Assembly: GCA_036170915.1 (NCBI GenBank)
Contig: JAVHQC010000022.1
Span: 64,001 to 128,000 of the forward strand
Reading direction: 5' to 3'
DNA: 64,000 bases
Source: Cyanobacteria bacterium auto_48_18
GTDB taxonomy: Bacteria; Cyanobacteriota; Vampirovibrionia; Obscuribacterales; Obscuribacteraceae
The number at the start of each line of letters is the position of its first letter. The first letter of the stretch is position 1. A program made the position numbers and the translations under genes. Below, piece by piece: positions 1-64,000 of the stretch. Below the pieces are notes generated by a model. It made no database searches. It saw nothing but the letters and a program-made list of their open reading frames with translations, and was not told where the DNA came from.

Positions 1-697
1 AACCACAGTTGGTCGAGCCCTTGCTCATCGTCTAAGAAGTAAATTTTTCTTGATCGACGGGACTTTTATTTCAGGTAGCCGTGACTTTTATCAAAAGATT
101 GAACGGGTATTCGAAGCTGCGAAAAGCAATGCTCCGTCAATCATATTTATCGACGAAAGTGATGTGATCTTTGAAAATAAAGATGACTTTGGTTTATATC
201 GCTACTTGCTTACAGCCCTGGATGGTCTCGAGAGCGAGAGCAATAAAAGGGTTTGCATCATGATGACGACCATGGATGTGAGTAGCGTTCCCGCCGCACT
301 TGTACGTTCTGGGCGCATTGAATTGTGGCTTGAGACCAGTTTACCCGACGTGAAGGCACGGCTTGAAATTCTAAGTGACCATGCTTCAAAACTCCCTCCC
401 CAGTTGCGTGGTGTTGATGTCGATCACCTTGCCGCGCAAACCGACGGATTGACTGGTGCCGACCTGCGACGCCTTATTCAAGACGGAAAAATTCTTTATG
501 CCTATGATTTGTCGCGCAATCGGCCGACAGAAAACATTGTCAATTATTTTGAGCAGGCCATCGAGACAATTAGAAGCAACAAAGAAAAATATCTCGAAGC
601 CGAGGCGAAGAGCCGCACTAAGAATATGACCGCCGACCCATTTGCCTTCTTGCGCCAGTATCAAGGGCCCGATTCTGAGGAAGACACCCCATCTTAA
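1..697 (+). CDS. AAA+ ATPase (CDC48/FtsH-like ATPase domain), 5'-truncated by window
   Basis: Frame open from position 2 (TTVGRALAHRL, end of Walker A); Walker B IIFIDESD; SRH-like ALVRSGRIE; lid GLTGADL. Confidence 0.85.
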   Translation, partial: TTVGRALAHRLRSKFFLIDGTFISGSRDFYQKIERVFEAAKSNAPSIIFIDESDVIFENKDDFGLYRYLLTALDGLESESNKRVCIMMTTMDVSSVPAALVRSGRIELWLETSLPDVKARLEILSDHASKLPPQLRGVDVDHLAAQTDGLTGADLRRLIQDGKILYAYDLSRNRPTENIVNYFEQAIETIRSNKEKYLEAEAKSRTKNMTADPFAFLRQYQGPDSEEDTPS

Positions 698-698
698 A

Positions 699-987
699 AC
701 CCAACGCTCTTATTTCACAGCTTTGACTGTGAGCTTTTCAAAGCTCACACTTCCAGTCTCGCCGTCGGCGCTCTTATCGAGCACCAGCGCCAGGTAGGCG
801 GTGCGGCCACGAACAAGTTCAAGCTTGAGGTGAGTTTTGTTTTCCTTGAGAGCAAATTGTTGGCTCACCACCTGGTGCCCTTCTGCATCTAATTGCACGC
901 ATTCTACAGCCAGTGCGATAGGTACACCCTCTTTAACCACATCACCCTCAAGCACAAAAGTATCCGGCAGTTCGTCGCTGTAAAGCA
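699..987. repeat. Direct repeat 1, distal copy (~289 bp): orphan duplicate of the 3' end of gene 1868..4120
   Basis: Aligns ungapped to 1857..2145 with about 24 mismatches by manual count. Confidence 0.95.
710..987 (-). pseudogene. Orphan C-terminal fragment (~92 codons) of the membrane protein 1868..4120
   Basis: Translation nearly identical to the last residues of 1868..4120 (...FEKLTVKAVK); no corresponding 5' part. Confidence 0.85.
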
Positions 988-1012
988 GACGAAGAGAGGT
1001 AGAAGTAATAAC

Positions 1013-1834
1013 TTACTTCAATCTGTTTGCTGCAGATGTGTCATTAAGAATGTCTATCAACGGCTTATAGCCTTCTGGCCATGAGGCCGGTTGGAAAAAC
1101 TCGAACCCTAAAAAATTCTTTGCAGCATTCCTGATTTTCTCAAATTCTTCTTCATGCTGAAGGCTATCGTCAATAAACTCAGTTAGCTGAAGCATCACTA
1201 GATCGTCATGTAACCACTTCACACTGTGAATCGGACAGTTGCTGAGTTTTTCGGTGCCGATAGCGTCAATATACTCCCGAGACAGCCAGGTACGCCAATA
1301 AAGATTTGGAATGCCGAGTTTTAGATGCTTGGTGTGGATCGAAACAGAGGGAAACTTATCATTGATTCCGCAACTAGAAACAGTGTCAATTTTGCTTTCC
1401 CTGTCGCGCTCTTTTTCCAGATTATTAGCCATATGCACATATGAAAAGTGAGCACCAATTTCAGCTGCTGCTTGGTCAGTAAACTTCAGTATTTCAGATT
1501 CTAGCCCCTCTACGTATTCTGCTGAAAATAATAAACTTGAATAGCGCCCGCTGATTGGGTAAGGTTCTTCAAGAAGACAACTAGCGTCAATCCACGGTGC
1601 TTTTGTACGCTTAAAGTGAACGATCTGCTCCCAGCACTCTTTCATTGTCTCTAGATTTTGATAAGTTAAGGGCCGTCGAATAGGCTCGGTTATATCAAAT
1701 CGATTTGGAAAATAAGTGGGAGCCAGAGCGTTCCACAATCCAAATAGTTTTTGCACATTGTGCCAGTCAATGAGTGAATTTTTCGACAATAAACCAACTG
1801 AAAAATGAGGAGTATCTGGTGGCATAATTGTCAA
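1013..1834 (-). CDS. Hypothetical protein, possibly polymorphic-toxin immunity-like; cargo between direct repeats
   Basis: 273-aa ORF with GAGG upstream; C-terminal 'GIPNLYWRTWLSREYIDAIG...VMLQLTE' is reminiscent of immunity-protein families (weak, by eye). Confidence 0.6.
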   Translation of the reverse strand: MTIMPPDTPHFSVGLLSKNSLIDWHNVQKLFGLWNALAPTYFPNRFDITEPIRRPLTYQNLETMKECWEQIVHFKRTKAPWIDASCLLEEPYPISGRYSSLLFSAEYVEGLESEILKFTDQAAAEIGAHFSYVHMANNLEKERDRESKIDTVSSCGINDKFPSVSIHTKHLKLGIPNLYWRTWLSREYIDAIGTEKLSNCPIHSVKWLHDDLVMLQLTEFIDDSLQHEEEFEKIRNAAKNFLGFEFFQPASWPEGYKPLIDILNDTSAANRLK

Positions 1835-1856
1835 CCTCGATAAGTATTAGTTGAAG

Positions 1857-2145
1857 ACCCAACGCTCTTATTTCACAGCTTTGACTGTTAGTTTTTCAAA
1901 GCTAACATTACCAGTTTCGCCGTCGGCGCTCTTATCGAGAACCAACGCCAGGTAGGCGGTGCGGCCACGAACAAGTTCAAGCTTGAGATGAGTTTTGTTT
2001 TCTTTTAGAGCAAATTGTTGGCTCACTATCTGGTGCCCTTCTGCATCTAATTGCACGCATTCTACAGCCAGCGATATAGGCACACCCTCTTTAACCACAT
2101 CACCTTCGAGAATAAAAGCATCAGGCAGCTCGTCGCTGTAAAGCA
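1857..2145. repeat. Direct repeat 1, proximal copy (functional 3' end of 1868..4120)
   Basis: Matches 699..987 at offset 1158. Confidence 0.95.
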
Positions 2146-4120
2146 AATAGCGTCTCTCCCCTTCCAAGCATTTTTCGCGTGGTGCGTCTAGTTTAAAATT
2201 GAAATGAGAACGCTTTAGGTCATAGCAAATTTCGCTCAGCGCCCCGGTGGTAATCCACGCAGGTTGGCTGCCCGGGCGATCTTTGACAAACTGGCGCATT
2301 TTTCCTAAAGTCAGCGCCGCGTCTTTCAGGCTCGTTGGTCGCACGCGCTCGTAGACCGTGGCTTTGACTTCACCGTCTAAAATTTGAGGGGCGATGTTCT
2401 TGCTCACGGCAAAGTCTTGTGCCAGCGGCCAGCCTTCTTTAAAGCAACTCAAAACCGCTGTTAAAATGTCTTGCTCTTTAGCCGGAATGAAGAATTGCGA
2501 TTTATCTGGCACCACCACATATGATGCCCCCAGTAAACGCTCGAGAGCATACGAATCTTTTGAGTCGACGCACGGCAGCTCTGCCCAGGCAATAGTGTCG
2601 CCATATTTGCCGTAAAGTTCGCGCTCGGCATTGCGTAAGACTCCATCGCTGAGAATGTTGCTAAAAGCAGCCACATAAACCAGCCCTCGCTTGTCTATTT
2701 GCTTGGCCATCTTCATGCGTGCTGGTAGGCTCGGGTCTTGATTAGCGGCAATGGCTGAGCGCATATCAGTGACCAGGCTGTGCAGCGCGCCGCGGTCAGA
2801 ATATTGCCAGGGGCCATAGTTGGCTGAGAACAACGCTCCCAGTGGCTCGCCTTCTACTTCGACAAATGAAAGCATGCCGGGCATAAACTGTTTAATGGCA
2901 AACTTCTGTGCCACCGCTGGTGGCATCAGGCTGAACGCTAGATTTACTGCTCCAAAGCTCAGCAAAGCAATTGCGGTGGCAACTCGTGTGAAGTTGATTG
3001 GTCCGCTGAGCACGGCTATTAGCCCGAATAAGCCCAGTGCCACCAGAGGCGTAAAATACAAGGTGTAGTGCGTACCCAGTTCGTTGGGTCCCATAATCCA
3101 GAAAATGCAGCCGGTGCAGTAGAGCATCAAGACAAATCTGAAATTGTCTCTTTGCCACAAATTGGCTCGCCAGGCCAATATAATTCCTGACAGAGAAGCG
3201 AGCCAGATCACAATGCCATAAGAAGATGTGAAATACGAGAGGGCGTGTAAAAGCGATACGTGATACGACTCGTAGAGGGCATGATAGTTGTGCCGGGTGA
3301 CATTAACCAAAAATGAAAAGCCCAGCGCAATGATGGTAACTGCACCGGCCATGCCGATTTGCAGTAAAGGAATAAATTTTGCTTTGAGACCCTTCACAGA
3401 TTTTACTGTCAGCCATTGATCCACCACGAGAGCTAACACAAAGGCAATGGCTTCATAGGCAAAATAGCGACGCAGAAGCACTGCCAGGGCGAGGAAAAAT
3501 CCAAGATAATAGTTGTATTTTTCAGAAGAAAGGTCGCGATTTTTGAAATATAAATGTATGCACCACAAGAGCGTCAAAGCCGCACTATAGTCTGGATAAC
3601 CTCGCAGAAGCGGTGCCCATAACGGGGGCAGGGCGAGGCAGGCGAAAGTGAAAATGAAAAACAACCACTTTTTCGATGATACTGCCGGTTGGAACATGCG
3701 CACGCCGAGGCTGGCGAGCAATGCCACAAAGGGAATAAAATAAGCTAGGGTGACGCTTTCGATAAAACCGGTGCGATTGTCACCCAGCACCACCATTAGT
3801 GGCGCCAGAGGAGCGGTGAAGAATAAGTTGTGCGTGAGCGTGGCTGAGCTCACCAGTAAAAGTGGATAAGTTATGGGGCTATCGAGCATGGCATTAAGCG
3901 AAATGCGTGTGGCCCATTCGTAATAATTGAAGTCAGACCAGTAGTAAGGCGCTTCATAAGCAACATAGGTGCGTACTATCCATAGAGCTAGTGCCATTGC
4001 CGACAAAACGGTTATTAGACAGTGAAAGTTTGAGCGGCGCGCGGAAGAACCTGTTGGCACCGGCACAGGCGCAGCAGGCTTTGATGATTGGTCTAAATTT
4101 GGCGGCTGGTCAGCTGTCAT
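1868..4120 (-). CDS. Multi-pass membrane protein, probable GT-C fold glycosyltransferase
   Basis: 750 aa; many N-terminal TM helices, acidic motif (YWSD) after TM1, soluble C-terminal domain. Confidence 0.6.
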   Translation of the reverse strand: MTADQPPNLDQSSKPAAPVPVPTGSSARRSNFHCLITVLSAMALALWIVRTYVAYEAPYYWSDFNYYEWATRISLNAMLDSPITYPLLLVSSATLTHNLFFTAPLAPLMVVLGDNRTGFIESVTLAYFIPFVALLASLGVRMFQPAVSSKKWLFFIFTFACLALPPLWAPLLRGYPDYSAALTLLWCIHLYFKNRDLSSEKYNYYLGFFLALAVLLRRYFAYEAIAFVLALVVDQWLTVKSVKGLKAKFIPLLQIGMAGAVTIIALGFSFLVNVTRHNYHALYESYHVSLLHALSYFTSSYGIVIWLASLSGIILAWRANLWQRDNFRFVLMLYCTGCIFWIMGPNELGTHYTLYFTPLVALGLFGLIAVLSGPINFTRVATAIALLSFGAVNLAFSLMPPAVAQKFAIKQFMPGMLSFVEVEGEPLGALFSANYGPWQYSDRGALHSLVTDMRSAIAANQDPSLPARMKMAKQIDKRGLVYVAAFSNILSDGVLRNAERELYGKYGDTIAWAELPCVDSKDSYALERLLGASYVVVPDKSQFFIPAKEQDILTAVLSCFKEGWPLAQDFAVSKNIAPQILDGEVKATVYERVRPTSLKDAALTLGKMRQFVKDRPGSQPAWITTGALSEICYDLKRSHFNFKLDAPREKCLEGERRYLLYSDELPDAFILEGDVVKEGVPISLAVECVQLDAEGHQIVSQQFALKENKTHLKLELVRGRTAYLALVLDKSADGETGNVSFEKLTVKAVK

Positions 4121-4199
4121 GATTTGTGGGTTGAAAAGCTCAATTACACTGAGGTCAAGACAATGCTAGCATGGTGATGATGTTCAACTAAGAGGTCTT

Positions 4200-5504
4200 T
4201 TGTTCTTGGCTAAAGCCGTCCGGTGCCTGATGTTAACCGCCTGGCTGGGCTTTTTCATTTTCACTCAGCTGGCCACCATATTACTTTTGGCGCGGCCACT
4301 TGCAGATGGTCAATGGCATTTGCATGCCACAGCCAACAGCCCCACTCTGATTGATTTTTCACAGTCATACCAGGCCGGCCAGCTGGCTGTTTCAAAGCAG
4401 GCGCTTCATATTTATGAGCCTGAAGTGCAGAAGACCTGGGCAAATGGGCTGATACGCCCTTACGTTTTCGATAAAACTTTCTACAATCAGTCTGTTCCTT
4501 TTCTCTATGTTATTTGCATTCCTTTTGGCTTTTTGCCATACAGCAAAGCCTATGTGGTCTGGTGTCTGTTCTGGGAAGTACTTTGCCTTTCTATACTGGG
4601 TGTTTTTCTTCAGCGTCACAGCAGGCTGCAAGGCACAAGCCGTCTGCTTTTTCTTACCGGCGTAATGGCCTCAATTCCCGCTTATTTGTGTGTTTGGCAC
4701 GGTCAAACCACCTTTCTTCTGCTGGCTTGTTTTACGCTTTTTACTCACTTTTTGTTGGCAGGAAAAAATCTTTGGGCGGGAGTATCATTTGCTCTCACCA
4801 CTTTCAAGCCACAGTACGCCCTGCTTTTTGCAAGTGGGCTACTGGGTGCCAGAGCCTTCAAAGTACTTTTGTTTTCCGCTTTATTCGAAGTGTGCTTGAT
4901 GTTAGTAGCCGCACTCTTTCTGGGTTTTGAGAATATCGTCGGTTATCCTCATGTCTTGCTTCACGCTGAGGGAACTGAGAAATTTATTGGTGTCAATCCT
5001 AACTATATGACCAGCGTTAGAGGCTTGCTCAGTGTTTTGTTGCAGCATAAAACCGCCATGCTCACGACCATTGGCTTGTTGTTTGCTTGTTTGTTGCCCT
5101 GGGGCTGGCTGGCCCACAGGTTAGGGCTTGGCCCGGGCAAATTCGATAGTGAGAAAGGGCGCTGGTATCTCGCTCTTACTTTTGTCGCGGCCTTGATTCT
5201 AAGCCCTCACACGCATTATTTTGATTGTTTGCTACTTGCTGTGCCCGCGGCTCTGACATTGCCGTCGCTCAATTTAGTATCTATCTGGGCTAAAGCCGAC
5301 GAGAGCGGTGACCCCAATCGGTTTGTGTGGTACCGGCTCTGGTGCACCATAATGGTTCTTTATCCGCTGGTGAGCTGGCCAATTAATTTTGTCTCTAGCC
5401 GCGAATTGGAAGGAATTTGTTTTCTGGTTCTCAATAGTGCGCTAATGCTTTGCGGCGGCTTAACTTTGCAAAAGCTGGCGGCGGCGAAAACTCAACAGGG
5501 GTAA
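4200..5504 (+). CDS. Glycosyltransferase family 87 (DUF2029)-like membrane protein
   Basis: DF..Y motif, GQ motif, KPQ, SPH.HYFD motifs; multi-TM. Confidence 0.8.
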   Translation: MFLAKAVRCLMLTAWLGFFIFTQLATILLLARPLADGQWHLHATANSPTLIDFSQSYQAGQLAVSKQALHIYEPEVQKTWANGLIRPYVFDKTFYNQSVPFLYVICIPFGFLPYSKAYVVWCLFWEVLCLSILGVFLQRHSRLQGTSRLLFLTGVMASIPAYLCVWHGQTTFLLLACFTLFTHFLLAGKNLWAGVSFALTTFKPQYALLFASGLLGARAFKVLLFSALFEVCLMLVAALFLGFENIVGYPHVLLHAEGTEKFIGVNPNYMTSVRGLLSVLLQHKTAMLTTIGLLFACLLPWGWLAHRLGLGPGKFDSEKGRWYLALTFVAALILSPHTHYFDCLLLAVPAALTLPSLNLVSIWAKADESGDPNRFVWYRLWCTIMVLYPLVSWPINFVSSRELEGICFLVLNSALMLCGGLTLQKLAAAKTQQG

Positions 5505-5647
5505 GACTTTTCGGCGTGCGGCCAAGCCGGCGGACAAAAAATGCTTCATTAATGTAGCAATCTGGCTCTAGACCCATTAAGATATTTTAGCAATTGCCGT
5601 GCCTGGCAGTTTTGCGCTCCACCAGTGAGAAAGGAAGTCGTTAGCGG

Positions 5648-7234
5648 ATGTCTCAAGTTGCCATTATAGTTGGTGCCGGACCAGCGGGATTGACCGCAGC
5701 TTTTGAGCTTCTTGAACGCAGTGACGTCAAGCCTTTAATCATTGAAAAAGATAGCGTCATCGGTGGTCTTTCGCGCACGATTGAGTACAAAGGCAACCGC
5801 ATTGATATTGGCCCGCACCGGTTCTTTTCAAAATCAGACCGCGTGATGGACTGGTGGATGCAGATGATGCCTGTGCAAGGGCTTCCTGGCCAAGAAGTAG
5901 AAATTTCATATCACAATAAGACACGCACAATTCCTGTCAGTGCCGATGGGCCATCACCTGATGATGTTGAAAATGTGCTGATTACTTTGCAGCGTCAGAC
6001 TCGCATCTATTACCTGCGCAAATTTTTTGATTATCCAATCAGTCTTAAACCAGTGACGTTTACGAACTTGGGCATGGCTCGCACCATACGCATCGGCCTC
6101 AGTTACATGAAAGCCATGGCTATGCCGATTAAGCCTGAAACAAATTTAGAAGAGTTTTTCACCAATCGTTTTGGTCGCGAACTTTATCTCACTTTCTTCA
6201 AAGACTATACAGAAAAAGTGTGGGGCATTTCTTGCTCTAAAATTAGTGCCGCCTGGGGCGCGCAGCGGGTTAAAGGGCTTTCCATTGTTAAAGTGGTGCT
6301 GCACGCTGCCAAAAAAATGTTGGGTTCTGTCACCGATTTGCGCCAGAAAGATACTGAAACATCTTTGGTCGAACAGTTTTTGTATCCGAAGAAAGGCACC
6401 GGTTCAATGTGGCAAGAAGTTGCCGATCGCGTGCTGGCTAAAGGTGGTGAGATTCGCACCAATTCTCAAGTTTCGCGTTTCATTACTGAAGGCAATCGTA
6501 TTACCGGCGTAGAAATCGTCAACAGTGTGAGCGGCGAAAAAGAAGTGCTTTCAGGAGACTATTTCTTTTCTACCATTCCTGTCAAAGAACTGGTGGCAAA
6601 GCTTGACGCAGATGTACCGCAAGAGCCAAAAGAAATCGCTGAAGGGCTTATTTACCGCGATTTCATCGAAGTGGGCATGCTGGTTAACGAACTCAAAGTC
6701 TCAGAGAAAACTCCCACCGGCAAAAAACTGATTGCTGATAACTGGATTTATGTGCAAGAAAATGACGTCATGATCGGTCGTCTGCAAATTTACAACAACT
6801 GGGGCAGCTATATGGTGGCAGACCCTACCAAAGTCTGGTTGGGGCTTGAGTATTTCTGCAATGAAACTGACGATATCTGGACCTGGCCTGACGATAAACT
6901 TAAGCAGCTAGGTGCTGATGAACTCGATAAAATCGGCATTATTGAAAAGTCGCAAGTAGTCGATTCGATGGTCATTCGTATGCCAAAAACTTATCCTGGA
7001 TATTTTGGTTCTTACGATCGTTTTGATGATTTGCGCAAGTACATTGATACGTTTGAAAATCTATTTCTGGTGGGCAGAAACGGCATGCACAAATACAACA
7101 ATCAAGACCATTCAATGCTTACAGCCATGGTGGCAGTTGATAATATCGTCGGTAATATTAAGACCAAAGATAATATTTGGGACGTGAATACTGAAATGGA
7201 ATATCACGAAGAGAAAAAAGGGTCAGATACCTAA
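5648..7234 (+). CDS. FAD-dependent oxidoreductase (protoporphyrinogen oxidase/UDP-galactopyranose mutase-like family)
   Basis: GAGPAG Rossmann, [24 protein letters not shown]. Confidence 0.85.
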
Positions 7235-8001
7235 TTTTTCGTGGCCAAACCATCAGTCGATTTAGCAACCGAAAATTCGATGATGCGATAAGGCGGCTGG
7301 TCAGGAATTTTTGCCTTGAGAAGAGGCATAGCAACGTTGTACACCGGTGTGCCTGATATCAATGTACCTTCCAGTGTGCCTTTGTGCACATGACCATGAA
7401 AGACGGCGTTGACAGGGTTACGCAACAGTGGTTCTTCTAATCGGCTGTTACCTAAAAATGGATAAATTTCAACAGGTTCACCAATTACGGTGCCAAGTAT
7501 TGGTGAGTAGTGCAAAACAGCAACGCGGTAGGTAGTGCGCAAGCGTGCCAGGGCCGAATCAAGCTTGAGTGCTTCGCTCATAGCTTCATTGACTATACTT
7601 TTGATGCCGGCTTCGCCCCATGCTCCTAGTGAATGACGGCCGAAGCCACCGATATATCCTTTAATTCCGGCAAAACCTACGCCTAAAATTTCTACGGTGT
7701 CGCCGTCTAAAATGGTGATACCGCCGGCGCTTAGAATTTTGCTCACTTCCTCGGCTTGGCCGGTTTCAAAATCATGATTGCCTAAGACTCCCACCATTGG
7801 AATTTTTACGGAGCTCAGTTCTTTGAGGAGAATATGCGCTTCTTCAGGAGTGCCATAGTCGGTGAGATCTCCGCATAAAATCAGGATGTCAGCCTGGTCG
7901 TTGACGTTGGCAAAAAATGGTGCTATCAGCCCAAGGGCGTTTTTGCCACAGTGAATGTCGCCTACCGCTGCTATTCGCACATTATCTTTTTCCATAATCA
8001 C
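7231..8001 (-). CDS. Calcineurin-like metallophosphoesterase
   Basis: DIH, GDLT, GNHD, H, GHVH motifs. Confidence 0.9.
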
Positions 8002-8125
8002 TAACCAGTTGGTTTTCCTTCAAGTTTTATCACCAATTCGGGAACTATAGACTCTCAATTGCTTCTGTACTCGTTACGGCAGTGACGTACCGGTGGCACG
8101 TTTGTTTCATAGGTTGCGCTTCAAG

Positions 8126-8962
8126 ATGGAAGAACTGCTCGATAGAAATCAGGAGAAAGCCATGGTTGCTCTAAACAAAGGCTTAGATAAAGAAGCCCTC
8201 AATTTTTATGTTGATACGCTCAATCTATTAAATGGCACCGACATTCCTTACTTGGTAGGTGGTGCTTACGCTCTGGCAAAACACGCTGGCGTTGAGAGAC
8301 ACACCCGTGACCTCGATCTGTTCGTGCGTGAGGCAGACTGCAAACGCATTTTAGACTTTCTCGCCGGCCACGGATACAAAACCGAAATGACTTTTCCGCA
8401 CTGGTTGGGCAAAGCTTATTGCGGTGACATCTATATCGATATTATTTTCAGCTCGGGCAATGCCATTGCTTACGTAGATGATAAGTGGTTTGAGCACGCC
8501 GTTGACGGCAATGTTTTTGGAGTAGACGTGAAGCTCTGTCCGGCTGAAGAGATTTTCTGGTCAAAAGCTTTCATCATGGAGCGAGAGCGATTTGACGGGG
8601 CTGATATTGCCCATTTGCTAAGGGCTATGGCTTCTACCCTTGACTGGGAACGTGTGATTGATCGTTTCGACAAACACTGGCGTGTTTTGCTTACCCATTT
8701 AATTTTGTTTGGATTTATCTATCCGGCGGAACAACACAAAATTCCCGGCAAGGTGCTCTCGCAATTGCTTAAAAGAGTTGAAGACGAAATTGGAGTAGAG
8801 CAAAGCAGCCCTTTGAATCTTTGCCAGGGCACATTGCTTTCGCGAGAGCAATATTTACCTGATTTAGACAATTGGAATTATACGGATGCTCGGCTACAGC
8901 CTTGCGGCAACATGTCCAGAGGACAGTTGGCCCACTGGACAGCAGCAATTGCTGAGAAGTAA
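8126..8962 (+). CDS. Nucleotidyltransferase family protein
   Basis: GGAYAL...TRDLDLF pol-beta-like NTase motif; start codon uncertain (8093/8126/8162). Confidence 0.8.
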   Translation: MEELLDRNQEKAMVALNKGLDKEALNFYVDTLNLLNGTDIPYLVGGAYALAKHAGVERHTRDLDLFVREADCKRILDFLAGHGYKTEMTFPHWLGKAYCGDIYIDIIFSSGNAIAYVDDKWFEHAVDGNVFGVDVKLCPAEEIFWSKAFIMERERFDGADIAHLLRAMASTLDWERVIDRFDKHWRVLLTHLILFGFIYPAEQHKIPGKVLSQLLKRVEDEIGVEQSSPLNLCQGTLLSREQYLPDLDNWNYTDARLQPCGNMSRGQLAHWTAAIAEK

Positions 8963-9046
8963 ATTGAATGTCTAATCTGTTACCGGCGTCTTTGATCTGG
9001 GCAAACTCGATTTTCAGGCCAGTAGATTCAAGCGAGGCGTGCTGAG

Positions 9047-9424
9047 ATGCCAACAATTCTCATTGTGGACGATGATCCGGTGACACTGAGTGTGGTTGCC
9101 TTACAGCTCAAGGAGCTTGGTATGGAGTCGCATGCGGCTAGTAGTGGAGTCGATGCCGCCCAGCAGGTGGCTTTAAATCAATATTCGCTGGTTTTGATGG
9201 ATGTGCAAATGCCGCATTTTGATGGCCTGGAAGCAACTCGAGCGATTAGGGAGTTGCAAGTAAACTCTAGCCGGCCACATTTGCCTATAATTGCTATGAC
9301 TGCGGAACCTGATAAAGAAAAATGCCTGGCTTCGGGCATGGACGATTTTCTTTTCAAACCGATATTGCTTGATGATTTTCGCGCTTTGCTTGACCGCTGG
9401 CTTGAACCCGAACCACTCACATAA
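9047..9424 (+). CDS. Single-domain response regulator (CheY-like receiver)
   Basis: VDDD, LMDVQMP, AMTA, KP. Confidence 0.92.
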   Translation: MPTILIVDDDPVTLSVVALQLKELGMESHAASSGVDAAQQVALNQYSLVLMDVQMPHFDGLEATRAIRELQVNSSRPHLPIIAMTAEPDKEKCLASGMDDFLFKPILLDDFRALLDRWLEPEPLT

Positions 9425-9439
9425 GGAATTAATATCAGG

Positions 9440-10396
9440 ATGACAGGTATAGATCCGGCCACTAAGGCCTTCCTCGAAACAGTCAATGCTCAAAAAGGGC
9501 CAAAGATATACGAGATACCTGTAGACAAAGGACGCGCCGCTTTTACCGGCTTGCAAGACCTTGCCGTAACAAAGTTGCCCGTAGACATTGAAGATAGAGA
9601 GCTAGACCTGGGTGAAGCCGGTCGAGTGGAAGTAAGCATTATGCGGCCTCAGGGCAATACTACTAAGTTGCCCGTAATTATTTATTCGCACGGAGCAGGA
9701 TGGGTTTTTGGTGATCGCCAGATTTACGACCGGCTATTGCGTGATCTCACTGTAGGAGCGCAAGCGGCCCTAGTCTATGTGAACTTCTCACGCTCCCCTG
9801 AAGCTAAGTATCCAGTTGCCATTGAGCAAATTTATGCTGTAGCCAAGTATGTTTATGCCAATAGCGAAAGCTTTAACGTCGACGCGAGCAAGTTTGCTGT
9901 GGCCGGCGACAGTGTGGGCGGCAATATGACGGCGGCTCTGACAATGATGGCCAAAGAACGCGGTGGTGTGAAAATTGGCACCCAGGTGCTCTTCTATCCG
10001 GTCACCAATGCTGAGTTTGATAACGCATCATATAAAGAATTTGCCCACGATCACTTTCTCACCGTGGAAGCGATGAAATGGTTCTGGGATCAATACGCGC
10101 CTGATCACGCCACCAGGAAGGCTCCCACAGCTTCGCCTTTGCTTGCAACGCTAGAACAGCTGCAAGGTCTGCCGCCAGCGCTCGTTATCAATGGCGAAAT
10201 GGATGTTTTGCGAGATGAGGGTGAGGCATACGCGCACAAGCTCATCAGTGCTGGTGTGAGAGTTGAAGCAGTGCGTTTTCATGGCACAATTCATGACTTT
10301 GTCATGCTCAATGCCCTGGCCGAAACTCCCGCAGCCCGCGGCGCTATTGCCATGGCCTGCTCATATTTGCAGCGCTATTTTGCCGGTCAATTTTGA
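9440..10396 (+). CDS. Alpha/beta hydrolase, HSL-family esterase/lipase
   Basis: HGAGW oxyanion motif, GDSVG nucleophile, DVLRDEG, HDF. Confidence 0.92.
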   Translation: MTGIDPATKAFLETVNAQKGPKIYEIPVDKGRAAFTGLQDLAVTKLPVDIEDRELDLGEAGRVEVSIMRPQGNTTKLPVIIYSHGAGWVFGDRQIYDRLLRDLTVGAQAALVYVNFSRSPEAKYPVAIEQIYAVAKYVYANSESFNVDASKFAVAGDSVGGNMTAALTMMAKERGGVKIGTQVLFYPVTNAEFDNASYKEFAHDHFLTVEAMKWFWDQYAPDHATRKAPTASPLLATLEQLQGLPPALVINGEMDVLRDEGEAYAHKLISAGVRVEAVRFHGTIHDFVMLNALAETPAARGAIAMACSYLQRYFAGQF

Positions 10397-10401
10397 TCAG
10401 A

Positions 10402-10551
10402 TTAAACGCTTGTGGTGCGGCCGGTAAGCATGTCAAAAAGAAATACTGCCACAGCTAAAGCTAATAATGTGTGCACGAAGCCGCCGCCAATATGAGATAC
10501 GAGGCCGACGATCCAGAAGAAGACTAATAGAGAAATTAACGTGTAAATCAT
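10402..10551 (-). CDS. Small membrane protein, lmo0937/DUF5670 family (49 aa; not in ORF track)
   Basis: Manual translation MIYTLISLLVFFWIVGLVSHIGGGFVHTLLALAVAVFLFDMLTGRTTSV; AAGGTG SD upstream. Confidence 0.85.
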   Translation of the reverse strand: MIYTLISLLVFFWIVGLVSHIGGGFVHTLLALAVAVFLFDMLTGRTTSV

Positions 10552-10727
10552 GGTGTGTCACCTTTTTCTTACTACGCAGTCCTAGACTTGATTTACGCCT
10601 TTAAGTTCCGAATGTTGCAGCTCGACTGTAAGCCAAACTTACTGGTAAAAATTGTTGAGTTTGAGCCAATGGCTTGCAAAGCGAATATATTGGAGTGATA
10701 TGTCCGTTCCTTATTTGAGGCAAACTT

Positions 10728-11153
10728 ATGCGTAATCTTGTAAAAATCATGGTGGCACTGGCGGTGGCATCGCCCTTCGTGCCTTGTATGGCCGACGAAC
10801 TGACGCATAGCTCCACCACTACGATTCAAACTTCAACGAAACCAGGTTCAAGCAGTAGTGAATCGGTGGAAGTAAGAAAGGGCGTCAAGTTCAAATTCCG
10901 CGAACGGTTACACAATCTGCACGAAAAAATTGATACAGCTGTGGCTAAAGGCTGGATTACCGCTGCTCAGGCATCAAGCTTTGGCGCCGAAGCCGATCGC
11001 CTCGTCACCGCTACTTCCAACGCAGAAGCTGCTGGTTGGCCGAAAGCACAGGTAGACACGCTCGAGAAGAATGTCACCAAGCTGAATGCCAGTCTGGCTA
11101 CTGCGTCCACAACCAAAAGCGCTAAAGTGACTACGAAGACAACCGTCAAATAA
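10728..11153 (+). CDS. Secreted hypothetical protein, Thr/Ser/Lys-rich
   Basis: GAGG SD, signal peptide (..PCMA/DE), followed by terminator. Confidence 0.8.
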   Translation: MRNLVKIMVALAVASPFVPCMADELTHSSTTTIQTSTKPGSSSSESVEVRKGVKFKFRERLHNLHEKIDTAVAKGWITAAQASSFGAEADRLVTATSNAEAAGWPKAQVDTLEKNVTKLNASLATASTTKSAKVTTKTTVK

Positions 11154-11199
11154 AGCGTTAAGTACAACGCCAAGTAAGTCGCGAGTAAAACGTCCAAGC

Positions 11200-11239
11200 A
11201 AAAACGCAGAGAAATTTTCGAAAATTTCTCTGCGTTTTT
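11200..11239. terminator. Bidirectional intrinsic terminator (perfect 40-bp palindrome)
   Basis: aaaaacgcagagaaatttt-cg-aaaatttctctgcgttttt between convergent genes. Confidence 0.85.
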
Positions 11240-11337
11240 CTGTGTTCTTTTTGTTCTACCGGTTGGGGTTAATTTTGGCTTCTACTTTCAATGTGTCCTC
11301 TATGTGGTGGCGTCTATGGTGCGCAAGCTTGTTGCCA

Positions 11338-11703
11338 TCAGGCAATGCAGGCTACAGGAAGCTCCAGTGTGGCTGGAATATTCCACATTACTGATTCACG
11401 ATAAAGAACATCATCTTGGAATAGCCAGTCTGAGCTCTTCTTCATTAACGCGACGTCGATAAAATCGCTGTCTTTGAATGAGTGGCTGACAAATGCCAGT
11501 CTTGGCAATTTGCCTGTTTTATAGCGGTTCTCCTTATTTGTCTTTTCGATTTTTTGCAGCACCTCAACGCGCTCAGCTGCATTAGGTAGATGATTGAGGA
11601 ATTTGGTCAATGTGCCATAGTGCCCTTTTTCTGCGGCATCCGTTAACTCACGGATTTTTGATTCCGGCACCAATGTGCTTGTAGATTTTTCTCTCATGAG
11701 CAA
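11338..11703 (-). CDS. Hypothetical protein
   Basis: 121-aa ORF with AAGGAG SD upstream. Confidence 0.75.
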   Translation of the reverse strand: MLMREKSTSTLVPESKIRELTDAAEKGHYGTLTKFLNHLPNAAERVEVLQKIEKTNKENRYKTGKLPRLAFVSHSFKDSDFIDVALMKKSSDWLFQDDVLYRESVMWNIPATLELPVACIA

Positions 11704-11959
11704 ATCTCTCCTTCGTGAACTTTGCTTTAGCCGGGTGACAAAATTGATAGTAGTTGCATCTCTTTACAACGTCACTGGTAAAAATACTAATAAAAGGGGA
11801 AGACCATTGGGGCGCTAGGAGAAAGATTTTTTTTGTAGCCAATTTCAGACTTGTATATCTTTTTGGCTGGCTTTTATTAAAGCGATATCTTTTTGCTGGC
11901 GGCTGCTTGAAAAGTCGAAAAATTTCGCTTTCACTTCTTCTTACCCTGTTTCCCACTAT

Positions 11960-12934
11960 TTGTTTAGGTTATTATTGCGCCATTACAAGTGGGTCTCACA
12001 ATTGCGTTTCTGTTCTAAATCTTGGTTTGTCTGGAGCATCGGCCTGATTCTTCTCCAATCGCCATCGGCCGCTCTGGCCATCGGTGCTGGTTCGTTCACC
12101 GATATAAAGATGACTCCAGAACTAAACTTCGAAGCCGAGGCGCGAGGCGAGCTGCGTACCGATGCATCTGAGCTTGCTGACATTCTAGAAATTCGTCCAT
12201 ATGTAGATCGTCTACGCGAGCATCGCAAACTTGGCCCTGTTGAAACTGCCAGTTTGCCTAAGCCTTTAGTGCATGCCAAATTTATTTGTCTCACCCGCAT
12301 CTTTACCGCATCTGAAGAGGTGCGCAGGCTGAGCGCACGCATCGATGCTGACCTTGCTACTTCAAATGTGGCTTTAGGTGATCTTTGCAACAAACGTGAT
12401 AACACTCGCAACATGATCAACACTCTGAACTTCATGCAGGGTGGCATTCTCGGTATTACCAAGCAATCGATGTTTCTCAATGGAAATTTGAGGAGATCTA
12501 ATTATCCGTTAATTGTCAGCACCAGTGTTGGTACCGGTCTGGCTGTACTCAACACTTTTTTGCCTAACATATACAGAAATAAAATTGGGCAACCGGAAAA
12601 TACTCTTGTGCATTTTCTCAATCCCAAATATCGCCCGCCCGATGCTGAGTACAGCTATTTGTGGAAGTTCTTTACCAGTCAAATTCCAGGCTCATCTTAT
12701 GGTCTGACTCGGCGCGAAGTTTTAGTTAAACACTGGCATGATTTTGCCAAACTGAATGAGAAAGATCAGCTGCTTGAGCGCAAGCTGACAGCCACTCCTA
12801 ATCCAAACGAACATTTGTCCGAAGATATTAATGTGTTGTCTATGCGCATCACTTTGCTGCACGATTTAAAAACTCATGTGGAAGAAATCGACGGTTGCCT
12901 TTACGAATTACAGAAATCGATCAGGTCAGAGTGA
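11960..12934 (+). CDS. Hypothetical exported protein, paralog of the next gene
   Basis: Shares NFMQGGILGI and TRREVL motifs with 12895..13860; start uncertain. Confidence 0.75.
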   Translation: MFRLLLRHYKWVSQLRFCSKSWFVWSIGLILLQSPSAALAIGAGSFTDIKMTPELNFEAEARGELRTDASELADILEIRPYVDRLREHRKLGPVETASLPKPLVHAKFICLTRIFTASEEVRRLSARIDADLATSNVALGDLCNKRDNTRNMINTLNFMQGGILGITKQSMFLNGNLRRSNYPLIVSTSVGTGLAVLNTFLPNIYRNKIGQPENTLVHFLNPKYRPPDAEYSYLWKFFTSQIPGSSYGLTRREVLVKHWHDFAKLNEKDQLLERKLTATPNPNEHLSEDINVLSMRITLLHDLKTHVEEIDGCLYELQKSIRSE

Positions 12935-13860
12935 TGATAAAGAAAAATATTGTTGTGGCAATGTCAGCCCTGAGTCTGTGTTTTATGCAGCCAGTGTGCG
13001 CACTTGAGCGAATTTTATCCACTGAGCAAACGAATAATTCAGCAACAAGTTCAGCAACAAATTCATCGATTAATTCCGCGATGCCGCTTACTGCTGGTGC
13101 TCGCGAAGCCGCTCAATTACTTGGTTTAATGCCGTTAGTGCAAAGATTGCAAGAAAGCAAGTTGACTGGTGATCCAGCTTTAATGAGCGATGAGCAAATG
13201 GCGATACGGGTGCATCTGCTCGACAGAATTTTAGAAGAATCATTAGAAGTTAGAGTGGTGGCCGATCGCATCGACCGCGAACTGGCCTGGGCCTACACAG
13301 GCAAAGGCATGCTTGAAGCCCGCAGACAAAAAAGACTGAACTATCTCTTTACCGCCAACTTCATGCAAGGCGGAATATTAGGTATTCTGGCTGGACCCAT
13401 GTTTTTGAACAAGCAGCCCACTGCCGGCGCTGAACTCTTATTGATCGGCAGCAGCGTGGGCTTATTGCTCTCGACGCTCGCTCTGGTGGAAAGTCGCAGC
13501 GGCACTAAAAAAATAGATGGTGAAGTGACTGTGCTGGCTGATGTTTACGAGCTTAATCAGTCTGGCACAAAACAGCATGAACCGGCTGTGGTGATGAAGT
13601 TTTTCAATTCTGTTCCGCCAAATTCGCTTGATCACAAAACTCGTCGCGAGGTATTGATCGATGGCTGGAAGCGGGGCAAATATTTGCGCGACACCAGCGA
13701 AAAGCATTTAGACAAATTGGCTGCCATTAACCCGCCCGGAGCAAAATACAAAGAGAATATCGGCTTGTTAGGTGATCGCATTCGCATGCTCTATGACGTG
13801 CAATGGACAATCGAGCAACTCGATGCCGAATTACTCGATTTGATGCGGGCTACACGCTAG
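12931..13860 (+). CDS. Hypothetical exported protein, paralog of the previous gene
   Basis: Signal peptide MIKKNIVVAMSALSLCF; NFMQGGILGI motif; start overlaps upstream stop. Confidence 0.8.
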   Translation: MMIKKNIVVAMSALSLCFMQPVCALERILSTEQTNNSATSSATNSSINSAMPLTAGAREAAQLLGLMPLVQRLQESKLTGDPALMSDEQMAIRVHLLDRILEESLEVRVVADRIDRELAWAYTGKGMLEARRQKRLNYLFTANFMQGGILGILAGPMFLNKQPTAGAELLLIGSSVGLLLSTLALVESRSGTKKIDGEVTVLADVYELNQSGTKQHEPAVVMKFFNSVPPNSLDHKTRREVLIDGWKRGKYLRDTSEKHLDKLAAINPPGAKYKENIGLLGDRIRMLYDVQWTIEQLDAELLDLMRATR

Positions 13861-13882
13861 GGCTACACGTTAGAAAATTTTT

Positions 13883-15439
13883 TTAGCTCACGCCTTCGCT
13901 TGGAGCGAAGAACACACCTGTGGGATCATACTTTTTGCGCAACTCTCCCAGCCTTTTGAAATTGGCTGGAGAATAGCTCTCCACAAGGTGTTTAGGATAG
14001 GTAATGGTGTCAGTTTCAGACACATAGTGCCCGTGCGTGAAGGGTGCCACCAGAGTCAACATTTTTTTATGCCAGGCGATATTAGCGGTATCATCGGCAG
14101 TGTCTTTCCACATTGTCCAGGGGCCGCCATAAAGCTTGGCACTCATTGAAAAGGCGGCGTCAGGCAGTTTTTCAGGCACATTAGACCCTGTGAAGACCGC
14201 ATACATAAATACAGTGTCTGGTGAAGGTGTGACCTTGAAGTGTTCTTTGGTCGCTTTAATAATTTCATCGAGATTACTGTTGGAGAACATGGCTTCAACT
14301 TGATTGCGCATATCAGCTTTCCATAATGCCCCTGAGAAATCAAAAAGATCAGGGAAAGTATATGGCTTGTTTTGCGGCTTCAACATACATTTATTTATTA
14401 CCGGGCAAGTATCAAGAATAGCCATGGCGGCATTGCCTTCTTCTTGTGACGAGACGAAAGAAGTAGCGGTTACCAGAGCACATTTACCATTTTCGGCTTT
14501 AGTCTGATCGGTCAGCTCCGGTGGTGCTGTGGCGAGCCAAAATGAAAGCTCTACACATGGTTTCATTTTTGGCGCCACTTCCTTAAGCCAGCCGGCCACA
14601 GCTTCGGCCTGGCTCAGCGGATAGTAGTACGAGCTGCATATGATCGCTTTGGGCAAGGGATAAAGTCTGAGGTGGTAGCGCACGGCCACAAAGAATGAGC
14701 CTGCGCCGGCTCCTCTGGCAGCCCAGAAATAATCTTGATGATGATCTTTGTCGGCGACAATCAGTTCACCATCGGCGGTGACCATTTCAATTTTTTCGAC
14801 GCTGCCAACACCTGGGCCCCAGGTGCCTTGATTCCAGGCCATTCCGCCACTGAGCAAGTAACCGCTCAATTTTACTTGAGGACAGTGACCTGAAGGGAAT
14901 GCCAGGTTTTTAGCGTTCAGCGCTTTTTGAATATCTCGATTGCTGATGATTGGTTCGACTATTGCGATTTTTTTGTCTTCGTCGATTGAAATCACTTTAT
15001 TCATCAGTGTGAGATCAATCATCATGCCGCCATTGCGCAGCGAAGGGTTGCACCAGTTGTGGCCGCCTCCGCGCACAACTACTTTCATTTTATTGGCTTT
15101 GGCAAATTTAACCGCAGCCATAACGTCGGCGTCGGTTTTAACGTTTACCACTACCTGTGGTGCGCGGTTAGCGTAGAGTCTGTTCCACAGACCGCTGTAG
15201 ACTTTGTCTTTGAAATTGCTGTCGCTTGGTATAGAAATTTCGCATTGCACAGCTTTGCGCAGTGCTTCCGCGTCAAAGCTCGCCTTGTTAGCCGCCAGTG
15301 CCTTTTCAGGATCGAATGTACCAACAAAAATAGATCCTGCTGCTGCCAGCCCACCTGCTAGAAATATCCTGCGGCTAATATTAATGGTCTTCTGAGTTTC
15401 TGCACCATGGGTGATTGGGTCCAGCTGCTTCTTCATCAT
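13883..15439 (-). CDS. FAD-binding oxidoreductase (berberine bridge enzyme-like), Tat-exported
   Basis: SRRIFL Tat motif; RGGGH FAD-linking His; FWAARGAG; C-terminal KKYDP. Confidence 0.9.
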   Translation of the reverse strand: MMKKQLDPITHGAETQKTINISRRIFLAGGLAAAGSIFVGTFDPEKALAANKASFDAEALRKAVQCEISIPSDSNFKDKVYSGLWNRLYANRAPQVVVNVKTDADVMAAVKFAKANKMKVVVRGGGHNWCNPSLRNGGMMIDLTLMNKVISIDEDKKIAIVEPIISNRDIQKALNAKNLAFPSGHCPQVKLSGYLLSGGMAWNQGTWGPGVGSVEKIEMVTADGELIVADKDHHQDYFWAARGAGAGSFFVAVRYHLRLYPLPKAIICSSYYYPLSQAEAVAGWLKEVAPKMKPCVELSFWLATAPPELTDQTKAENGKCALVTATSFVSSQEEGNAAMAILDTCPVINKCMLKPQNKPYTFPDLFDFSGALWKADMRNQVEAMFSNSNLDEIIKATKEHFKVTPSPDTVFMYAVFTGSNVPEKLPDAAFSMSAKLYGGPWTMWKDTADDTANIAWHKKMLTLVAPFTHGHYVSETDTITYPKHLVESYSPANFKRLGELRKKYDPTGVFFAPSEGVS

Positions 15440-15461
15440 TACCTCAAAAAATCAGTACTTT

Positions 15462-16427
15462 TTATTTAACTGTGCTGTTGCTCAGACGCTTTTCGCCGTG
15501 AGCGTCATAAATAAATGGGCCGCCTTCGTCATTAACCACCAGCGGTTCATGCAGAGCCGCCAGCCGAACTGCTAATTCTTGTAAAACCGATGACAGACCT
15601 GCTTGTGCTTGATAGCGTAAGAGCTGGCTGGCAATCAACGAAAGCCTTTGTTTAAATGAAGGCAATTCCAGAGGTTCCATCAGTGGTGTTTCAAAAGCTT
15701 TGCAGTCGGCTCTTTGAAAACTGGCGGCAATGCTGATGCGCGAATAATCGCCGTGCTTACTGCTGCGGCCACCCCAGTGATAAACCGCTTCGTTCCAGGC
15801 CAGTATGTCGCCTGCTTTTGTCGGCAAAGCGCGAATATCTTGATAGTTGGCCACGCCACACTTGAGCAAATTATCGGGAAAGTTAGCGTCGTATTGCAGG
15901 GGCAGAATGTAAATGCAACCGGTGTCAGGGCTGGCATCAGTCAAAGAGATCCAGATATTTAAAGCTGTGGTGCGGCCATCGGCTGCCACGGTTCTCCTGC
16001 GAGAGCGGTCGCGGTGAGGCATAAATCCGGCACTTTGGCCTCCTGGTTCGACGCAAAATGTCCAGAGAGCCGGCATCATTTTGTAATCGTCGCCGAGAAT
16101 TTGCCCCAGTAAGCCATTTAGGTGTTGAAACTGTTGCCAGCACTGATCATAAACAAAGAGAAAAGGCGTTGGCCATTGCTCGTCGCGAATCTTTTTGACA
16201 GCATTCACCAGTGGCGGCAGCGTCTTGGCTTCCATTACATTTTCTATTTTGAAGTAGCCTTCTTCTTTGAGATCTTCAAGGGTGCGCTCGGCTTGGTCCT
16301 GTTTCAAAGCAAAAGATTTAGCACTGGGCTTGCCGCCCTGCGAAATAGTCAAATGCGGATTGAGATAAAGCCAGAACTCAGGATCTGTGGCCAGGTCAAA
16401 AAAAGATTTACCACCAATGTCGTACAT
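15462..16427 (-). CDS. Phytanoyl-CoA dioxygenase (PhyH)-family Fe/2OG oxygenase
   Basis: PHRD HxD motif, WISLTDA...GCIYILP, distal H (YHWG), RISIA. Confidence 0.85.
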   Translation of the reverse strand: MYDIGGKSFFDLATDPEFWLYLNPHLTISQGGKPSAKSFALKQDQAERTLEDLKEEGYFKIENVMEAKTLPPLVNAVKKIRDEQWPTPFLFVYDQCWQQFQHLNGLLGQILGDDYKMMPALWTFCVEPGGQSAGFMPHRDRSRRRTVAADGRTTALNIWISLTDASPDTGCIYILPLQYDANFPDNLLKCGVANYQDIRALPTKAGDILAWNEAVYHWGGRSSKHGDYSRISIAASFQRADCKAFETPLMEPLELPSFKQRLSLIASQLLRYQAQAGLSSVLQELAVRLAALHEPLVVNDEGGPFIYDAHGEKRLSNSTVK

Positions 16428-16489
16428 GTTTTTAACTCAGCAGGCGGTCAACCCCCTAAGTTTAGCCTAACTGAGCAGGCTGTTGATTA

Positions 16490-17467
16490 TTGATGAGACA
16501 GCTTTGGTATATAAACTCAGCCGCCGAAATCAAATTGGAGTTGATTGTGAGCAAGTTAGTCAGATGGTTGCCAAACTTAGCATCTGGATTGCTGCTCTCA
16601 GCTTTGCCGGCCCAGGCTGAGCAAACACAGTCGCCGCCTGGTGAACCGGCTGTTGGTCCGGCCACAAGTCTCAGTACGGGAGCCGCTGTGACACCAGTTG
16701 AGCTGGTGGCGATTTTGCGTAATGCTCGTGTAGTTGCCGCCGATTACCCGCTGCGGGCCAGTTACAACGAACGCGAAGCAGTTGTCACGACAAAACGCAA
16801 TCCTCAGGCCAAAGACAATGACTGCAAAATCGAGGCAGTGATGATGACCAAGGCCTTAATGGACTCATTTCCTGAAATTTTGCGCGTCAAAGTGCTGTTT
16901 TCAGACCTTGAGCAGCAGAAATATACATCGGTCAATCTGTCCAAGGGCGACATCGCTTCGTTTGGTGCTGGTAAGCTTGCCCAAAAAGATTTTTTAGACT
17001 CGCTTGAGATCAGTACTTTTGACGAAAATGTCTCTCCTTTTGCCTCGCGCTCGGATGGCGCAGTTTCTACCGGGGTCGCCCCTGGGCCCATGCAGGACAA
17101 AAGACTTTTGCTTTTAAGCCGTATTGAAAGTCTGAGGAGCAAAGGCACAAACGTCAAAGCGTATCTAGATTATTTTCAGACTGTAGAAGATGCTGCCAGG
17201 TCTGGAGATGAAGCGAAAGTGCAGAATCTAGTGGGTAGCCTATCAGGCAAGCTCAATGATCAAGAGAAAATGCGTGAGCAAGCATATGCCACCGGAGTGC
17301 GGTCAGAAGTTTTGCGTTTTCAAACGCAATTGCAGCGTTATGTTGTCAGCGGGCGCAAACTGCCGTTTGACCTGGGTCAAGTTGCTAAAATACAGCAGTT
17401 GGTTGTGGCCGGTAGAAATGCCGAAGCAAAAGCTTTGATGCAAACATTGGAGCAAAAACTTCGTTAG
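16490..17467 (+). CDS. Hypothetical exported protein
   Basis: 325-aa ORF with signal-like segment ending AQA; true start probably slightly downstream. Confidence 0.7.
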   Translation: MMRQLWYINSAAEIKLELIVSKLVRWLPNLASGLLLSALPAQAEQTQSPPGEPAVGPATSLSTGAAVTPVELVAILRNARVVAADYPLRASYNEREAVVTTKRNPQAKDNDCKIEAVMMTKALMDSFPEILRVKVLFSDLEQQKYTSVNLSKGDIASFGAGKLAQKDFLDSLEISTFDENVSPFASRSDGAVSTGVAPGPMQDKRLLLLSRIESLRSKGTNVKAYLDYFQTVEDAARSGDEAKVQNLVGSLSGKLNDQEKMREQAYATGVRSEVLRFQTQLQRYVVSGRKLPFDLGQVAKIQQLVVAGRNAEAKALMQTLEQKLR

Positions 17468-17512
17468 AGACTTTCTTAGTTGTTCGAGCTTTTGCATCAT
17501 GCTTTTTAAGGA

Positions 17513-19930
17513 TTGGTAATGGTAGGACCATCAGGCGCTGAATTTTCGCCCGGTGATATCGTCGGTAAAACCTATGTGATCATTGGCTATATTGGCCGTG
17601 GGGCCATGGGTTTTGTTTATCATGCCAGGCATATCGATCTACCCAAAGAGTATGCGCTGAAAACTCTCCGCAGCGATCAAATTACTGATACCGCCTGGTT
17701 TCGCTTTCAAATGGAAGCGCAATCAGTGGCAAAGATGTTTCACCCAAACATTGTCAGCATTCACAATTTTGGATCGCACAAGACTGAAAACGGTCTGGAG
17801 CAGCCATTTTATGTAATGGATCTGCTTTACGGCGTGAGCCTCATGGAGAAATTGCGAGACCAGGGGCCGCCACCACTGCCCATTACATTGCAGATTTTTA
17901 TCCAGGCGGCCAGCGGATTTGGCTATGCTCACAGTAAAGGCATTATTCACCGTGATGTTAAGCCGGGCAACATTATGTTGCTAAATCAGCCGGATGCCAT
18001 GGGTGCCAGCGTCAAGATTGTAGATTTTGGCATCGCCAAACTTACAGCTGAAGCGGATAAAGCATCACAGCAGTTGACTCGCGACGGTGATATAGTCGGC
18101 AGCCCTTATTACATGAGCCCTGAACACAGTCTTGGTTACCCTACCGACTCTCGCAGCGATATTTATTCTTTAGGTGTTTCTTTATTTGAAACATTGACAG
18201 GTGAAGCGCCTTTCTCAGGCCCCTCAGCAGTAGATATTATGCTTAAGCACCAGAGCGACCCTGTGCCCGACATCAATAATTTTGGCGACCATGCAGATAA
18301 CGGAGAGACCCCGATTTATCCTGCTTCGGTGCAACTCGTGATTGAGCAAATGATGGCCAAATCACCTGAACAGCGCTATCAAACCATGGAGCAGGTGGCG
18401 GCTGATTTGTGGACGATATTGCAAGATGGGTCTATTGAACCTTTGCCTCTTGCACCAGGGGCGGTGCAAGATCGAGTCTCGCAGACCTGGCGAAATGCTA
18501 ACAGTAGTGGTATGGAAACAAGACGACTTGTTCCACTGTCAACTGATGATATAGACGATATAGATGATGATGAGCTCGATGAGCCTGGTCTCGACGACGG
18601 CGATCTTGAAACTATCTCAGGTGAGACCCAGCATAGCCCTGGTAATTTAGATGCAAACGAGAGCAGTGAAGACCACAGTCAAGTCGCCGCTTCCGTTACA
18701 GACATGCTGCAAACGGGCCGTTCCATTTCAAGGGTGCAGACCGTTCCTTCGAGCGTAAAAGTGCCCGTTGCTCAGCTCACTTTTTTAGTAATTGCGCTGG
18801 TCACAGCTGCGGTTACTGGAATATTATTTTTCGTCAGTAGGTCTTCACACAGTGCGGTATCTATCGTCAAGCCTGTGATCAAAAAAGCGGCTCCAGTAAC
18901 TGCGAAGATTGATGCTGAAGAAGACAAAGAACCTGGCAGCTCGCGCTATGAGACGGCGCCCTACTGCACCTTGAAGCGAGTGAAAGACGACGAAATTAGA
19001 AGTTTCAATTTCCCAACAGATTGTTTGATCGGCAGTATTGAATATTGGCACAATGACACAGGCAGTTGGGTGACTGCTAAAGCTAAGGGGCACCTGGAGC
19101 TTAAACGTTACGATTGGCCGATGTTTATCCCCTCCCGCCTTGTGGCAAAATATCCACAGTACTTAAAACGTTTTCGCAAAGGCGATGTTACCGCCATAAG
19201 GTTTGTCGAAAATTCTGATAGCGACGCGGTCTTTGAAGCTTGCACGGTAATTCCTGGTATTGAAGAAATAAAATTCTATGACACCACTCACTTGACTAAT
19301 AAGTGCATTTCTTCTTTAGATAAGTTCAAAGATCTTAAATTGCTGGATGCTTCAAAAAGCACCATTGGCGGCACTGCTCTGGCCAAAGCAGCCTGCTGTG
19401 AAAAACTAGAGAAGCTTTATTTCAGCAGGGGTAAAGATCTGCCTCCACTTTTAGACAAACTTAAATCAAATAAGGAATTGAGACTTCTGGATGTGAACAG
19501 CTGCGCTTTGAGCTATCAAGACTACAAGACTATTGCCAGTTTTCCGGCTTTGCGCAGCCTTAATGTTGCGTACACTGATGTTACAAAGGGCGAGCTTAAA
19601 CTTCTCGCCAAGTCTAAGAGTTTGGACGAGCTCAGAATGTCTAGCTACGACCTCGATCCAGAGATGATAGCGGTAATTCTAACAATGCCAAGAATCAAAA
19701 CCCTAGATCTTTCGGATACTAAGGTAACTAAAGCGCAGGTCAGACAACTGGCACAATCAAACAATCTTGAAGAGTTGAAAATGAAAGATTGTGGTCTCGA
19801 TGAAGAATTTATTCCGCTATTCAGAAAAATGAAAAGGCTAAAGAAGCTGCAGTTAATAGTGTTCGGCAAGACGACCGAAAAGCTTCGGGATACCTTCAAG
19901 TCTGGATTGCCTGGGGTTAAGATCGAATGA
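17513..19930 (+). CDS. Hanks-type Ser/Thr kinase with TM helix and C-terminal LRR ectodomain
   Basis: GRGAMG, ALK, HRDVKPGN, DFG, YMSPE; acidic linker; TM; LxxLxL repeats. Confidence 0.92.
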   Translation: MVMVGPSGAEFSPGDIVGKTYVIIGYIGRGAMGFVYHARHIDLPKEYALKTLRSDQITDTAWFRFQMEAQSVAKMFHPNIVSIHNFGSHKTENGLEQPFYVMDLLYGVSLMEKLRDQGPPPLPITLQIFIQAASGFGYAHSKGIIHRDVKPGNIMLLNQPDAMGASVKIVDFGIAKLTAEADKASQQLTRDGDIVGSPYYMSPEHSLGYPTDSRSDIYSLGVSLFETLTGEAPFSGPSAVDIMLKHQSDPVPDINNFGDHADNGETPIYPASVQLVIEQMMAKSPEQRYQTMEQVAADLWTILQDGSIEPLPLAPGAVQDRVSQTWRNANSSGMETRRLVPLSTDDIDDIDDDELDEPGLDDGDLETISGETQHSPGNLDANESSEDHSQVAASVTDMLQTGRSISRVQTVPSSVKVPVAQLTFLVIALVTAAVTGILFFVSRSSHSAVSIVKPVIKKAAPVTAKIDAEEDKEPGSSRYETAPYCTLKRVKDDEIRSFNFPTDCLIGSIEYWHNDTGSWVTAKAKGHLELKRYDWPMFIPSRLVAKYPQYLKRFRKGDVTAIRFVENSDSDAVFEACTVIPGIEEIKFYDTTHLTNKCISSLDKFKDLKLLDASKSTIGGTALAKAACCEKLEKLYFSRGKDLPPLLDKLKSNKELRLLDVNSCALSYQDYKTIASFPALRSLNVAYTDVTKGELKLLAKSKSLDELRMSSYDLDPEMIAVILTMPRIKTLDLSDTKVTKAQVRQLAQSNNLEELKMKDCGLDEEFIPLFRKMKRLKKLQLIVFGKTTEKLRDTFKSGLPGVKIE

Positions 19931-20643
19931 CAGCTAGTAATGATTTGAAACTTTCTGTAGTGATGCCGGCTTACAATGAAGAAGGCACTATCGAAGAGGC
20001 TGTGCGCGAAGTGCAGCAAGTGGTGCTTGATACTGTGGGTGATGCCGAATTTATTGTGGTTGACGATGGCAGCAAAGATGCTACTTCGTCAATTCTTGCT
20101 AAGCTTGCCGAGTCAGACCCTCGCCTGCATGTGATTACTCAAGTTAATCAAGGCCACGGGCCTGCACTTCGTAATGGCATTGAACATGCTACCGGGGCCT
20201 TTATCTTTTTAATCGACAGCGATAGACAGATCCCGATTGAAGCTTTCGATGCTCTTTGGGCGGAGGCCCCTACCCACGATCTGGTTATGGGTGTGCGGGT
20301 GCAAAGGCACGATCCGCCCAGCCGACTTTTGCTTACCAAAGTTGTGAAAGGAGCTCTGCAGGCTTTGTTTGGTGTTGCAGCTAAAGACGCCAACGTGCCT
20401 TTTAAAATTTTGAAACGCTCCCTCTGGCAAACTGCCCGTAATTTTATACCCGCAGACACACTGGCACCGTCTTTGTTTTTGGCTGTTTTTGCTCTGCGCA
20501 AATCGGCAAAGGTGCTGGAAATCACTGTGCCTCACCGCGAACGACCGGCAGGCACTTCGTCAATAAAGCACATGAAACTGATTAGATTTTGCCTCAAAGC
20601 TTTCAAACAATTAGGTGCCTTTCGCAGGACAATCTCTCAATGA
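19927..20643 (+). CDS. GT2 glycosyltransferase (DPM1/GtrB-like)
   Basis: PAYNEE, VDDGSKD, NQGHG, DSD. Confidence 0.9.
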   Translation: MTASNDLKLSVVMPAYNEEGTIEEAVREVQQVVLDTVGDAEFIVVDDGSKDATSSILAKLAESDPRLHVITQVNQGHGPALRNGIEHATGAFIFLIDSDRQIPIEAFDALWAEAPTHDLVMGVRVQRHDPPSRLLLTKVVKGALQALFGVAAKDANVPFKILKRSLWQTARNFIPADTLAPSLFLAVFALRKSAKVLEITVPHRERPAGTSSIKHMKLIRFCLKAFKQLGAFRRTISQ

Positions 20644-22085
20644 TCACAAAGTGCAAATTTCTTATTATCGGCGCTGGTCCTACCGGCTTGGGTGCGGCCT
20701 GGCGACTGGCTGAGCATGGCTATAGAAAAGCAGAAGACTGGCTATTAATAGAAAGTGCAGAGGTCGCCGGAGGTTTGTCTGCTTCAGTGGTAGACGAGGC
20801 ACAATTTACCTGGGACAAAGGTGGTCATGTGATTTTTTCTCACTATGATTACTTTGATAAATTGTTGGATGATCTGCTCGGTGACAGCTGGGTGAGCCAC
20901 AGTCGCGAAGCGTGGGTCTATTTGCGCGAGCGCTTTGTGCCTTATCCTTTTCAAAATAATATCTGGCGCTTGCCTGCCGATGAGCAACTTGCCTGCCTGG
21001 AAGGCTTGCTCGACGTCAACAACTTGCGCGCTGCCGGCAGTCAGCAGCCTCCCAAAAGCTTTTTGGAATGGATAGAGCGCAGCTTCGGCAAAGGGCTGGC
21101 GGAAGTATTCTTTATTCCATACAACAAAAAAGTATGGGCATACGACCCGGCCAAACTATCAGCTCACTGGGTCGGTGAGCGCGTAGCCACCGTTGATATG
21201 ATGAAAGTTTTGCATTCGGTGGTCAATCAAAAAGATGATCGTGGCTGGGGGCCAAACGCGCAGTTTCGTTATCCACTGCATGGTGGCACTGGCGCCATCT
21301 GGCGCGCTCTGGCCGATCGCTTGCCCTCGCAATGCATGAAATACAATCAGAGCGTAGTTAAAATTGAAGCGACAAATAAGATTGCTCATCTAGCTTCTGG
21401 TGAAATAATCGAATACGAATATTTGATTTCAACAATGCCTTTAAACTTGTTGATTTCAAGCTCGCCCGATTTGCAACATCTTAAGGCCGACGCTGACTCG
21501 TTCAAGTATTCGAGTGTACACATCGTTGGCATCGGTATGAAAGGCTCGCCGCCTAAGGAGCTGCAAGCGAAGTCGTGGCTTTATTTTCCTGAGCCGCAGT
21601 GCCCCTTTTACCGCGTCACTGTTTTTTCAGGCTATTCGCCCCACAACGTTCCGGCTGAGGGTGAACACTGGTCACTGATGTGCGAAGTATCAGAGTCACC
21701 AGATAAGGCAGTCGACGCTGCCACTATCGTGCACGATGTCATAGAGGGCGCCCGGTGGGCAAAAATGATTGTGCCTGACACCGAGATAGAGTCAAAGTGG
21801 CATTTGCGTATTGAGCATGGTTATCCCACTCCGTTTCTTGGGCGCGATCAGTTGCTCGATGCCATTGAGCCTCAATTGCGGGCGCATAATATTTTCAGTC
21901 GTGGCCGCTTTGGCGCCTGGAAATACGAGGTATCGAATCAGGATCATTCACTGATGCAGGGCGTAGAAGCTGTGGATCACATTTTATTTGGTGAAGAAGA
22001 GAGCACTTTCCATTACCCTGGTAAAGTCAATGCAGGGGGCAAGAATGCCGTTCGACCAGTTCAAAATTTTACCCGGCCAGTCTGA
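20640..22085 (+). CDS. glf: UDP-galactopyranose mutase, eukaryote(GLF)-type
   Basis: GGHVIFSHY, WVGERVA, WGPNAQFRYP, GYPTP, RGRFGAWKYEVSNQDHSLMQGVE; ATG overlaps upstream TGA. Confidence 0.8.
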   Translation: MITKCKFLIIGAGPTGLGAAWRLAEHGYRKAEDWLLIESAEVAGGLSASVVDEAQFTWDKGGHVIFSHYDYFDKLLDDLLGDSWVSHSREAWVYLRERFVPYPFQNNIWRLPADEQLACLEGLLDVNNLRAAGSQQPPKSFLEWIERSFGKGLAEVFFIPYNKKVWAYDPAKLSAHWVGERVATVDMMKVLHSVVNQKDDRGWGPNAQFRYPLHGGTGAIWRALADRLPSQCMKYNQSVVKIEATNKIAHLASGEIIEYEYLISTMPLNLLISSSPDLQHLKADADSFKYSSVHIVGIGMKGSPPKELQAKSWLYFPEPQCPFYRVTVFSGYSPHNVPAEGEHWSLMCEVSESPDKAVDAATIVHDVIEGARWAKMIVPDTEIESKWHLRIEHGYPTPFLGRDQLLDAIEPQLRAHNIFSRGRFGAWKYEVSNQDHSLMQGVEAVDHILFGEEESTFHYPGKVNAGGKNAVRPVQNFTRPV

Positions 22086-24486
22086 TAGCGTAAGCGCTAG
22101 AGCTAGCTGGCTAGACGATCTGATCACTTTTGCTTTGCTTACGGCTCTGGTGACAGCCATATTTGCTCCTGTATTTTTCAGCGGTGGTCTGCTGGCACCA
22201 GATGACGGCATCTATCAGAATTTGCCTAATTTCTTTGGTGCGCGCACTTTGTGGACAACTTATCTGTGCGCCGGTTTTCCCCTGGTGGCTGATCCGCTGG
22301 TGCAATTTTTCTATCCCCCCGCCATTATTTTTGCTCATTTGCCCATGGGGTGGAATTTGTATGTACTACTTGGCTATGTGCTCTCGGGATTTTTTCTCTA
22401 CAGATATGTGCTGCTTTTGACAAACAGCTGGTATAGCTCGTTCATGGCTGCTCTTGCTTTCACCTTCAGTGGTTATTTGCTCAGCGAAGTTAACCACATG
22501 CATGTGGTGCACAATGCCTTCTGGCTTACCTTTTTGCTTCTGGCCTTTGAAAATTTAGCCAGGCGTCTAACAGTTAAATGGTTTGTCAGTGCCGCACTGG
22601 CCGTTTGCTTGATGATTTTTTGCGGGCACATGCAGCACAGTTGCTATACCCTTGCTCTCTGTTTTTTCTATATTTTACTGCGTGGTTTTTCTCATCAACC
22701 ACTAGCCTCTTTAGAGCAAAGAAAATATTTTCTCTGCTGCGCCACCACTCTTTTTTTAGGCCTGGCCATGGCGTCTGTGCAGCTTCTACCCACCAGAGAG
22801 CTGGCATCTTTTAGCGGCCGCGCTAATTTTTCTTTTCAAGATTTTCTTGCTTTTAGTTTGATGCCTCTACAAGCGACCGGTCTGTACTTCCCGTATTTGT
22901 TTGGTGGTGCAGCTGGTGGCATTATTAATATTCCAAGCTTCGCTGCTTTTGCTGCTGATACAAGTTTTGTTTATCTAGGCTTCATTCCTATGGTGCTGGC
23001 AGCGGCAGTTGTGAGCGTGCGTAGAAACGTGCTGATATGGTTCTGGTTAGCTATTGGCTTGGTTGCTTTTTTGCTGTCATTTGGCGATGCCACACCGCTT
23101 GGTTGGCTGGTTTATCACATACCTCAATATGGGTCGTTCCGCTGCCTCCATCGTACTTTGCTTTACAGTGCTCTTGCCACGGCAATTTTGCTTGGCCTGG
23201 CTACAGCCGCCTGTTTGAAAGGTGAGTTGAAAGGACGGGCACTAACTAACTCGCTGTTTATAAATGCCTGTTGTTTGATAGTAATTTTAGTTGGTGCCAC
23301 CACTGTTCAAAGTGCTCTGGTGACTCAGGCCGTATCAAAAGGCATCGCAAATTTTAGTGTTTTTCCTTGGGCCAATGCGGCTTTGGGATTGCAATGTCTT
23401 TATTTCGTTTTCAGCGCCGCTGCCTCAATTTATTTTTGGAAGTATGCTGGTGCTGCTGGTCAAAAGCAGCTTTGGGCTAAAATCTTTCTGGCTTTAGTAC
23501 TCTGCCTCGACCTTGCCACCACCGGCTGGTATGCCGGTGAGAGTCGCTGGCGCCTCAGCTCGCCTGCTGCAGCAAGTTTGCAACCGGTAGCAACAGTGTC
23601 TAGTCTGGCTCCGCTTCTAGAGAAAAATCATCAGCGTATTTTGGCTGTGCGTGGTGCTTCCGGAACTCCTGATGAAATTCCTTGCAATATTTCGCGCTTA
23701 TGGCAAGTGGACAGTGCCAGCGGTTATGAGCCTTTAATATTTTCGCGCTACAGTCAACTATTGAACATGACAGAAGGCGGCTTCTTGAGGGTGCCCTGGA
23801 ATTACACGGCCGCCGACCGTTGCTTCGATGTTCTGGCCATTCGCTACGCTACCTGCGCTCGAGGCGACGTGCGCTTGTTGAGTCTCAAAGATGCAAATGG
23901 TAAGGCTATTTGGCAGAAAATGGCAGACAGCGGCGAAGCTTCTATATTTGAAAATCTTCGTGCTATGCCGCGGGCCTGGTTGGTATCAGATGTGAAGACA
24001 ATGTCAGCTGCGCAAGTCTCAACTACAATCAAAACGTCAAGAATGCCTGATGGACAGTTATTTGATCCGGCGAAAATTGCTCTTGTAGATCATGAGCTTG
24101 CAGGTACACCCATATCCAAACCCATACCAGTGGCGCCCAATCAAGACTTGGATGCGCTTAAGTCTGACGTGACTTTTGATAGTGTCGAGGCCGACCGGAT
24201 AAGCCTTGACGTGGACGCCTCACGTGCTGCTGTTCTAATTCTCAGTGATAGCCAGTATCCGGGTTGGACAGTAAAGGTCAATCAAAAGTCAGCAGAAGCA
24301 TTTGGTTGCAACTACGTTCTACGAGGCGTTTTTGTACCTGCCGGTAAATCCAAAGTCGTATTCATCTATCAGCCACCGATGTTCAAGCTCGGCCTGATAA
24401 TTTCTATCTGTGCACTGGTTGCCTTATCTATCCTTGCAGGATGGTGGCGCTGGAATATGCAAAGATATGGTCATGGGAAAATTTGA
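22045..24486 (+). CDS. YfhO-family GT-C membrane protein
   Basis: GFPLVADP..FFYP, QLLPTREL, YPGWTVKVN, RGVFVPAG, C-terminal TM. Confidence 0.85.
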   Translation: MPFDQFKILPGQSDSVSARASWLDDLITFALLTALVTAIFAPVFFSGGLLAPDDGIYQNLPNFFGARTLWTTYLCAGFPLVADPLVQFFYPPAIIFAHLPMGWNLYVLLGYVLSGFFLYRYVLLLTNSWYSSFMAALAFTFSGYLLSEVNHMHVVHNAFWLTFLLLAFENLARRLTVKWFVSAALAVCLMIFCGHMQHSCYTLALCFFYILLRGFSHQPLASLEQRKYFLCCATTLFLGLAMASVQLLPTRELASFSGRANFSFQDFLAFSLMPLQATGLYFPYLFGGAAGGIINIPSFAAFAADTSFVYLGFIPMVLAAAVVSVRRNVLIWFWLAIGLVAFLLSFGDATPLGWLVYHIPQYGSFRCLHRTLLYSALATAILLGLATAACLKGELKGRALTNSLFINACCLIVILVGATTVQSALVTQAVSKGIANFSVFPWANAALGLQCLYFVFSAAASIYFWKYAGAAGQKQLWAKIFLALVLCLDLATTGWYAGESRWRLSSPAAASLQPVATVSSLAPLLEKNHQRILAVRGASGTPDEIPCNISRLWQVDSASGYEPLIFSRYSQLLNMTEGGFLRVPWNYTAADRCFDVLAIRYATCARGDVRLLSLKDANGKAIWQKMADSGEASIFENLRAMPRAWLVSDVKTMSAAQVSTTIKTSRMPDGQLFDPAKIALVDHELAGTPISKPIPVAPNQDLDALKSDVTFDSVEADRISLDVDASRAAVLILSDSQYPGWTVKVNQKSAEAFGCNYVLRGVFVPAGKSKVVFIYQPPMFKLGLIISICALVALSILAGWWRWNMQRYGHGKI

Positions 24487-25264
24487 AATACCTGGTGGTT
24501 TTGTCAGCATTGTTACGCCTGCACTGGGCTACGACGTGCACTGCTTTCATTCAAGTGCCGATCCGGCCAAGAATGCAGGCAGCAAAATATTGCTGCAGCT
24601 ACCTATCATCATGATTCACGGTGCTGTTGTTTCGCGCCGGTATCTATTGCCGCTAGCAAAAGCGCTGGCCAACGATTATGTTGTTTACGTGCCCGACTTG
24701 CCGGGTCATGGTGCCAGCACAAAGCCTAAAGATGCTCTACCAGTGCAGGAACAAGCCGAAGTTATTCACGCCTGGATGCAAGGTCTTGGTCTGGAGAAAG
24801 TGGTGGTATTGGCTAACTCTTACGGTTGCGAAATTGCCGTCGAGTTGGCAGTAAGGTATCCACAATCTGTAGAGAGGCTCATTTTAACTGGACCCGCAGC
24901 TGATCCAGCTGCTCCGACAAAATTTCAACAAGCATTGCGCTTGTTCTGGGATGGAGTTCTGGAAAATCAGAAAATGTACTGGGTGCTATTTGTCGATATG
25001 CTCGAACTCGGCTGGCACCGAGCCATGCAGACTACTCAAATTATGGTCGATTATGACTATCTGCCCAGATTACCTTTGTTAAAAATGAAAACTCTTGTGG
25101 CTCGTGGCGAAAATGATCCGTTGTCTCCGCAAAAGTGGTGTGAGCAAGTAGTTAGCCTGATACCAGACGCTAGGCTTAAGGTGGTGCCTAAAGGGCCGCA
25201 TAATATCAATTTTAGTACGCCTAATGAGCTGGCCGACCTTGTTGCTCAATTTCTCAATGATTAG
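24467..25264 (+). CDS. Alpha/beta hydrolase
   Basis: IHGA, PDLPGHG, ANSYG nucleophile, D and H near C-terminus. Confidence 0.88.
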   Translation: MVMGKFEIPGGFVSIVTPALGYDVHCFHSSADPAKNAGSKILLQLPIIMIHGAVVSRRYLLPLAKALANDYVVYVPDLPGHGASTKPKDALPVQEQAEVIHAWMQGLGLEKVVVLANSYGCEIAVELAVRYPQSVERLILTGPAADPAAPTKFQQALRLFWDGVLENQKMYWVLFVDMLELGWHRAMQTTQIMVDYDYLPRLPLLKMKTLVARGENDPLSPQKWCEQVVSLIPDARLKVVPKGPHNINFSTPNELADLVAQFLND

Positions 25265-25742
25265 GGTCTTTATTGGTTAGATTGACAATTTTGGCATGAC
25301 TGGCCGCCACTAAATCAGCAGGGGTGATCAGTATTTCATTGCCCCAAACACCAGCACCAACTCCAAGTATTTCTTCATCCATAAGCGATGCTTCGAGAAT
25401 CGAACAAAAGCCTTCCGGTTGCCAGTGAAACGGAGGAATAGAGCCAATTACATAGCCAGTAATCTGCTGCACAATTTCAGGTTTTGCCATTGAAATATTG
25501 CGCGATCCCAATGCTTTTTTTAGAAGACCGGAGACGGCATTTTGATCGCCGCCCACCATCACCAGGGCGTAATCGCCGCGATCAGTGCCGAACACCAGAG
25601 TTTTTACCATCTGCCGCTCGCGAAAGCCTAATGCTTGAGCTACGTTGGCTGCGCCCTTTTCTGTGCTGTCGGCAAACTTGCGAATTTCGTAGGCAATGTT
25701 TCTTTCGTCTAAGTAGCTGTGAGCCGGAAGCTTGACTGTCAT
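25254..25742 (-). CDS. YbaK/EbsC-family aminoacyl-tRNA deacylase
   Basis: KTLV, TGYVIGSIPPF, GAG motifs. Confidence 0.88.
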   Translation of the reverse strand: MTVKLPAHSYLDERNIAYEIRKFADSTEKGAANVAQALGFRERQMVKTLVFGTDRGDYALVMVGGDQNAVSGLLKKALGSRNISMAKPEIVQQITGYVIGSIPPFHWQPEGFCSILEASLMDEEILGVGAGVWGNEILITPADLVAASHAKIVNLTNKDPNH

Positions 25743-25888
25743 TTTCGACCTGATGGAAGAAGTGTTGATTGAAAATATAAGTTCGAACTCAGATTTTTCA
25801 GACTATAAGTTTAACCGGAAAGCTAAGCGGCGGAAGGTAAAGAATGGGACAATAAGTTTAACAGGGATGCATATTATGGAAATCGTCA

Positions 25889-26503
25889 ATGACTGGTAAC
25901 CAGGAAAGTGAAGCAGCGAAAATGAGCAGGCTGCTTTATGCCGAGATGGAACGCAAACTGCAAGACATGTTTGGGCCTGAGCATCGTACAGCTGCTCAGA
26001 TTGCTTTTGGTGGCGCCTGGCAGTCGTTAAATCGCATTGCCAAACACGGCGTTGGTGGTGTGCAGTCGGCTATCGACATGGTCAACGATCTAACAAAAGA
26101 ATTGAGTGAGGTAGAGTCATTCAGCATTGTGCCAAAACCTCCCGCCGAGATTGAAGTTGATATTCGCATTAAGAACGAAAAAGATATGCCGTTTAAGAAA
26201 AACGTGGCACCTTTTGTGGAAATAGAAGCGGTTTGTATAGCCAAGCGCGTACATTTTCAAGCCCTGGTTGATACTGAGAAGAGTGGCTTGCGGTGCAATA
26301 TTAATGAGGGTTTTTCAGTGCGCTTCAAAACTTTTTTAGGCAAGCAAACAGTGCCAATTAATGGCACGGCGATTTTGCGTTATGACGAAAATAAGCAAGT
26401 AGTGATGGAAGCTTCTACTAAATTGCCGGGCATTGACCTGCCGGTTAGCTTCACTCTACCGCTTAAGCAGCTGTTGCATGAAGCTCGCAAACACGTGGGC
26501 TAG
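25889..26503 (+). CDS. Hypothetical protein
   Basis: 204-aa ORF filling the gap between opposite-strand genes. Confidence 0.7.
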   Translation: MTGNQESEAAKMSRLLYAEMERKLQDMFGPEHRTAAQIAFGGAWQSLNRIAKHGVGGVQSAIDMVNDLTKELSEVESFSIVPKPPAEIEVDIRIKNEKDMPFKKNVAPFVEIEAVCIAKRVHFQALVDTEKSGLRCNINEGFSVRFKTFLGKQTVPINGTAILRYDENKQVVMEASTKLPGIDLPVSFTLPLKQLLHEARKHVG

Positions 26504-26508
26504 CAGGT

Positions 26509-27762
26509 TTAAACGATTTCCGCATATTGGTCTTTTTGCGGTAGTAGAGGAATCAAAAGCCAGCACCCTAAGGTTGCCACCGCGCTGACCACGATTAGTT
26601 GCGCAAATCCGTCTTTAAAAACATAGGTGTAAAGAGAGGCACCGATGTTGATGGAAATTTGCTCGGCAATATTGTACGCGGCAATGAGCACGGCGATGGT
26701 GGTGCTCTCAAAATCTTTAGGGCTGACATCGGCTGCCAGTCCGTAAACCAAAAGAATGGCAATCATTTCAGCAAATCCACGTAGAGTTTCTAAAGCCACT
26801 GCCGAGGCCGCCGAACCAAGCAGCAAATAGCCCAGTGTACTGGTAACGCCAACTACAACGGCTACTTTCGCTTGTGCTTGAGGGCTCAATTTTTTGTCGA
26901 GAAAGAAGCGATAAAAAACTGATCCCAATATCATGCCTACCGAAAATAGGGCACCTAGTTGGCCGATGAAAACCTGACTGAAACCTAGATCTTTAGTTTG
27001 ATGAAAGTATAGCGGCGTGCCGAATCCTGGGCTAAAACTCCAGCAGCACATGAATAAGCACACGAAGATCAGAGCACGTGACTGTGACTTTGCCAGCTGT
27101 TTTTTGATTGCCGGCAAGGAAATTTTAACTCCGGCTGATGGTTTTTCTTTGACTAAAATCCAGCTTGTTGCAGCGGCCAGAAAACAGGGTATGGCTGCGA
27201 TCAAAGCTGCGTTTGCCAGGGCGGTCTGCGGCGCAAAGTGACCGCAAAGATATCCGCCTAACAAAAACGAAATGATATTGGCACAGTAGTACCCGACAGC
27301 TTGAATGGCTTGAAACTTCCTGGTTTCAGCGTCAGGCCGGCCCATTTCAAGAGTCAGGCCGCAAAGAATGACAGTGCCGGCAGCCATGCCTGAGGCGGTG
27401 AGAAACAGAGCAACCATGAGCAAGGTAAGAGAGTGGCAGGTTGCGGCGGCCAGATAAAAAGCTCCGCTCAGGGCATAGACTAGAGTCAAGTATGATTTGC
27501 GTCGATAGCCGGCAAGTGGCACAGTGTCACTCAGAACACCGAAAATCGGTTTAATCATGAATGGCACCATTAGCACCGAAAGTAGTGCCGCTACCTGGGC
27601 AGCATTCATTTTCAGATCTTTGAGCAGGTAAAACTCTAAAGGCTGAGCAATCAAGCAAAAGTGCTGAGCAATACCTTGCGTAGCGTAGGCAATTATTATG
27701 TATACCAGGAAGGTGTTTTTCAGTTTGTTACTGGTTTGGTTTTTCAGCGCAGTGGGTGTCAT
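26509..27762 (-). CDS. MFS transporter, BT1/folate-biopterin family-like
   Basis: PFMIKPIFGVLSDTVPLAGYRRKSY signature; 12 TM pattern. Confidence 0.85.
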   Translation of the reverse strand: MTPTALKNQTSNKLKNTFLVYIIIAYATQGIAQHFCLIAQPLEFYLLKDLKMNAAQVAALLSVLMVPFMIKPIFGVLSDTVPLAGYRRKSYLTLVYALSGAFYLAAATCHSLTLLMVALFLTASGMAAGTVILCGLTLEMGRPDAETRKFQAIQAVGYYCANIISFLLGGYLCGHFAPQTALANAALIAAIPCFLAAATSWILVKEKPSAGVKISLPAIKKQLAKSQSRALIFVCLFMCCWSFSPGFGTPLYFHQTKDLGFSQVFIGQLGALFSVGMILGSVFYRFFLDKKLSPQAQAKVAVVVGVTSTLGYLLLGSAASAVALETLRGFAEMIAILLVYGLAADVSPKDFESTTIAVLIAAYNIAEQISINIGASLYTYVFKDGFAQLIVVSAVATLGCWLLIPLLPQKDQYAEIV

Positions 27763-27790
27763 AGTTTTATGGGTATGGTCTTAAGCGCTA

Positions 27791-28741
27791 TCAATCAACT
27801 TGCACTGTTGGTAGTGCGTCATTTACTTCGCGCAAGAGCGAAATATCTTCTTCATTGAATTGAACATGCAATTCTTTCAAGTTTTTCAGTTGCTTTAGGG
27901 GGGCCACAGTCTTTGCACTCCACGGCCGGCAACCAAGCCAGAGAATCTTCAAAGCCTTGAACTGCGGCAAAATGGTAACAGCAGAATCAGGATATTCGGT
28001 ATTTTGAATGCTGAGAAACTGTAAGGCCGGCAGCTGTTTTAGCAACAGGAAGTCTTTGTTTGTCAGTTTAGTGTTGTGAATCTCAATTTTTTTGACTTGC
28101 TTAGAACCAGCTACAAGGGCGAGCACTGGAGCAACGCTATCGCCGCTCAGCCTCGCCGATTGGAGTTGTTTGATAAATTTGAATTGGTTCGCGGCCTTGC
28201 CATTTTCAACTTGATCAAGCATAAGATTTTTCAAGCGAGGCAAAGAGTTTGTGAAAGTCACTAAAGACGCATCAATACTCGCGTTTTTCACTCGCACTGT
28301 CTCAATCGATTTGTTGCCTGATAATGGCGTCATTATGCTCTTGCCGGATTCACCGGAAATTGTGATACCGCTTATGGTATCGCTGCAGACTTTAATCAGG
28401 TTTGCATTTCCGAGTAGAAAGGTGGAAGGCTCCAGCATTATTTTTGCCTCGGTCGGTATTTTTACCTGACCTTTGGCGGCCACTAATTTTTCCTGTTCGC
28501 TGTCGGGGCTGATTTTATATTGCAAATCGCCAAAGCTACTGTCGCCGGGAAAATTGATGGTTTTGGTTTTCACCCCGAACTTAGGCTCGGCGCTGACTGC
28601 ATTCTGGCGTGTTTTCGCCGCCGCTTCCTGCGGCTGGGCGCTAAGAAGAAGCAGCGAGGATGAGGTCAGCAGAATTTTTATCAGTGAGGCAAAAGTCATA
28701 TAAAAGCGCAAGTTAATTGGAGAATAATCGATTATCATCAA
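27791..28741 (-). CDS. Secreted leucine-rich repeat protein
   Basis: Signal peptide (likely start MTFASL at ~28699); LxxLxL repeats; FPxxxxxG N-cap. Confidence 0.8.
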   Translation of the reverse strand: MMIIDYSPINLRFYMTFASLIKILLTSSSLLLLSAQPQEAAAKTRQNAVSAEPKFGVKTKTINFPGDSSFGDLQYKISPDSEQEKLVAAKGQVKIPTEAKIMLEPSTFLLGNANLIKVCSDTISGITISGESGKSIMTPLSGNKSIETVRVKNASIDASLVTFTNSLPRLKNLMLDQVENGKAANQFKFIKQLQSARLSGDSVAPVLALVAGSKQVKKIEIHNTKLTNKDFLLLKQLPALQFLSIQNTEYPDSAVTILPQFKALKILWLGCRPWSAKTVAPLKQLKNLKELHVQFNEEDISLLREVNDALPTVQVD

Positions 28742-28778
28742 ATCTGTAGAATAATACTACAAGGATGACAAGCGAATA

Positions 28779-30326
28779 GTGGCAACAGCGGCAAATCGCA
28801 GACTCGACAACTTAGTGCACTGGCCACTTGTCGGCGTTCTTTTTTTTCTGCTGGTGTTTTTCTATTATCAGGGCTGGTCACTATCTCTGGCTTCACCTTA
28901 TGGCTTGGGTGAAGAAGGCTCATCAATGTGGGCGGCTCTGGCCCTTTCCGAAAACAGAAATCCTTATGATTTTGCCCGCCTATATTCGCACCCCTGGCAA
29001 TGTGTGGTTTATCCACCAGTTTATTTTGCCTTGCTCGGTTGGCTCTTCAAGATTACCGGTGCAGCCTTTTACCCCATGCGCATGTTCAGTATGGGAGCTT
29101 TCATTGTCAGTCTGGTCACCAGCTACCGCATCTTTGGTTTAAGTGGTTGTTCAAAGTTAGCGCGCATTATTGGGTTGCTTGTATTCTCATCATTCTGGAC
29201 AATTTGGTCTTATTCATTCAAAGGGCGAGTAGATATGCTCTCCCTCACTTTTGTCTTGCTGGCAATTCAGCAATATTTGGTGCTGGCGCGTAAGCCCAAA
29301 GATGACAACGTATTTCGCCTACCTCGTCTCATTGTTATAGCCACTCTCTGCCTCGCTGCCGCCTTTACCAAACAGGCTGCACTGGTGGTGGTGCCGGCGA
29401 TTGCCGCAGCGTTGATCATCGGCAGGCAGTGGCGTCTGGCACTTCTGTTCATGGGGCTAAGTTCTTTTCTCATTGTTGTTACCGCATGGTTGATTAACAA
29501 TGCCACCGCTGGTGGTTTTCTCAATCACATGTTATTTGCCGCCCAGGCACCTTTTCACTGGCAAGCTCTGCATAAGCACTTGCTGTGGCTCGGTTCTAAT
29601 TGGTTACCATTTCTATTGACTCCGGTGGCTTTGTTTATCATTATTGCCGGTTATTTTCGTGATGGTGAACAGCGCCAGGGGCCATACCGCCGTCATCTTT
29701 CAGCGTTGGCTCTAATTTCAACTTTATTTATTTTGTCCAGCATTTTAGCTTTTTATTCTCTGGGAGCCGAATTTGCCAATGTTGACGAAACCATGGTGTC
29801 TGCATTCTGTTGTGCCTGGTTGCTTGCACTAGCAATAGATCAAACAAAACGGCGTTTTCTTTTTCTGATATTCATTTGTATTGCAGTAGGCATTTATGTA
29901 ATCAGTGATTTAACTGAGCGGTTAAATCAGTCTGTGATTCCCATGATCAACGCTCGTGAAGTTATGCGCTCTGTCCCCTTCAACAAGGGGCTGATGCTTT
30001 GCGAAGATTGCTCTGTTGCCATCGATCTAGACGCCAGGCCTGAATTTGTTGATATTGCCACGTTTTTGCAAACGTGGCAGGCAACGCCTGGTTTGCTCGA
30101 AGATCGTATGCAGGATATAAAAAGGCGCATCAAGGCCAAAGAATACGGTGCCCTGGTGCTAAATGCGCGAGACGGCTGTCTGCTTAAGCCTCATTATTAC
30201 TGGGATGAATCGGTGATTCGAGCGGTAAAAGATAATTATCAACCCGTTGGCTCTTTTATGGACGAAGGTCGCATGCAAGATTTTTATTTGCCCAAGATTG
30301 AAGACCAGGCACCACGGCTGCGCTAG
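28779..30326 (+). CDS. ArnT/PMT-like (GT-C) membrane glycosyltransferase
   Basis: EE after TM1, YPPVY, RVD, TKQ motifs; multi-TM. Confidence 0.75.
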   Translation: MATAANRRLDNLVHWPLVGVLFFLLVFFYYQGWSLSLASPYGLGEEGSSMWAALALSENRNPYDFARLYSHPWQCVVYPPVYFALLGWLFKITGAAFYPMRMFSMGAFIVSLVTSYRIFGLSGCSKLARIIGLLVFSSFWTIWSYSFKGRVDMLSLTFVLLAIQQYLVLARKPKDDNVFRLPRLIVIATLCLAAAFTKQAALVVVPAIAAALIIGRQWRLALLFMGLSSFLIVVTAWLINNATAGGFLNHMLFAAQAPFHWQALHKHLLWLGSNWLPFLLTPVALFIIIAGYFRDGEQRQGPYRRHLSALALISTLFILSSILAFYSLGAEFANVDETMVSAFCCAWLLALAIDQTKRRFLFLIFICIAVGIYVISDLTERLNQSVIPMINAREVMRSVPFNKGLMLCEDCSVAIDLDARPEFVDIATFLQTWQATPGLLEDRMQDIKRRIKAKEYGALVLNARDGCLLKPHYYWDESVIRAVKDNYQPVGSFMDEGRMQDFYLPKIEDQAPRLR

Positions 30327-31096
30327 TGACCAGTCAATCTTTTCTTGTCTGACTGAAACAGAAAATCTGGTGAGGCGAACATGGCATTTTTAGTCTTCTG
30401 GTCGGCATTGGTGGGCACGGCATTGTTCGTACCGTTTGCGCACAAAAAGTCTTTAGGGCGCTGAAAAAGACTCTCTGGCACTGAAACCGTTTTTTGTGAA
30501 GTGGTGTTGAAAATAGTAATTGCTTTGCGAGGCAAAGTCTCATATTCGTCGGCCCGTTGATCTTCTAGCGATAGATACTGCTGCAGTTTAAGCGGCACTC
30601 CGCCAACGGCAGGAATACTACCAGCAAAACCGCAAATCAAATCGATAGTCAAGGACGGTAACGCTGGCTCTTTCAGAACCCAGGCTCGGCTCCAGCTTTT
30701 TTTCGATGTTTGACGACTGTATACAAGCGCAGGTAAACCGTAAAGAGTGGTGCTTTCGCCTTTGCTCCACTTCTCGTCTAATAGAACGTCTGTGGCGCTG
30801 CTAAATGCCGTTGCACGGTTCATTTGCTCTACTGCCAGGGCGGTACTTTTAACGACGTAGCTGCGGCGAGCTATATTGATCACTTCAACTTCTTTAAACG
30901 GATAGCGCGTGATTGCCACTAGCCCTGTGGTGGGATGCTCCAGTCTGATAGCGGTTTTTGTCAGGTAGACCTTGAGTTTAGCGCCCAAATAATTATGTTG
31001 TTCCAGCACCAGGGCTGGTTTTGCCAGGCACGGGGCAGCGCTAAAAATAGTAGTGAGCAAAAGTAAGGCGCTGACTTTCGAAGAGAAGAGATTCAC
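30323..31096 (-). CDS. Hypothetical secreted protein
   Basis: Signal peptide ..APCLA; GGAG SD. Confidence 0.7.
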   Translation of the reverse strand: MNLFSSKVSALLLLTTIFSAAPCLAKPALVLEQHNYLGAKLKVYLTKTAIRLEHPTTGLVAITRYPFKEVEVINIARRSYVVKSTALAVEQMNRATAFSSATDVLLDEKWSKGESTTLYGLPALVYSRQTSKKSWSRAWVLKEPALPSLTIDLICGFAGSIPAVGGVPLKLQQYLSLEDQRADEYETLPRKAITIFNTTSQKTVSVPESLFQRPKDFLCANGTNNAVPTNADQKTKNAMFASPDFLFQSDKKRLTGH

Positions 31097-31108
31097 GGCA
31101 TCTCCAAC

Positions 31109-31525
31109 TTAGGAAATATTGTTTGCGGCCGGCAATTTATGTTGAATGCTTTTGATCAATTTGCCTGATGCGTCATAGATTTGCCATTCGCCCACTTTTT
31201 TGTCGGCAATGTATTGACCTTGATCACTCAGCTGTCCGTTTGGATGATAGCGTTTCCAAAGGCCAGTTTTTTTCTGATCGGTGTCAAAGCCGCCTGTTTG
31301 CATAAGTTCGCCATTTTCGCGATACCAGGTCCATTCGCCTACCAGTTTGTCGTTTCTATAGCGGCCACTGGCCTTGAGATTGCCGTTGGCCAAATAATAT
31401 TTCCATTCGCCGGTTTTTTCACCATTTTGAAATTCACCAACGTTATCAATCGCCCCATTTTTAAACAAAACGGTGTGGATGCCGTTTTTCAGTTTTCCAT
31501 TTTTATCGATTTTGTTGTTTTTCAT
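31109..31525 (-). CDS. MORN-variant repeat protein (YwqK-like)
   Basis: Repeated GEWxxYxxNGxL motifs. Confidence 0.88.
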   Translation of the reverse strand: MKNNKIDKNGKLKNGIHTVLFKNGAIDNVGEFQNGEKTGEWKYYLANGNLKASGRYRNDKLVGEWTWYRENGELMQTGGFDTDQKKTGLWKRYHPNGQLSDQGQYIADKKVGEWQIYDASGKLIKSIQHKLPAANNIS

Positions 31526-32832
31526 TTTATTTGCCAGTCTTTAATTAACTCAGTTTTTTTTGCGTCATCAATCACCTGGGCCGTCCGAGTGATGGTGGGC
31601 TCGACAGTGGCAACCTCTTTCTGCCAGAGCAAAGTTTTCAAAACATTTCGCCGCTGATTGACGGTAATTATGGTTTGCACTTTTACCAGGTTGGCTTGAG
31701 GATACAACTTGACCGCATAATTTGCAGCAGCAATTAGATCATTATCGGTACTGCCTTCAAGCAGCCAGCCCGTGGGCTTGATGTATAAAGTTTCTCCCGA
31801 GACCGTCACTGCTAAGCTCATGCCGTCTACTTTTTGCCTCATGATAAACATGCCATAAGTCCACGGCGTGCGGTCAAAAAGCGTCAACACATCATTAGCA
31901 GGACCACCTGGCAAGTAGATGCGCAGGGGCATGAGCAGCATCAGGGCAATCAGTGAGCCGCAAAGCACCATATTTAGTGCCGAAAGCGACAGATTTGTGA
32001 GCGCAGCTGTGTCGTTAGCAGATGCCGCCGCTGCCGTGGGGCGCTTGTTAAAGAATGCCAGATAGCCGGTCCACATCACCAGGCTAAAAATTCCAATTAT
32101 AGGTTCCATGGTAACCATGATGCCGCCGTGAAAAAGCACGCCGATGATGGCAGTAGCCAGCCTGGTTCTTGCAAAGCAAAGGCCCAATGCTAAATATGTT
32201 TCCACCACCAGAATCATCCACGAGAAAGTTGCCCAGGCAAATATGGGCATTTTCAGAGCGGCAAATAGAGGTTTAAAGATGTCGTTGGCGGCAAAACCGT
32301 CAGCAAAGAATGACGAAAAACTATAACCTTGCAAGAAATCGGGATAGGTCAATTTCTGCAACACGCCGAGCAAATAACAGCTGACAATAGCTACTTGAAT
32401 CAGACGACGACTGGGAGTCTTTGCACTCTTCGAGTCGTCTAATGCCAGGGCAAGTAAGAAACAAAATGGCAGAATAACCCAGTGGAAGCAGGCAACCAGC
32501 CATTCTCTAGCGCAATAGTATAAAATTACTGCCGCCATAAATAAATACAGAGTGCGACGCTGTACTCCGGCCATGAGAGCAAGGGCTGCCACCGTATAGA
32601 GTGCAAAGATGATGATGTTAACCGGCTCCGGCGGTAGTGGCACCGCTAAGAAATGCCAGTTCATTAACCAGGTCGGTACGTTGTATGGCATCAGGTAAAT
32701 GCCGCCGCTACCGGCATGGCTGAAGAACCAGATGAATGGCTCAATTAGAAGAGCAAGCAGACCGGTGAGCCTTGATATCAGGCCGGTGAATCCTCTGGGT
32801 AAATACAACCAGTCAGCAAATTTTCCGCTCAT
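31522..32832 (-). CDS. HTTM-domain membrane protein (VKGC-like TM module)
   Basis: Y..GVLQKL..DFLQG, ETYLALGL, GVLFH.GI...IGIFS pattern. Confidence 0.7.
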   Translation of the reverse strand: MSGKFADWLYLPRGFTGLISRLTGLLALLIEPFIWFFSHAGSGGIYLMPYNVPTWLMNWHFLAVPLPPEPVNIIIFALYTVAALALMAGVQRRTLYLFMAAVILYYCAREWLVACFHWVILPFCFLLALALDDSKSAKTPSRRLIQVAIVSCYLLGVLQKLTYPDFLQGYSFSSFFADGFAANDIFKPLFAALKMPIFAWATFSWMILVVETYLALGLCFARTRLATAIIGVLFHGGIMVTMEPIIGIFSLVMWTGYLAFFNKRPTAAAASANDTAALTNLSLSALNMVLCGSLIALMLLMPLRIYLPGGPANDVLTLFDRTPWTYGMFIMRQKVDGMSLAVTVSGETLYIKPTGWLLEGSTDNDLIAAANYAVKLYPQANLVKVQTIITVNQRRNVLKTLLWQKEVATVEPTITRTAQVIDDAKKTELIKDWQIK

Positions 32833-32840
32833 AAATGATT

Positions 32841-33917
32841 TTAGCTACCTTGCTGGGCCGCTTGTTTCAGTAGTTCACGATTGCTAAAGGTAATTGGCAT
32901 GGCGTAGGCTTGAGCGATTGTGGCTACGGGCGGGCCCACCACGTCTATGTCAGCCACCTCAATATTGCCCACCACAATGCCTGCCATTTTGATGTAATCA
33001 ATTTCGTGGGGATTAATTTGCATAAGCCGTGCACAAGTAGCGTCTACGGCGGCCAAGTCTTGTCCGACAATAATGTAGCCCATGTGTTTGGCGGTGCCGT
33101 TGATAGGGCCGTCGCCTTCCATGGTGGTGATACCGTCCACAAAGGCAAAAGCTGGTTTAACTAGATGCTGTAAATCGAGAATAGAATGAGGAATGCCTTT
33201 GATGTGCAACAGATTTTTGGGCCAACCATATTTGCGGCCCGGAACTACACCGAAAAGGTTTTTCATGCTGCAAGTAACACCTACCCAGTGATGCGTCTTC
33301 AACTTTGGCACGCTTACCACCGCGTCAGCCTCAACAATTGTTTTGGGCAAGAAAAACTTTTCGAGTTTGGTAAAGCCGCCGTGATTATCAAGTTCGACAA
33401 TATCGTCGAGGTTTAGGTCGACAAAAGGCACTTCCATATCTTTACAGGCTTTGCCCAGGCCTGTGGCGTCAAGCAGATATTCGGTATCGCGCATGTGACC
33501 AGGCCCTTCGGCGACAGTTACTCTGGCGGCGCCCAGATGTCTGACTAGTTTAATAGCGGCAATAAGCACCGCCGGATTTGTCGTAACTGGCTTGCCTTCT
33601 CGATATTCCACCATATTAGGCTTGAGCACCACTGATTTATTTTTGAAATTCGGCAGTTTTAAACCAGCCAGTTCAGGCTTGATAATTTCAAAGATATCGT
33701 GCTCATATGATGGGCAAGGCAGTAAACCAACCTGTGAGCGACCCTGTCTGCGTCTGGATTTTTGCTCTGCAGTAACTGCTTCTTCGAAGCTCCGTGTTAA
33801 CTGCTGAGCAGGAGCATTGCAACTATTGAGGGCACCAGCGGTGGTTGCAGCAGCAGCGGTAGCGGCCGCAACTTTGAGAAAGTCTCTTCTGTTGATATCG
33901 TTTTGATCGTCGCTCAA
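32841..33917 (-). CDS. DUF362 domain protein with Tat signal and lipobox
   Basis: RRDFLK...LNSC; LKPN, TTNP, VAEG, PKLKTH, MKNLFG, MEGDGP. Confidence 0.9.
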   Translation of the reverse strand: MSDDQNDINRRDFLKVAAATAAAATTAGALNSCNAPAQQLTRSFEEAVTAEQKSRRRQGRSQVGLLPCPSYEHDIFEIIKPELAGLKLPNFKNKSVVLKPNMVEYREGKPVTTNPAVLIAAIKLVRHLGAARVTVAEGPGHMRDTEYLLDATGLGKACKDMEVPFVDLNLDDIVELDNHGGFTKLEKFFLPKTIVEADAVVSVPKLKTHHWVGVTCSMKNLFGVVPGRKYGWPKNLLHIKGIPHSILDLQHLVKPAFAFVDGITTMEGDGPINGTAKHMGYIIVGQDLAAVDATCARLMQINPHEIDYIKMAGIVVGNIEVADIDVVGPPVATIAQAYAMPITFSNRELLKQAAQQGS

Positions 33918-33927
33918 AGAGCCATAC

Positions 33928-34980
33928 CTACTTATTGCTGTTGACTGCTATTGCTTTTTTATACTTTAGTACATGGTTGGCCGGTTCGGCGGCCGCTTCA
34001 AACGCCAGAGCGGCAATGGCAGTAGGAATGAGAGCGGCATTGAAACTGCCATCGGGCGCTTGTCTTTTCAACAAAAAATGCAACTCTTGATCCACCGGCA
34101 AATCATACGCAGATAGGCTCAGGGCTGAGTATGCCACTGAAAGACTGGAGCTATCCAGTGCAGATTGTGACTGCAAATATTTCAGCGCCGCTTGCACTTT
34201 TTCCGTGCTTTTCAGGTCTTGTAAAGCCAGTAGGGCTTCGGCGGTGGTTAATCTGTAAGAGGGCAAATCGGAGCCCAGGGTGCGAGCATTGCCGTGATTC
34301 CAACCACCGTCTTTGCAAGCGTTTTCTGTAATAAATTGATTGGCAAAGCCAATAACGCGGTCATAAAGTTCACTGTCTGGTACACGGGGAAATTTCAGAG
34401 CCATCAGACAGTAAGATGTGGGCTCAATCCAGTGGAAACAACCCGGATACCATGGCCAGCCTCGGGCGTATGCTAGAGCGCCAGGGCCCCGGCCAAGCAT
34501 CAAGACCAGGCGACCAACAGCACCATAAAATTCGGTGCGGCTGTCTAATAAATGTACCAATCCGTTTTTGATCGATTTTTTTACATCAGGTTGTTCGGCT
34601 AGCTGAGCGTGTTGCTCACTGAGTAGACGCAGGGCAAGCATTGCTGGCCCTGAATTCCAATCGGAACGGCCGGCACCAGGTTCGGTGGAATCACCTCCGT
34701 CTTTATTTTGACTCCCTACTATAAAGAGAGCGGCAGATTTAGCTACAGCAGCGTCGTGCCTTAGGGCGAGAGCGGCCCAGGCTGTGGCTTCTAATGAAGG
34801 TTGACCACCAGCTTTATAAGGAAACCATCCGTATTTATGGTCGCCAGCAGGAGCGCCGACCAACCCGACTTTCTGGTTGCGACTCAGAAACGAGAGAGCT
34901 TTGGCGCGCGCAGTTGTGATTTCGCTTTGACTGGGAGCTGCCAATCGCTTGATTCCTTTTGTATAGTGTTTAAAAACCAC
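33928..34980 (-). CDS. Prenyltransferase/squalene-oxidase repeat (alpha/alpha barrel) protein
   Basis: QNKDGG, DGGWNHGN, RQAPDGSF repeats; TAWAALAL. Confidence 0.8.
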   Translation of the reverse strand: MVFKHYTKGIKRLAAPSQSEITTARAKALSFLSRNQKVGLVGAPAGDHKYGWFPYKAGGQPSLEATAWAALALRHDAAVAKSAALFIVGSQNKDGGDSTEPGAGRSDWNSGPAMLALRLLSEQHAQLAEQPDVKKSIKNGLVHLLDSRTEFYGAVGRLVLMLGRGPGALAYARGWPWYPGCFHWIEPTSYCLMALKFPRVPDSELYDRVIGFANQFITENACKDGGWNHGNARTLGSDLPSYRLTTAEALLALQDLKSTEKVQAALKYLQSQSALDSSSLSVAYSALSLSAYDLPVDQELHFLLKRQAPDGSFNAALIPTAIAALAFEAAAEPANHVLKYKKAIAVNSNK

Positions 34981-35435
34981 TTTTAAAACTATTGTAGGTC
35001 CTGGACTGCTGATTTGAAGGCAACTCCGCCATTCAACACACAGCGTGTAAACAATCTCTTAATAATTCGACGGTGACTGGTGCACGATTTCGAAGATTTT
35101 TTGAGCAAATGTATTCTGCGATACAGAAATATCCATGGCAGGCACTAGGCAGCCGAGAGATGTCAAGCTAAGATCGAAGAGTTGGTGATGCCGAACGCCT
35201 GCGAGGCAAGCGGTGACACAGATTCCTATTCCTGGTCGGGTGTTAGATAACTGGAGTAGTGGGTAAAACCAATTCGGAGGTCGTTTTATAGAATAAGTCG
35301 ATTTCTATTTTCTTTTTAGAGTTACTAAGTCAATCAGTTTTTACGTTTTCAAGGTGTATGTTTCAGGCGACGAATCCATCCAGATTCAATGTTGCGTGTA
35401 ATATATATCCTTCGAATCCGTTGCAGGAGGTACGC

Positions 35436-35645
35436 ATGAGCGAAACAATTAACAAGTTCATTAATGACGAGTCAGGACAGGGTATTACAGAATATGGCGC
35501 CATCTTGGCATTCGTTGCCATTCTCGTAGCTGTTGTGTTCTCAATCACCCAAGGTGCATTGTCATCTGCGATTTCCAAAGCGTTCAGCGCTGTGGTCAGC
35601 CAGTTGAACGCCTTGTCAGCCGCCGCTGCATCAGCTTCATCATAA
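35436..35645 (+). CDS. flp: Flp/Fap type IVb(c) pilin
   Basis: AGGAGG SD; DESG/QGITEYG prepilin motif and hydrophobic helix. Confidence 0.93.
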   Translation: MSETINKFINDESGQGITEYGAILAFVAILVAVVFSITQGALSSAISKAFSAVVSQLNALSAAAASASS

Positions 35646-35709
35646 CTTCGTTACGATCTAGCGTGACGCTGCCGCTCTTTATGAAAGGCTGTGTCAATCA
35701 GTGATCTTG

Positions 35710-35755
35710 AAAAATGGTGGCAGGTGTTTTTCATCTGCCACCATTTTTATTTTTT
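35710..35755 (+). terminator. Intrinsic terminator after flp1
   Basis: aaaaatggtggcag...ctgccaccattttt hairpin plus T-tract. Confidence 0.8.
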
Positions 35756-35825
35756 CGAATTCATGACATCTGGAAGCGCAGGCAAGCGCTCTTGACATGG
35801 CTTTGCCAATCTCCGGGGGGCGATT

Positions 35826-36059
35826 GTGTATTTTTCAACATTCAAAACTTGCAGCGATTTAGTTAAGAGATTTTTCAGCGACGAAGAAGCCCAGGGAATT
35901 ACAGAGTACGGGGCGATTCTGGCCTTTGTCTCTTTGCTTGTGGCCCTTACCTTCGGATTTACCAGCGGCTCTTTACTGCCTGCCCTGTCGAGCGCTTTCA
36001 AGGCTGTGGCCAGCCAGCTCAATGCTCTTGCAGACAGCGCCACTTCAGCGTCTTCATAG
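35826..36059 (+). CDS. flp: Second Flp pilin
   Basis: DEEA/QGITEYG motif; paralog of flp1. Confidence 0.9.
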   Translation: MYFSTFKTCSDLVKRFFSDEEAQGITEYGAILAFVSLLVALTFGFTSGSLLPALSSAFKAVASQLNALADSATSASS

Positions 36060-36075
36060 CACCAGAGATTCTGTC

Positions 36076-36114
36076 TTGCCACCATCTTGTCCTCGTGACA
36101 TGGTGGCAATTTTT
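36076..36114 (+). terminator. Intrinsic terminator after flp2
   Basis: ttgccaccat...atggtggcaa plus T-tract. Confidence 0.65.
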
Positions 36115-36499
36115 ATCTATGTGGTGATCCGAGTTAAATTGAAAGTGGCAGAAACAGTCACTTTTACCAGACGCTCAGTGAGACTACGACTGATCATTCC
36201 TATTAACAGCTTGTAAAAAAATCGAGCGAAAGCCGCTGATTATCAGTAACCTGTACAAATGGTTTGTCAGGTGTTCTGAGTGATGTCAGGATAATACAAA
36301 ACTTGACACTTGCGCGGTTTGGCGCCCTCACCGGAAACCAAGCGCTAGGATAGCCTGTAAACTTCGAAGGTTAAATTACCGCTTCCAAGGGTACAAAATT
36401 TTTGGGTGCGGGCAAGGGCAGGCGTTGTCCTTGTTTGGCTGATGTGCGTTAATAGTAAGTGGTTAATCTTTCTCACCAGAAAGAATAGGGGGATCCGTA

Positions 36500-37459
36500 A
36501 TGAACCCATTACGAAGTTTGTTTCTACAGTTATCTCGAATGCCTCCAGCGTTAATGTTGGTGCTCATTATCGGTTTGGCTGTGCTTATTACCATGATGGT
36601 TACAAGCAACCAGACTGCTCAAGAGCAAGCTCTGAAGGCAAAAGAGTCAGACCTGATCGCTAAAATGAGCGCTAAGGGTAAAGTGGTTTATGCCATTAAG
36701 GATATTCCTGAAGGCTCTACCATTCCAGTTGAAGCTCTAGAAGAAAAGGAAATCGAGCAGGCTAAAATCCCGCAAGACGCCCTTACCTCTGCTTCACTCG
36801 CTGCTGGCCGCGTTGCCAAATACGGCATCCAGACCGGACAAATCGTTTCTCAGCATGACCTTGCACCGCAGGGAATTTCGCTGGGATTCGAAGCTAGACT
36901 GAAAGAAGGCATGAGAGCTGTTACCTTCGCGGTTGACAGTAACTCTGGTGTTGCTGGTTTCGTTACCCCTGAGAGCCACGTCGATGTAATCGCCATGGTT
37001 GGATCGGCTGGTGATACTAAAGTAGCTCCAATCCTTTCTGACGTTGAAGTTATCGCAGTAGGCCAGATGTACCAGAAAGCTCCAGGCGGCACCGCTGCTG
37101 TACCAGCTAGCTCAGTCACTGTGTCACTGTCGCCTGAAGATGCTAACAAGCTGATCAGATCGATCACCGCTTCCAAGCTCTATTTGACCTTGAGAAACGA
37201 CAAAGATCACCAACCGGTTGCAACTGTTGACGTTACTTCGCTCTTCGTTAAGCCACCAGCTCCGAAGTCTGATCTTTCGTCCTTGCCACCACCATCTGCC
37301 TTACCTCCACCCCCACTGCCCGGAGCTCCTGATGCAGGTCCGATGCCTATGGGTGGCCCTGGTATGATGCCTAACGCGGCACCACCGCCTCCACCATTGC
37401 ATGAAATTGAGATCTGGTCCGGTAGTAAGAAAGACGTTCTTTCCGTTCCAAAATCGTAA
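36500..37459 (+). CDS. cpaB: Flp pilus assembly protein CpaB/RcpC
   Basis: N-terminal TM, SAF domain, GMRAVT...GVAGFV.P..HVDVI; Pro-rich tail. Confidence 0.92.
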   Translation: MNPLRSLFLQLSRMPPALMLVLIIGLAVLITMMVTSNQTAQEQALKAKESDLIAKMSAKGKVVYAIKDIPEGSTIPVEALEEKEIEQAKIPQDALTSASLAAGRVAKYGIQTGQIVSQHDLAPQGISLGFEARLKEGMRAVTFAVDSNSGVAGFVTPESHVDVIAMVGSAGDTKVAPILSDVEVIAVGQMYQKAPGGTAAVPASSVTVSLSPEDANKLIRSITASKLYLTLRNDKDHQPVATVDVTSLFVKPPAPKSDLSSLPPPSALPPPPLPGAPDAGPMPMGGPGMMPNAAPPPPPLHEIEIWSGSKKDVLSVPKS

Positions 37460-37570
37460 TTTCGTCGTATTGATGGAATATACATAAAACGTACAAAGTA
37501 CATATGGATAAAGCTAAGCTATTGGGTAAAACCTAGTTAGGGCTGTCGGCAAAGGGAGAAAGCTGAAGCT

Positions 37571-38755
37571 ATGAAACTGACCACACTGCTCGTATGTGAT
37601 GCAGGTTTGGACAAACGCCAAACCATTGAAGATCTGATTCACAGTCAACCATCGTTGGCTCTGGTCAGCACCGTCTCTGGAAGTATGGCGCGCGAACAAA
37701 TCGGCAGCTTACACCCAAAATTGGTGTGGATTGAGCTCAGTCCAGCCCCTGTGCGCGGACTTTCGTTGTTGGCAGAGTTGCGGGAAACTTTCCCGCAACT
37801 CTACTTCTTCGTTAGCTATGAAGTTCCAGACCCTGAGTTGATCCGCACTGCGTATCGACTCGGGGCTTCTGACTTCCTTGATGCAGAACGCTGGCGTACT
37901 GACCTTCCAGCCGCCGTTCAATCAATTCAGTTGAAGCATCAATCTGAATCTGTCTCTACTGCTGCCGGCAAAGTTATCGGCATCTTTAGCCCCACTGGTG
38001 GTATCGGTGCCACCACCATCTGTACGAACCTGGCTGGTTATCTCGGTAAGTATGGCGAAACTTGCATCGTCGACCTCGACTTGCAATTCGGTATGGTTTC
38101 GCATTACCTCAACCTTGAGCCTTCGTTCAGTTTGAGCACCATCGACTTTTCACACACAAACTTCGACGCTACTTATCTGCGCAACCTGATGACACGGTAC
38201 GACGATAAGTTGAGCATCCTCGCAGCACCACCGGAACTTGAAGATATCGGTGACATCTATGCTGCGCAGGTGCAGGAAATTCTCTATACCTCGAAACAGG
38301 AATTCCGTTTCACAGTTGTAGACCTGCCCAAAAACTTGCTCGATGAACGCGCTATCGCGACTCTCGACTTGGCCGACCATGTACTTGTTATCACTGAGTA
38401 CAACTGGGCAGCTATTTTGAATGCTCGCAAGTGCCTCGATACGTTCAAGGCCCACTACAACCAGGAGAAACTCCTGCTCACAGTCAACAGATCAGAATGG
38501 TTGCCCCAAGACGTTCTTAGCGAATGTCGTGCCAACTTGAACTATCCTGTTTTCCATGAGATCCCTAACGATACTAAGACTGCTAAGTGGGTTAACAACC
38601 AGGGTCAGATCGCCCCTGCGCATACTCCACTAGGTAAAGCACTCGACTCACTGGCCAGACGACTGGCTGGTGGTGAGCAACTTCTGTTGACTCAGAAAAA
38701 CGATGGCGAAAAAGCAGGATTCAAACTACCGGCGATCTTCGGCAAGAAAAAATAA
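37571..38755 (+). CDS. cpaE: Pilus assembly ParA/MinD-like ATPase CpaE/TadZ with receiver-like N-domain
   Basis: Deviant Walker A SPTGGIGATT, VDLDLQFG; tad context. Confidence 0.88.
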   Translation: MKLTTLLVCDAGLDKRQTIEDLIHSQPSLALVSTVSGSMAREQIGSLHPKLVWIELSPAPVRGLSLLAELRETFPQLYFFVSYEVPDPELIRTAYRLGASDFLDAERWRTDLPAAVQSIQLKHQSESVSTAAGKVIGIFSPTGGIGATTICTNLAGYLGKYGETCIVDLDLQFGMVSHYLNLEPSFSLSTIDFSHTNFDATYLRNLMTRYDDKLSILAAPPELEDIGDIYAAQVQEILYTSKQEFRFTVVDLPKNLLDERAIATLDLADHVLVITEYNWAAILNARKCLDTFKAHYNQEKLLLTVNRSEWLPQDVLSECRANLNYPVFHEIPNDTKTAKWVNNQGQIAPAHTPLGKALDSLARRLAGGEQLLLTQKNDGEKAGFKLPAIFGKKK

Positions 38756-38772
38756 ATAAGGTGGGCTTCTAA

Positions 38773-40419
38773 ATGGGTGACGAAAGAAAGGATCAAAATC
38801 TACCGGCACGACCCACATCTTCACTAATGGGACAGTTAGTCCGGCAGCGGCAGGCGTCAGAAGTGGTGCCTGCTCAGCAGCAGAATACCGGTCTTCAAGG
38901 TGGAGCTCAGGGCACAGGTGTTGGAGCCAGACCAGGTTCCGGACCAGCTCCAGGGCAAAGCGGCATGGCCAGACCTGCTGGTGCAGCACCTAATACTGGT
39001 ATGTCTCAAGCGCGTCCGGGTGGTGGTGGAGTTCCTGCTACCGAAGGTCCGACACGCGGCGACATCGACAGAATCGACGCTAAAGACGAATACGGCAGTG
39101 GTGGTCATGGTGGCGGCGGCGGTGACGCAGGCCCTACCGATATTGGTGGTAAATTCTCCGCCAACCAGCAACTAATCCGCGAACGCGAAAAGTTCATCAT
39201 TGAACAACTGCGTAGAGAATTAGACACGTCTCGCTTGACGAATATTTCAGAAGATACACAAGCTCAAGTTAGAGCTCGTATCAGAGAAATCGTAAACTCA
39301 GACCCAGCTCCATTGACCATGATGGAGAAGGGTATTTTGCTGCAGAACGTCTTGGATGAAGTGTTTGGTTTCGGCCCACTTGGTCCTCTGCTTCGCGACC
39401 CAAGCGTAGGCGACATCTGCGTCAACGGTATTGGTTCAATTTACGTAGAGCGTCACGGTCGTCTTGAAAAAACAGCAGTTGTTTTTGAAAACGACAGGCA
39501 CTTAAGACAGACCATCGACAAAATCATTCAGCCTCTGGGCAGAAGACTTGATGAAAACTCACCCATGGTTGACGCCCGTCTGCCAAACGGCTCACGGGTA
39601 AACGCCACCATTCCACCGGTGTCGATTGACGGTCCTACGATCACCATTCGATGTTTCGGTACGTCCATTATGTCCCTCGGCCAATTGTGCGAGAAGGGCT
39701 CAATGAGCGTGCAGATGGCTGAAGTTCTGAAGGCCTGCGTTAAGGGCCGGATTAACTTGATCATCTCAGGTGGTACAGGTTCAGGAAAAACCACACTGCT
39801 AAACGCACTGTCTGCGCACATCAACCCTCGCGAACGCATCATCACCATTGAGGACGCGGCGGAATTACGCTTACAGCACGAGCACTGGGTACGTATGGAA
39901 ACCCGTCCGCCAAACACAGAAGGACGCGGTCAAATCACACAACGGATGTTAGTTATTAACTGCCTCCGTATGCGACCTGACCGAATCATTCTAGGAGAAT
40001 GTCGGGGAGAAGAAGCGTTCGACATGTTGCAGGCCATGAACACAGGTCACAGCGGCTCCATGACTACGATTCACTCCAACAATCCTCGGGACTGCACTAA
40101 GCGTCTAGAAAACATGATTCTGATGTGCGGTATGGAAATGCCTCAGAAAGCTGCTCGCGAACTGATCGCATCAGCCATTCAAGTTATCGTGCAAATCAGC
40201 CGTCTTGAAGACGGTACCAGGCGCGTGACTGAAATCGCTGAGATAACCGGAATGGAAGGCGACACCATCGCCATTTCAAGCATGTTCACACTAGAACGTG
40301 AAGGCCGCGACGCCAGAGGCTTCTTCAAATGCCGTCACATGGGATCTGGACTACCACCCAAATTCCTGGAACAGCTGGAGCAAGAAGCGGTTCCCTTCAA
40401 GCTCGAGTGGCTTAGATAA
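38773..40419 (+). CDS. tadA: Tad secretion ATPase CpaF/TadA
   Basis: [36 protein letters not shown]. Confidence 0.95.
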
Positions 40420-40499
40420 ACCAAGATACGCAAGGACTGCTCTCATTGAAAAATGTGGGCAGTCCTATTTAGCAGTTAGAAAAGCAGAGTACGGAAAAG

Positions 40500-41432
40500 A
40501 TGAACCCAATACTATTGTGCGGATCAATAATCCTCGTCGGACTTCTTCTGATGACGCTTCTTCGTCGCAACAGCGTCGATCAGCTATCACGTCTGGCCAA
40601 GCATTCACGGCGTATGGCCGAGAAGCTGCATGATAAAGCCGACCCGGAAAGCATTTTCGTCACCCAGCGGGCTGACTACCTTTCGCGCTTGTTAGCTCAA
40701 GCTGGTAAAGAAGCCGAATACGACAAGATGAAAACTTACTGGATTTGCGCTGCCATCGGCACGGGAATTTTGTTTGCCATTGGTTTTGTGTTGGGCAATA
40801 TGGCCGAACTTTCACCGGTTGGTTTCTTCGTCGGTCTCCCTGTTGGTGCTGCTGGTTTCGTCTATTACCTGGGCGAAGTGGCCAAAAAGCGTCAGGCCAG
40901 AATGACCGAACAATTGCCGCAGATTCTAGAGACTATGGTGTCTGCGCTGAGAGCCGGTTCGCCGGTTATGGAAGTTTTCAAAGTTATTTCAGACACAGGC
41001 CCCGACCCAATTCGCGGCGAGTTCAAGCGTGGTCTTATTTCGCTGCAACTCGGTAAACCATTCAGAGACGTTATGGTTGAAATGTCTTACCGAATTAAGG
41101 CTCCCGACTTTAAGCTTTTGACCCAGGCCATTTTCATCTCGCAAGACGTGGGCGGAAACCTGGCCGACGTTGTTGCCACCATTGCCGATGCCATTCGTGA
41201 AAGATTCAAACTACGCGACTTCTTGAACGCTCTGACATCACAAGGTAAAGCTACAGCGTCATTCATCGGCTGCCTGCCTTATTTAATCACTGTGGGCACT
41301 TATTTCTTGACACCAGCTTATATGACTCCCTTTTTGAACCACCCAGTTGCTAGACTGGTAATGGTAGGTCTTGTCATCTGGGAGCTGATGGGTTTCTACA
41401 TTCTGCAAAAAATGGTGACCTTCGAGGTCTAA
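40500..41432 (+). CDS. tadB: Tad inner-membrane platform protein TadB
   Basis: T2SSF-like QLP..LE..ALRAG, GGNLADV; position after tadA. Confidence 0.9.
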   Translation: MNPILLCGSIILVGLLLMTLLRRNSVDQLSRLAKHSRRMAEKLHDKADPESIFVTQRADYLSRLLAQAGKEAEYDKMKTYWICAAIGTGILFAIGFVLGNMAELSPVGFFVGLPVGAAGFVYYLGEVAKKRQARMTEQLPQILETMVSALRAGSPVMEVFKVISDTGPDPIRGEFKRGLISLQLGKPFRDVMVEMSYRIKAPDFKLLTQAIFISQDVGGNLADVVATIADAIRERFKLRDFLNALTSQGKATASFIGCLPYLITVGTYFLTPAYMTPFLNHPVARLVMVGLVIWELMGFYILQKMVTFEV

Positions 41433-41499
41433 CTTTCAGACTCAATTCCCCAACTTCCACTTCCAGTTTCATTCCACCAGTTTCAAGGACGCTTCCATC

Positions 41500-42426
41500 A
41501 TGCCAATGCCTGTTCTCGCCGTACTAGTTTTCACCTGTGTAGTGGCAAGCTGCGTACTGGTGCTCAGGCCGGTATTCGGCACTTACGTAGACAACTACGG
41601 CGTACGTATTCGCCCTCGCAAAGAAAAAGAAGACAGCGCTGCTGAGAAGCCAAAAGATTCGATTATTTTGAAACTGGCCGAGTTCGTTGGACAGTTTTCG
41701 CTTTCATTGATGCCTGCACTGGCCGACAAAAGAACAGTTCAACTGTTGAACATGGCCAATTACCGTACACCACATCACATGGCGATCTTCATCGGCGTTA
41801 AAGTGATGCTGGTTGGTACCGTTCTGGTGATGACTTTCCTTGCTGCCACCACTAACCCAATCATGTTACTGGGCGGATTGATTGGTGCCATCCCTACCTG
41901 GATTTTGCCTAACTTCTTCCTCGCCAGCCGTGTTAAACAGCGTCAAGATCAAGTTTTAAAAGAGTTGCCGATCATCATCGACTTGATGATTGTATGTGCC
42001 CAAGCCGGTCTTGGTATGATGCTCGCCATCGACAAAGTATCAAAAGAAGTGCACATGTCTTGCCCGATTTTGAGCGTCGAGTTGCAGCAACTGATTTCAG
42101 ACGTAAAAGTGTTCGCCAAATCAGTACCCCACGCACTGCGTGAGATGGGTGAAAGATGCGGCGTAGACGAATTGATCAACATGGCATCAGCCTTGATTGC
42201 AGCAGAAGCAAAAGGTGCCGACATGTCGTATCCATTGCGTCAACAAGCCTCAGCATTGAGAGACAGACTGAAGCGTAAGAAAGAAGAAGAAGCCGGTAAA
42301 GTGCCGGTCAAAATGGTTCCGGTAATCATGATCTTCGTTATGCCACTGATTCTTTGCCCCATGCTTGGACCAGCCGTTGTCACCATCTTGAACGCTGTGG
42401 GACCAATTATGGCGGGCACCAAATAA
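41500..42426 (+). CDS. tadC: Tad inner-membrane platform protein TadC
   Basis: ELP..IDLM..CAQAGL, EEEAGKVPVKM, LGPA. Confidence 0.9.
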   Translation: MPMPVLAVLVFTCVVASCVLVLRPVFGTYVDNYGVRIRPRKEKEDSAAEKPKDSIILKLAEFVGQFSLSLMPALADKRTVQLLNMANYRTPHHMAIFIGVKVMLVGTVLVMTFLAATTNPIMLLGGLIGAIPTWILPNFFLASRVKQRQDQVLKELPIIIDLMIVCAQAGLGMMLAIDKVSKEVHMSCPILSVELQQLISDVKVFAKSVPHALREMGERCGVDELINMASALIAAEAKGADMSYPLRQQASALRDRLKRKKEEEAGKVPVKMVPVIMIFVMPLILCPMLGPAVVTILNAVGPIMAGTK

Positions 42427-42430
42427 ACCT

Positions 42431-42793
42431 GTGATTAGATACGTCAATAAGACAAAAAACACAGTACTTGCCGAACGTGTACGCTACGCAAAAACATTTA
42501 TGAGCAGACTCAAAGGTCTGCTCGGCACTTCGGCGCTATCTGATGGCGATGGACTCTTAATTGCACCTTGCAGCAGCATTCACATGTTTGGCATGAAATA
42601 CGCCATCGATTGCGTTTTTCTTGATAAACACAACACTGTTGTTGGTCTGGTAGAAAACATTCAGCCCGGCAAAATGTCGAAGACTTTCAGTAATGCCAGC
42701 CAGTGTCTGGAATTGCCTGCCGGTAAGATTGCCCGCACCGGCACAACGGTGGGCAATGCTCTTACCGTAGAAAACACCACTTCTGGCGTTTAA
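42431..42793 (+). CDS. DUF192 family protein
   Basis: RLKGLLG, SIHMFGMKYAID, LELPAG. Confidence 0.9.
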   Translation: MIRYVNKTKNTVLAERVRYAKTFMSRLKGLLGTSALSDGDGLLIAPCSSIHMFGMKYAIDCVFLDKHNTVVGLVENIQPGKMSKTFSNASQCLELPAGKIARTGTTVGNALTVENTTSGV

Positions 42794-42830
42794 TTTAACG
42801 GGTTTGTCATAACTGGTGCTAAATGTGGTG

Positions 42831-44216
42831 TCACTTGCTGTCGCCGGCAATCTCGCTCGTTTGCTCTGATGAAATGGCACATGCTTCATGGCGCAGGCAG
42901 ATGCCATGCAACAAACATAGAAAGACATTGATGAAAGCGAATGGCAAAGTGATGCAAGCTTCGCCGAGAATATTTTTGCCGGGTGCGCACATGAAGATTG
43001 CCCAACCCATCGGCGCGTAGAGCAACATGATGATTGTCAAAATTTCTTCGGGCCAGAAAAATGTTTTTGTTTCGAGCGAAAGATAGCGGCTATAAAGGCT
43101 TGCCGACAGACTCGATGGCATAGTGAGCAAGACCGGCACGCAGAGTAGGATGCAGTCATATATATTTGTGTGGGGGCTAGTGGTCAGACAGACACATACG
43201 GTCAGCGCCACCAAACGGGCTGTCAAATCTGGGCGGTTTCGACCAACTTTGTACCAGAGAACAAATAAGGCTGCCATGGCCGCAAGACCAAGATAGGACG
43301 TTATTTGCATGGCTGCATGCGGATTGCTGAACAGGCAGAATATGGCGCGCAAATTAACCATCTGTTCAGGAAAGACACCACTGTAAAGCGAAGTTTGATC
43401 TGCAAACAAAACGATTTTCGGAAAGTCGGTAATGTTTTTCATGCCTACTGTGGCTACCGCCATGGCCAGAAGAATGGCTTCTCCAGCAGCAGCAGCGGCA
43501 AGTATGCGCCAGCGAAAAGTAGCCATGGCTGGAATAGCAAGGAAAATGCAGTACTGCGGTTTTATTGCGGTAAGAGCCAGTGTTAACCCGGCAAACCAGT
43601 CTAACTTTTTGCTCTGTCGCAAAAACAGATAAAAATAGAGGGCAATCAAACCTAGCAAATAGAGGCTGAACTGACCAAGTGCATAGGCGCGAAACATTGG
43701 AATGGAAGCGAAAATCGCGAGCCAGAGAGTAAGAAAATTGAGGGCTTTGTGAAAAAATTTGCTCTTGCGCGAAAGTAGCCAGGTTGAGGCAATGGCGAAA
43801 ACTAAGCCAAGAGTCCAGTAAATGTGAAAAGCCTGACTCATGGGAAGTAGTGCCAGCGGCTTCATCAGCGGAAAATTTATGGGTGGATAAGCAATATACT
43901 CAATTGGTTTTTTTGGATCGGTTAGCGAATATTCGGTTAAGTATTTTTGCTGTAGATTAGCGTCGTAAACATTGGCTCGAACATAATCGTCTCCAGAAGC
44001 CATTTTGCCGCAGATATAATATTTGCTGAAATCAAGAAAGAGCATGTAGCTTTTTGCTCGCATGCTGTCGAATTCGTTTTTTGACCAGACAGTACCTTGT
44101 GCAGTGAGAAAAACAATGGCTATGCAAGCAATGACAGCAATATTGCCGGCGTCAAAGCAACGCACCAACCCACGCCATTTCAGTAGTGGAGGTCGCTCTT
44201 CACTGTTACTTTGCAT
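42831..44216 (-). CDS. Glycosyltransferase family 87 (DUF2029)-like membrane protein
   Basis: DFSKYY, YPP, GQ, IKPQ, SPHTNIYD. Confidence 0.8.
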   Translation of the reverse strand: MQSNSEERPPLLKWRGLVRCFDAGNIAVIACIAIVFLTAQGTVWSKNEFDSMRAKSYMLFLDFSKYYICGKMASGDDYVRANVYDANLQQKYLTEYSLTDPKKPIEYIAYPPINFPLMKPLALLPMSQAFHIYWTLGLVFAIASTWLLSRKSKFFHKALNFLTLWLAIFASIPMFRAYALGQFSLYLLGLIALYFYLFLRQSKKLDWFAGLTLALTAIKPQYCIFLAIPAMATFRWRILAAAAAGEAILLAMAVATVGMKNITDFPKIVLFADQTSLYSGVFPEQMVNLRAIFCLFSNPHAAMQITSYLGLAAMAALFVLWYKVGRNRPDLTARLVALTVCVCLTTSPHTNIYDCILLCVPVLLTMPSSLSASLYSRYLSLETKTFFWPEEILTIIMLLYAPMGWAIFMCAPGKNILGEACITLPFAFINVFLCLLHGICLRHEACAISSEQTSEIAGDSK

Positions 44217-45210
44217 TAACTTGACTCGAAATTTTCAAATGCGCCTTTTGCTCATGCCACCACTGGTAAGTTTTGCTCAAGCCGCTGTCAATATCGGTTT
44301 CTGCCTGCCAGCCAAAATGCTCTTTCGCTCTCTGGCAACATTCTTTGTGTCTCATTACTTCGGCCTTGCGATACTCGCTGGTGCCAATTCCGGTGGCGCC
44401 TTCATATCGACAGAGCCTTGCTATTTTTTCGGCCACATCTTTAAGTTTGCTTTCGGTGGAAGATCCTAGATTGAAAATCTGGCCAGTCAAGTCAGGGCGA
44501 AGACCAAGTATGGAGAGTGCTTCGATACAATCATCGACATAGACAAAATCACGCGTCTGCTCCCCCGGGCTCAGCGCCGGTGAGTGTCCGCTTAAATAGC
44601 TGCTGAACAAATAAGGAATCACCATGCCGCTGGCCTGGCCGGGACCATAGACCACTGAAGGTCTTGTGATGATCACAGGCAAATTGAATGCCTGGTGCTC
44701 GGCGACTAGAAACTGCGAACACGATGCTTTTGCTGCTGAATATGGAGATATTGGCGCCAGCATCTGATCTTCTTTGAAGGGAATTGCACCGCCGCCGTAT
44801 TCTTCAGAAGAACCGACGTGCACGAGCAAGGGCATATTGTCTAACTGCAGAATTGCTTGAGCCAGATTGACGGTGCCACCAAATGTGACGCGCACCTGCT
44901 CAGGTAATCTGGCGGCGCTGCGGTCGCCCGCCGGTAGTGCCGCTAAATGGAAGATTACCTGTGGTTTGATCTTGTTGAGAACCGTAGAAACCTGCTCGGC
45001 ATCACTGACGTCGAGCGTAATTGGTTTTATGTTTTTATTTTCGGTAAATGGATTATCGCTTTTTATTTGCCGAGCGCCACAGTACACCTGGGCCCCCTGC
45101 TGCGCCAGCCGTTGGGCCAGGTGCCTGCCCAGAAAGCCAGTGCTGCCAGTAATTAAAACTACGATGTTGAGATAATCGCTGATGTTTTTACTCTTTTATC
45201 TGTCGCTCAT
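44206..45210 (-). CDS. NAD-dependent epimerase/dehydratase; N-terminus interrupted by an in-frame TAA (possible pseudogene or non-canonical start)
   Basis: ITGSTGFLG lies upstream of the ORF-track start; YSAAK; RDFVYVDD; ATG at 45210 reads M-S-D-R-stop in the same frame. Confidence 0.8.
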
Positions 45211-45260
45211 TAACTAACCGCTATAGACTCTTTTACCAGAAAACACCGCTGTTATCACTC

Positions 45261-45896
45261 TTAAGTGGCTGGCATTTGTGCAGCCTTAAAGTCTTTGCGA
45301 TATCGGTTCTGGAAGACAATGATGAATATATTGGAGAGCCAATAGGGCATCCAGGCGCAAGAATTTATAATCAGCTGACAATCTTCTTTCTTTAAAACCG
45401 CAAGAGCTCTAATGATCGCCTCTCTGGTGATTTTCTTTTTGCCTAGCTGCCACAGTGATCTAACTACGGTGCCAGCTCGATCATCTTTGAGTTGCATCTT
45501 TTTATGACAGGCCGTGCGCAAATTGATGGTTTGGTGTCTCTCTATTACTCGGAACTTGCTTGTTGCACCGTTGACAATAAAAGTGGGCTCTGCAGTCTTT
45601 TCGATTTTGAGCCCCATGTCCGCAGCAGCATTAGCGCCGTGCTGGAGGATTCTTTTGCCAAACGACTTGGCTTTTAAGGTGGCAATTTCTAAATCAGAAT
45701 AATGAGGTCTCCTTGTCAGTGCGCAAACAAACATGCCCCGCACAATACGCACCAACAAGCCTTCTTTGACCAGTCTAGCTAGTGCCTGATCAACGTTGTA
45801 TCTTAGGCCTACGCCAAGGCAATCTCTTGTCGTAAAAAGGGTTCCGGGTGGGAGAGATCGATAGTATCGAACTATCTTAGCGCGGCAGCTGTCCAT
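45261..45896 (-). CDS. DUF6088 / AbiEi-like (type IV TA antitoxin-like) wHTH protein
   Basis: GTLFT..D, VDQALARLVKEGLLVRIVRGMF, GANAA..GL; AGGAGG SD. Confidence 0.8.
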   Translation of the reverse strand: MDSCRAKIVRYYRSLPPGTLFTTRDCLGVGLRYNVDQALARLVKEGLLVRIVRGMFVCALTRRPHYSDLEIATLKAKSFGKRILQHGANAAADMGLKIEKTAEPTFIVNGATSKFRVIERHQTINLRTACHKKMQLKDDRAGTVVRSLWQLGKKKITREAIIRALAVLKKEDCQLIINSCAWMPYWLSNIFIIVFQNRYRKDFKAAQMPAT

Positions 45897-46197
45897 AACG
45901 AACCTCCTTCAATCGGTGGATTAAGGTAGTGGTTCTTTGTAATACGTTTTTTTGCGGGGGGAAGTTCAATTCGCGTGCAAAAAAGTTCATTGGATCGTTG
46001 CGGCCGATGGGGGCAAGGGTTGGTGTTCTGTTGTTTTTGAGAAAATTCTGTAGGGGGACTTTCGGCCGAAAATCTGACAATTTTTGCCCAGTTAATTTTG
46101 TAAGAAAAATGGCCGAAGATCCCAGCGTATCGATTACTCAAATCAAAGCCAGGCCAGCACCCGCAGCCCCAAGCCAATAGTGAACCAAACCCCCTCG

Positions 46198-46947
46198 CTA
46201 TTCCGAAGAGCGCTTGGCTGAGACCCCTTGCAACCGTTTTCGCATAGCAAACATGTTGCCGAGAAATTCAAAAATTGTAGACATGCGCACGTTTGATTGG
46301 CCGCCCGCACGTTGCTTAAAAACAACTGGTACTTCTTCAATAGAAAAGCCAAGCTTTCTCGCTGCCAACATCATTTCAGCGTCAATGAACCAATCATTGC
46401 TGGTTAGCCCAAGTTGCCGCAAAGCCTTGCGTCTTAGTATCTTTGGCTTGCCGTTTATGTCATTGCAAATTGAGCCAAAGAACATTTTAAAAAGAAAGTT
46501 GTATCCCGTAGTTATTATCAAACGTTTGAAACCGTCTTCTCTTTTTACTCTGACAACTTTGACGATCTCAGCGTTTGAAATTTTTGCGGCGTTAAAAACT
46601 TTAACTACGTCTTCTGCCGAGATTTGTTCGTCTCCATCAATGTAACCAACAAGTTCGCCCCGTGCGGCCTCTAGCCCTGCTCGAATGCCGGCGCCATAAC
46701 CATGATTTTCAGCCAGGCTGACCAGCACAAGCTCGTGGTTGATAGCCGCTAGCGCTTGCGCCAACACGGGAGTTTGATCCAGGCAGCCATTGAGCACAAC
46801 TACCAATTCAAAAGCGTCCCCCGGAAAACTGCTTCGAAAGCGGCTCAGCAAGTTGGTAATCATGTTTTCTACATTGTCTTGCTCGTTGTAGCAAGTTGTG
46901 ACAATGGAGAATTTTAGTTCAAGACTTTCCAGCTTTTCACTGGGCAT
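46198..46947 (-). CDS. GT2 glycosyltransferase (DPM1-like)
   Basis: CYNEQ, NHGYG, DGD, FIDAEM. Confidence 0.88.
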   Translation of the reverse strand: MPSEKLESLELKFSIVTTCYNEQDNVENMITNLLSRFRSSFPGDAFELVVVLNGCLDQTPVLAQALAAINHELVLVSLAENHGYGAGIRAGLEAARGELVGYIDGDEQISAEDVVKVFNAAKISNAEIVKVVRVKREDGFKRLIITTGYNFLFKMFFGSICNDINGKPKILRRKALRQLGLTSNDWFIDAEMMLAARKLGFSIEEVPVVFKQRAGGQSNVRMSTIFEFLGNMFAMRKRLQGVSAKRSSE

Positions 46948-48598
46948 TTTTGTTCTCTATGGCTGGTTCTGGAGCAAAAGAATATTCGCTCACCTCATAT
47001 GAACTTGCCCGGCCGGAGTACAACTTTGTCACTCCAATCTTGTGTAGTTTTTGCTGTAAGAATATTTCAAACTTATCAGTCACTTCCCGAGTAGGCATTT
47101 TGATTGAACTCGGCTTGTAAGTGTCCCGTATGAACACGATTTTTTCAAAACCCTGTTCTTTGTATTTGGCTAGCTTGCCCTCATAGACGGTCAAAATATT
47201 AGGATCGTGCCACCATGCGGCACGGTTTGCGTGGCGGGGTGGCAGAAGACCTGAATAAGGATCCGCGAAACCAAGTAATTCGGGCATCTCAGCCTGAGCG
47301 CATTCATGCTTCAAGTAGTAAACAAGAATAATGCCTACAAAGTCTGGAGCGGTTATAAATGCTGATTTGCCAAATTTGCCGCTGCTGATATCGCGAGCCA
47401 GAAGCCGCAATCCAGAACAATCTTGTCCGGCGCGGGCTATTGTTTCTAGCGCGCTCATGGACGCCATGGCCACAAGCGAGGCAATCAGGCAGCCTTTAAG
47501 TACTTTTTGTTTTGACTGGTTCAACTCACTTTCAAAATGTGGCCGCAATAAAGTTACGGCAAAGAGTGCCAGCAACACCCAACACGTGCAGGCTACCGGT
47601 GTCATATAGCGCACATAACCAAATATGTAAGGCGTGATAAAGCCAAATAATGAACACGATGCCGCCAGGCAGGCTGCTAATGTAACGATGCGTCCGTCGC
47701 TAACAATATGCTTTACTGACTGCCATATCTGTTTTGGTCTGAGCACCACCGCCAGGGCCAGCACAGTCGGAAAGACTAGGCTGACAAGCAAATAACCAGC
47801 TACCACAGGTAGTGGCAATGTGGCGCTTAAATTGCTGGCAAATACTGTGAGAAATTGGCTGATGGGCGTCACGTCAGCCCAGGGTGTGCCAACGCCGCGG
47901 TGATGATTGAGCACCGGCCACCAGAATAGCAACGGAATTACGGGAGCAGCCAGTGCCGGAATGGCATAAAGTGATTTGTTGTTTGACTGCTGACGGTAAA
48001 TGATAGACGCCAGGCCCATAATGCCAATGTACAAAACAGAGATATAGTGCGTCATCACCAGTAATGAACAACTGAGGGCCAACATTAATCCAGCGGGCAC
48101 GCTCGCTTTGCCATTCAAAAAACGCATGAATAGCGCCAGAGCAGACGCAGTGAGAAATCCGGCCACGGCATAGGTGCGTGCTTCATGGCTGTAAATGATG
48201 GCTAAAATTGAGATTGTGGCGAAGAAGGCAGACAGTAATCCAGTGGCGCTTTTGCCGCAGTTATCAGAGCCGGCCGCTTCCTTGCCTAGCAAATAGACAA
48301 CAGGAATGGTGAGCACACTAAAAATCAAAGAGGGCAGTGCCATCACAACTGAGTTAAAGCCCAGAAACATTGTGAACAATTTCAAAATGGAAAAATAAAC
48401 CGGCGGGCTCATTTCCACTTCTTTAATGCGGGTGACAAGATCGCCAAAATTTGAGGCTTCGACTACATAAGCGCTACAGGCGTCGTCAATGGTAACGCCG
48501 ATATTAAGAAGGGGAGCCCGCAGTGCGACGGCCAGACCCATCATTAATGCAACAACGAGCCAGTCTCTTTTATTATTGTTTTGGTCGGCAACGTTCAT
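46937..48598 (-). CDS. GT39/ArnT-like GT-C membrane glycosyltransferase
   Basis: DD after TM1, PPVYF, YSHEARTYA, THY. Confidence 0.82.
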   Translation of the reverse strand: MNVADQNNNKRDWLVVALMMGLAVALRAPLLNIGVTIDDACSAYVVEASNFGDLVTRIKEVEMSPPVYFSILKLFTMFLGFNSVVMALPSLIFSVLTIPVVYLLGKEAAGSDNCGKSATGLLSAFFATISILAIIYSHEARTYAVAGFLTASALALFMRFLNGKASVPAGLMLALSCSLLVMTHYISVLYIGIMGLASIIYRQQSNNKSLYAIPALAAPVIPLLFWWPVLNHHRGVGTPWADVTPISQFLTVFASNLSATLPLPVVAGYLLVSLVFPTVLALAVVLRPKQIWQSVKHIVSDGRIVTLAACLAASCSLFGFITPYIFGYVRYMTPVACTCWVLLALFAVTLLRPHFESELNQSKQKVLKGCLIASLVAMASMSALETIARAGQDCSGLRLLARDISSGKFGKSAFITAPDFVGIILVYYLKHECAQAEMPELLGFADPYSGLLPPRHANRAAWWHDPNILTVYEGKLAKYKEQGFEKIVFIRDTYKPSSIKMPTREVTDKFEIFLQQKLHKIGVTKLYSGRASSYEVSEYSFAPEPAIENKNAQ

Positions 48599-48663
48599 CT
48601 ACAGAGCTATAGTGCCCTACTCGGGCGAGATTAACACAGTGACTAGCAGGTCTATTTATATAA

Positions 48664-50211
48664 ATGCCAAAGCAGTTGATTCCAAATCCTAATTTTGCAG
48701 GTGCGCCCGAAGGATGGACTCTGGTGGATGCAAGCAAAATCTCAATCGGCCAAGGCAACTGTATCGAACTGAGCGGCCGTCGTGAAGGAGAAGAGCCATC
48801 GGGCGTAATAATGACGCTAGAAAATGTGCCAACTGAGCACGTGCTGAATTTTTCCTGTAGCCTTCGTCGCGCTGAGATTGCCGACATTACATCGATAACG
48901 ATAACCGCTTACGATGCGGAAAAAGCTTTTGTTAGAAGATGGCAAAGCTGCTGGTTCACAGTCACAGAGAAGTGGACTACATATGAGGCGATATTTGTAG
49001 CACCTTCAAAAACTCATACTTTGGAAATTGCTATTCACAATTTTAGTGAAACTCCTGCACTGGTTAGAAAAGTCCATCTAGTAGTGCGAAATCCCATTGT
49101 CAGGAATTTTGCAGACGGCAACGCAACCACTGTGCTGGAAGTAAATTATTTGTCTGCAGTATGTGCCAGGCCTGGTGAAACACATGGTAGCGTGACCTTT
49201 CCCATTCCCGGGCTTTATAGAGAACAAATACCTCTGTCTTTCGAAATTTCGTCGAATCCAAAGTCAGCGCTCAAGAGCTATAAGATCTATCCGCGCGAAG
49301 ATGGTATCAATTGGCTTTGCCAGGCTGATTTGACAGTGGGCCAGTCAGTAACAATCAATTGGAAAGCACTAGTTTTAGTGTCAGGCAGAAAAAACATCTC
49401 GCTGCGAAAAACGAGTGCACCACCGGCTAGAAAGGTGACCCAATGGTTGAGAAGCACTGTCTGTGTACAATGTGACGATGCCGCTATTAAGAAAAAGGCG
49501 AAGGCACTGGTTAACGGAATGGATGACGTCGAGACGAAAGTGCGAAAAATATTGGAATTTGTTGCCACCCAGTCTGGCGACGGTAGCGCGTATGAGTCAT
49601 TGGATGCAAAAACCGCTTTACGTGCAGGAGGTTCCTGTACAAGCCGTGCTAATCTGACTGCCGCTTTGCTTCGCGCCTGCGGCATTGCCGCGCGAACAAT
49701 CGCCCACATACCAGTTAGTAGCTACTGGTTTGACATGCACTGGCTAACCGAATATTGGCATCCAGGCCATGGTTGGGTATGGCTCGAAACTTCGTGGAAC
49801 GAATTCGAACCAGCGCCAAATCAATTAATCGTCGTAGCTGTAGCTACTGCCGATGACGAAGACAAAAGTTTAGACCCCGTATATCTGCGTACAATCATGC
49901 CAGGAGCTGCATATCTTTCCACTTGCCTGGTGTCACCTGAACTAACTCTCGGTTACGGCTTTCGGCAAAATTTTTCTATGATGCTAGGGGCGTTAAGTGG
50001 TACTGATCGCCAAATGGAGCAATTGAATTTGCAGGCTAAGCGCGCTTTTATCCAAATGACAAAATCCAACTTAGCGACCGCAAATGCTACGAGGCGGACA
50101 GAAGAAATAATGGAAGCTGCTCGAAGTGGTAAGGCATCGTTGCTGTCCGCAGCATTGATAAAGAGAAACCGCTCTGTGCGCCCTGCAACATTAGTGTCAA
50201 AACCCAATTAG
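48664..50211 (+). CDS. Transglutaminase-like domain protein with N-terminal galactose-binding-like module
   Basis: GSCTSRANL.AALLRACGIAAR, HWLTEYW...GWVWLE triad region; N-terminal NPNF..W beta-sandwich-like start. Confidence 0.8.
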   Translation: MPKQLIPNPNFAGAPEGWTLVDASKISIGQGNCIELSGRREGEEPSGVIMTLENVPTEHVLNFSCSLRRAEIADITSITITAYDAEKAFVRRWQSCWFTVTEKWTTYEAIFVAPSKTHTLEIAIHNFSETPALVRKVHLVVRNPIVRNFADGNATTVLEVNYLSAVCARPGETHGSVTFPIPGLYREQIPLSFEISSNPKSALKSYKIYPREDGINWLCQADLTVGQSVTINWKALVLVSGRKNISLRKTSAPPARKVTQWLRSTVCVQCDDAAIKKKAKALVNGMDDVETKVRKILEFVATQSGDGSAYESLDAKTALRAGGSCTSRANLTAALLRACGIAARTIAHIPVSSYWFDMHWLTEYWHPGHGWVWLETSWNEFEPAPNQLIVVAVATADDEDKSLDPVYLRTIMPGAAYLSTCLVSPELTLGYGFRQNFSMMLGALSGTDRQMEQLNLQAKRAFIQMTKSNLATANATRRTEEIMEAARSGKASLLSAALIKRNRSVRPATLVSKPN

Positions 50212-50221
50212 CCAGCATATT

Positions 50222-50561
50222 AAGTCGCAGTTAATTGCCACGGTGCTAGATCTCTTACCCTTCAGACAGCATCGTCCAGTATCCTTGCTAAGACTGCTTC
50301 GCCTGATAGTCTTTTAGCCTCGGCGATTTCGCTTGCGATTAGCGCACTGATTTCCAACAAAATTTGAGCGTAATCTTCTGGACTATCCAGGTATGCATTT
50401 ACAAAAAAGTTCGCGCCGTTTCCGTTTTCGACAGACCATACACGAATGAACTCATCTGCTTGAGTGGCTCCATCAAATGGCGGCGGCTTAAGCATCGTCG
50501 TAATCTCCCACCATTTTTTTTGATATTATCGAGAATCAATTTTTGACCAGCCGCTGCACTT
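50222..50561. repeat. Direct repeat 2, distal copy (~340 bp)
   Basis: Aligns to 51361..51701 with about 10 substitutions and one 2-nt deletion (manual). Confidence 0.95.
50262..50495 (-). pseudogene. Duplicate of DUF5076-like gene 51394..51636 with a C-terminal 2-nt frameshift
   Basis: Identical protein until ...ARILD, then DAV* instead of TMLSEG*. Confidence 0.75.
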
Positions 50562-50595
50562 TTACCGGATCCATGAGTTCTATCGCCCCTTAGTC

Positions 50596-51288
50596 TCAAC
50601 GCCTTCTTTGATGAAAAAAACAACGCATTGCCAGCTGAATGCGCAGGCGATCACAACCAAAGTCCACACAGGTTTCGGGCCCGCATTCGGGGCCTAGCAT
50701 CTCCCACATTCGAGCCCTGCCGGCGCGCTCTTTTTCTCGTTCTGTTCGCTCAACATTTTGCAGAGTTTCCTCCGAATAAAAAGACTCTATCAGCTCTTTC
50801 TTTTTCGCTGTAAAAAACATGCCGTGTGTATATGAAGCAAAACAATAAGGTTCCACCTCTTCAATAAACTTCCAGAAATCGGAATTGTCAGGATCTGCGT
50901 CCACACCAGCGAGACTCAGTCTTCCGGCAATCTCGCTTTTGCTTAGCGGCTCGTCGATCAGCATCAGTTCTATATCGGCCCCATAATTTATTACAGGTTT
51001 TTCTGTGATCACATCGGAAAGGGCACAGTGTTCAGCCACCACCTGCCAGCCAGGTTTTGAACCGAAACAGGCGGCAGCCCCTCCAAACCAGTCAAAGTAA
51101 GTCATGAGAATCCGAAAGGGAGTTTGAGGAAGCTCAATGCAATCGAGAAAATCCCACGTGTAATATGGAGTTATCCAATAAAAATCACCGTGCTGCCCTT
51201 GCTTATAATTGCATCGAAATGTCCAATCTTTTAGATTGAGCCAATCGTCCACCTCTGGAATTGGCAGGTATTTATTGGGATCATGCAT
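50596..51288 (-). CDS. Hypothetical protein with C-terminal Cys/His (CxxxxC...CxxH) motif; cargo between direct repeats
   Basis: 230-aa ORF ending GPECGPETCVDFGCDRLRIQLAMRCFFH. Confidence 0.7.
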   Translation of the reverse strand: MHDPNKYLPIPEVDDWLNLKDWTFRCNYKQGQHGDFYWITPYYTWDFLDCIELPQTPFRILMTYFDWFGGAAACFGSKPGWQVVAEHCALSDVITEKPVINYGADIELMLIDEPLSKSEIAGRLSLAGVDADPDNSDFWKFIEEVEPYCFASYTHGMFFTAKKKELIESFYSEETLQNVERTEREKERAGRARMWEMLGPECGPETCVDFGCDRLRIQLAMRCFFHQRRR

Positions 51289-51360
51289 ATTGGTTTAATC
51301 GGGCCTTTTACTAGACTCGCGCTTCAACAACAGTGCCAAAATCAAACTAGTCATCTTCTC

Positions 51361-51701
51361 AAGTCGCAGTCAATTGCCGCGGTGCTAGATCTCTTACCCT
51401 TCAGACAGCATCGTGTCCAGTATCCTTGCTAAGACTGCTTCGCCTGATAGTCTCTTAGCCTCTGCGATTTCGCTCGCGATTAGCGCACTGATTTCCAACA
51501 AAATTTGAGCGTAATCTTCTGGACTATCCAGGTATGCATTTACAAAAAAGTTCGCGCCGTTTCCGTTTTCGACAGACCATACACGAATGAACTCATCTGC
51601 TTGAGTGGCTCCATCAAATGGCGGAGGCTTAAGCATCGTCGAAATCTCCCACCATGGTTTTGATATTATCGAGAATCAATTTTTGACCAGCCTCTGCACT
51701 T
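51361..51701. repeat. Direct repeat 2, proximal copy
   Basis: Matches 50222..50561 at offset ~1140. Confidence 0.95.
51394..51636 (-). CDS. DUF5076-like small protein
   Basis: PP..A.EFIRVW...DSPEDYAQILLEIS..IA pattern, paralogous to the upstream gene. Confidence 0.6.
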   Translation of the reverse strand: MLKPPPFDGATQADEFIRVWSVENGNGANFFVNAYLDSPEDYAQILLEISALIASEIAEAKRLSGEAVLARILDTMLSEG

Positions 51702-51895
51702 AAACTCCACGCTTTCGTTTTGGATTTTGCAATCTCGAATGCTACGTCAGCCAGCGCCAGTCCGAAAAATGCTGGGTCAGACCAGCCATCAGGGTCAACG
51801 TTGATTTGAAGCTTGTTGTCCACAATCCAGACTCGCAACACTTCTTTTGCATGCGCATTTTGTGTCAGCGCCTCGGGTATTTTAATCTCGCTCAA
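51629..51895 (-). CDS. DUF5076 family protein
   Basis: EVLRVWIVDNKLQINV...DPAFFGLALADVA. Confidence 0.75.
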   Translation of the reverse strand: MSEIKIPEALTQNAHAKEVLRVWIVDNKLQINVDPDGWSDPAFFGLALADVAFEIAKSKTKAWSLSAEAGQKLILDNIKTMVGDFDDA

Positions 51896-54489
51896 ACTTC
51901 ACCCTTCAGCGCCAGAGCCAAAATCAAATTAGCCACCAGATAGAACACTGCCACAATTAGCAAACAGCTCGAAATTCCGGTGGTCAGGGTAATGCTGACG
52001 AAGGCCACTCCACCCAGGGCGTTGAAAGCCGAATTGACTGCCCACATCCAGGCCACTGCACTGCCGAAGCGTTTGCGCAAACAATTCATGGCTAGCGAGA
52101 CCGGCAAGCCGGTGCAGATAGACGAAAGTAAGGCCACGGTACCGCAAATAACTATTCGTGCTGGTTGTTCCAGGCCGAGTAATTGCTTGGTCAAAACCGG
52201 CACTCCAGCCCACAGTGCCAGCATTAAGGCCGCCAGGCCCACGCCTAAGACTATAAAAGTACGGCTATTCAGCTTGAGATATTGTGAGATGAAACTGCCG
52301 ATGGCGTAACCCGAAAGAACGCTGACCAATACCACCGATAGCGAGTAGGTCGGTCCTCCCACGAAAATGGTAAAGAGCTGAATGATGGTAGTTTCGTAAA
52401 GTAAAAAGGCAAAGCCGCATAGCGAGAAAAATATGGTGAAGGGCATGATGCGCATTGCAATCGCGCGGTTGTCGCGGCGCAGCAATGGCATAAAGACAAG
52501 AAGCAGTGCACCAAATAAGGTGGCGACAATTAATGAGACAGGAGTTGACGACCAGGGCGATGACATCAAGAAATTTTCAGCTTTGACTTGATGGTAAAAG
52601 TAAGGCTTATCGTCGATTACTGGCCAGATTGCTTCAGGATACGCATCGATTAATGCTGGTCTTTCTGCAGTAGTGGCGAAGCCCAATTGCTCGTAAATGG
52701 GCTCTATGCTTGAACCCTTTTTACCAGGGTCGAAAAGCATCACCTGCCCCGTGGCTTTAGTCCAACTGCGTAAGCGATCAAGTTCTTCTTCGGTGAATGG
52801 AGTTTTTTTCAACATCGAGTCGGTCCATTCTTGACCGCCCACCACGGCTACGTGTTTCCATGGCTCTTTGACACCCATGTCGTCCAGCACTTTCAAGTAT
52901 GTGGTGAACATGCGAATGCCTGTTTGTCGGGGCTTTTCGCGCCAGTGAGTCAGCGACACTATGCCGTTTGGTTTAAGCACACGCAGGTAGTCGCGCACGG
53001 CATCGGTGGTGTAAAGATAATTCTCTACCAGAGACATGCCACCGGTGGTAATGGCAGTCAGTGTATCGACTCCGCTGGCTTGAATGATGTCATAGCTATT
53101 GTCTGGCCTGGTGGTGCAGAAGTGCCTGGCCTCGCTGAGAAAGATATTGACCTTTGAGAGCGCGTCGCTTTTCAGCCAGGGAAAATAATGTTGTTCTGCG
53201 TCGTCGACTTTGCCTGTGAGTAAATTGAAAATTGACGGATTAACTTCAGCTACATCGATGGTTTTGGTCTTGAAGAATTTGGCAATCAGAATATCAATGC
53301 CGCCGCCGCCGCCGATTACCAGCGCCCGATCGCAATTATTTTCAGCCACATATGGGCTGGCCCAGAGTGCTTCGCCTAAATAATCTTCTTTGGCGATATT
53401 ACCTTCCACCTTAAATTGCCTGGTGTTAGCGCCGCCATCAAGCAAAACGTAGCGGCCATAAATGTCGCGCTCGTATGATTTGGGCGAAAGGCCATAGCGA
53501 TACTGGCGATTTTTTGAGGTGCGAGTTTGGGAAACATCGACTCTGGCGATGGCGTTCCAGTGAGTGCTGCGAATGCCACCGAAATCATTGACGAAAACTA
53601 TTTGGCCCCAGTCTTTCGATGAACGAATATCAAAGCCCCAGTTTTTAATTGCCCACTGCGGATAAGCCATGAGCACTGCGATGGCGCCCATTGCGGCCAC
53701 CCAATAGGGCGCGGCCTTGATTAAAGTTGATTGTCTATTAATGCCATTGTCGGCAGTGGCACTAGATTTACTGATATCAGATTCGCCTGCACCAGATGCA
53801 CTTGCGCCAGATTGACTCGCAGCCGATTCCACATTGGCATCGGCTGCGCGGTGATTAGCGGCGATGAAAAACGCCACTGAGGCTGCGATACCCAATAGAC
53901 AGGCCACGGCAATGGTGCCGTAACCGCCTACCCATTCCAGCGCCCAGGGGCAAAGCGACGCCCCTAAAGCTGCTGCCAACAAGTCGAAGAAATATATGAG
54001 AGCAACTGAGCGGCGGCTGGCTGACAGCGTCTGGCTGATGCAAAGTCCGGCCAAAAACATGGGCAAAGAAAAAGTAGCAAAATAAATGGGCTGGGCGAGA
54101 AAACGCTTCATCACGTCCAGGTCGCGCTGGTATGGATCCCATGGAAACCAGCAAAAGAACGGAATAGCCAGCGCTAGAAAAATTGCATAGAGGGCGGCTG
54201 CCTTCCACGCGGGGTTCCAGGCCTGACGACCTTGCGAAGGAAAAAGACGCGGCAACATATAAACGAAAGCGCCGGATGCTCCGAAGCTGAGAATGACCAT
54301 GCTGAGCACGGCATATGAAAGATGGTGAAAGATTTTGCAACCAAGAAATTTGGTCAGGCAAACTTCTACTAGTAAAGTAGATGCAGATATTGCGCAGAGG
54401 CCAACAATGACGGCCACACTTTCGGGCTTTGCATGCGCCGCTGGAGCCGCGGGCTCCGACGTTTGTTCTGGCAAAATAACCTCAGGCAT
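51892..54489 (-). CDS. Membrane protein with spermidine-synthase-like SAM-dependent methyltransferase domain
   Basis: YFFDLLAAALG, LVIGGGGG.D, EVNP, ENYLYT, WMWAVN; TM blocks on both sides. Confidence 0.85.
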   Translation of the reverse strand: MPEVILPEQTSEPAAPAAHAKPESVAVIVGLCAISASTLLVEVCLTKFLGCKIFHHLSYAVLSMVILSFGASGAFVYMLPRLFPSQGRQAWNPAWKAAALYAIFLALAIPFFCWFPWDPYQRDLDVMKRFLAQPIYFATFSLPMFLAGLCISQTLSASRRSVALIYFFDLLAAALGASLCPWALEWVGGYGTIAVACLLGIAASVAFFIAANHRAADANVESAASQSGASASGAGESDISKSSATADNGINRQSTLIKAAPYWVAAMGAIAVLMAYPQWAIKNWGFDIRSSKDWGQIVFVNDFGGIRSTHWNAIARVDVSQTRTSKNRQYRYGLSPKSYERDIYGRYVLLDGGANTRQFKVEGNIAKEDYLGEALWASPYVAENNCDRALVIGGGGGIDILIAKFFKTKTIDVAEVNPSIFNLLTGKVDDAEQHYFPWLKSDALSKVNIFLSEARHFCTTRPDNSYDIIQASGVDTLTAITTGGMSLVENYLYTTDAVRDYLRVLKPNGIVSLTHWREKPRQTGIRMFTTYLKVLDDMGVKEPWKHVAVVGGQEWTDSMLKKTPFTEEELDRLRSWTKATGQVMLFDPGKKGSSIEPIYEQLGFATTAERPALIDAYPEAIWPVIDDKPYFYHQVKAENFLMSSPWSSTPVSLIVATLFGALLLVFMPLLRRDNRAIAMRIMPFTIFFSLCGFAFLLYETTIIQLFTIFVGGPTYSLSVVLVSVLSGYAIGSFISQYLKLNSRTFIVLGVGLAALMLALWAGVPVLTKQLLGLEQPARIVICGTVALLSSICTGLPVSLAMNCLRKRFGSAVAWMWAVNSAFNALGGVAFVSITLTTGISSCLLIVAVFYLVANLILALALKGEV

Positions 54490-54631
54490 TGGTAATAGTA
54501 ATGGCTAGCCATTGTACAGGTCTATACCAGGCTCGCGCTAGGCTCAGCTCGCGCTAACCTATGACCTCGACAGCCAAGGTTGCGTGACGCATTTTGAAAG
54601 AGCAGTCTAAGCTTTTCAACTGAAGCTGATT

Positions 54632-55108
54632 TTAGCCAACCATATTTAGTGCGGTGAGCACGCCAAAACCGTCAGGTCCTGGGTTAAAAGCATAGGGATT
54701 GCCGCCGGGAGCGCAATTTAAAACTTCAATTCTTGAAAGCGAGATTGGCTGGTCGTTTAAGTGTCGCTTGGTCGGTTTAGTCTGGCAATGGTAACGCACA
54801 AGCAGACGGCCGGTGTCGCTATGGCGCTGCACGCTATAAATATCTTCTGCATTTCCACCTTGCACAACCCGCACTGTCAGCATCTCTTGTGTGCCACTGG
54901 GGCTGTCGATAATTTCAAATTGTGCGTAAATTGTCGGCGCTAATCCGCTTGGGCTGTCGACTTTGTTCACCCTGTGGCGCAGGTTGAGAGTCTGCAGCCG
55001 GCGCGCGATGGTGAGCTGTGTTTCAAAAGGAAAAGCGATCATGAAATCGCGCACAGTTTTGCCGTCGCCACATTCGATTGCCTGCAGTAAATTCTCGATT
55101 TTCGCCAT
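54632..55108 (-). CDS. Hypothetical protein
   Basis: 158-aa ORF with GAGG upstream; N-terminus resembles 11338..11703. Confidence 0.65.
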   Translation of the reverse strand: MAKIENLLQAIECGDGKTVRDFMIAFPFETQLTIARRLQTLNLRHRVNKVDSPSGLAPTIYAQFEIIDSPSGTQEMLTVRVVQGGNAEDIYSVQRHSDTGRLLVRYHCQTKPTKRHLNDQPISLSRIEVLNCAPGGNPYAFNPGPDGFGVLTALNMVG

Positions 55109-55243
55109 CTGGTAAATGCCTCATCGCTGGGGATAGGCAAAGCTTACTTTCCACCCCATGAAAAGTTCGTGAAAGTCTTTTTGAAACTTTTTTGCACGCC
55201 GCACGTAGAAATAATTGAAGACAGTTTTACAGAAGGGGTGGCT

Positions 55244-55825
55244 ATGAATAACTTGAAATTGAGACCATCTGGAGGTGCGCGCGTCTTGAACTTTGCCATG
55301 AGCCTGGCTGCGATTTTTGCAGTGAGCCTGGCGTTGGGCGCAAACAATGCCGCCGACGCTCGCGGTTTTCATGCTCGAGGGTCAAAAGGTGCTGCTGGCG
55401 GCTACGCCCGTCAAGGTCAATATGGTCGCAGCGCCGGAGCGGCAGCGGTGGGTTATAACAGGGGCGCCGGTTTTCGCGCTGGTAGCTGGAACGGACCGAA
55501 CGGCGGCAGCCTTCAAAGCGCTGGTGGTGGTGCTTATAAACGTGGCGTGGGCGCTATGCGGGCCAGCAAATTTGCGTCTACCGGGCCAAATGGTGGCTCG
55601 GCCTCGGGCTACAGTAATAATGTCTACAACGCTCAAACCGGCACAGGCGTGCGCAACAGCGGCAAAGACATAAACACTGCTTCCGGCCAGTCTTATGGAT
55701 ATGACAGCAGCACCAGCTATACAAAAGGGCAGGGTGCAACTTCAACCATCGATACTCAAAACAAGGGCGATTATTCAATCGATTGGCAGAAAGGCAGCAA
55801 ACCAGTGGTGACACCGAGCCCCTGA
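55244..55825 (+). CDS. Secreted glycine-rich protein
   Basis: Signal peptide ..AADA; GPNGG repeats; start uncertain. Confidence 0.75.
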   Translation: MNNLKLRPSGGARVLNFAMSLAAIFAVSLALGANNAADARGFHARGSKGAAGGYARQGQYGRSAGAAAVGYNRGAGFRAGSWNGPNGGSLQSAGGGAYKRGVGAMRASKFASTGPNGGSASGYSNNVYNAQTGTGVRNSGKDINTASGQSYGYDSSTSYTKGQGATSTIDTQNKGDYSIDWQKGSKPVVTPSP

Positions 55826-55847
55826 AGCTTTGGTTTATAGTATCTGC

Positions 55848-56384
55848 ATGAATGCTGTAGTTTTTGAAACTTCCCGCCTTTGTGCGCGCCCGTTTTTGCC
55901 AACTCAAGATGCTGACGAAGCGTTCTTAATTTACGGCGATGCTGAGGTGACCCATTTTATTAACATGGGTCAGGCCGACGCGTCGGTTGCTGTCACCAGA
56001 GCTCGCCTCGAGCGCTACGCTGCGGTGGAAGGTGGCCTTGGCGTTATGGCTTTAATCAAAAAAGATGACAGCATGATGGTAGGAACTATTTTAATTAAAC
56101 GATTGCCCGACGCCGAAAAACGGCCCACTGATGATTGGGAAGTAGGTTGGCATTTGCGCCGGTCGGCCTGGGGCGCCGGTTTCGCCACAGAGGCAGGAGC
56201 TGCGGCTTTGCGTTATGCATTTGCAAAGCTGGCTCTACCTGAAATTTATGCGGTAGTCGATGTCGATAATTTAGCTTCGCAAAAAGTGGTGAAACGGCTA
56301 AACATGCTGCATTTGGGCCGAACCGATAAATATTATGGTCAGACCCTTGAGCTTTATTGCGCTTTAAATACAGCGGTGATTTGA
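55848..56384 (+). CDS. GNAT acetyltransferase (RimJ/RimL-like)
   Basis: ETSRL..RP, EVGW, WGAGFATEA, NLASQKV. Confidence 0.9.
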   Translation: MNAVVFETSRLCARPFLPTQDADEAFLIYGDAEVTHFINMGQADASVAVTRARLERYAAVEGGLGVMALIKKDDSMMVGTILIKRLPDAEKRPTDDWEVGWHLRRSAWGAGFATEAGAAALRYAFAKLALPEIYAVVDVDNLASQKVVKRLNMLHLGRTDKYYGQTLELYCALNTAVI

Positions 56385-56621
56385 TCAATTGCATTAAAAC
56401 TTTCCGTCGGCGGCAAATAGCAAATATCTGTCACGTAAAGTTCACGCCCTTGATATTAGATTGTCAATGTAGATTGAAGCCGTCTCAAATTGAGCGTTAA
56501 TTGGCTTGAGGAGACATGAATTGTTCCCTGGCGAACAGACACAGTGGGGCTTTCCCCCGACAATAAGAGCCCAGACTGGGTAAGATCGTAAGTAGGTTCG
56601 ACATCGCAAACGGCAGTTATA

Positions 56622-58421
56622 GTGGCAACAGACACCAAACAAGCTGAAAATCAGCAAACTAACGACAAAGTTCAGGTTAAAGACGCGCCGGTCGGAGAAG
56701 CTGCGCGTACTGAAGCAGTGCAGTCCTTTCAACCGCTGGTCAAAGATGCCAATGGTCCCGCCAATCCAATAACAGACAATGCCATGGGAATGGTCCCGCC
56801 GCCTTCAGACACGACCATGGTGGAATATTTTGACTCCAAGAAGCCGGGTGGCAAGACCGAAGGCAGACCAGACGACAATAATGGCGTCAAAAATGACGCA
56901 GGCGATAAGTCTTTAGATAAGCCAATCGGTTCTAAAGCCGAAGGCGCTTTAGAAGACTATAAAAAAACCATGATGCGCGCAGGCATGAGCGAAGAAGATG
57001 CCACCAAACTTTCGCGCGACACGCTCACTCGCTTAGAGAAAACCAACAAGATTTCTGAGGGCGCATTAGAAGGCACACCAGAACAACAATTGGCGCGCAT
57101 GAACAAAGCCATGAGCGATGTTCTCGATGGCACAGGCAAGCGCCCTGATGGTAAATTGGCTAACGGTCAAGATGATCCGTTAACAGCCCGCGATCGCCAA
57201 AATCTAGTCAAAGATTTAGCGGCAAGGCAAGCTGATCCCGAGAAGTATGTGAACCAGGGCAAACACATGACCTGCGTTCTCCAGTCTAATCAGAAGCAGC
57301 GCCTTGAAGGCGGCGATCCTGCCAAAGTGGCAGAGCAAATTGCTTCGGTAGTCAATACAGGCTCTGCAGAAATTACTGAAAAAGATGGCAAAACCAGAAC
57401 TGTTAATGTTGACTCGCGCAGCTTTGCTCCTGATCAAGAATCGAGTCAAGACGTCAATTTAAAAGCTGGCGAAAATAAGCGCGGCATGGCAGGTCATGTC
57501 TATGACGCTCTATCTGGTCAAGCTGTGGCTGATTTACGCGCTGAACGAGAAGGCAAGCCAACTTCGGCTAACGGAATTGGCGAAGCCAGCTACGTTTATA
57601 TGGCCGCTCATGCCGATCAACTAGGAGCTAAGCCAGGCCAGACCAGTACCAACGAAGCTTTGCTTGCTAAGAAAAGCGATGGCAGCTATAAAGTTCTACA
57701 CGATTCTCCAGGGGTAAATAGTGTTTGGGAAATGGCTCATTTGAGTAAAGCCATGGGTGGAGAAAACGGTGCTGTTTTCGCTAACGCTGGCACAGTTCGA
57801 GACGGTGTGCCTCCTAAAGGTATGGGTTTCCCTCCAGATATGCGCATTACTTCTTTTGCTAACGCCGAAGATCTGACCAAAAAACTAGGAGACTACCAGC
57901 AGAAGACTGGTCAGTCTGCTCAAATTCTCGTTAACGCGCCTTTCTTACCTGGCGGCGGAGAGAACGGACACGGCCTTCATGCCATGAACGTTAAATTGGG
58001 TGCTAATGGCAAATTTGATTTAGACAACAACTGGGGCAATAAGTCAGACCTTGCCTCCGCATCTGGTGCGGTATTAGAAAAGGCAACCGATCCTGCAAAA
58101 TGGAATGCTAAGACTGCTGAAGGCAGAGCAGAGCCCAAGCCGACCGATCGTACCGAGATTCGCCCCGGCAGCGGCCGCAACCCCAACGAAAGTCAGGAAG
58201 ACTATCAGGCGCGCTTGCTCGAAGATCAGAAACGCGAGAAAGAAAAAGAGAAAGAAGAAGATCCCGGCAAAGAGCTGCTCAAGAAAAACGAGAAGGATGC
58301 CCAGGCCGCAGAAGAAAGATATCAAACCGAACTGCAAATTTGGAACGCCGAGAAAGCTCGAGCCGAAGCTGCTAAACCCGGAGATATATTTGTTAAGCCA
58401 CCACCTCGCCGCCCGCAGTGA
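56622..58421 (+). CDS. Large hypothetical protein with putative papain-like cysteine peptidase domain
   Basis: NQGKHMTC ... HAMNV ... DNNWG; low-complexity charged termini. Confidence 0.65.
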   Translation: MATDTKQAENQQTNDKVQVKDAPVGEAARTEAVQSFQPLVKDANGPANPITDNAMGMVPPPSDTTMVEYFDSKKPGGKTEGRPDDNNGVKNDAGDKSLDKPIGSKAEGALEDYKKTMMRAGMSEEDATKLSRDTLTRLEKTNKISEGALEGTPEQQLARMNKAMSDVLDGTGKRPDGKLANGQDDPLTARDRQNLVKDLAARQADPEKYVNQGKHMTCVLQSNQKQRLEGGDPAKVAEQIASVVNTGSAEITEKDGKTRTVNVDSRSFAPDQESSQDVNLKAGENKRGMAGHVYDALSGQAVADLRAEREGKPTSANGIGEASYVYMAAHADQLGAKPGQTSTNEALLAKKSDGSYKVLHDSPGVNSVWEMAHLSKAMGGENGAVFANAGTVRDGVPPKGMGFPPDMRITSFANAEDLTKKLGDYQQKTGQSAQILVNAPFLPGGGENGHGLHAMNVKLGANGKFDLDNNWGNKSDLASASGAVLEKATDPAKWNAKTAEGRAEPKPTDRTEIRPGSGRNPNESQEDYQARLLEDQKREKEKEKEEDPGKELLKKNEKDAQAAEERYQTELQIWNAEKARAEAAKPGDIFVKPPPRRPQ

Positions 58422-58425
58422 GTAA

Positions 58426-59061
58426 ATGCTGCTTAAAAAAATTGGCGTAATCAAAGAAATGCTTTTGCCTGCTGAATTTGTGCAAGGCGAGCAAGAATTT
58501 GGTGGCATGGGAAATAACTGGCGGTTGATTCACTATCCGCGCAAGTTTAAAAACGAGTCGCCGTCACCGGTGCAATTGATAGTCTATTATCGCGGTAGCC
58601 CACCATTAAAGGCTAATGGTGAAGCTTTCCGAGTTATGCTCAGTCAGTCGCCGAAAATATTGTTCGAGCAAGGTGATGCTCAAGACGCCAGTGCGGTAAC
58701 CAGTATGCTGAAAAATCTTGGTGCTGCTCTGGGCAGTGCCTCAGACAATCAGCTCGTCAATCATAAGCCAGGCCTGCACGGACCACTTTTTTATTTACAA
58801 AAACTAGCGGTGGCGCAAGTAAATAAGCGCAGCGTATTAGCCATTAGTGGAGTTTTTCATCGCAGTGGCGCCACGCCTGATGAATTTCAATTTGAGGGCA
58901 GCACTAATTACTCGCACGCATTATTGTTCGATGCTGCTCCCGGTAACGAGCCCTGTCGCATAGAAGAAATTGTCTTGCAAGCTGATTCAGCAGAGTTGCT
59001 GGCCACATATATGCCTTTGCTGGATAGGGCACTAAATACGGTGCGCTGGGCTGACCGCTAG
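58426..59061 (+). CDS. Hypothetical protein, apparently co-transcribed with 56622..58421
   Basis: 211-aa ORF 4 nt after the upstream stop. Confidence 0.7.
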   Translation: MLLKKIGVIKEMLLPAEFVQGEQEFGGMGNNWRLIHYPRKFKNESPSPVQLIVYYRGSPPLKANGEAFRVMLSQSPKILFEQGDAQDASAVTSMLKNLGAALGSASDNQLVNHKPGLHGPLFYLQKLAVAQVNKRSVLAISGVFHRSGATPDEFQFEGSTNYSHALLFDAAPGNEPCRIEEIVLQADSAELLATYMPLLDRALNTVRWADR

Positions 59062-60692
59062 TGTTTTGCCGCCTGATCATTGCGTTCGTTTTTCGGATCG
59101 CGAGTGTTGAGCAACAGATCCGCGCTCTCCGGGCTGCTGTCGAGAGCCTTTTTCAGCGACGGTAGTGATTTATTGCCGGCGCCCACATTGAGACCATCGA
59201 AGCCTACTTCCATGGCTTCGCTGGCGGTCAGTTTCAAACCTTCCAGATGCTTCATGGCTTCTTCAGCATCTTTTTTGTTATGAGTCTTTTTGGCAATTTC
59301 CATCAAACAGAGCCATGGTTCGCTTTTGTGCGGAATTTTTGCCGTGAGCTGCCGGGCCAATATTTTAGCTTCACTATATCGCTCGGCGCTGTACAGCCCT
59401 GCCATATAATCGAGATCAATATCTACCTGGTGAGGAAATTTCTTCTTTGCTTCTTTCAGCAGAGCAAAACCTTCATCGTATTTTTTAAAACACATCAGTG
59501 CCCAGGCCATTGCCGATATGGCATTAAGGTTGCCTGGCGCTTGTTGATACATTTGTTTGGCCAGGGCCATAGCTTGATCATTTTTACTGATGAGAAAATC
59601 GAGGCGCACGAGAATGCCCTGAATTCTTAGCTTCTGTTCGGCACTCTGCGCCAGTTCAGCGCTCTTTTGCAAATATGGCTCTGCTTCTTTTGGCTTATCG
59701 GCGTTAATTAGGGCGATTGCCAAGGCACTGTTGTTGGTGGCACTGCGTGGATTAAATCCGCAGGCAATGCGAGCGCAACGCAAGCTTTCATCCATTTTTC
59801 GTTCAGTGCAATAATATTGGGCTAGTTCAAGCCAGGCCAGCTCGCTTGTAGGTTTGACTACGGTGGCCTGCTTAAGTAGTGCTTCTTGTTGCGGCAAATG
59901 TCCTTCAGCCTGTGCTATTTTTGCCAGGCCCAAATAAGGCTCAACAATTTTAGGAAAGTTCTTTTTTATTTCGTTATAGACACCTTTTGCCTGAGCGACT
60001 TTACCTTGAGCGAGATAAATATTGGCCAGATCTATTCTGTACGAAACCTTTGCAGGAAACGTTTTGATGGCACTTTGTAAAACCAGAGACGCTTCTGCAT
60101 AACGTTTTTCGCGCCAGAGCAGATGGCTTAAAATCCTTAAGGCACCATCGTTTTTGGCATCTAGTTCAACTGCCCGGCGTAGATTTTTTTCAGCGCTCTG
60201 GCACTGATTGGTATCACGGTTTTTAGTGGTGGCAAGATATTGATTCCAGCCTAAATAGTAAAAGGCCTCGGCTAAATTTGGCGAGAGTTTGAGGGCTTTA
60301 TTGCAGGCTTCGATGGCAGAAGCATAACGATGGCAGGCCTGGTCTATTTTTGCCCTGGTCAGATAGCACTGAGCGTTCTCGGGCTCTAGTTGAATGGCGC
60401 TTTTAACGTATGCATAAGACAGTTGTGCTTTACCCTGGTGGCGGCTTACGCGGCTCAATCCGAGCAGTGCCGGTACACATTTTTCATTGGCTTGCAAGGC
60501 CTGACGAAAGAGTGGCTCAGCTTCTTTGAATTTGAAAACTTTGCAGTGTTCCTCTCCCTTCGCCACCAGAGCCGCAACCTCCGACGTCGATTGGCTCTTG
60601 TTCTGTGCGTAAATTGGCGTTACAAAAAAGCTGAGGGCGAGCGCTAGCACCATGGCTAGTTTGACTTTGCGATTGGCGCTGACAAGGCTCAT
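59058..60692 (-). CDS. Secreted TPR-repeat protein
   Basis: Signal peptide; multiple TPR motifs (ALKLSPNLAEAFYYLG). Confidence 0.88.
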   Translation of the reverse strand: MSLVSANRKVKLAMVLALALSFFVTPIYAQNKSQSTSEVAALVAKGEEHCKVFKFKEAEPLFRQALQANEKCVPALLGLSRVSRHQGKAQLSYAYVKSAIQLEPENAQCYLTRAKIDQACHRYASAIEACNKALKLSPNLAEAFYYLGWNQYLATTKNRDTNQCQSAEKNLRRAVELDAKNDGALRILSHLLWREKRYAEASLVLQSAIKTFPAKVSYRIDLANIYLAQGKVAQAKGVYNEIKKNFPKIVEPYLGLAKIAQAEGHLPQQEALLKQATVVKPTSELAWLELAQYYCTERKMDESLRCARIACGFNPRSATNNSALAIALINADKPKEAEPYLQKSAELAQSAEQKLRIQGILVRLDFLISKNDQAMALAKQMYQQAPGNLNAISAMAWALMCFKKYDEGFALLKEAKKKFPHQVDIDLDYMAGLYSAERYSEAKILARQLTAKIPHKSEPWLCLMEIAKKTHNKKDAEEAMKHLEGLKLTASEAMEVGFDGLNVGAGNKSLPSLKKALDSSPESADLLLNTRDPKNERNDQAAKH

Positions 60693-60743
60693 AATTTTAG
60701 TGCCACCGCATTTAGTTTATGGTGCCGCCACTATTTGCTTTCG

Positions 60744-61418
60744 CTATTTGTCTTCGATCAAATAACCTGAACCGAGCACCGTTTTGATCAATTCTTCTTT
60801 ACCTACGGTGGCCAGCTGGCGCCGCAAAGTTTTCATGCAAGTACGCACCGTGTCTTCAGAAGCTTCGCTTTCAGACGGCCAGACGGCATCGAGCAAAGCT
60901 TTGGCGCCAAATGGACGATTGGGGTGACGCATCAAATATTCCAGCAGTGAGCACTGTTTGGGCATCAAGTGCACGCTTTGACCCCCCACTGTGACAGTGC
61001 GGTTTTCAAGTTCTAATGCCACTCCTTGAATTTGCAGCTGGGTGGGTAAAATGCCTTTTGGCCGGCGCAGCAGACTGCGCACGCGGGCCGAGAGCTCTCT
61101 GACATCGAAAGGTTTGACCAGATAATCATCGCCGCCCGAATCGAGCCCCTCTTCGCGGCTCGAAATATCACCTTTGCCGGTTAGAAACATAATTGGTGAC
61201 TGGCCACCGGCTTTGCGGTACTGGCGGCAGACATCCACCCCTGTCACACCTGGTAGGCCCCAATCGAGCACGATCACGTCAAATTCGAAGCTGCTCAGCA
61301 TCTGTAATGCGTCTTCACCGCTATTGACCACCTCTAAAGTGTGATTCTCTAGTGTGAACCAGTCTTCCAGCCTTTCGGCCAGTTCTGAATCATCTTCAAC
61401 GAGCAATATTTTTGCCAT
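60744..61418 (-). CDS. OmpR-family response regulator
   Basis: VEDD, LDWGLP, DDYLVKPF, wHTH TVLGSGY. Confidence 0.95.
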   Translation of the reverse strand: MAKILLVEDDSELAERLEDWFTLENHTLEVVNSGEDALQMLSSFEFDVIVLDWGLPGVTGVDVCRQYRKAGGQSPIMFLTGKGDISSREEGLDSGGDDYLVKPFDVRELSARVRSLLRRPKGILPTQLQIQGVALELENRTVTVGGQSVHLMPKQCSLLEYLMRHPNRPFGAKALLDAVWPSESEASEDTVRTCMKTLRRQLATVGKEELIKTVLGSGYLIEDK

Positions 61419-61529
61419 GTCGCCTGTGCAGTTTGGTGATCGCCGAACTATTATGGTACTCGAATAACTTCATGTGGCTATATCCCCATTCGGGCTGAGA
61501 TAAAAACAAAATTCGCCGGGGTTAGAATT

Positions 61530-62498
61530 TTGAAGAATCACTTAACTCTGTTTGCCCTGTCTGTTGGCTTGTTTGCGCTCATTGCCGCTACAAATTATTT
61601 TGTCTGCGGCGTTTGCGCCAGAGGGCAAATTCAGTCAGATAAAATTCGCGTTCTGGACTTTCCTGGCAAGCGACCCCTTGGCCATCTTTTTCTGTTAGCT
61701 CCCCACTGGCGGGTCAAGGGAGGTAAAGGAGCTCAGTCCATTGGTCCGGCGACGGGCACAGTTAAGGTTTTGCCGGGACAGACACTAATGTTTGTCGCCA
61801 ATGATTTGACCAGCGCCAACATGGCCATGTTCCGTGGCTTTCCTGCTGACGCCATCGGCTATCTCGATTTAAAATCACTCTCGATTTCTGATACCCAGGT
61901 GGAGTGTTTAGCCGGTTTAACTGGTTTGCGACGGCTGGAATTGAGTCAGACAGACGTAACCGACATTGGTATTGCCAAATTGGCCCCTTTGAAAAATCTG
62001 GAATATCTTGCCATTTCGCGCACCCTGGTGAGAGGTAAGTGTTTTGCCATGCTGCGCAACTTCCCCTATTTGCGCACCTTTCATTTTGATGGCGACGCTG
62101 TTAGTGCTCATGATTGTAAGCAATTGGCGAAATGCCGCACCATTAGAGGCATTAGTGCCGGTCGCTGTCATTTGACGAATGCTGCGCTCTTGGAGCTCTG
62201 TAGTATGTCTGAACTTCAATCTCTATGTCTTCCTGATAACCGCGAACTCACTGATAGCGGTATCAAAAAAGTTTTGGCCTTGAAAAATCTTCAGCGTCTT
62301 GACGTTGCTGGTACCAAGGTGACTGATGATGGTCTCGCCGCGCTGAGCGGACTTAAACTACAATGGCTGAGGTTGAACAGCAAATATAACGATGTTAGAG
62401 TCAAACACCGATTGAGAATGTGCTTTCCTGGAGTTAAATTGGTTTTCGAGCATGGTAATGAAAAAATACCGCTTGAAGTTTTTGCACCGCTGCATTGA
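61530..62498 (+). CDS. Secreted leucine-rich repeat protein
   Basis: Signal peptide; LRRLELSQTDVTD, LQRLDVAGTKVTD; FPxxxxxG N-cap. Confidence 0.88.
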   Translation: MKNHLTLFALSVGLFALIAATNYFVCGVCARGQIQSDKIRVLDFPGKRPLGHLFLLAPHWRVKGGKGAQSIGPATGTVKVLPGQTLMFVANDLTSANMAMFRGFPADAIGYLDLKSLSISDTQVECLAGLTGLRRLELSQTDVTDIGIAKLAPLKNLEYLAISRTLVRGKCFAMLRNFPYLRTFHFDGDAVSAHDCKQLAKCRTIRGISAGRCHLTNAALLELCSMSELQSLCLPDNRELTDSGIKKVLALKNLQRLDVAGTKVTDDGLAALSGLKLQWLRLNSKYNDVRVKHRLRMCFPGVKLVFEHGNEKIPLEVFAPLH

Positions 62499-62513
62499 CC
62501 TCTCTGCCAAATA

Positions 62514-63608
62514 ATGTCGCAAATAAGAAAAATTATTCACGTTGATATGGATGCATTTTTCGCATCGGTCGAGCAGCGCGACAATCCGCAGTATCGCGGT
62601 CAAGCCCTTGTGGTGGGCGGTTCTCCCGATCAGCGCGGTGTAGTGGCGGCGGCCAGCTATGAAGCGCGCAAGTTTGGAATTTTTTCAGCCATGCCGGCGC
62701 GCACTGCTTTGCAGAAGTGTCTTAATTTGATTTTTGTGCGGCCACGTTTTGAGGTTTATCGTGCGGTTTCTGAACAAATACGCGAAATTTTTTATCGCTA
62801 TACCGACCTGGTGGAGCCGCTTTCGCTTGACGAAGCTTACCTTGATGTGACAGTCAATAAAAAAGAAATGGCATCAGCTACTCTAATTGCTAGAGAAATA
62901 AAAACCGCCATTGCCACCGAATTAAATTTGACCGCTTCAGCCGGAGTGTCAATAAATAAATTTTTGGCAAAAACCGCATCAGCTGTAAACAAGCCTGACG
63001 GGCTACATTTGATCACTCCTGACCAGGCAATTTCGTTCATCGAAAATTTACCGATTGAAAAATTTTATGGCATCGGTCAAGTGACGGCGCAAAAAATGCG
63101 CCAGGCCGGAGTATTCAATGGTGCTGATTTGAAAGGCTGGAGTGAAGTTGATCTTGTGCGCAAATTCGGTAAGGTAGGCCATTTCTATTACAATATCGTA
63201 CGCGGTATTGATCTGCGGCCGGTGGAGCCCAATCGTGTGCGCAAATCAATTGGTGCTGAAGAAAGTTTTGCTCACGATCTTAGCGATCGGCATTCATACA
63301 TTACCGCCCTTGAAGAAATTGCCGCTACTCTTAAGCGCCGCATGGAAAAAAGTGAAACAAGCGGCCGTACCCTCACTCTCAAAGTTAAGTATGGCGACAA
63401 TCATCAAGTCACTCGCAGCAGAACCTTCGCTGAGTCAATTGCCGTAGATGATATGTCGATGGTGGTAAAAGTGGCCCTGGAATTACTTGATACAACCGAG
63501 GTAGAGACTAAAAATGCCAGACTGCTGGGCCTTTCTCTTTCAAATTTAGACTGCGAACGGGAGCTTGAGAGTAGCGATGCTGTTCAGCTGGTGCTGGAGC
63601 TCAGCTAA
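62514..63608 (+). CDS. dinB: DNA polymerase IV
   Basis: HVDMDAFFASVE, SYEARKFG, SLDEAYLD. Confidence 0.97.
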   Translation: MSQIRKIIHVDMDAFFASVEQRDNPQYRGQALVVGGSPDQRGVVAAASYEARKFGIFSAMPARTALQKCLNLIFVRPRFEVYRAVSEQIREIFYRYTDLVEPLSLDEAYLDVTVNKKEMASATLIAREIKTAIATELNLTASAGVSINKFLAKTASAVNKPDGLHLITPDQAISFIENLPIEKFYGIGQVTAQKMRQAGVFNGADLKGWSEVDLVRKFGKVGHFYYNIVRGIDLRPVEPNRVRKSIGAEESFAHDLSDRHSYITALEEIAATLKRRMEKSETSGRTLTLKVKYGDNHQVTRSRTFAESIAVDDMSMVVKVALELLDTTEVETKNARLLGLSLSNLDCERELESSDAVQLVLELS

Positions 63609-63637
63609 GCTATAATGCTGCCACAAGAGGAAAGCCA

Positions 63638-63826
63638 ATGTCTAATGAACCTGTGGACAAGGACGAAACAGGCAAAGAGCAGCAGTCTGTCAAAGCCCAG
63701 ATGCAAAAGCTGCGTATGCAAAAGCGAGTGGAGCGCAAAGAGGACGGTCGTCATCTGCTCTATTACAGCTTTAGCGATGAGCAACCATTGCCTGACAACA
63801 ATCATAAACAGAAAATAGGCCAATAA
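63638..63826 (+). CDS. Small protein coupled to galT, resembling the GalT N-terminal DGR extension
   Basis: GAGG SD; KEDGRHLLYYSF; TAATG stop/start overlap with galT. Confidence 0.65.
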   Translation: MSNEPVDKDETGKEQQSVKAQMQKLRMQKRVERKEDGRHLLYYSFSDEQPLPDNNHKQKIGQ

Positions 63827-64000
63827 TGTCTGAGAAGCGCTGGAATCCTGTGCTGGGTGAATGGGTAGTGACGGCAACACACCGTCAAGATCGCACTTTT
63901 CTACCGCCCGCCGGTTATTGCCCTCTTTGTCCAACCGCCGCTGGTGGTTTTCCCACCGAAGTGCCTGAATCGTCCTATGACTTCGTGGTTTTTGAGAATA
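63826..64000 (+). CDS. galT: Galactose-1-phosphate uridylyltransferase, 3'-truncated by window
   Basis: Manual translation MSEKRWNPVLGEWVVTATHRQDRTFLPPAGYCPLCP...YDFVVFEN. Confidence 0.9.
   Translation, partial: MSEKRWNPVLGEWVVTATHRQDRTFLPPAGYCPLCPTAAGGFPTEVPESSYDFVVFEN

What the first reader, a model, noticed from the sequence alone, without database searches (positions are those of the whole stretch)
699..51701. Recurring 'operon-tail replacement cassette' architecture: two independent ~1.15-kb cargo insertions with long gene-end duplications and no recombinase
Seen in sequence: two unrelated loci (699-2145 and 50222-51701) share one layout. Read on the minus strand: last gene of an operon with a short 3' UTR, then one co-oriented orphan gene, then a second 5'-truncated copy of the same gene end and UTR, then the stop of a convergent plus-strand gene. 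Repeat lengths are ~289 and ~340 bp and repeat periods are 1158 and ~1140 bp. The two repeats share no sequence, and I see no integrase, transposase or terminal inverted repeats. Inference: a generic mechanism adds single genes at transcript ends and places them under the host operon's transcription, e.g. single-crossover integration of small ~1.15-kb circles or homology-facilitated recombination with DNA from relatives. It resembles the orphan-fragment pattern of Rhs/Cdi C-terminal displacement but acts on non-toxin genes. The similar period could be coincidence with n=2.
Basis: partly seen in the sequence, partly recalled or inferred. Interest (0 to 1): 0.8.

Follow-up and report, generated by a model that had tools for sequence, protein, structure and literature searches.

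The report
Gene-end scars flanking captured accessory genes
In this uncultured bacterium and a close relative, single extra genes sit behind a working gene and are followed by a spare, slightly different copy of that gene's end, a scar likely left when the cell's ordinary recombination machinery pulls in a broken piece of a relative's DNA rather than the mark of a new mobile element.

Summary
Both repeats are real (292 nt, 91%, period 1158; ~340 nt core, period 1139-1141), and cargo depth equals flank depth in the one run holding this DNA. At locus 1 the copies differ at 19 synonymous and 6 non-synonymous sites (dN/dS 0.08), nearly as far apart as two species, so they are alleles from two lineages. 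Congeners have empty sites (both at locus 1, one at locus 2). Screens found more cases: four in this genome, three in 29% of a relative. Periods run 582-1716 nt, and ordinary gene indels have a median of 1065 nt, so 1.15 kb is simply one-gene size. One case shows a reciprocal crossover; another ends 17-20 codons into the next donor gene at a short microhomology. Best reading: one homologous crossover in a gene end plus one illegitimate join, by host recombination. It is rare (1 of 35 clean indels) and not strictly operon-tail. It resembles published 'insertion with long target duplication' and Rhs tip displacement, without their cargo. This scan has noted the pattern in at least 36 other genomes. 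Cargo 1 has a T6SS-immunity-like predicted fold.

The parts
50..697 (+). 3' part of an AAA ATPase gene (522 aa; starts before the window at G000:C22:63129); convergent neighbour, itself accessory
   Evidence: Pfam AAA; missing at this site in G006 and G009
696..987 (-). Distal orphan copy of the last 92 codons, stop and ~12 nt of 3' UTR of the host gene; frame intact, no start
1013..1825 (-). Cargo 1, 270 aa, 41.8% GC; predicted fold of the TsiV/TsiT (Imm52)-like T6SS immunity proteins; no toxin gene beside it
1854..2145 (-). Proximal copy: working 3' end of the host gene plus the same short UTR
1868..4120 (-). Host gene of locus 1, 750-aa hydrophobic protein with no Pfam hit; 93% and 82% identical orthologues in G006 and G009
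46940..48598 (-). PMT_2-like glycosyltransferase gene; in G009 it directly follows the long gene 51892-54489, which marks the ancestral empty site
48664..50211 (+). Transglutaminase-like gene, convergent neighbour of locus 2; accessory (missing in G009, only a 141-aa 5' piece in G006)
50178..50214 (-). Decayed remnant of the 3' end of gene 51892-54489, overlapping the transglutaminase-like gene's end
   Evidence: (family D4)
50222..50561 (-). Distal copy of locus 2: tail of DUF5076 gene 1 plus nearly whole DUF5076 gene 2 and UTR, two frameshifts
50596..51288 (-). Cargo 2, 230 aa, no Pfam family, Cys-rich conserved C-terminus; relatives in 28 of 104 genomes of the family, the closest ones at other loci
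51317..51353 (-). Second decayed remnant of the 3' end of gene 51892-54489 (period 582)
51361..51701 (-). Proximal copy of locus 2
51394..51895 (-). Pair of DUF5076 genes (51629-51895, 51394-51636); itself an older cargo, not found in any of 14 congeners searched
51892..54489 (-). 865-aa membrane protein with a weak spermidine-synthase-like domain hit (E 0.13, below cut-off); conserved host gene of locus 2

Best explanation
These are insertion scars likely made by the host's own recombination: a broken piece of chromosome from a related lineage, carrying that lineage's copy of a gene's 3' end and whatever followed it, would enter by one homologous crossover in the gene end and one illegitimate, microhomology-type join. 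The gene stays whole with an exchanged end, the cargo follows it, and a spare gene end is left behind the cargo. Shown: the two copies at locus 1 are alleles that both evolved under protein-level selection; relatives have the single-copy empty state; the layout recurs at unrelated genes with no shared site sequence and variable repeat length (28-~340 nt). Inferred: RecA and natural competence as the agents; the order of the two joins (a non-replicating circle closed first and then a single crossover, or both joins in the recipient); the preference for 3' ends and convergent junctions as a result of selection (the gene survives and nothing downstream is cut off); and cargo transcription by read-through.
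For: Locus 1 copies: 19 synonymous and 6 non-synonymous differences in 92 codons, dS 0.37, dN/dS 0.078, P=5e-8 against neutral drift; each copy is at dS 0.41-0.52 from G006. Locus 2: 4 synonymous, 0 non-synonymous in the first 73 codons compared. Empty sites: G006 and G009 at locus 1, G009 at locus 2. G000:C1 case: G006 has one 86-nt copy where G000 has two around an 184-aa cargo; G006 sides with the proximal copy at 10 of the first 11 informative sites and with the distal copy at 14 of the last 15, permutation P=0.001, as a single crossover predicts. G006 case L215 (280 nt, 87%, period 1144): the cargo is an AbiEi antitoxin and the insert stops 17-20 codons into the partner gene, which is 286 aa behind the closest homologue (G094, L230), joining the spare gene end at a 6-7-nt shared word. 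Further cases: G000 C15 (241 nt, 97%, period 1716, Fic cargo) and C22:431116 (69 nt, period 697); G006 L132 (28 nt, 1247; G000 empty) and L210 (97 nt, 100%, 944). G000 has recA and a comEC-family gene; its four tyrosine recombinases over the Pfam cut-off lie on other contigs than these loci. Gene indels between G000 and G006 favour convergent junctions: 19 of 35 against 743 of 4012 neighbour pairs, P=2e-6.
Against: No crossover point could be placed at the window's locus 1 (permutation P=0.19), nor at C15 (0.87) or C22:431116 (0.52; both copies about equally far from G006, 55/70 and 57/70); locus 2 has no outgroup for the DUF5076 genes. The illegitimate join was shown at one locus only, in another genome; the donors of the two window cargos were not found. 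The 3'-downstream polarity is modest: 6 against 1 at score 42 or more with period over 300 (P=0.06), and orphan gene-start repeats also occur. L210 is 100% identical, which a plain duplication of the recipient's own target explains as well. The closest relative is a different species (90% identity), so resident and donor alleles are judged indirectly.
Confidence: 0.65

Rival explanations
1. The insertion duplicated the recipient's own target (identical copies at birth, as in double-strand-break repair models of 'long target duplication'); later allele exchange with relatives replaced the working copy, so the copies now look like alleles of two lineages.
For: L210 copies are identical over 97 nt; the first ~150 nt of the C15 copies are nearly identical; the last ~35 nt of the locus-1 copies are identical; published cases include identical copies (PMC2853133 Table 3).
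Against: It needs two events per locus. The reciprocal switch at C1 is what one crossover gives. The locus-1 orphan has an intact frame and mostly synonymous private changes, so the window for a second event is short.
Confidence: 0.14
2. Each cargo is the relic of an integrase-driven island or prophage that used the gene's 3' end as attachment site and supplied a replacement end (as e14 does at icd), and then lost its integrase.
For: The layout, and the mainly synonymous differences, match icd/e14/icdC (PMC13626634 passages). G000 has four tyrosine recombinases.
Against: No integrase or phage remnant in any insert examined; at locus 1 only 25 nt lie between cargo stop and orphan copy, and the orphan is undecayed, which leaves little time for a clean loss. 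Nine unrelated target genes in two genomes, with repeat lengths 28-~340 nt and no shared sequence. The L215 insert ends inside an ordinary donor gene.
Confidence: 0.1
3. A dedicated, size-limited cassette system (about 1.15-kb circles made or handled by an unknown enzyme or particle) adds single genes at transcript ends.
For: Six of ten periods fall within 944-1247 nt.
Against: Periods of 582, 697 and 1716 occur; the 35 ordinary clean indels have a median of 1065 nt and 34 lack a flanking repeat; no common end motif or inverted repeat; one insert cuts a partner gene.
Confidence: 0.07
4. The duplications are assembly chimeras of two co-occurring strains.
For: G000 is a 39-contig, 86%-complete assembly; only contigs of one run (possibly the source) could be laid, and none spans a whole locus.
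Against: In run X1 the cargo contigs have depth 13.5 and 13.7 against 12.5-13.6 in the flanks, and shared repeat pieces 20-28. Frameshifts and decayed older remnants are not strain alleles. The same layout occurs in a separately assembled genome, G006.
Confidence: 0.04

Closest known systems
Insertion with long target duplication (Furuta, Abe and Kobayashi 2010, PMC2853133: passages and sections 13, 15, 18 read; Nobusato et al. 2000 seen only as cited there)
   Same: Small insert between direct repeats of tens to hundreds of bases (their Table 3: 25-423 nt, 86-100% alike), no mobile-element gene, empty-site genome, repeats often spanning a start or stop codon so that the gene stays intact, mostly in naturally competent species.
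   Different: Their cargo is restriction-modification genes and they suggest DNA breakage by these enzymes; here no cargo examined is an RM gene, and the locus-1 copies are shown to be selected alleles of two lineages.
C-terminal displacement in rhs genes (Jackson et al. 2009, PMC2935791: passages read)
   Same: Intact gene followed by displaced ends of variable length; proposed circle plus single homologous crossover with no integrase; nested events.
   Different: Hosts here are ordinary enzymes and membrane proteins; the incoming end is homologous, not a new toxin tip, so the host protein barely changes and the gain is the trailing cargo.
Homology-facilitated illegitimate recombination (described in PMC6382021: passages read; the primary paper PMC122324 was not held)
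   Same: One homologous anchor plus a join at a few matching bases; RecA-dependent; seen in competent bacteria.
   Different: A laboratory process; from my recall it usually deletes recipient DNA and is not described as leaving gene-end duplications at scale. The C1 mosaic fits a circle better than a linear event.
Prophage e14 at icd with the icdC fragment (PMC13626634: passages read)
   Same: Working gene with an exchanged 3' end, spare C-terminal fragment at the far side, mainly synonymous differences.
   Different: e14 is a 15-kb prophage excised by site-specific recombination; the inserts here are 0.5-1.5 kb with no recombinase.
HGT hotspots without mobile elements (Oliveira et al. 2017, PMC5635113: passages read)
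   Same: Accessory genes accumulate between conserved genes with no integrase; homologous recombination in the flanking genes is invoked.
   Different: Their model is a double crossover in both flanking core genes, which leaves no duplication and needs a donor that already has the insert there; the scars here need only one conserved gene end.

Membership tests
Insertion with long target duplication (Furuta 2010 criteria) | Duplication longer than 30 nt | tested here: met
   292 and ~340 nt
Insertion with long target duplication (Furuta 2010 criteria) | Insert under 20 kb with no mobile-element gene | tested here: met
   Unique spacers of 866 and ~800 nt, one ORF each, no integrase or transposase Pfam hit
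Insertion with long target duplication (Furuta 2010 criteria) | Empty-site genome with one copy | tested here: met
   Locus 1: G006 and G009 (these also lack the AAA gene); locus 2: G009 lacks the whole 3.25-kb block; clean single-insert empty site at C1
Insertion with long target duplication (Furuta 2010 criteria) | Restriction and modification genes in the insert | tested here: not met
   Cargo 1 immunity-like fold, cargo 2 no family, others Fic, AbiEi antitoxin or unknown
Insertion with long target duplication (Furuta 2010 criteria) | Both copies derive from the recipient's target | tested here: inconclusive
   Locus 1 copies are diverged selected alleles, but later allele exchange is not excluded; L210 is identical
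Rhs C-terminal displacement | Host is an Rhs/polymorphic-toxin core gene with non-homologous exchangeable tips | tested here: not met
   No Rhs family among window ORFs; both ends are homologous
Rhs C-terminal displacement | Displaced ends of variable length downstream of an intact gene, nested | tested here: met
Rhs C-terminal displacement | Circular intermediate, single crossover | tested here: inconclusive
   Reciprocal mosaic at C1 (P=0.001); not seen at locus 1, C15 or C22:431116; circles not observable with contigs
Integrase-driven island at a protein-coding 3' end (e14/icd type) | Integrase within or beside the element | tested here: not met
   None in the window; genome's tyrosine recombinases are on C16, C18, C30, C35, with a broken piece at the end of C29; serine recombinases were not searched genome-wide
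Integrase-driven island at a protein-coding 3' end (e14/icd type) | Target gene restored by a synonymous-diverged end, fragment displaced | tested here: met
Homology-facilitated illegitimate recombination | Illegitimate join at a short microhomology | tested here: inconclusive
   Seen at G006 L215; donors of the two window cargos unknown
Homology-facilitated illegitimate recombination | RecA dependence and DNA uptake | not testable with these tools
   recA and a comEC-family gene are present; dependence needs an experiment
TsiV/TsiT (Imm52)-like immunity protein (cargo 1) | Fold | tested here: met
   AlphaFold model pLDDT 93; top matches PA0821 (Z 13.9, rmsd 3.5, 220 aligned), PA3907-PA3908 complex chain (Z 13.4), BPSL2088 (Z 12.1); next row Z 6.9
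TsiV/TsiT (Imm52)-like immunity protein (cargo 1) | Pfam TsiV sequence match | tested here: inconclusive
   Cargo 1 itself has no hit; 3 of 74 aligned relatives hit PF11876 weakly, best E 0.0014
TsiV/TsiT (Imm52)-like immunity protein (cargo 1) | Neutralises a cognate nuclease effector | not testable with these tools
   No effector gene lies beside it

The most novel reading that the evidence does not exclude
Bacteria share a general, recombinase-free cassette economy: once a cargo gene is bracketed by two copies of a conserved gene end, host recombination can loop it out as a small non-replicating circle that re-enters the same gene end in other species regardless of downstream gene order. 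This would seed integrase-free hotspots and spread orphan immunity and antitoxin genes, generalising the Rhs displacement model to any gene.
Probability: 0.25. Interest if true: 0.7.

Novelty: new variant of a known kind. Interest (0 to 1): 0.42.

Why it matters
Many gene-acquisition hotspots have no integrase, and the double-crossover model does not say how the first foreign gene gets to a site. These scars keep both the donor's and the recipient's gene end and one raw junction, so donor, crossover and break point can be read from genomes. That makes the first-entry step testable. The modest score reflects that the layout is published for RM and Rhs cargo, that only a small share of gene gains show it, and that no new machinery was found.

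Tried and rejected
Fixed ~1.15-kb unit: rejected. Two-strain chimera: made unlikely by contig depth; X2 and X3 did not hold the loci. Expression: no RNA holder listed. Crossover mapping gave no significant switch at locus 1, C15 or C22:431116; my notebook entry 2 called the C22:431116 orphan the resident end, which one search does not bear out. Donor of cargo 1: a genome-contig scan found no relative, the word-index search only itself; profile-level relatives are at most 40% identical over full length. The metagenome scan with the host gene gave 3 loci, one (L087) with the same alignment blocks as G009 and not counted as independent. Cargo 2: no Pfam hit, no usable Atlas hit, no clear fold match (best Z 5.2 on a pLDDT-71 model); none of 19 other cargo-2-family loci and none of 17 other DUF5076 loci showed a repeat bracketing the gene within the ~3.2-3.7 kb held. 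The Atlas hint for cargo 1 had a recognition value under its threshold and is weak alone. Promoter and terminator scans were at chance level. Weak screen hits not counted as cases: C22:152202 (51 nt, 73%), C22:157946, C22:159521, C33:240565, C36:109314, G006 L198; C8 and C33 short-period tandem repeats dropped; 18 tandem paralogues dropped. C10 and C30 repeats cover gene starts, whole small genes or non-coding DNA and were not analysed further. Paper searches for a general account of integrase-free gene-end duplications with non-RM cargo returned none that describes it; the library lacks most subscription journals, and I did not open Furuta's supplementary figures, which may show comparable cases.
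Full report
Observation. The window is G000:C22:64001-128000, in a 4.94-Mb, 39-contig, 86%-complete genome of 47.9% GC. Both repeats exist: 696-987 / 1854-2145 (292 nt, 91%, spacing 1158) and 50222-50561 / 51361-51701 (spacing 1139-1141; 385 nt at 93% by BLAST). Each brackets one minus-strand ORF. None of 52 main window ORFs hits an integrase or transposase family in Pfam.

Artefact test. One public run (X1, possibly the source) holds the DNA. Its contigs give depth 13.5 and 13.7 over the cargos, 12.5-13.6 over the flanks and 20-28 over pieces shared by the two copies. That fits one population with both copies. These are contigs, none spans a locus, and the run may not be independent.

What the copies are. 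At locus 1 the last 92 codons differ at 19 synonymous and 6 non-synonymous sites (dS 0.37, dN/dS 0.078, P=5e-8 against neutrality), with no indel; each copy is at dS 0.41-0.52 from the orthologue in the congener G006. A target duplication left to decay would not look like this. Both ends were working gene ends in separate lineages until recently. At locus 2 the first 73 codons compared differ at 4 synonymous sites only.

Empty sites. In G006 and G009 the locus-1 host gene meets its convergent TPR-like neighbour across about 10 nt; AAA ATPase, orphan end and cargo 1 are all missing. In G009 the long gene 51892-54489 is followed directly by the PMT-like gene 46940-48598, so window 48639-51893 is accessory. 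The DUF5076 pair was found in 0 of 14 congeners and 17 of 103 other family genomes. It is itself followed by a decayed copy of the long gene's last ~40 nt, in both repeat copies. Both loci are thus small accretion sites with more than one event.

How general. I aligned the last 60 nt of 3984 simply called genes of 100 aa or more to 5 kb downstream, with upstream, antisense and gene-start controls. Of 30 downstream hits at score 38 or more, 18 were tandem paralogues, 1 lay in a longer related gene and 11 were orphans; the upstream control gave 19, 1 and 2. At score 42 or more with period over 300 the count is 6 against 1 (P=0.06), so the polarity is modest, and some gene-start repeats exist too. 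Cases I accept in G000: locus 1 (1158), locus 2 (1139-1141; gene too short for the screen), the nested one (582), C1:25287 (970), C15:4597 (1716) and C22:431116 (697; cargo antisense). The same screen on 965 genes in 1.36 Mb of G006 (100 stretches, about 29% of it) gave three: L132 (1247), L210 (944), L215 (1144).

Denominator. In the 1.06 Mb aligned between G006 and G000 (90.1% identity) there were 35 clean indels of 300 nt or more, median 1065 nt; 19 lie between convergent genes against 743 of 4012 neighbour pairs (P=2e-6); 1 of 35 and 0 of 29 substitutions had a repeat at the junctions. That junction test looked only at the longer side of substitutions and missed L215, so it undercounts nested cases. 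Two conclusions hold: about 1.15 kb is the size of one gene, and the scar marks a minority of gene gains.

Mechanism. Two cases outside the window carry the key signals. At C1, G006 has a single 86-nt target; it sides with the proximal copy at 10 of the first 11 informative sites and with the distal copy at 14 of the last 15, the switch falling at a 12-nt identical core (permutation P=0.001). That is the reciprocal mosaic of one crossover. At L215 the cargo is an AbiEi antitoxin; the insert runs 17-20 codons into the partner gene, which is 286 aa behind the 84%-identical homologue in G094, and then joins the spare gene end at a 6-7-nt shared word. The insert is therefore a broken piece of donor chromosome, not a cassette with set ends. 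G000 has recA and a comEC-family gene, and its tyrosine recombinases lie on other contigs. I infer one homologous crossover plus one illegitimate join by host functions (0.65). Whether the join closes a circle first or happens in the recipient cannot be told at the window's loci: the switch test was not significant at locus 1 (P=0.19), C15 or C22:431116. Once formed, the repeats would allow loss or re-export by homologous recombination; this is inference.

Cargo. Cargo 1 (41.8% GC) has 363 hits at E 0.001 or better, itself included, a confident model (pLDDT 93) and best structural matches to T6SS immunity-type proteins (Z 12-14; next 6.9). It is likely an orphan immunity protein; function untested. 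Cargo 2 has no known family or fold; homologues in G010 and G014 sit at a different convergent junction, where G000 lacks the gene, with no bracketing repeat. Other cargos are Fic, AbiEi antitoxin or unknown.

Known kinds. The layout meets the size, repeat and empty-site criteria of 'insertion with long target duplication' but not its RM cargo (PMC2853133). It works like the circle model for rhs tip displacement but the hosts are not rhs genes (PMC2935791). It looks like icd/e14/icdC without prophage or integrase (PMC13626634). The junction fits homology-facilitated illegitimate recombination (PMC6382021), and the setting fits integrase-free hotspots (PMC5635113). Earlier notes of this scan report the pattern in at least 36 genomes; they led me to two of these papers and are not evidence.

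Verdict. Real, not an artefact on present evidence, and recurrent; a new variant of a known kind with no new machinery found. Interest 0.42.

Noticed in passing
G000:C10:188000-234000: Variable island with several local repeats (299 nt 88%, 914 nt 89%, 418 nt 94% and others), small antitoxin-like and HTH genes and IS3-like ORFs; labels are from my reading of the translations, not from a family scan.
   Followed up: no
G000:C30:125576-125931 / 126558-126912 / 130315-130420: An 85%-identical 357-nt repeat (period 982) brackets a 133-aa gene and appears largely non-coding, with a partial third copy at the contig end.
   Followed up: no
L215:9390-10336 (G006:C86): The insert keeps an AbiEi antitoxin but cuts off its partner gene; with the immunity-like cargo 1 this hints that protective halves of conflict pairs are retained preferentially (two cases only).
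   Followed up: partly
L230 (G094:C130): Two copies of the AbiEi-type antitoxin gene 23 kb apart on one contig, and a 406-nt 98% direct repeat near one of them.
   Followed up: no
window 36500-42426: Tad/Flp pilus cluster (CpaB, ATPase, two T2SSF proteins).
   Followed up: no
window 45264-45896: AbiEi-like gene (DUF6088, weak AbiEi_4) inserted in a glycosylation cluster; G006 lacks about 920 nt here.
   Followed up: partly
window 50596-51288; G000:C15:165792-166484: Cargo 2 belongs to an unnamed family with a conserved Cys-rich C-terminal motif; a more distant paralogue lies on C15, and 12 of 14 congeners have a family member.
   Followed up: partly
G000:C34:6180-51519: Long tandem array of paralogous ~2.4-kb genes at 66-82% identity.
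   Followed up: no
L094 (G009:C170): The G009 contig carries the same 3.4-kb stretch twice in inverted orientation, probably an assembly fold-back.
   Followed up: no
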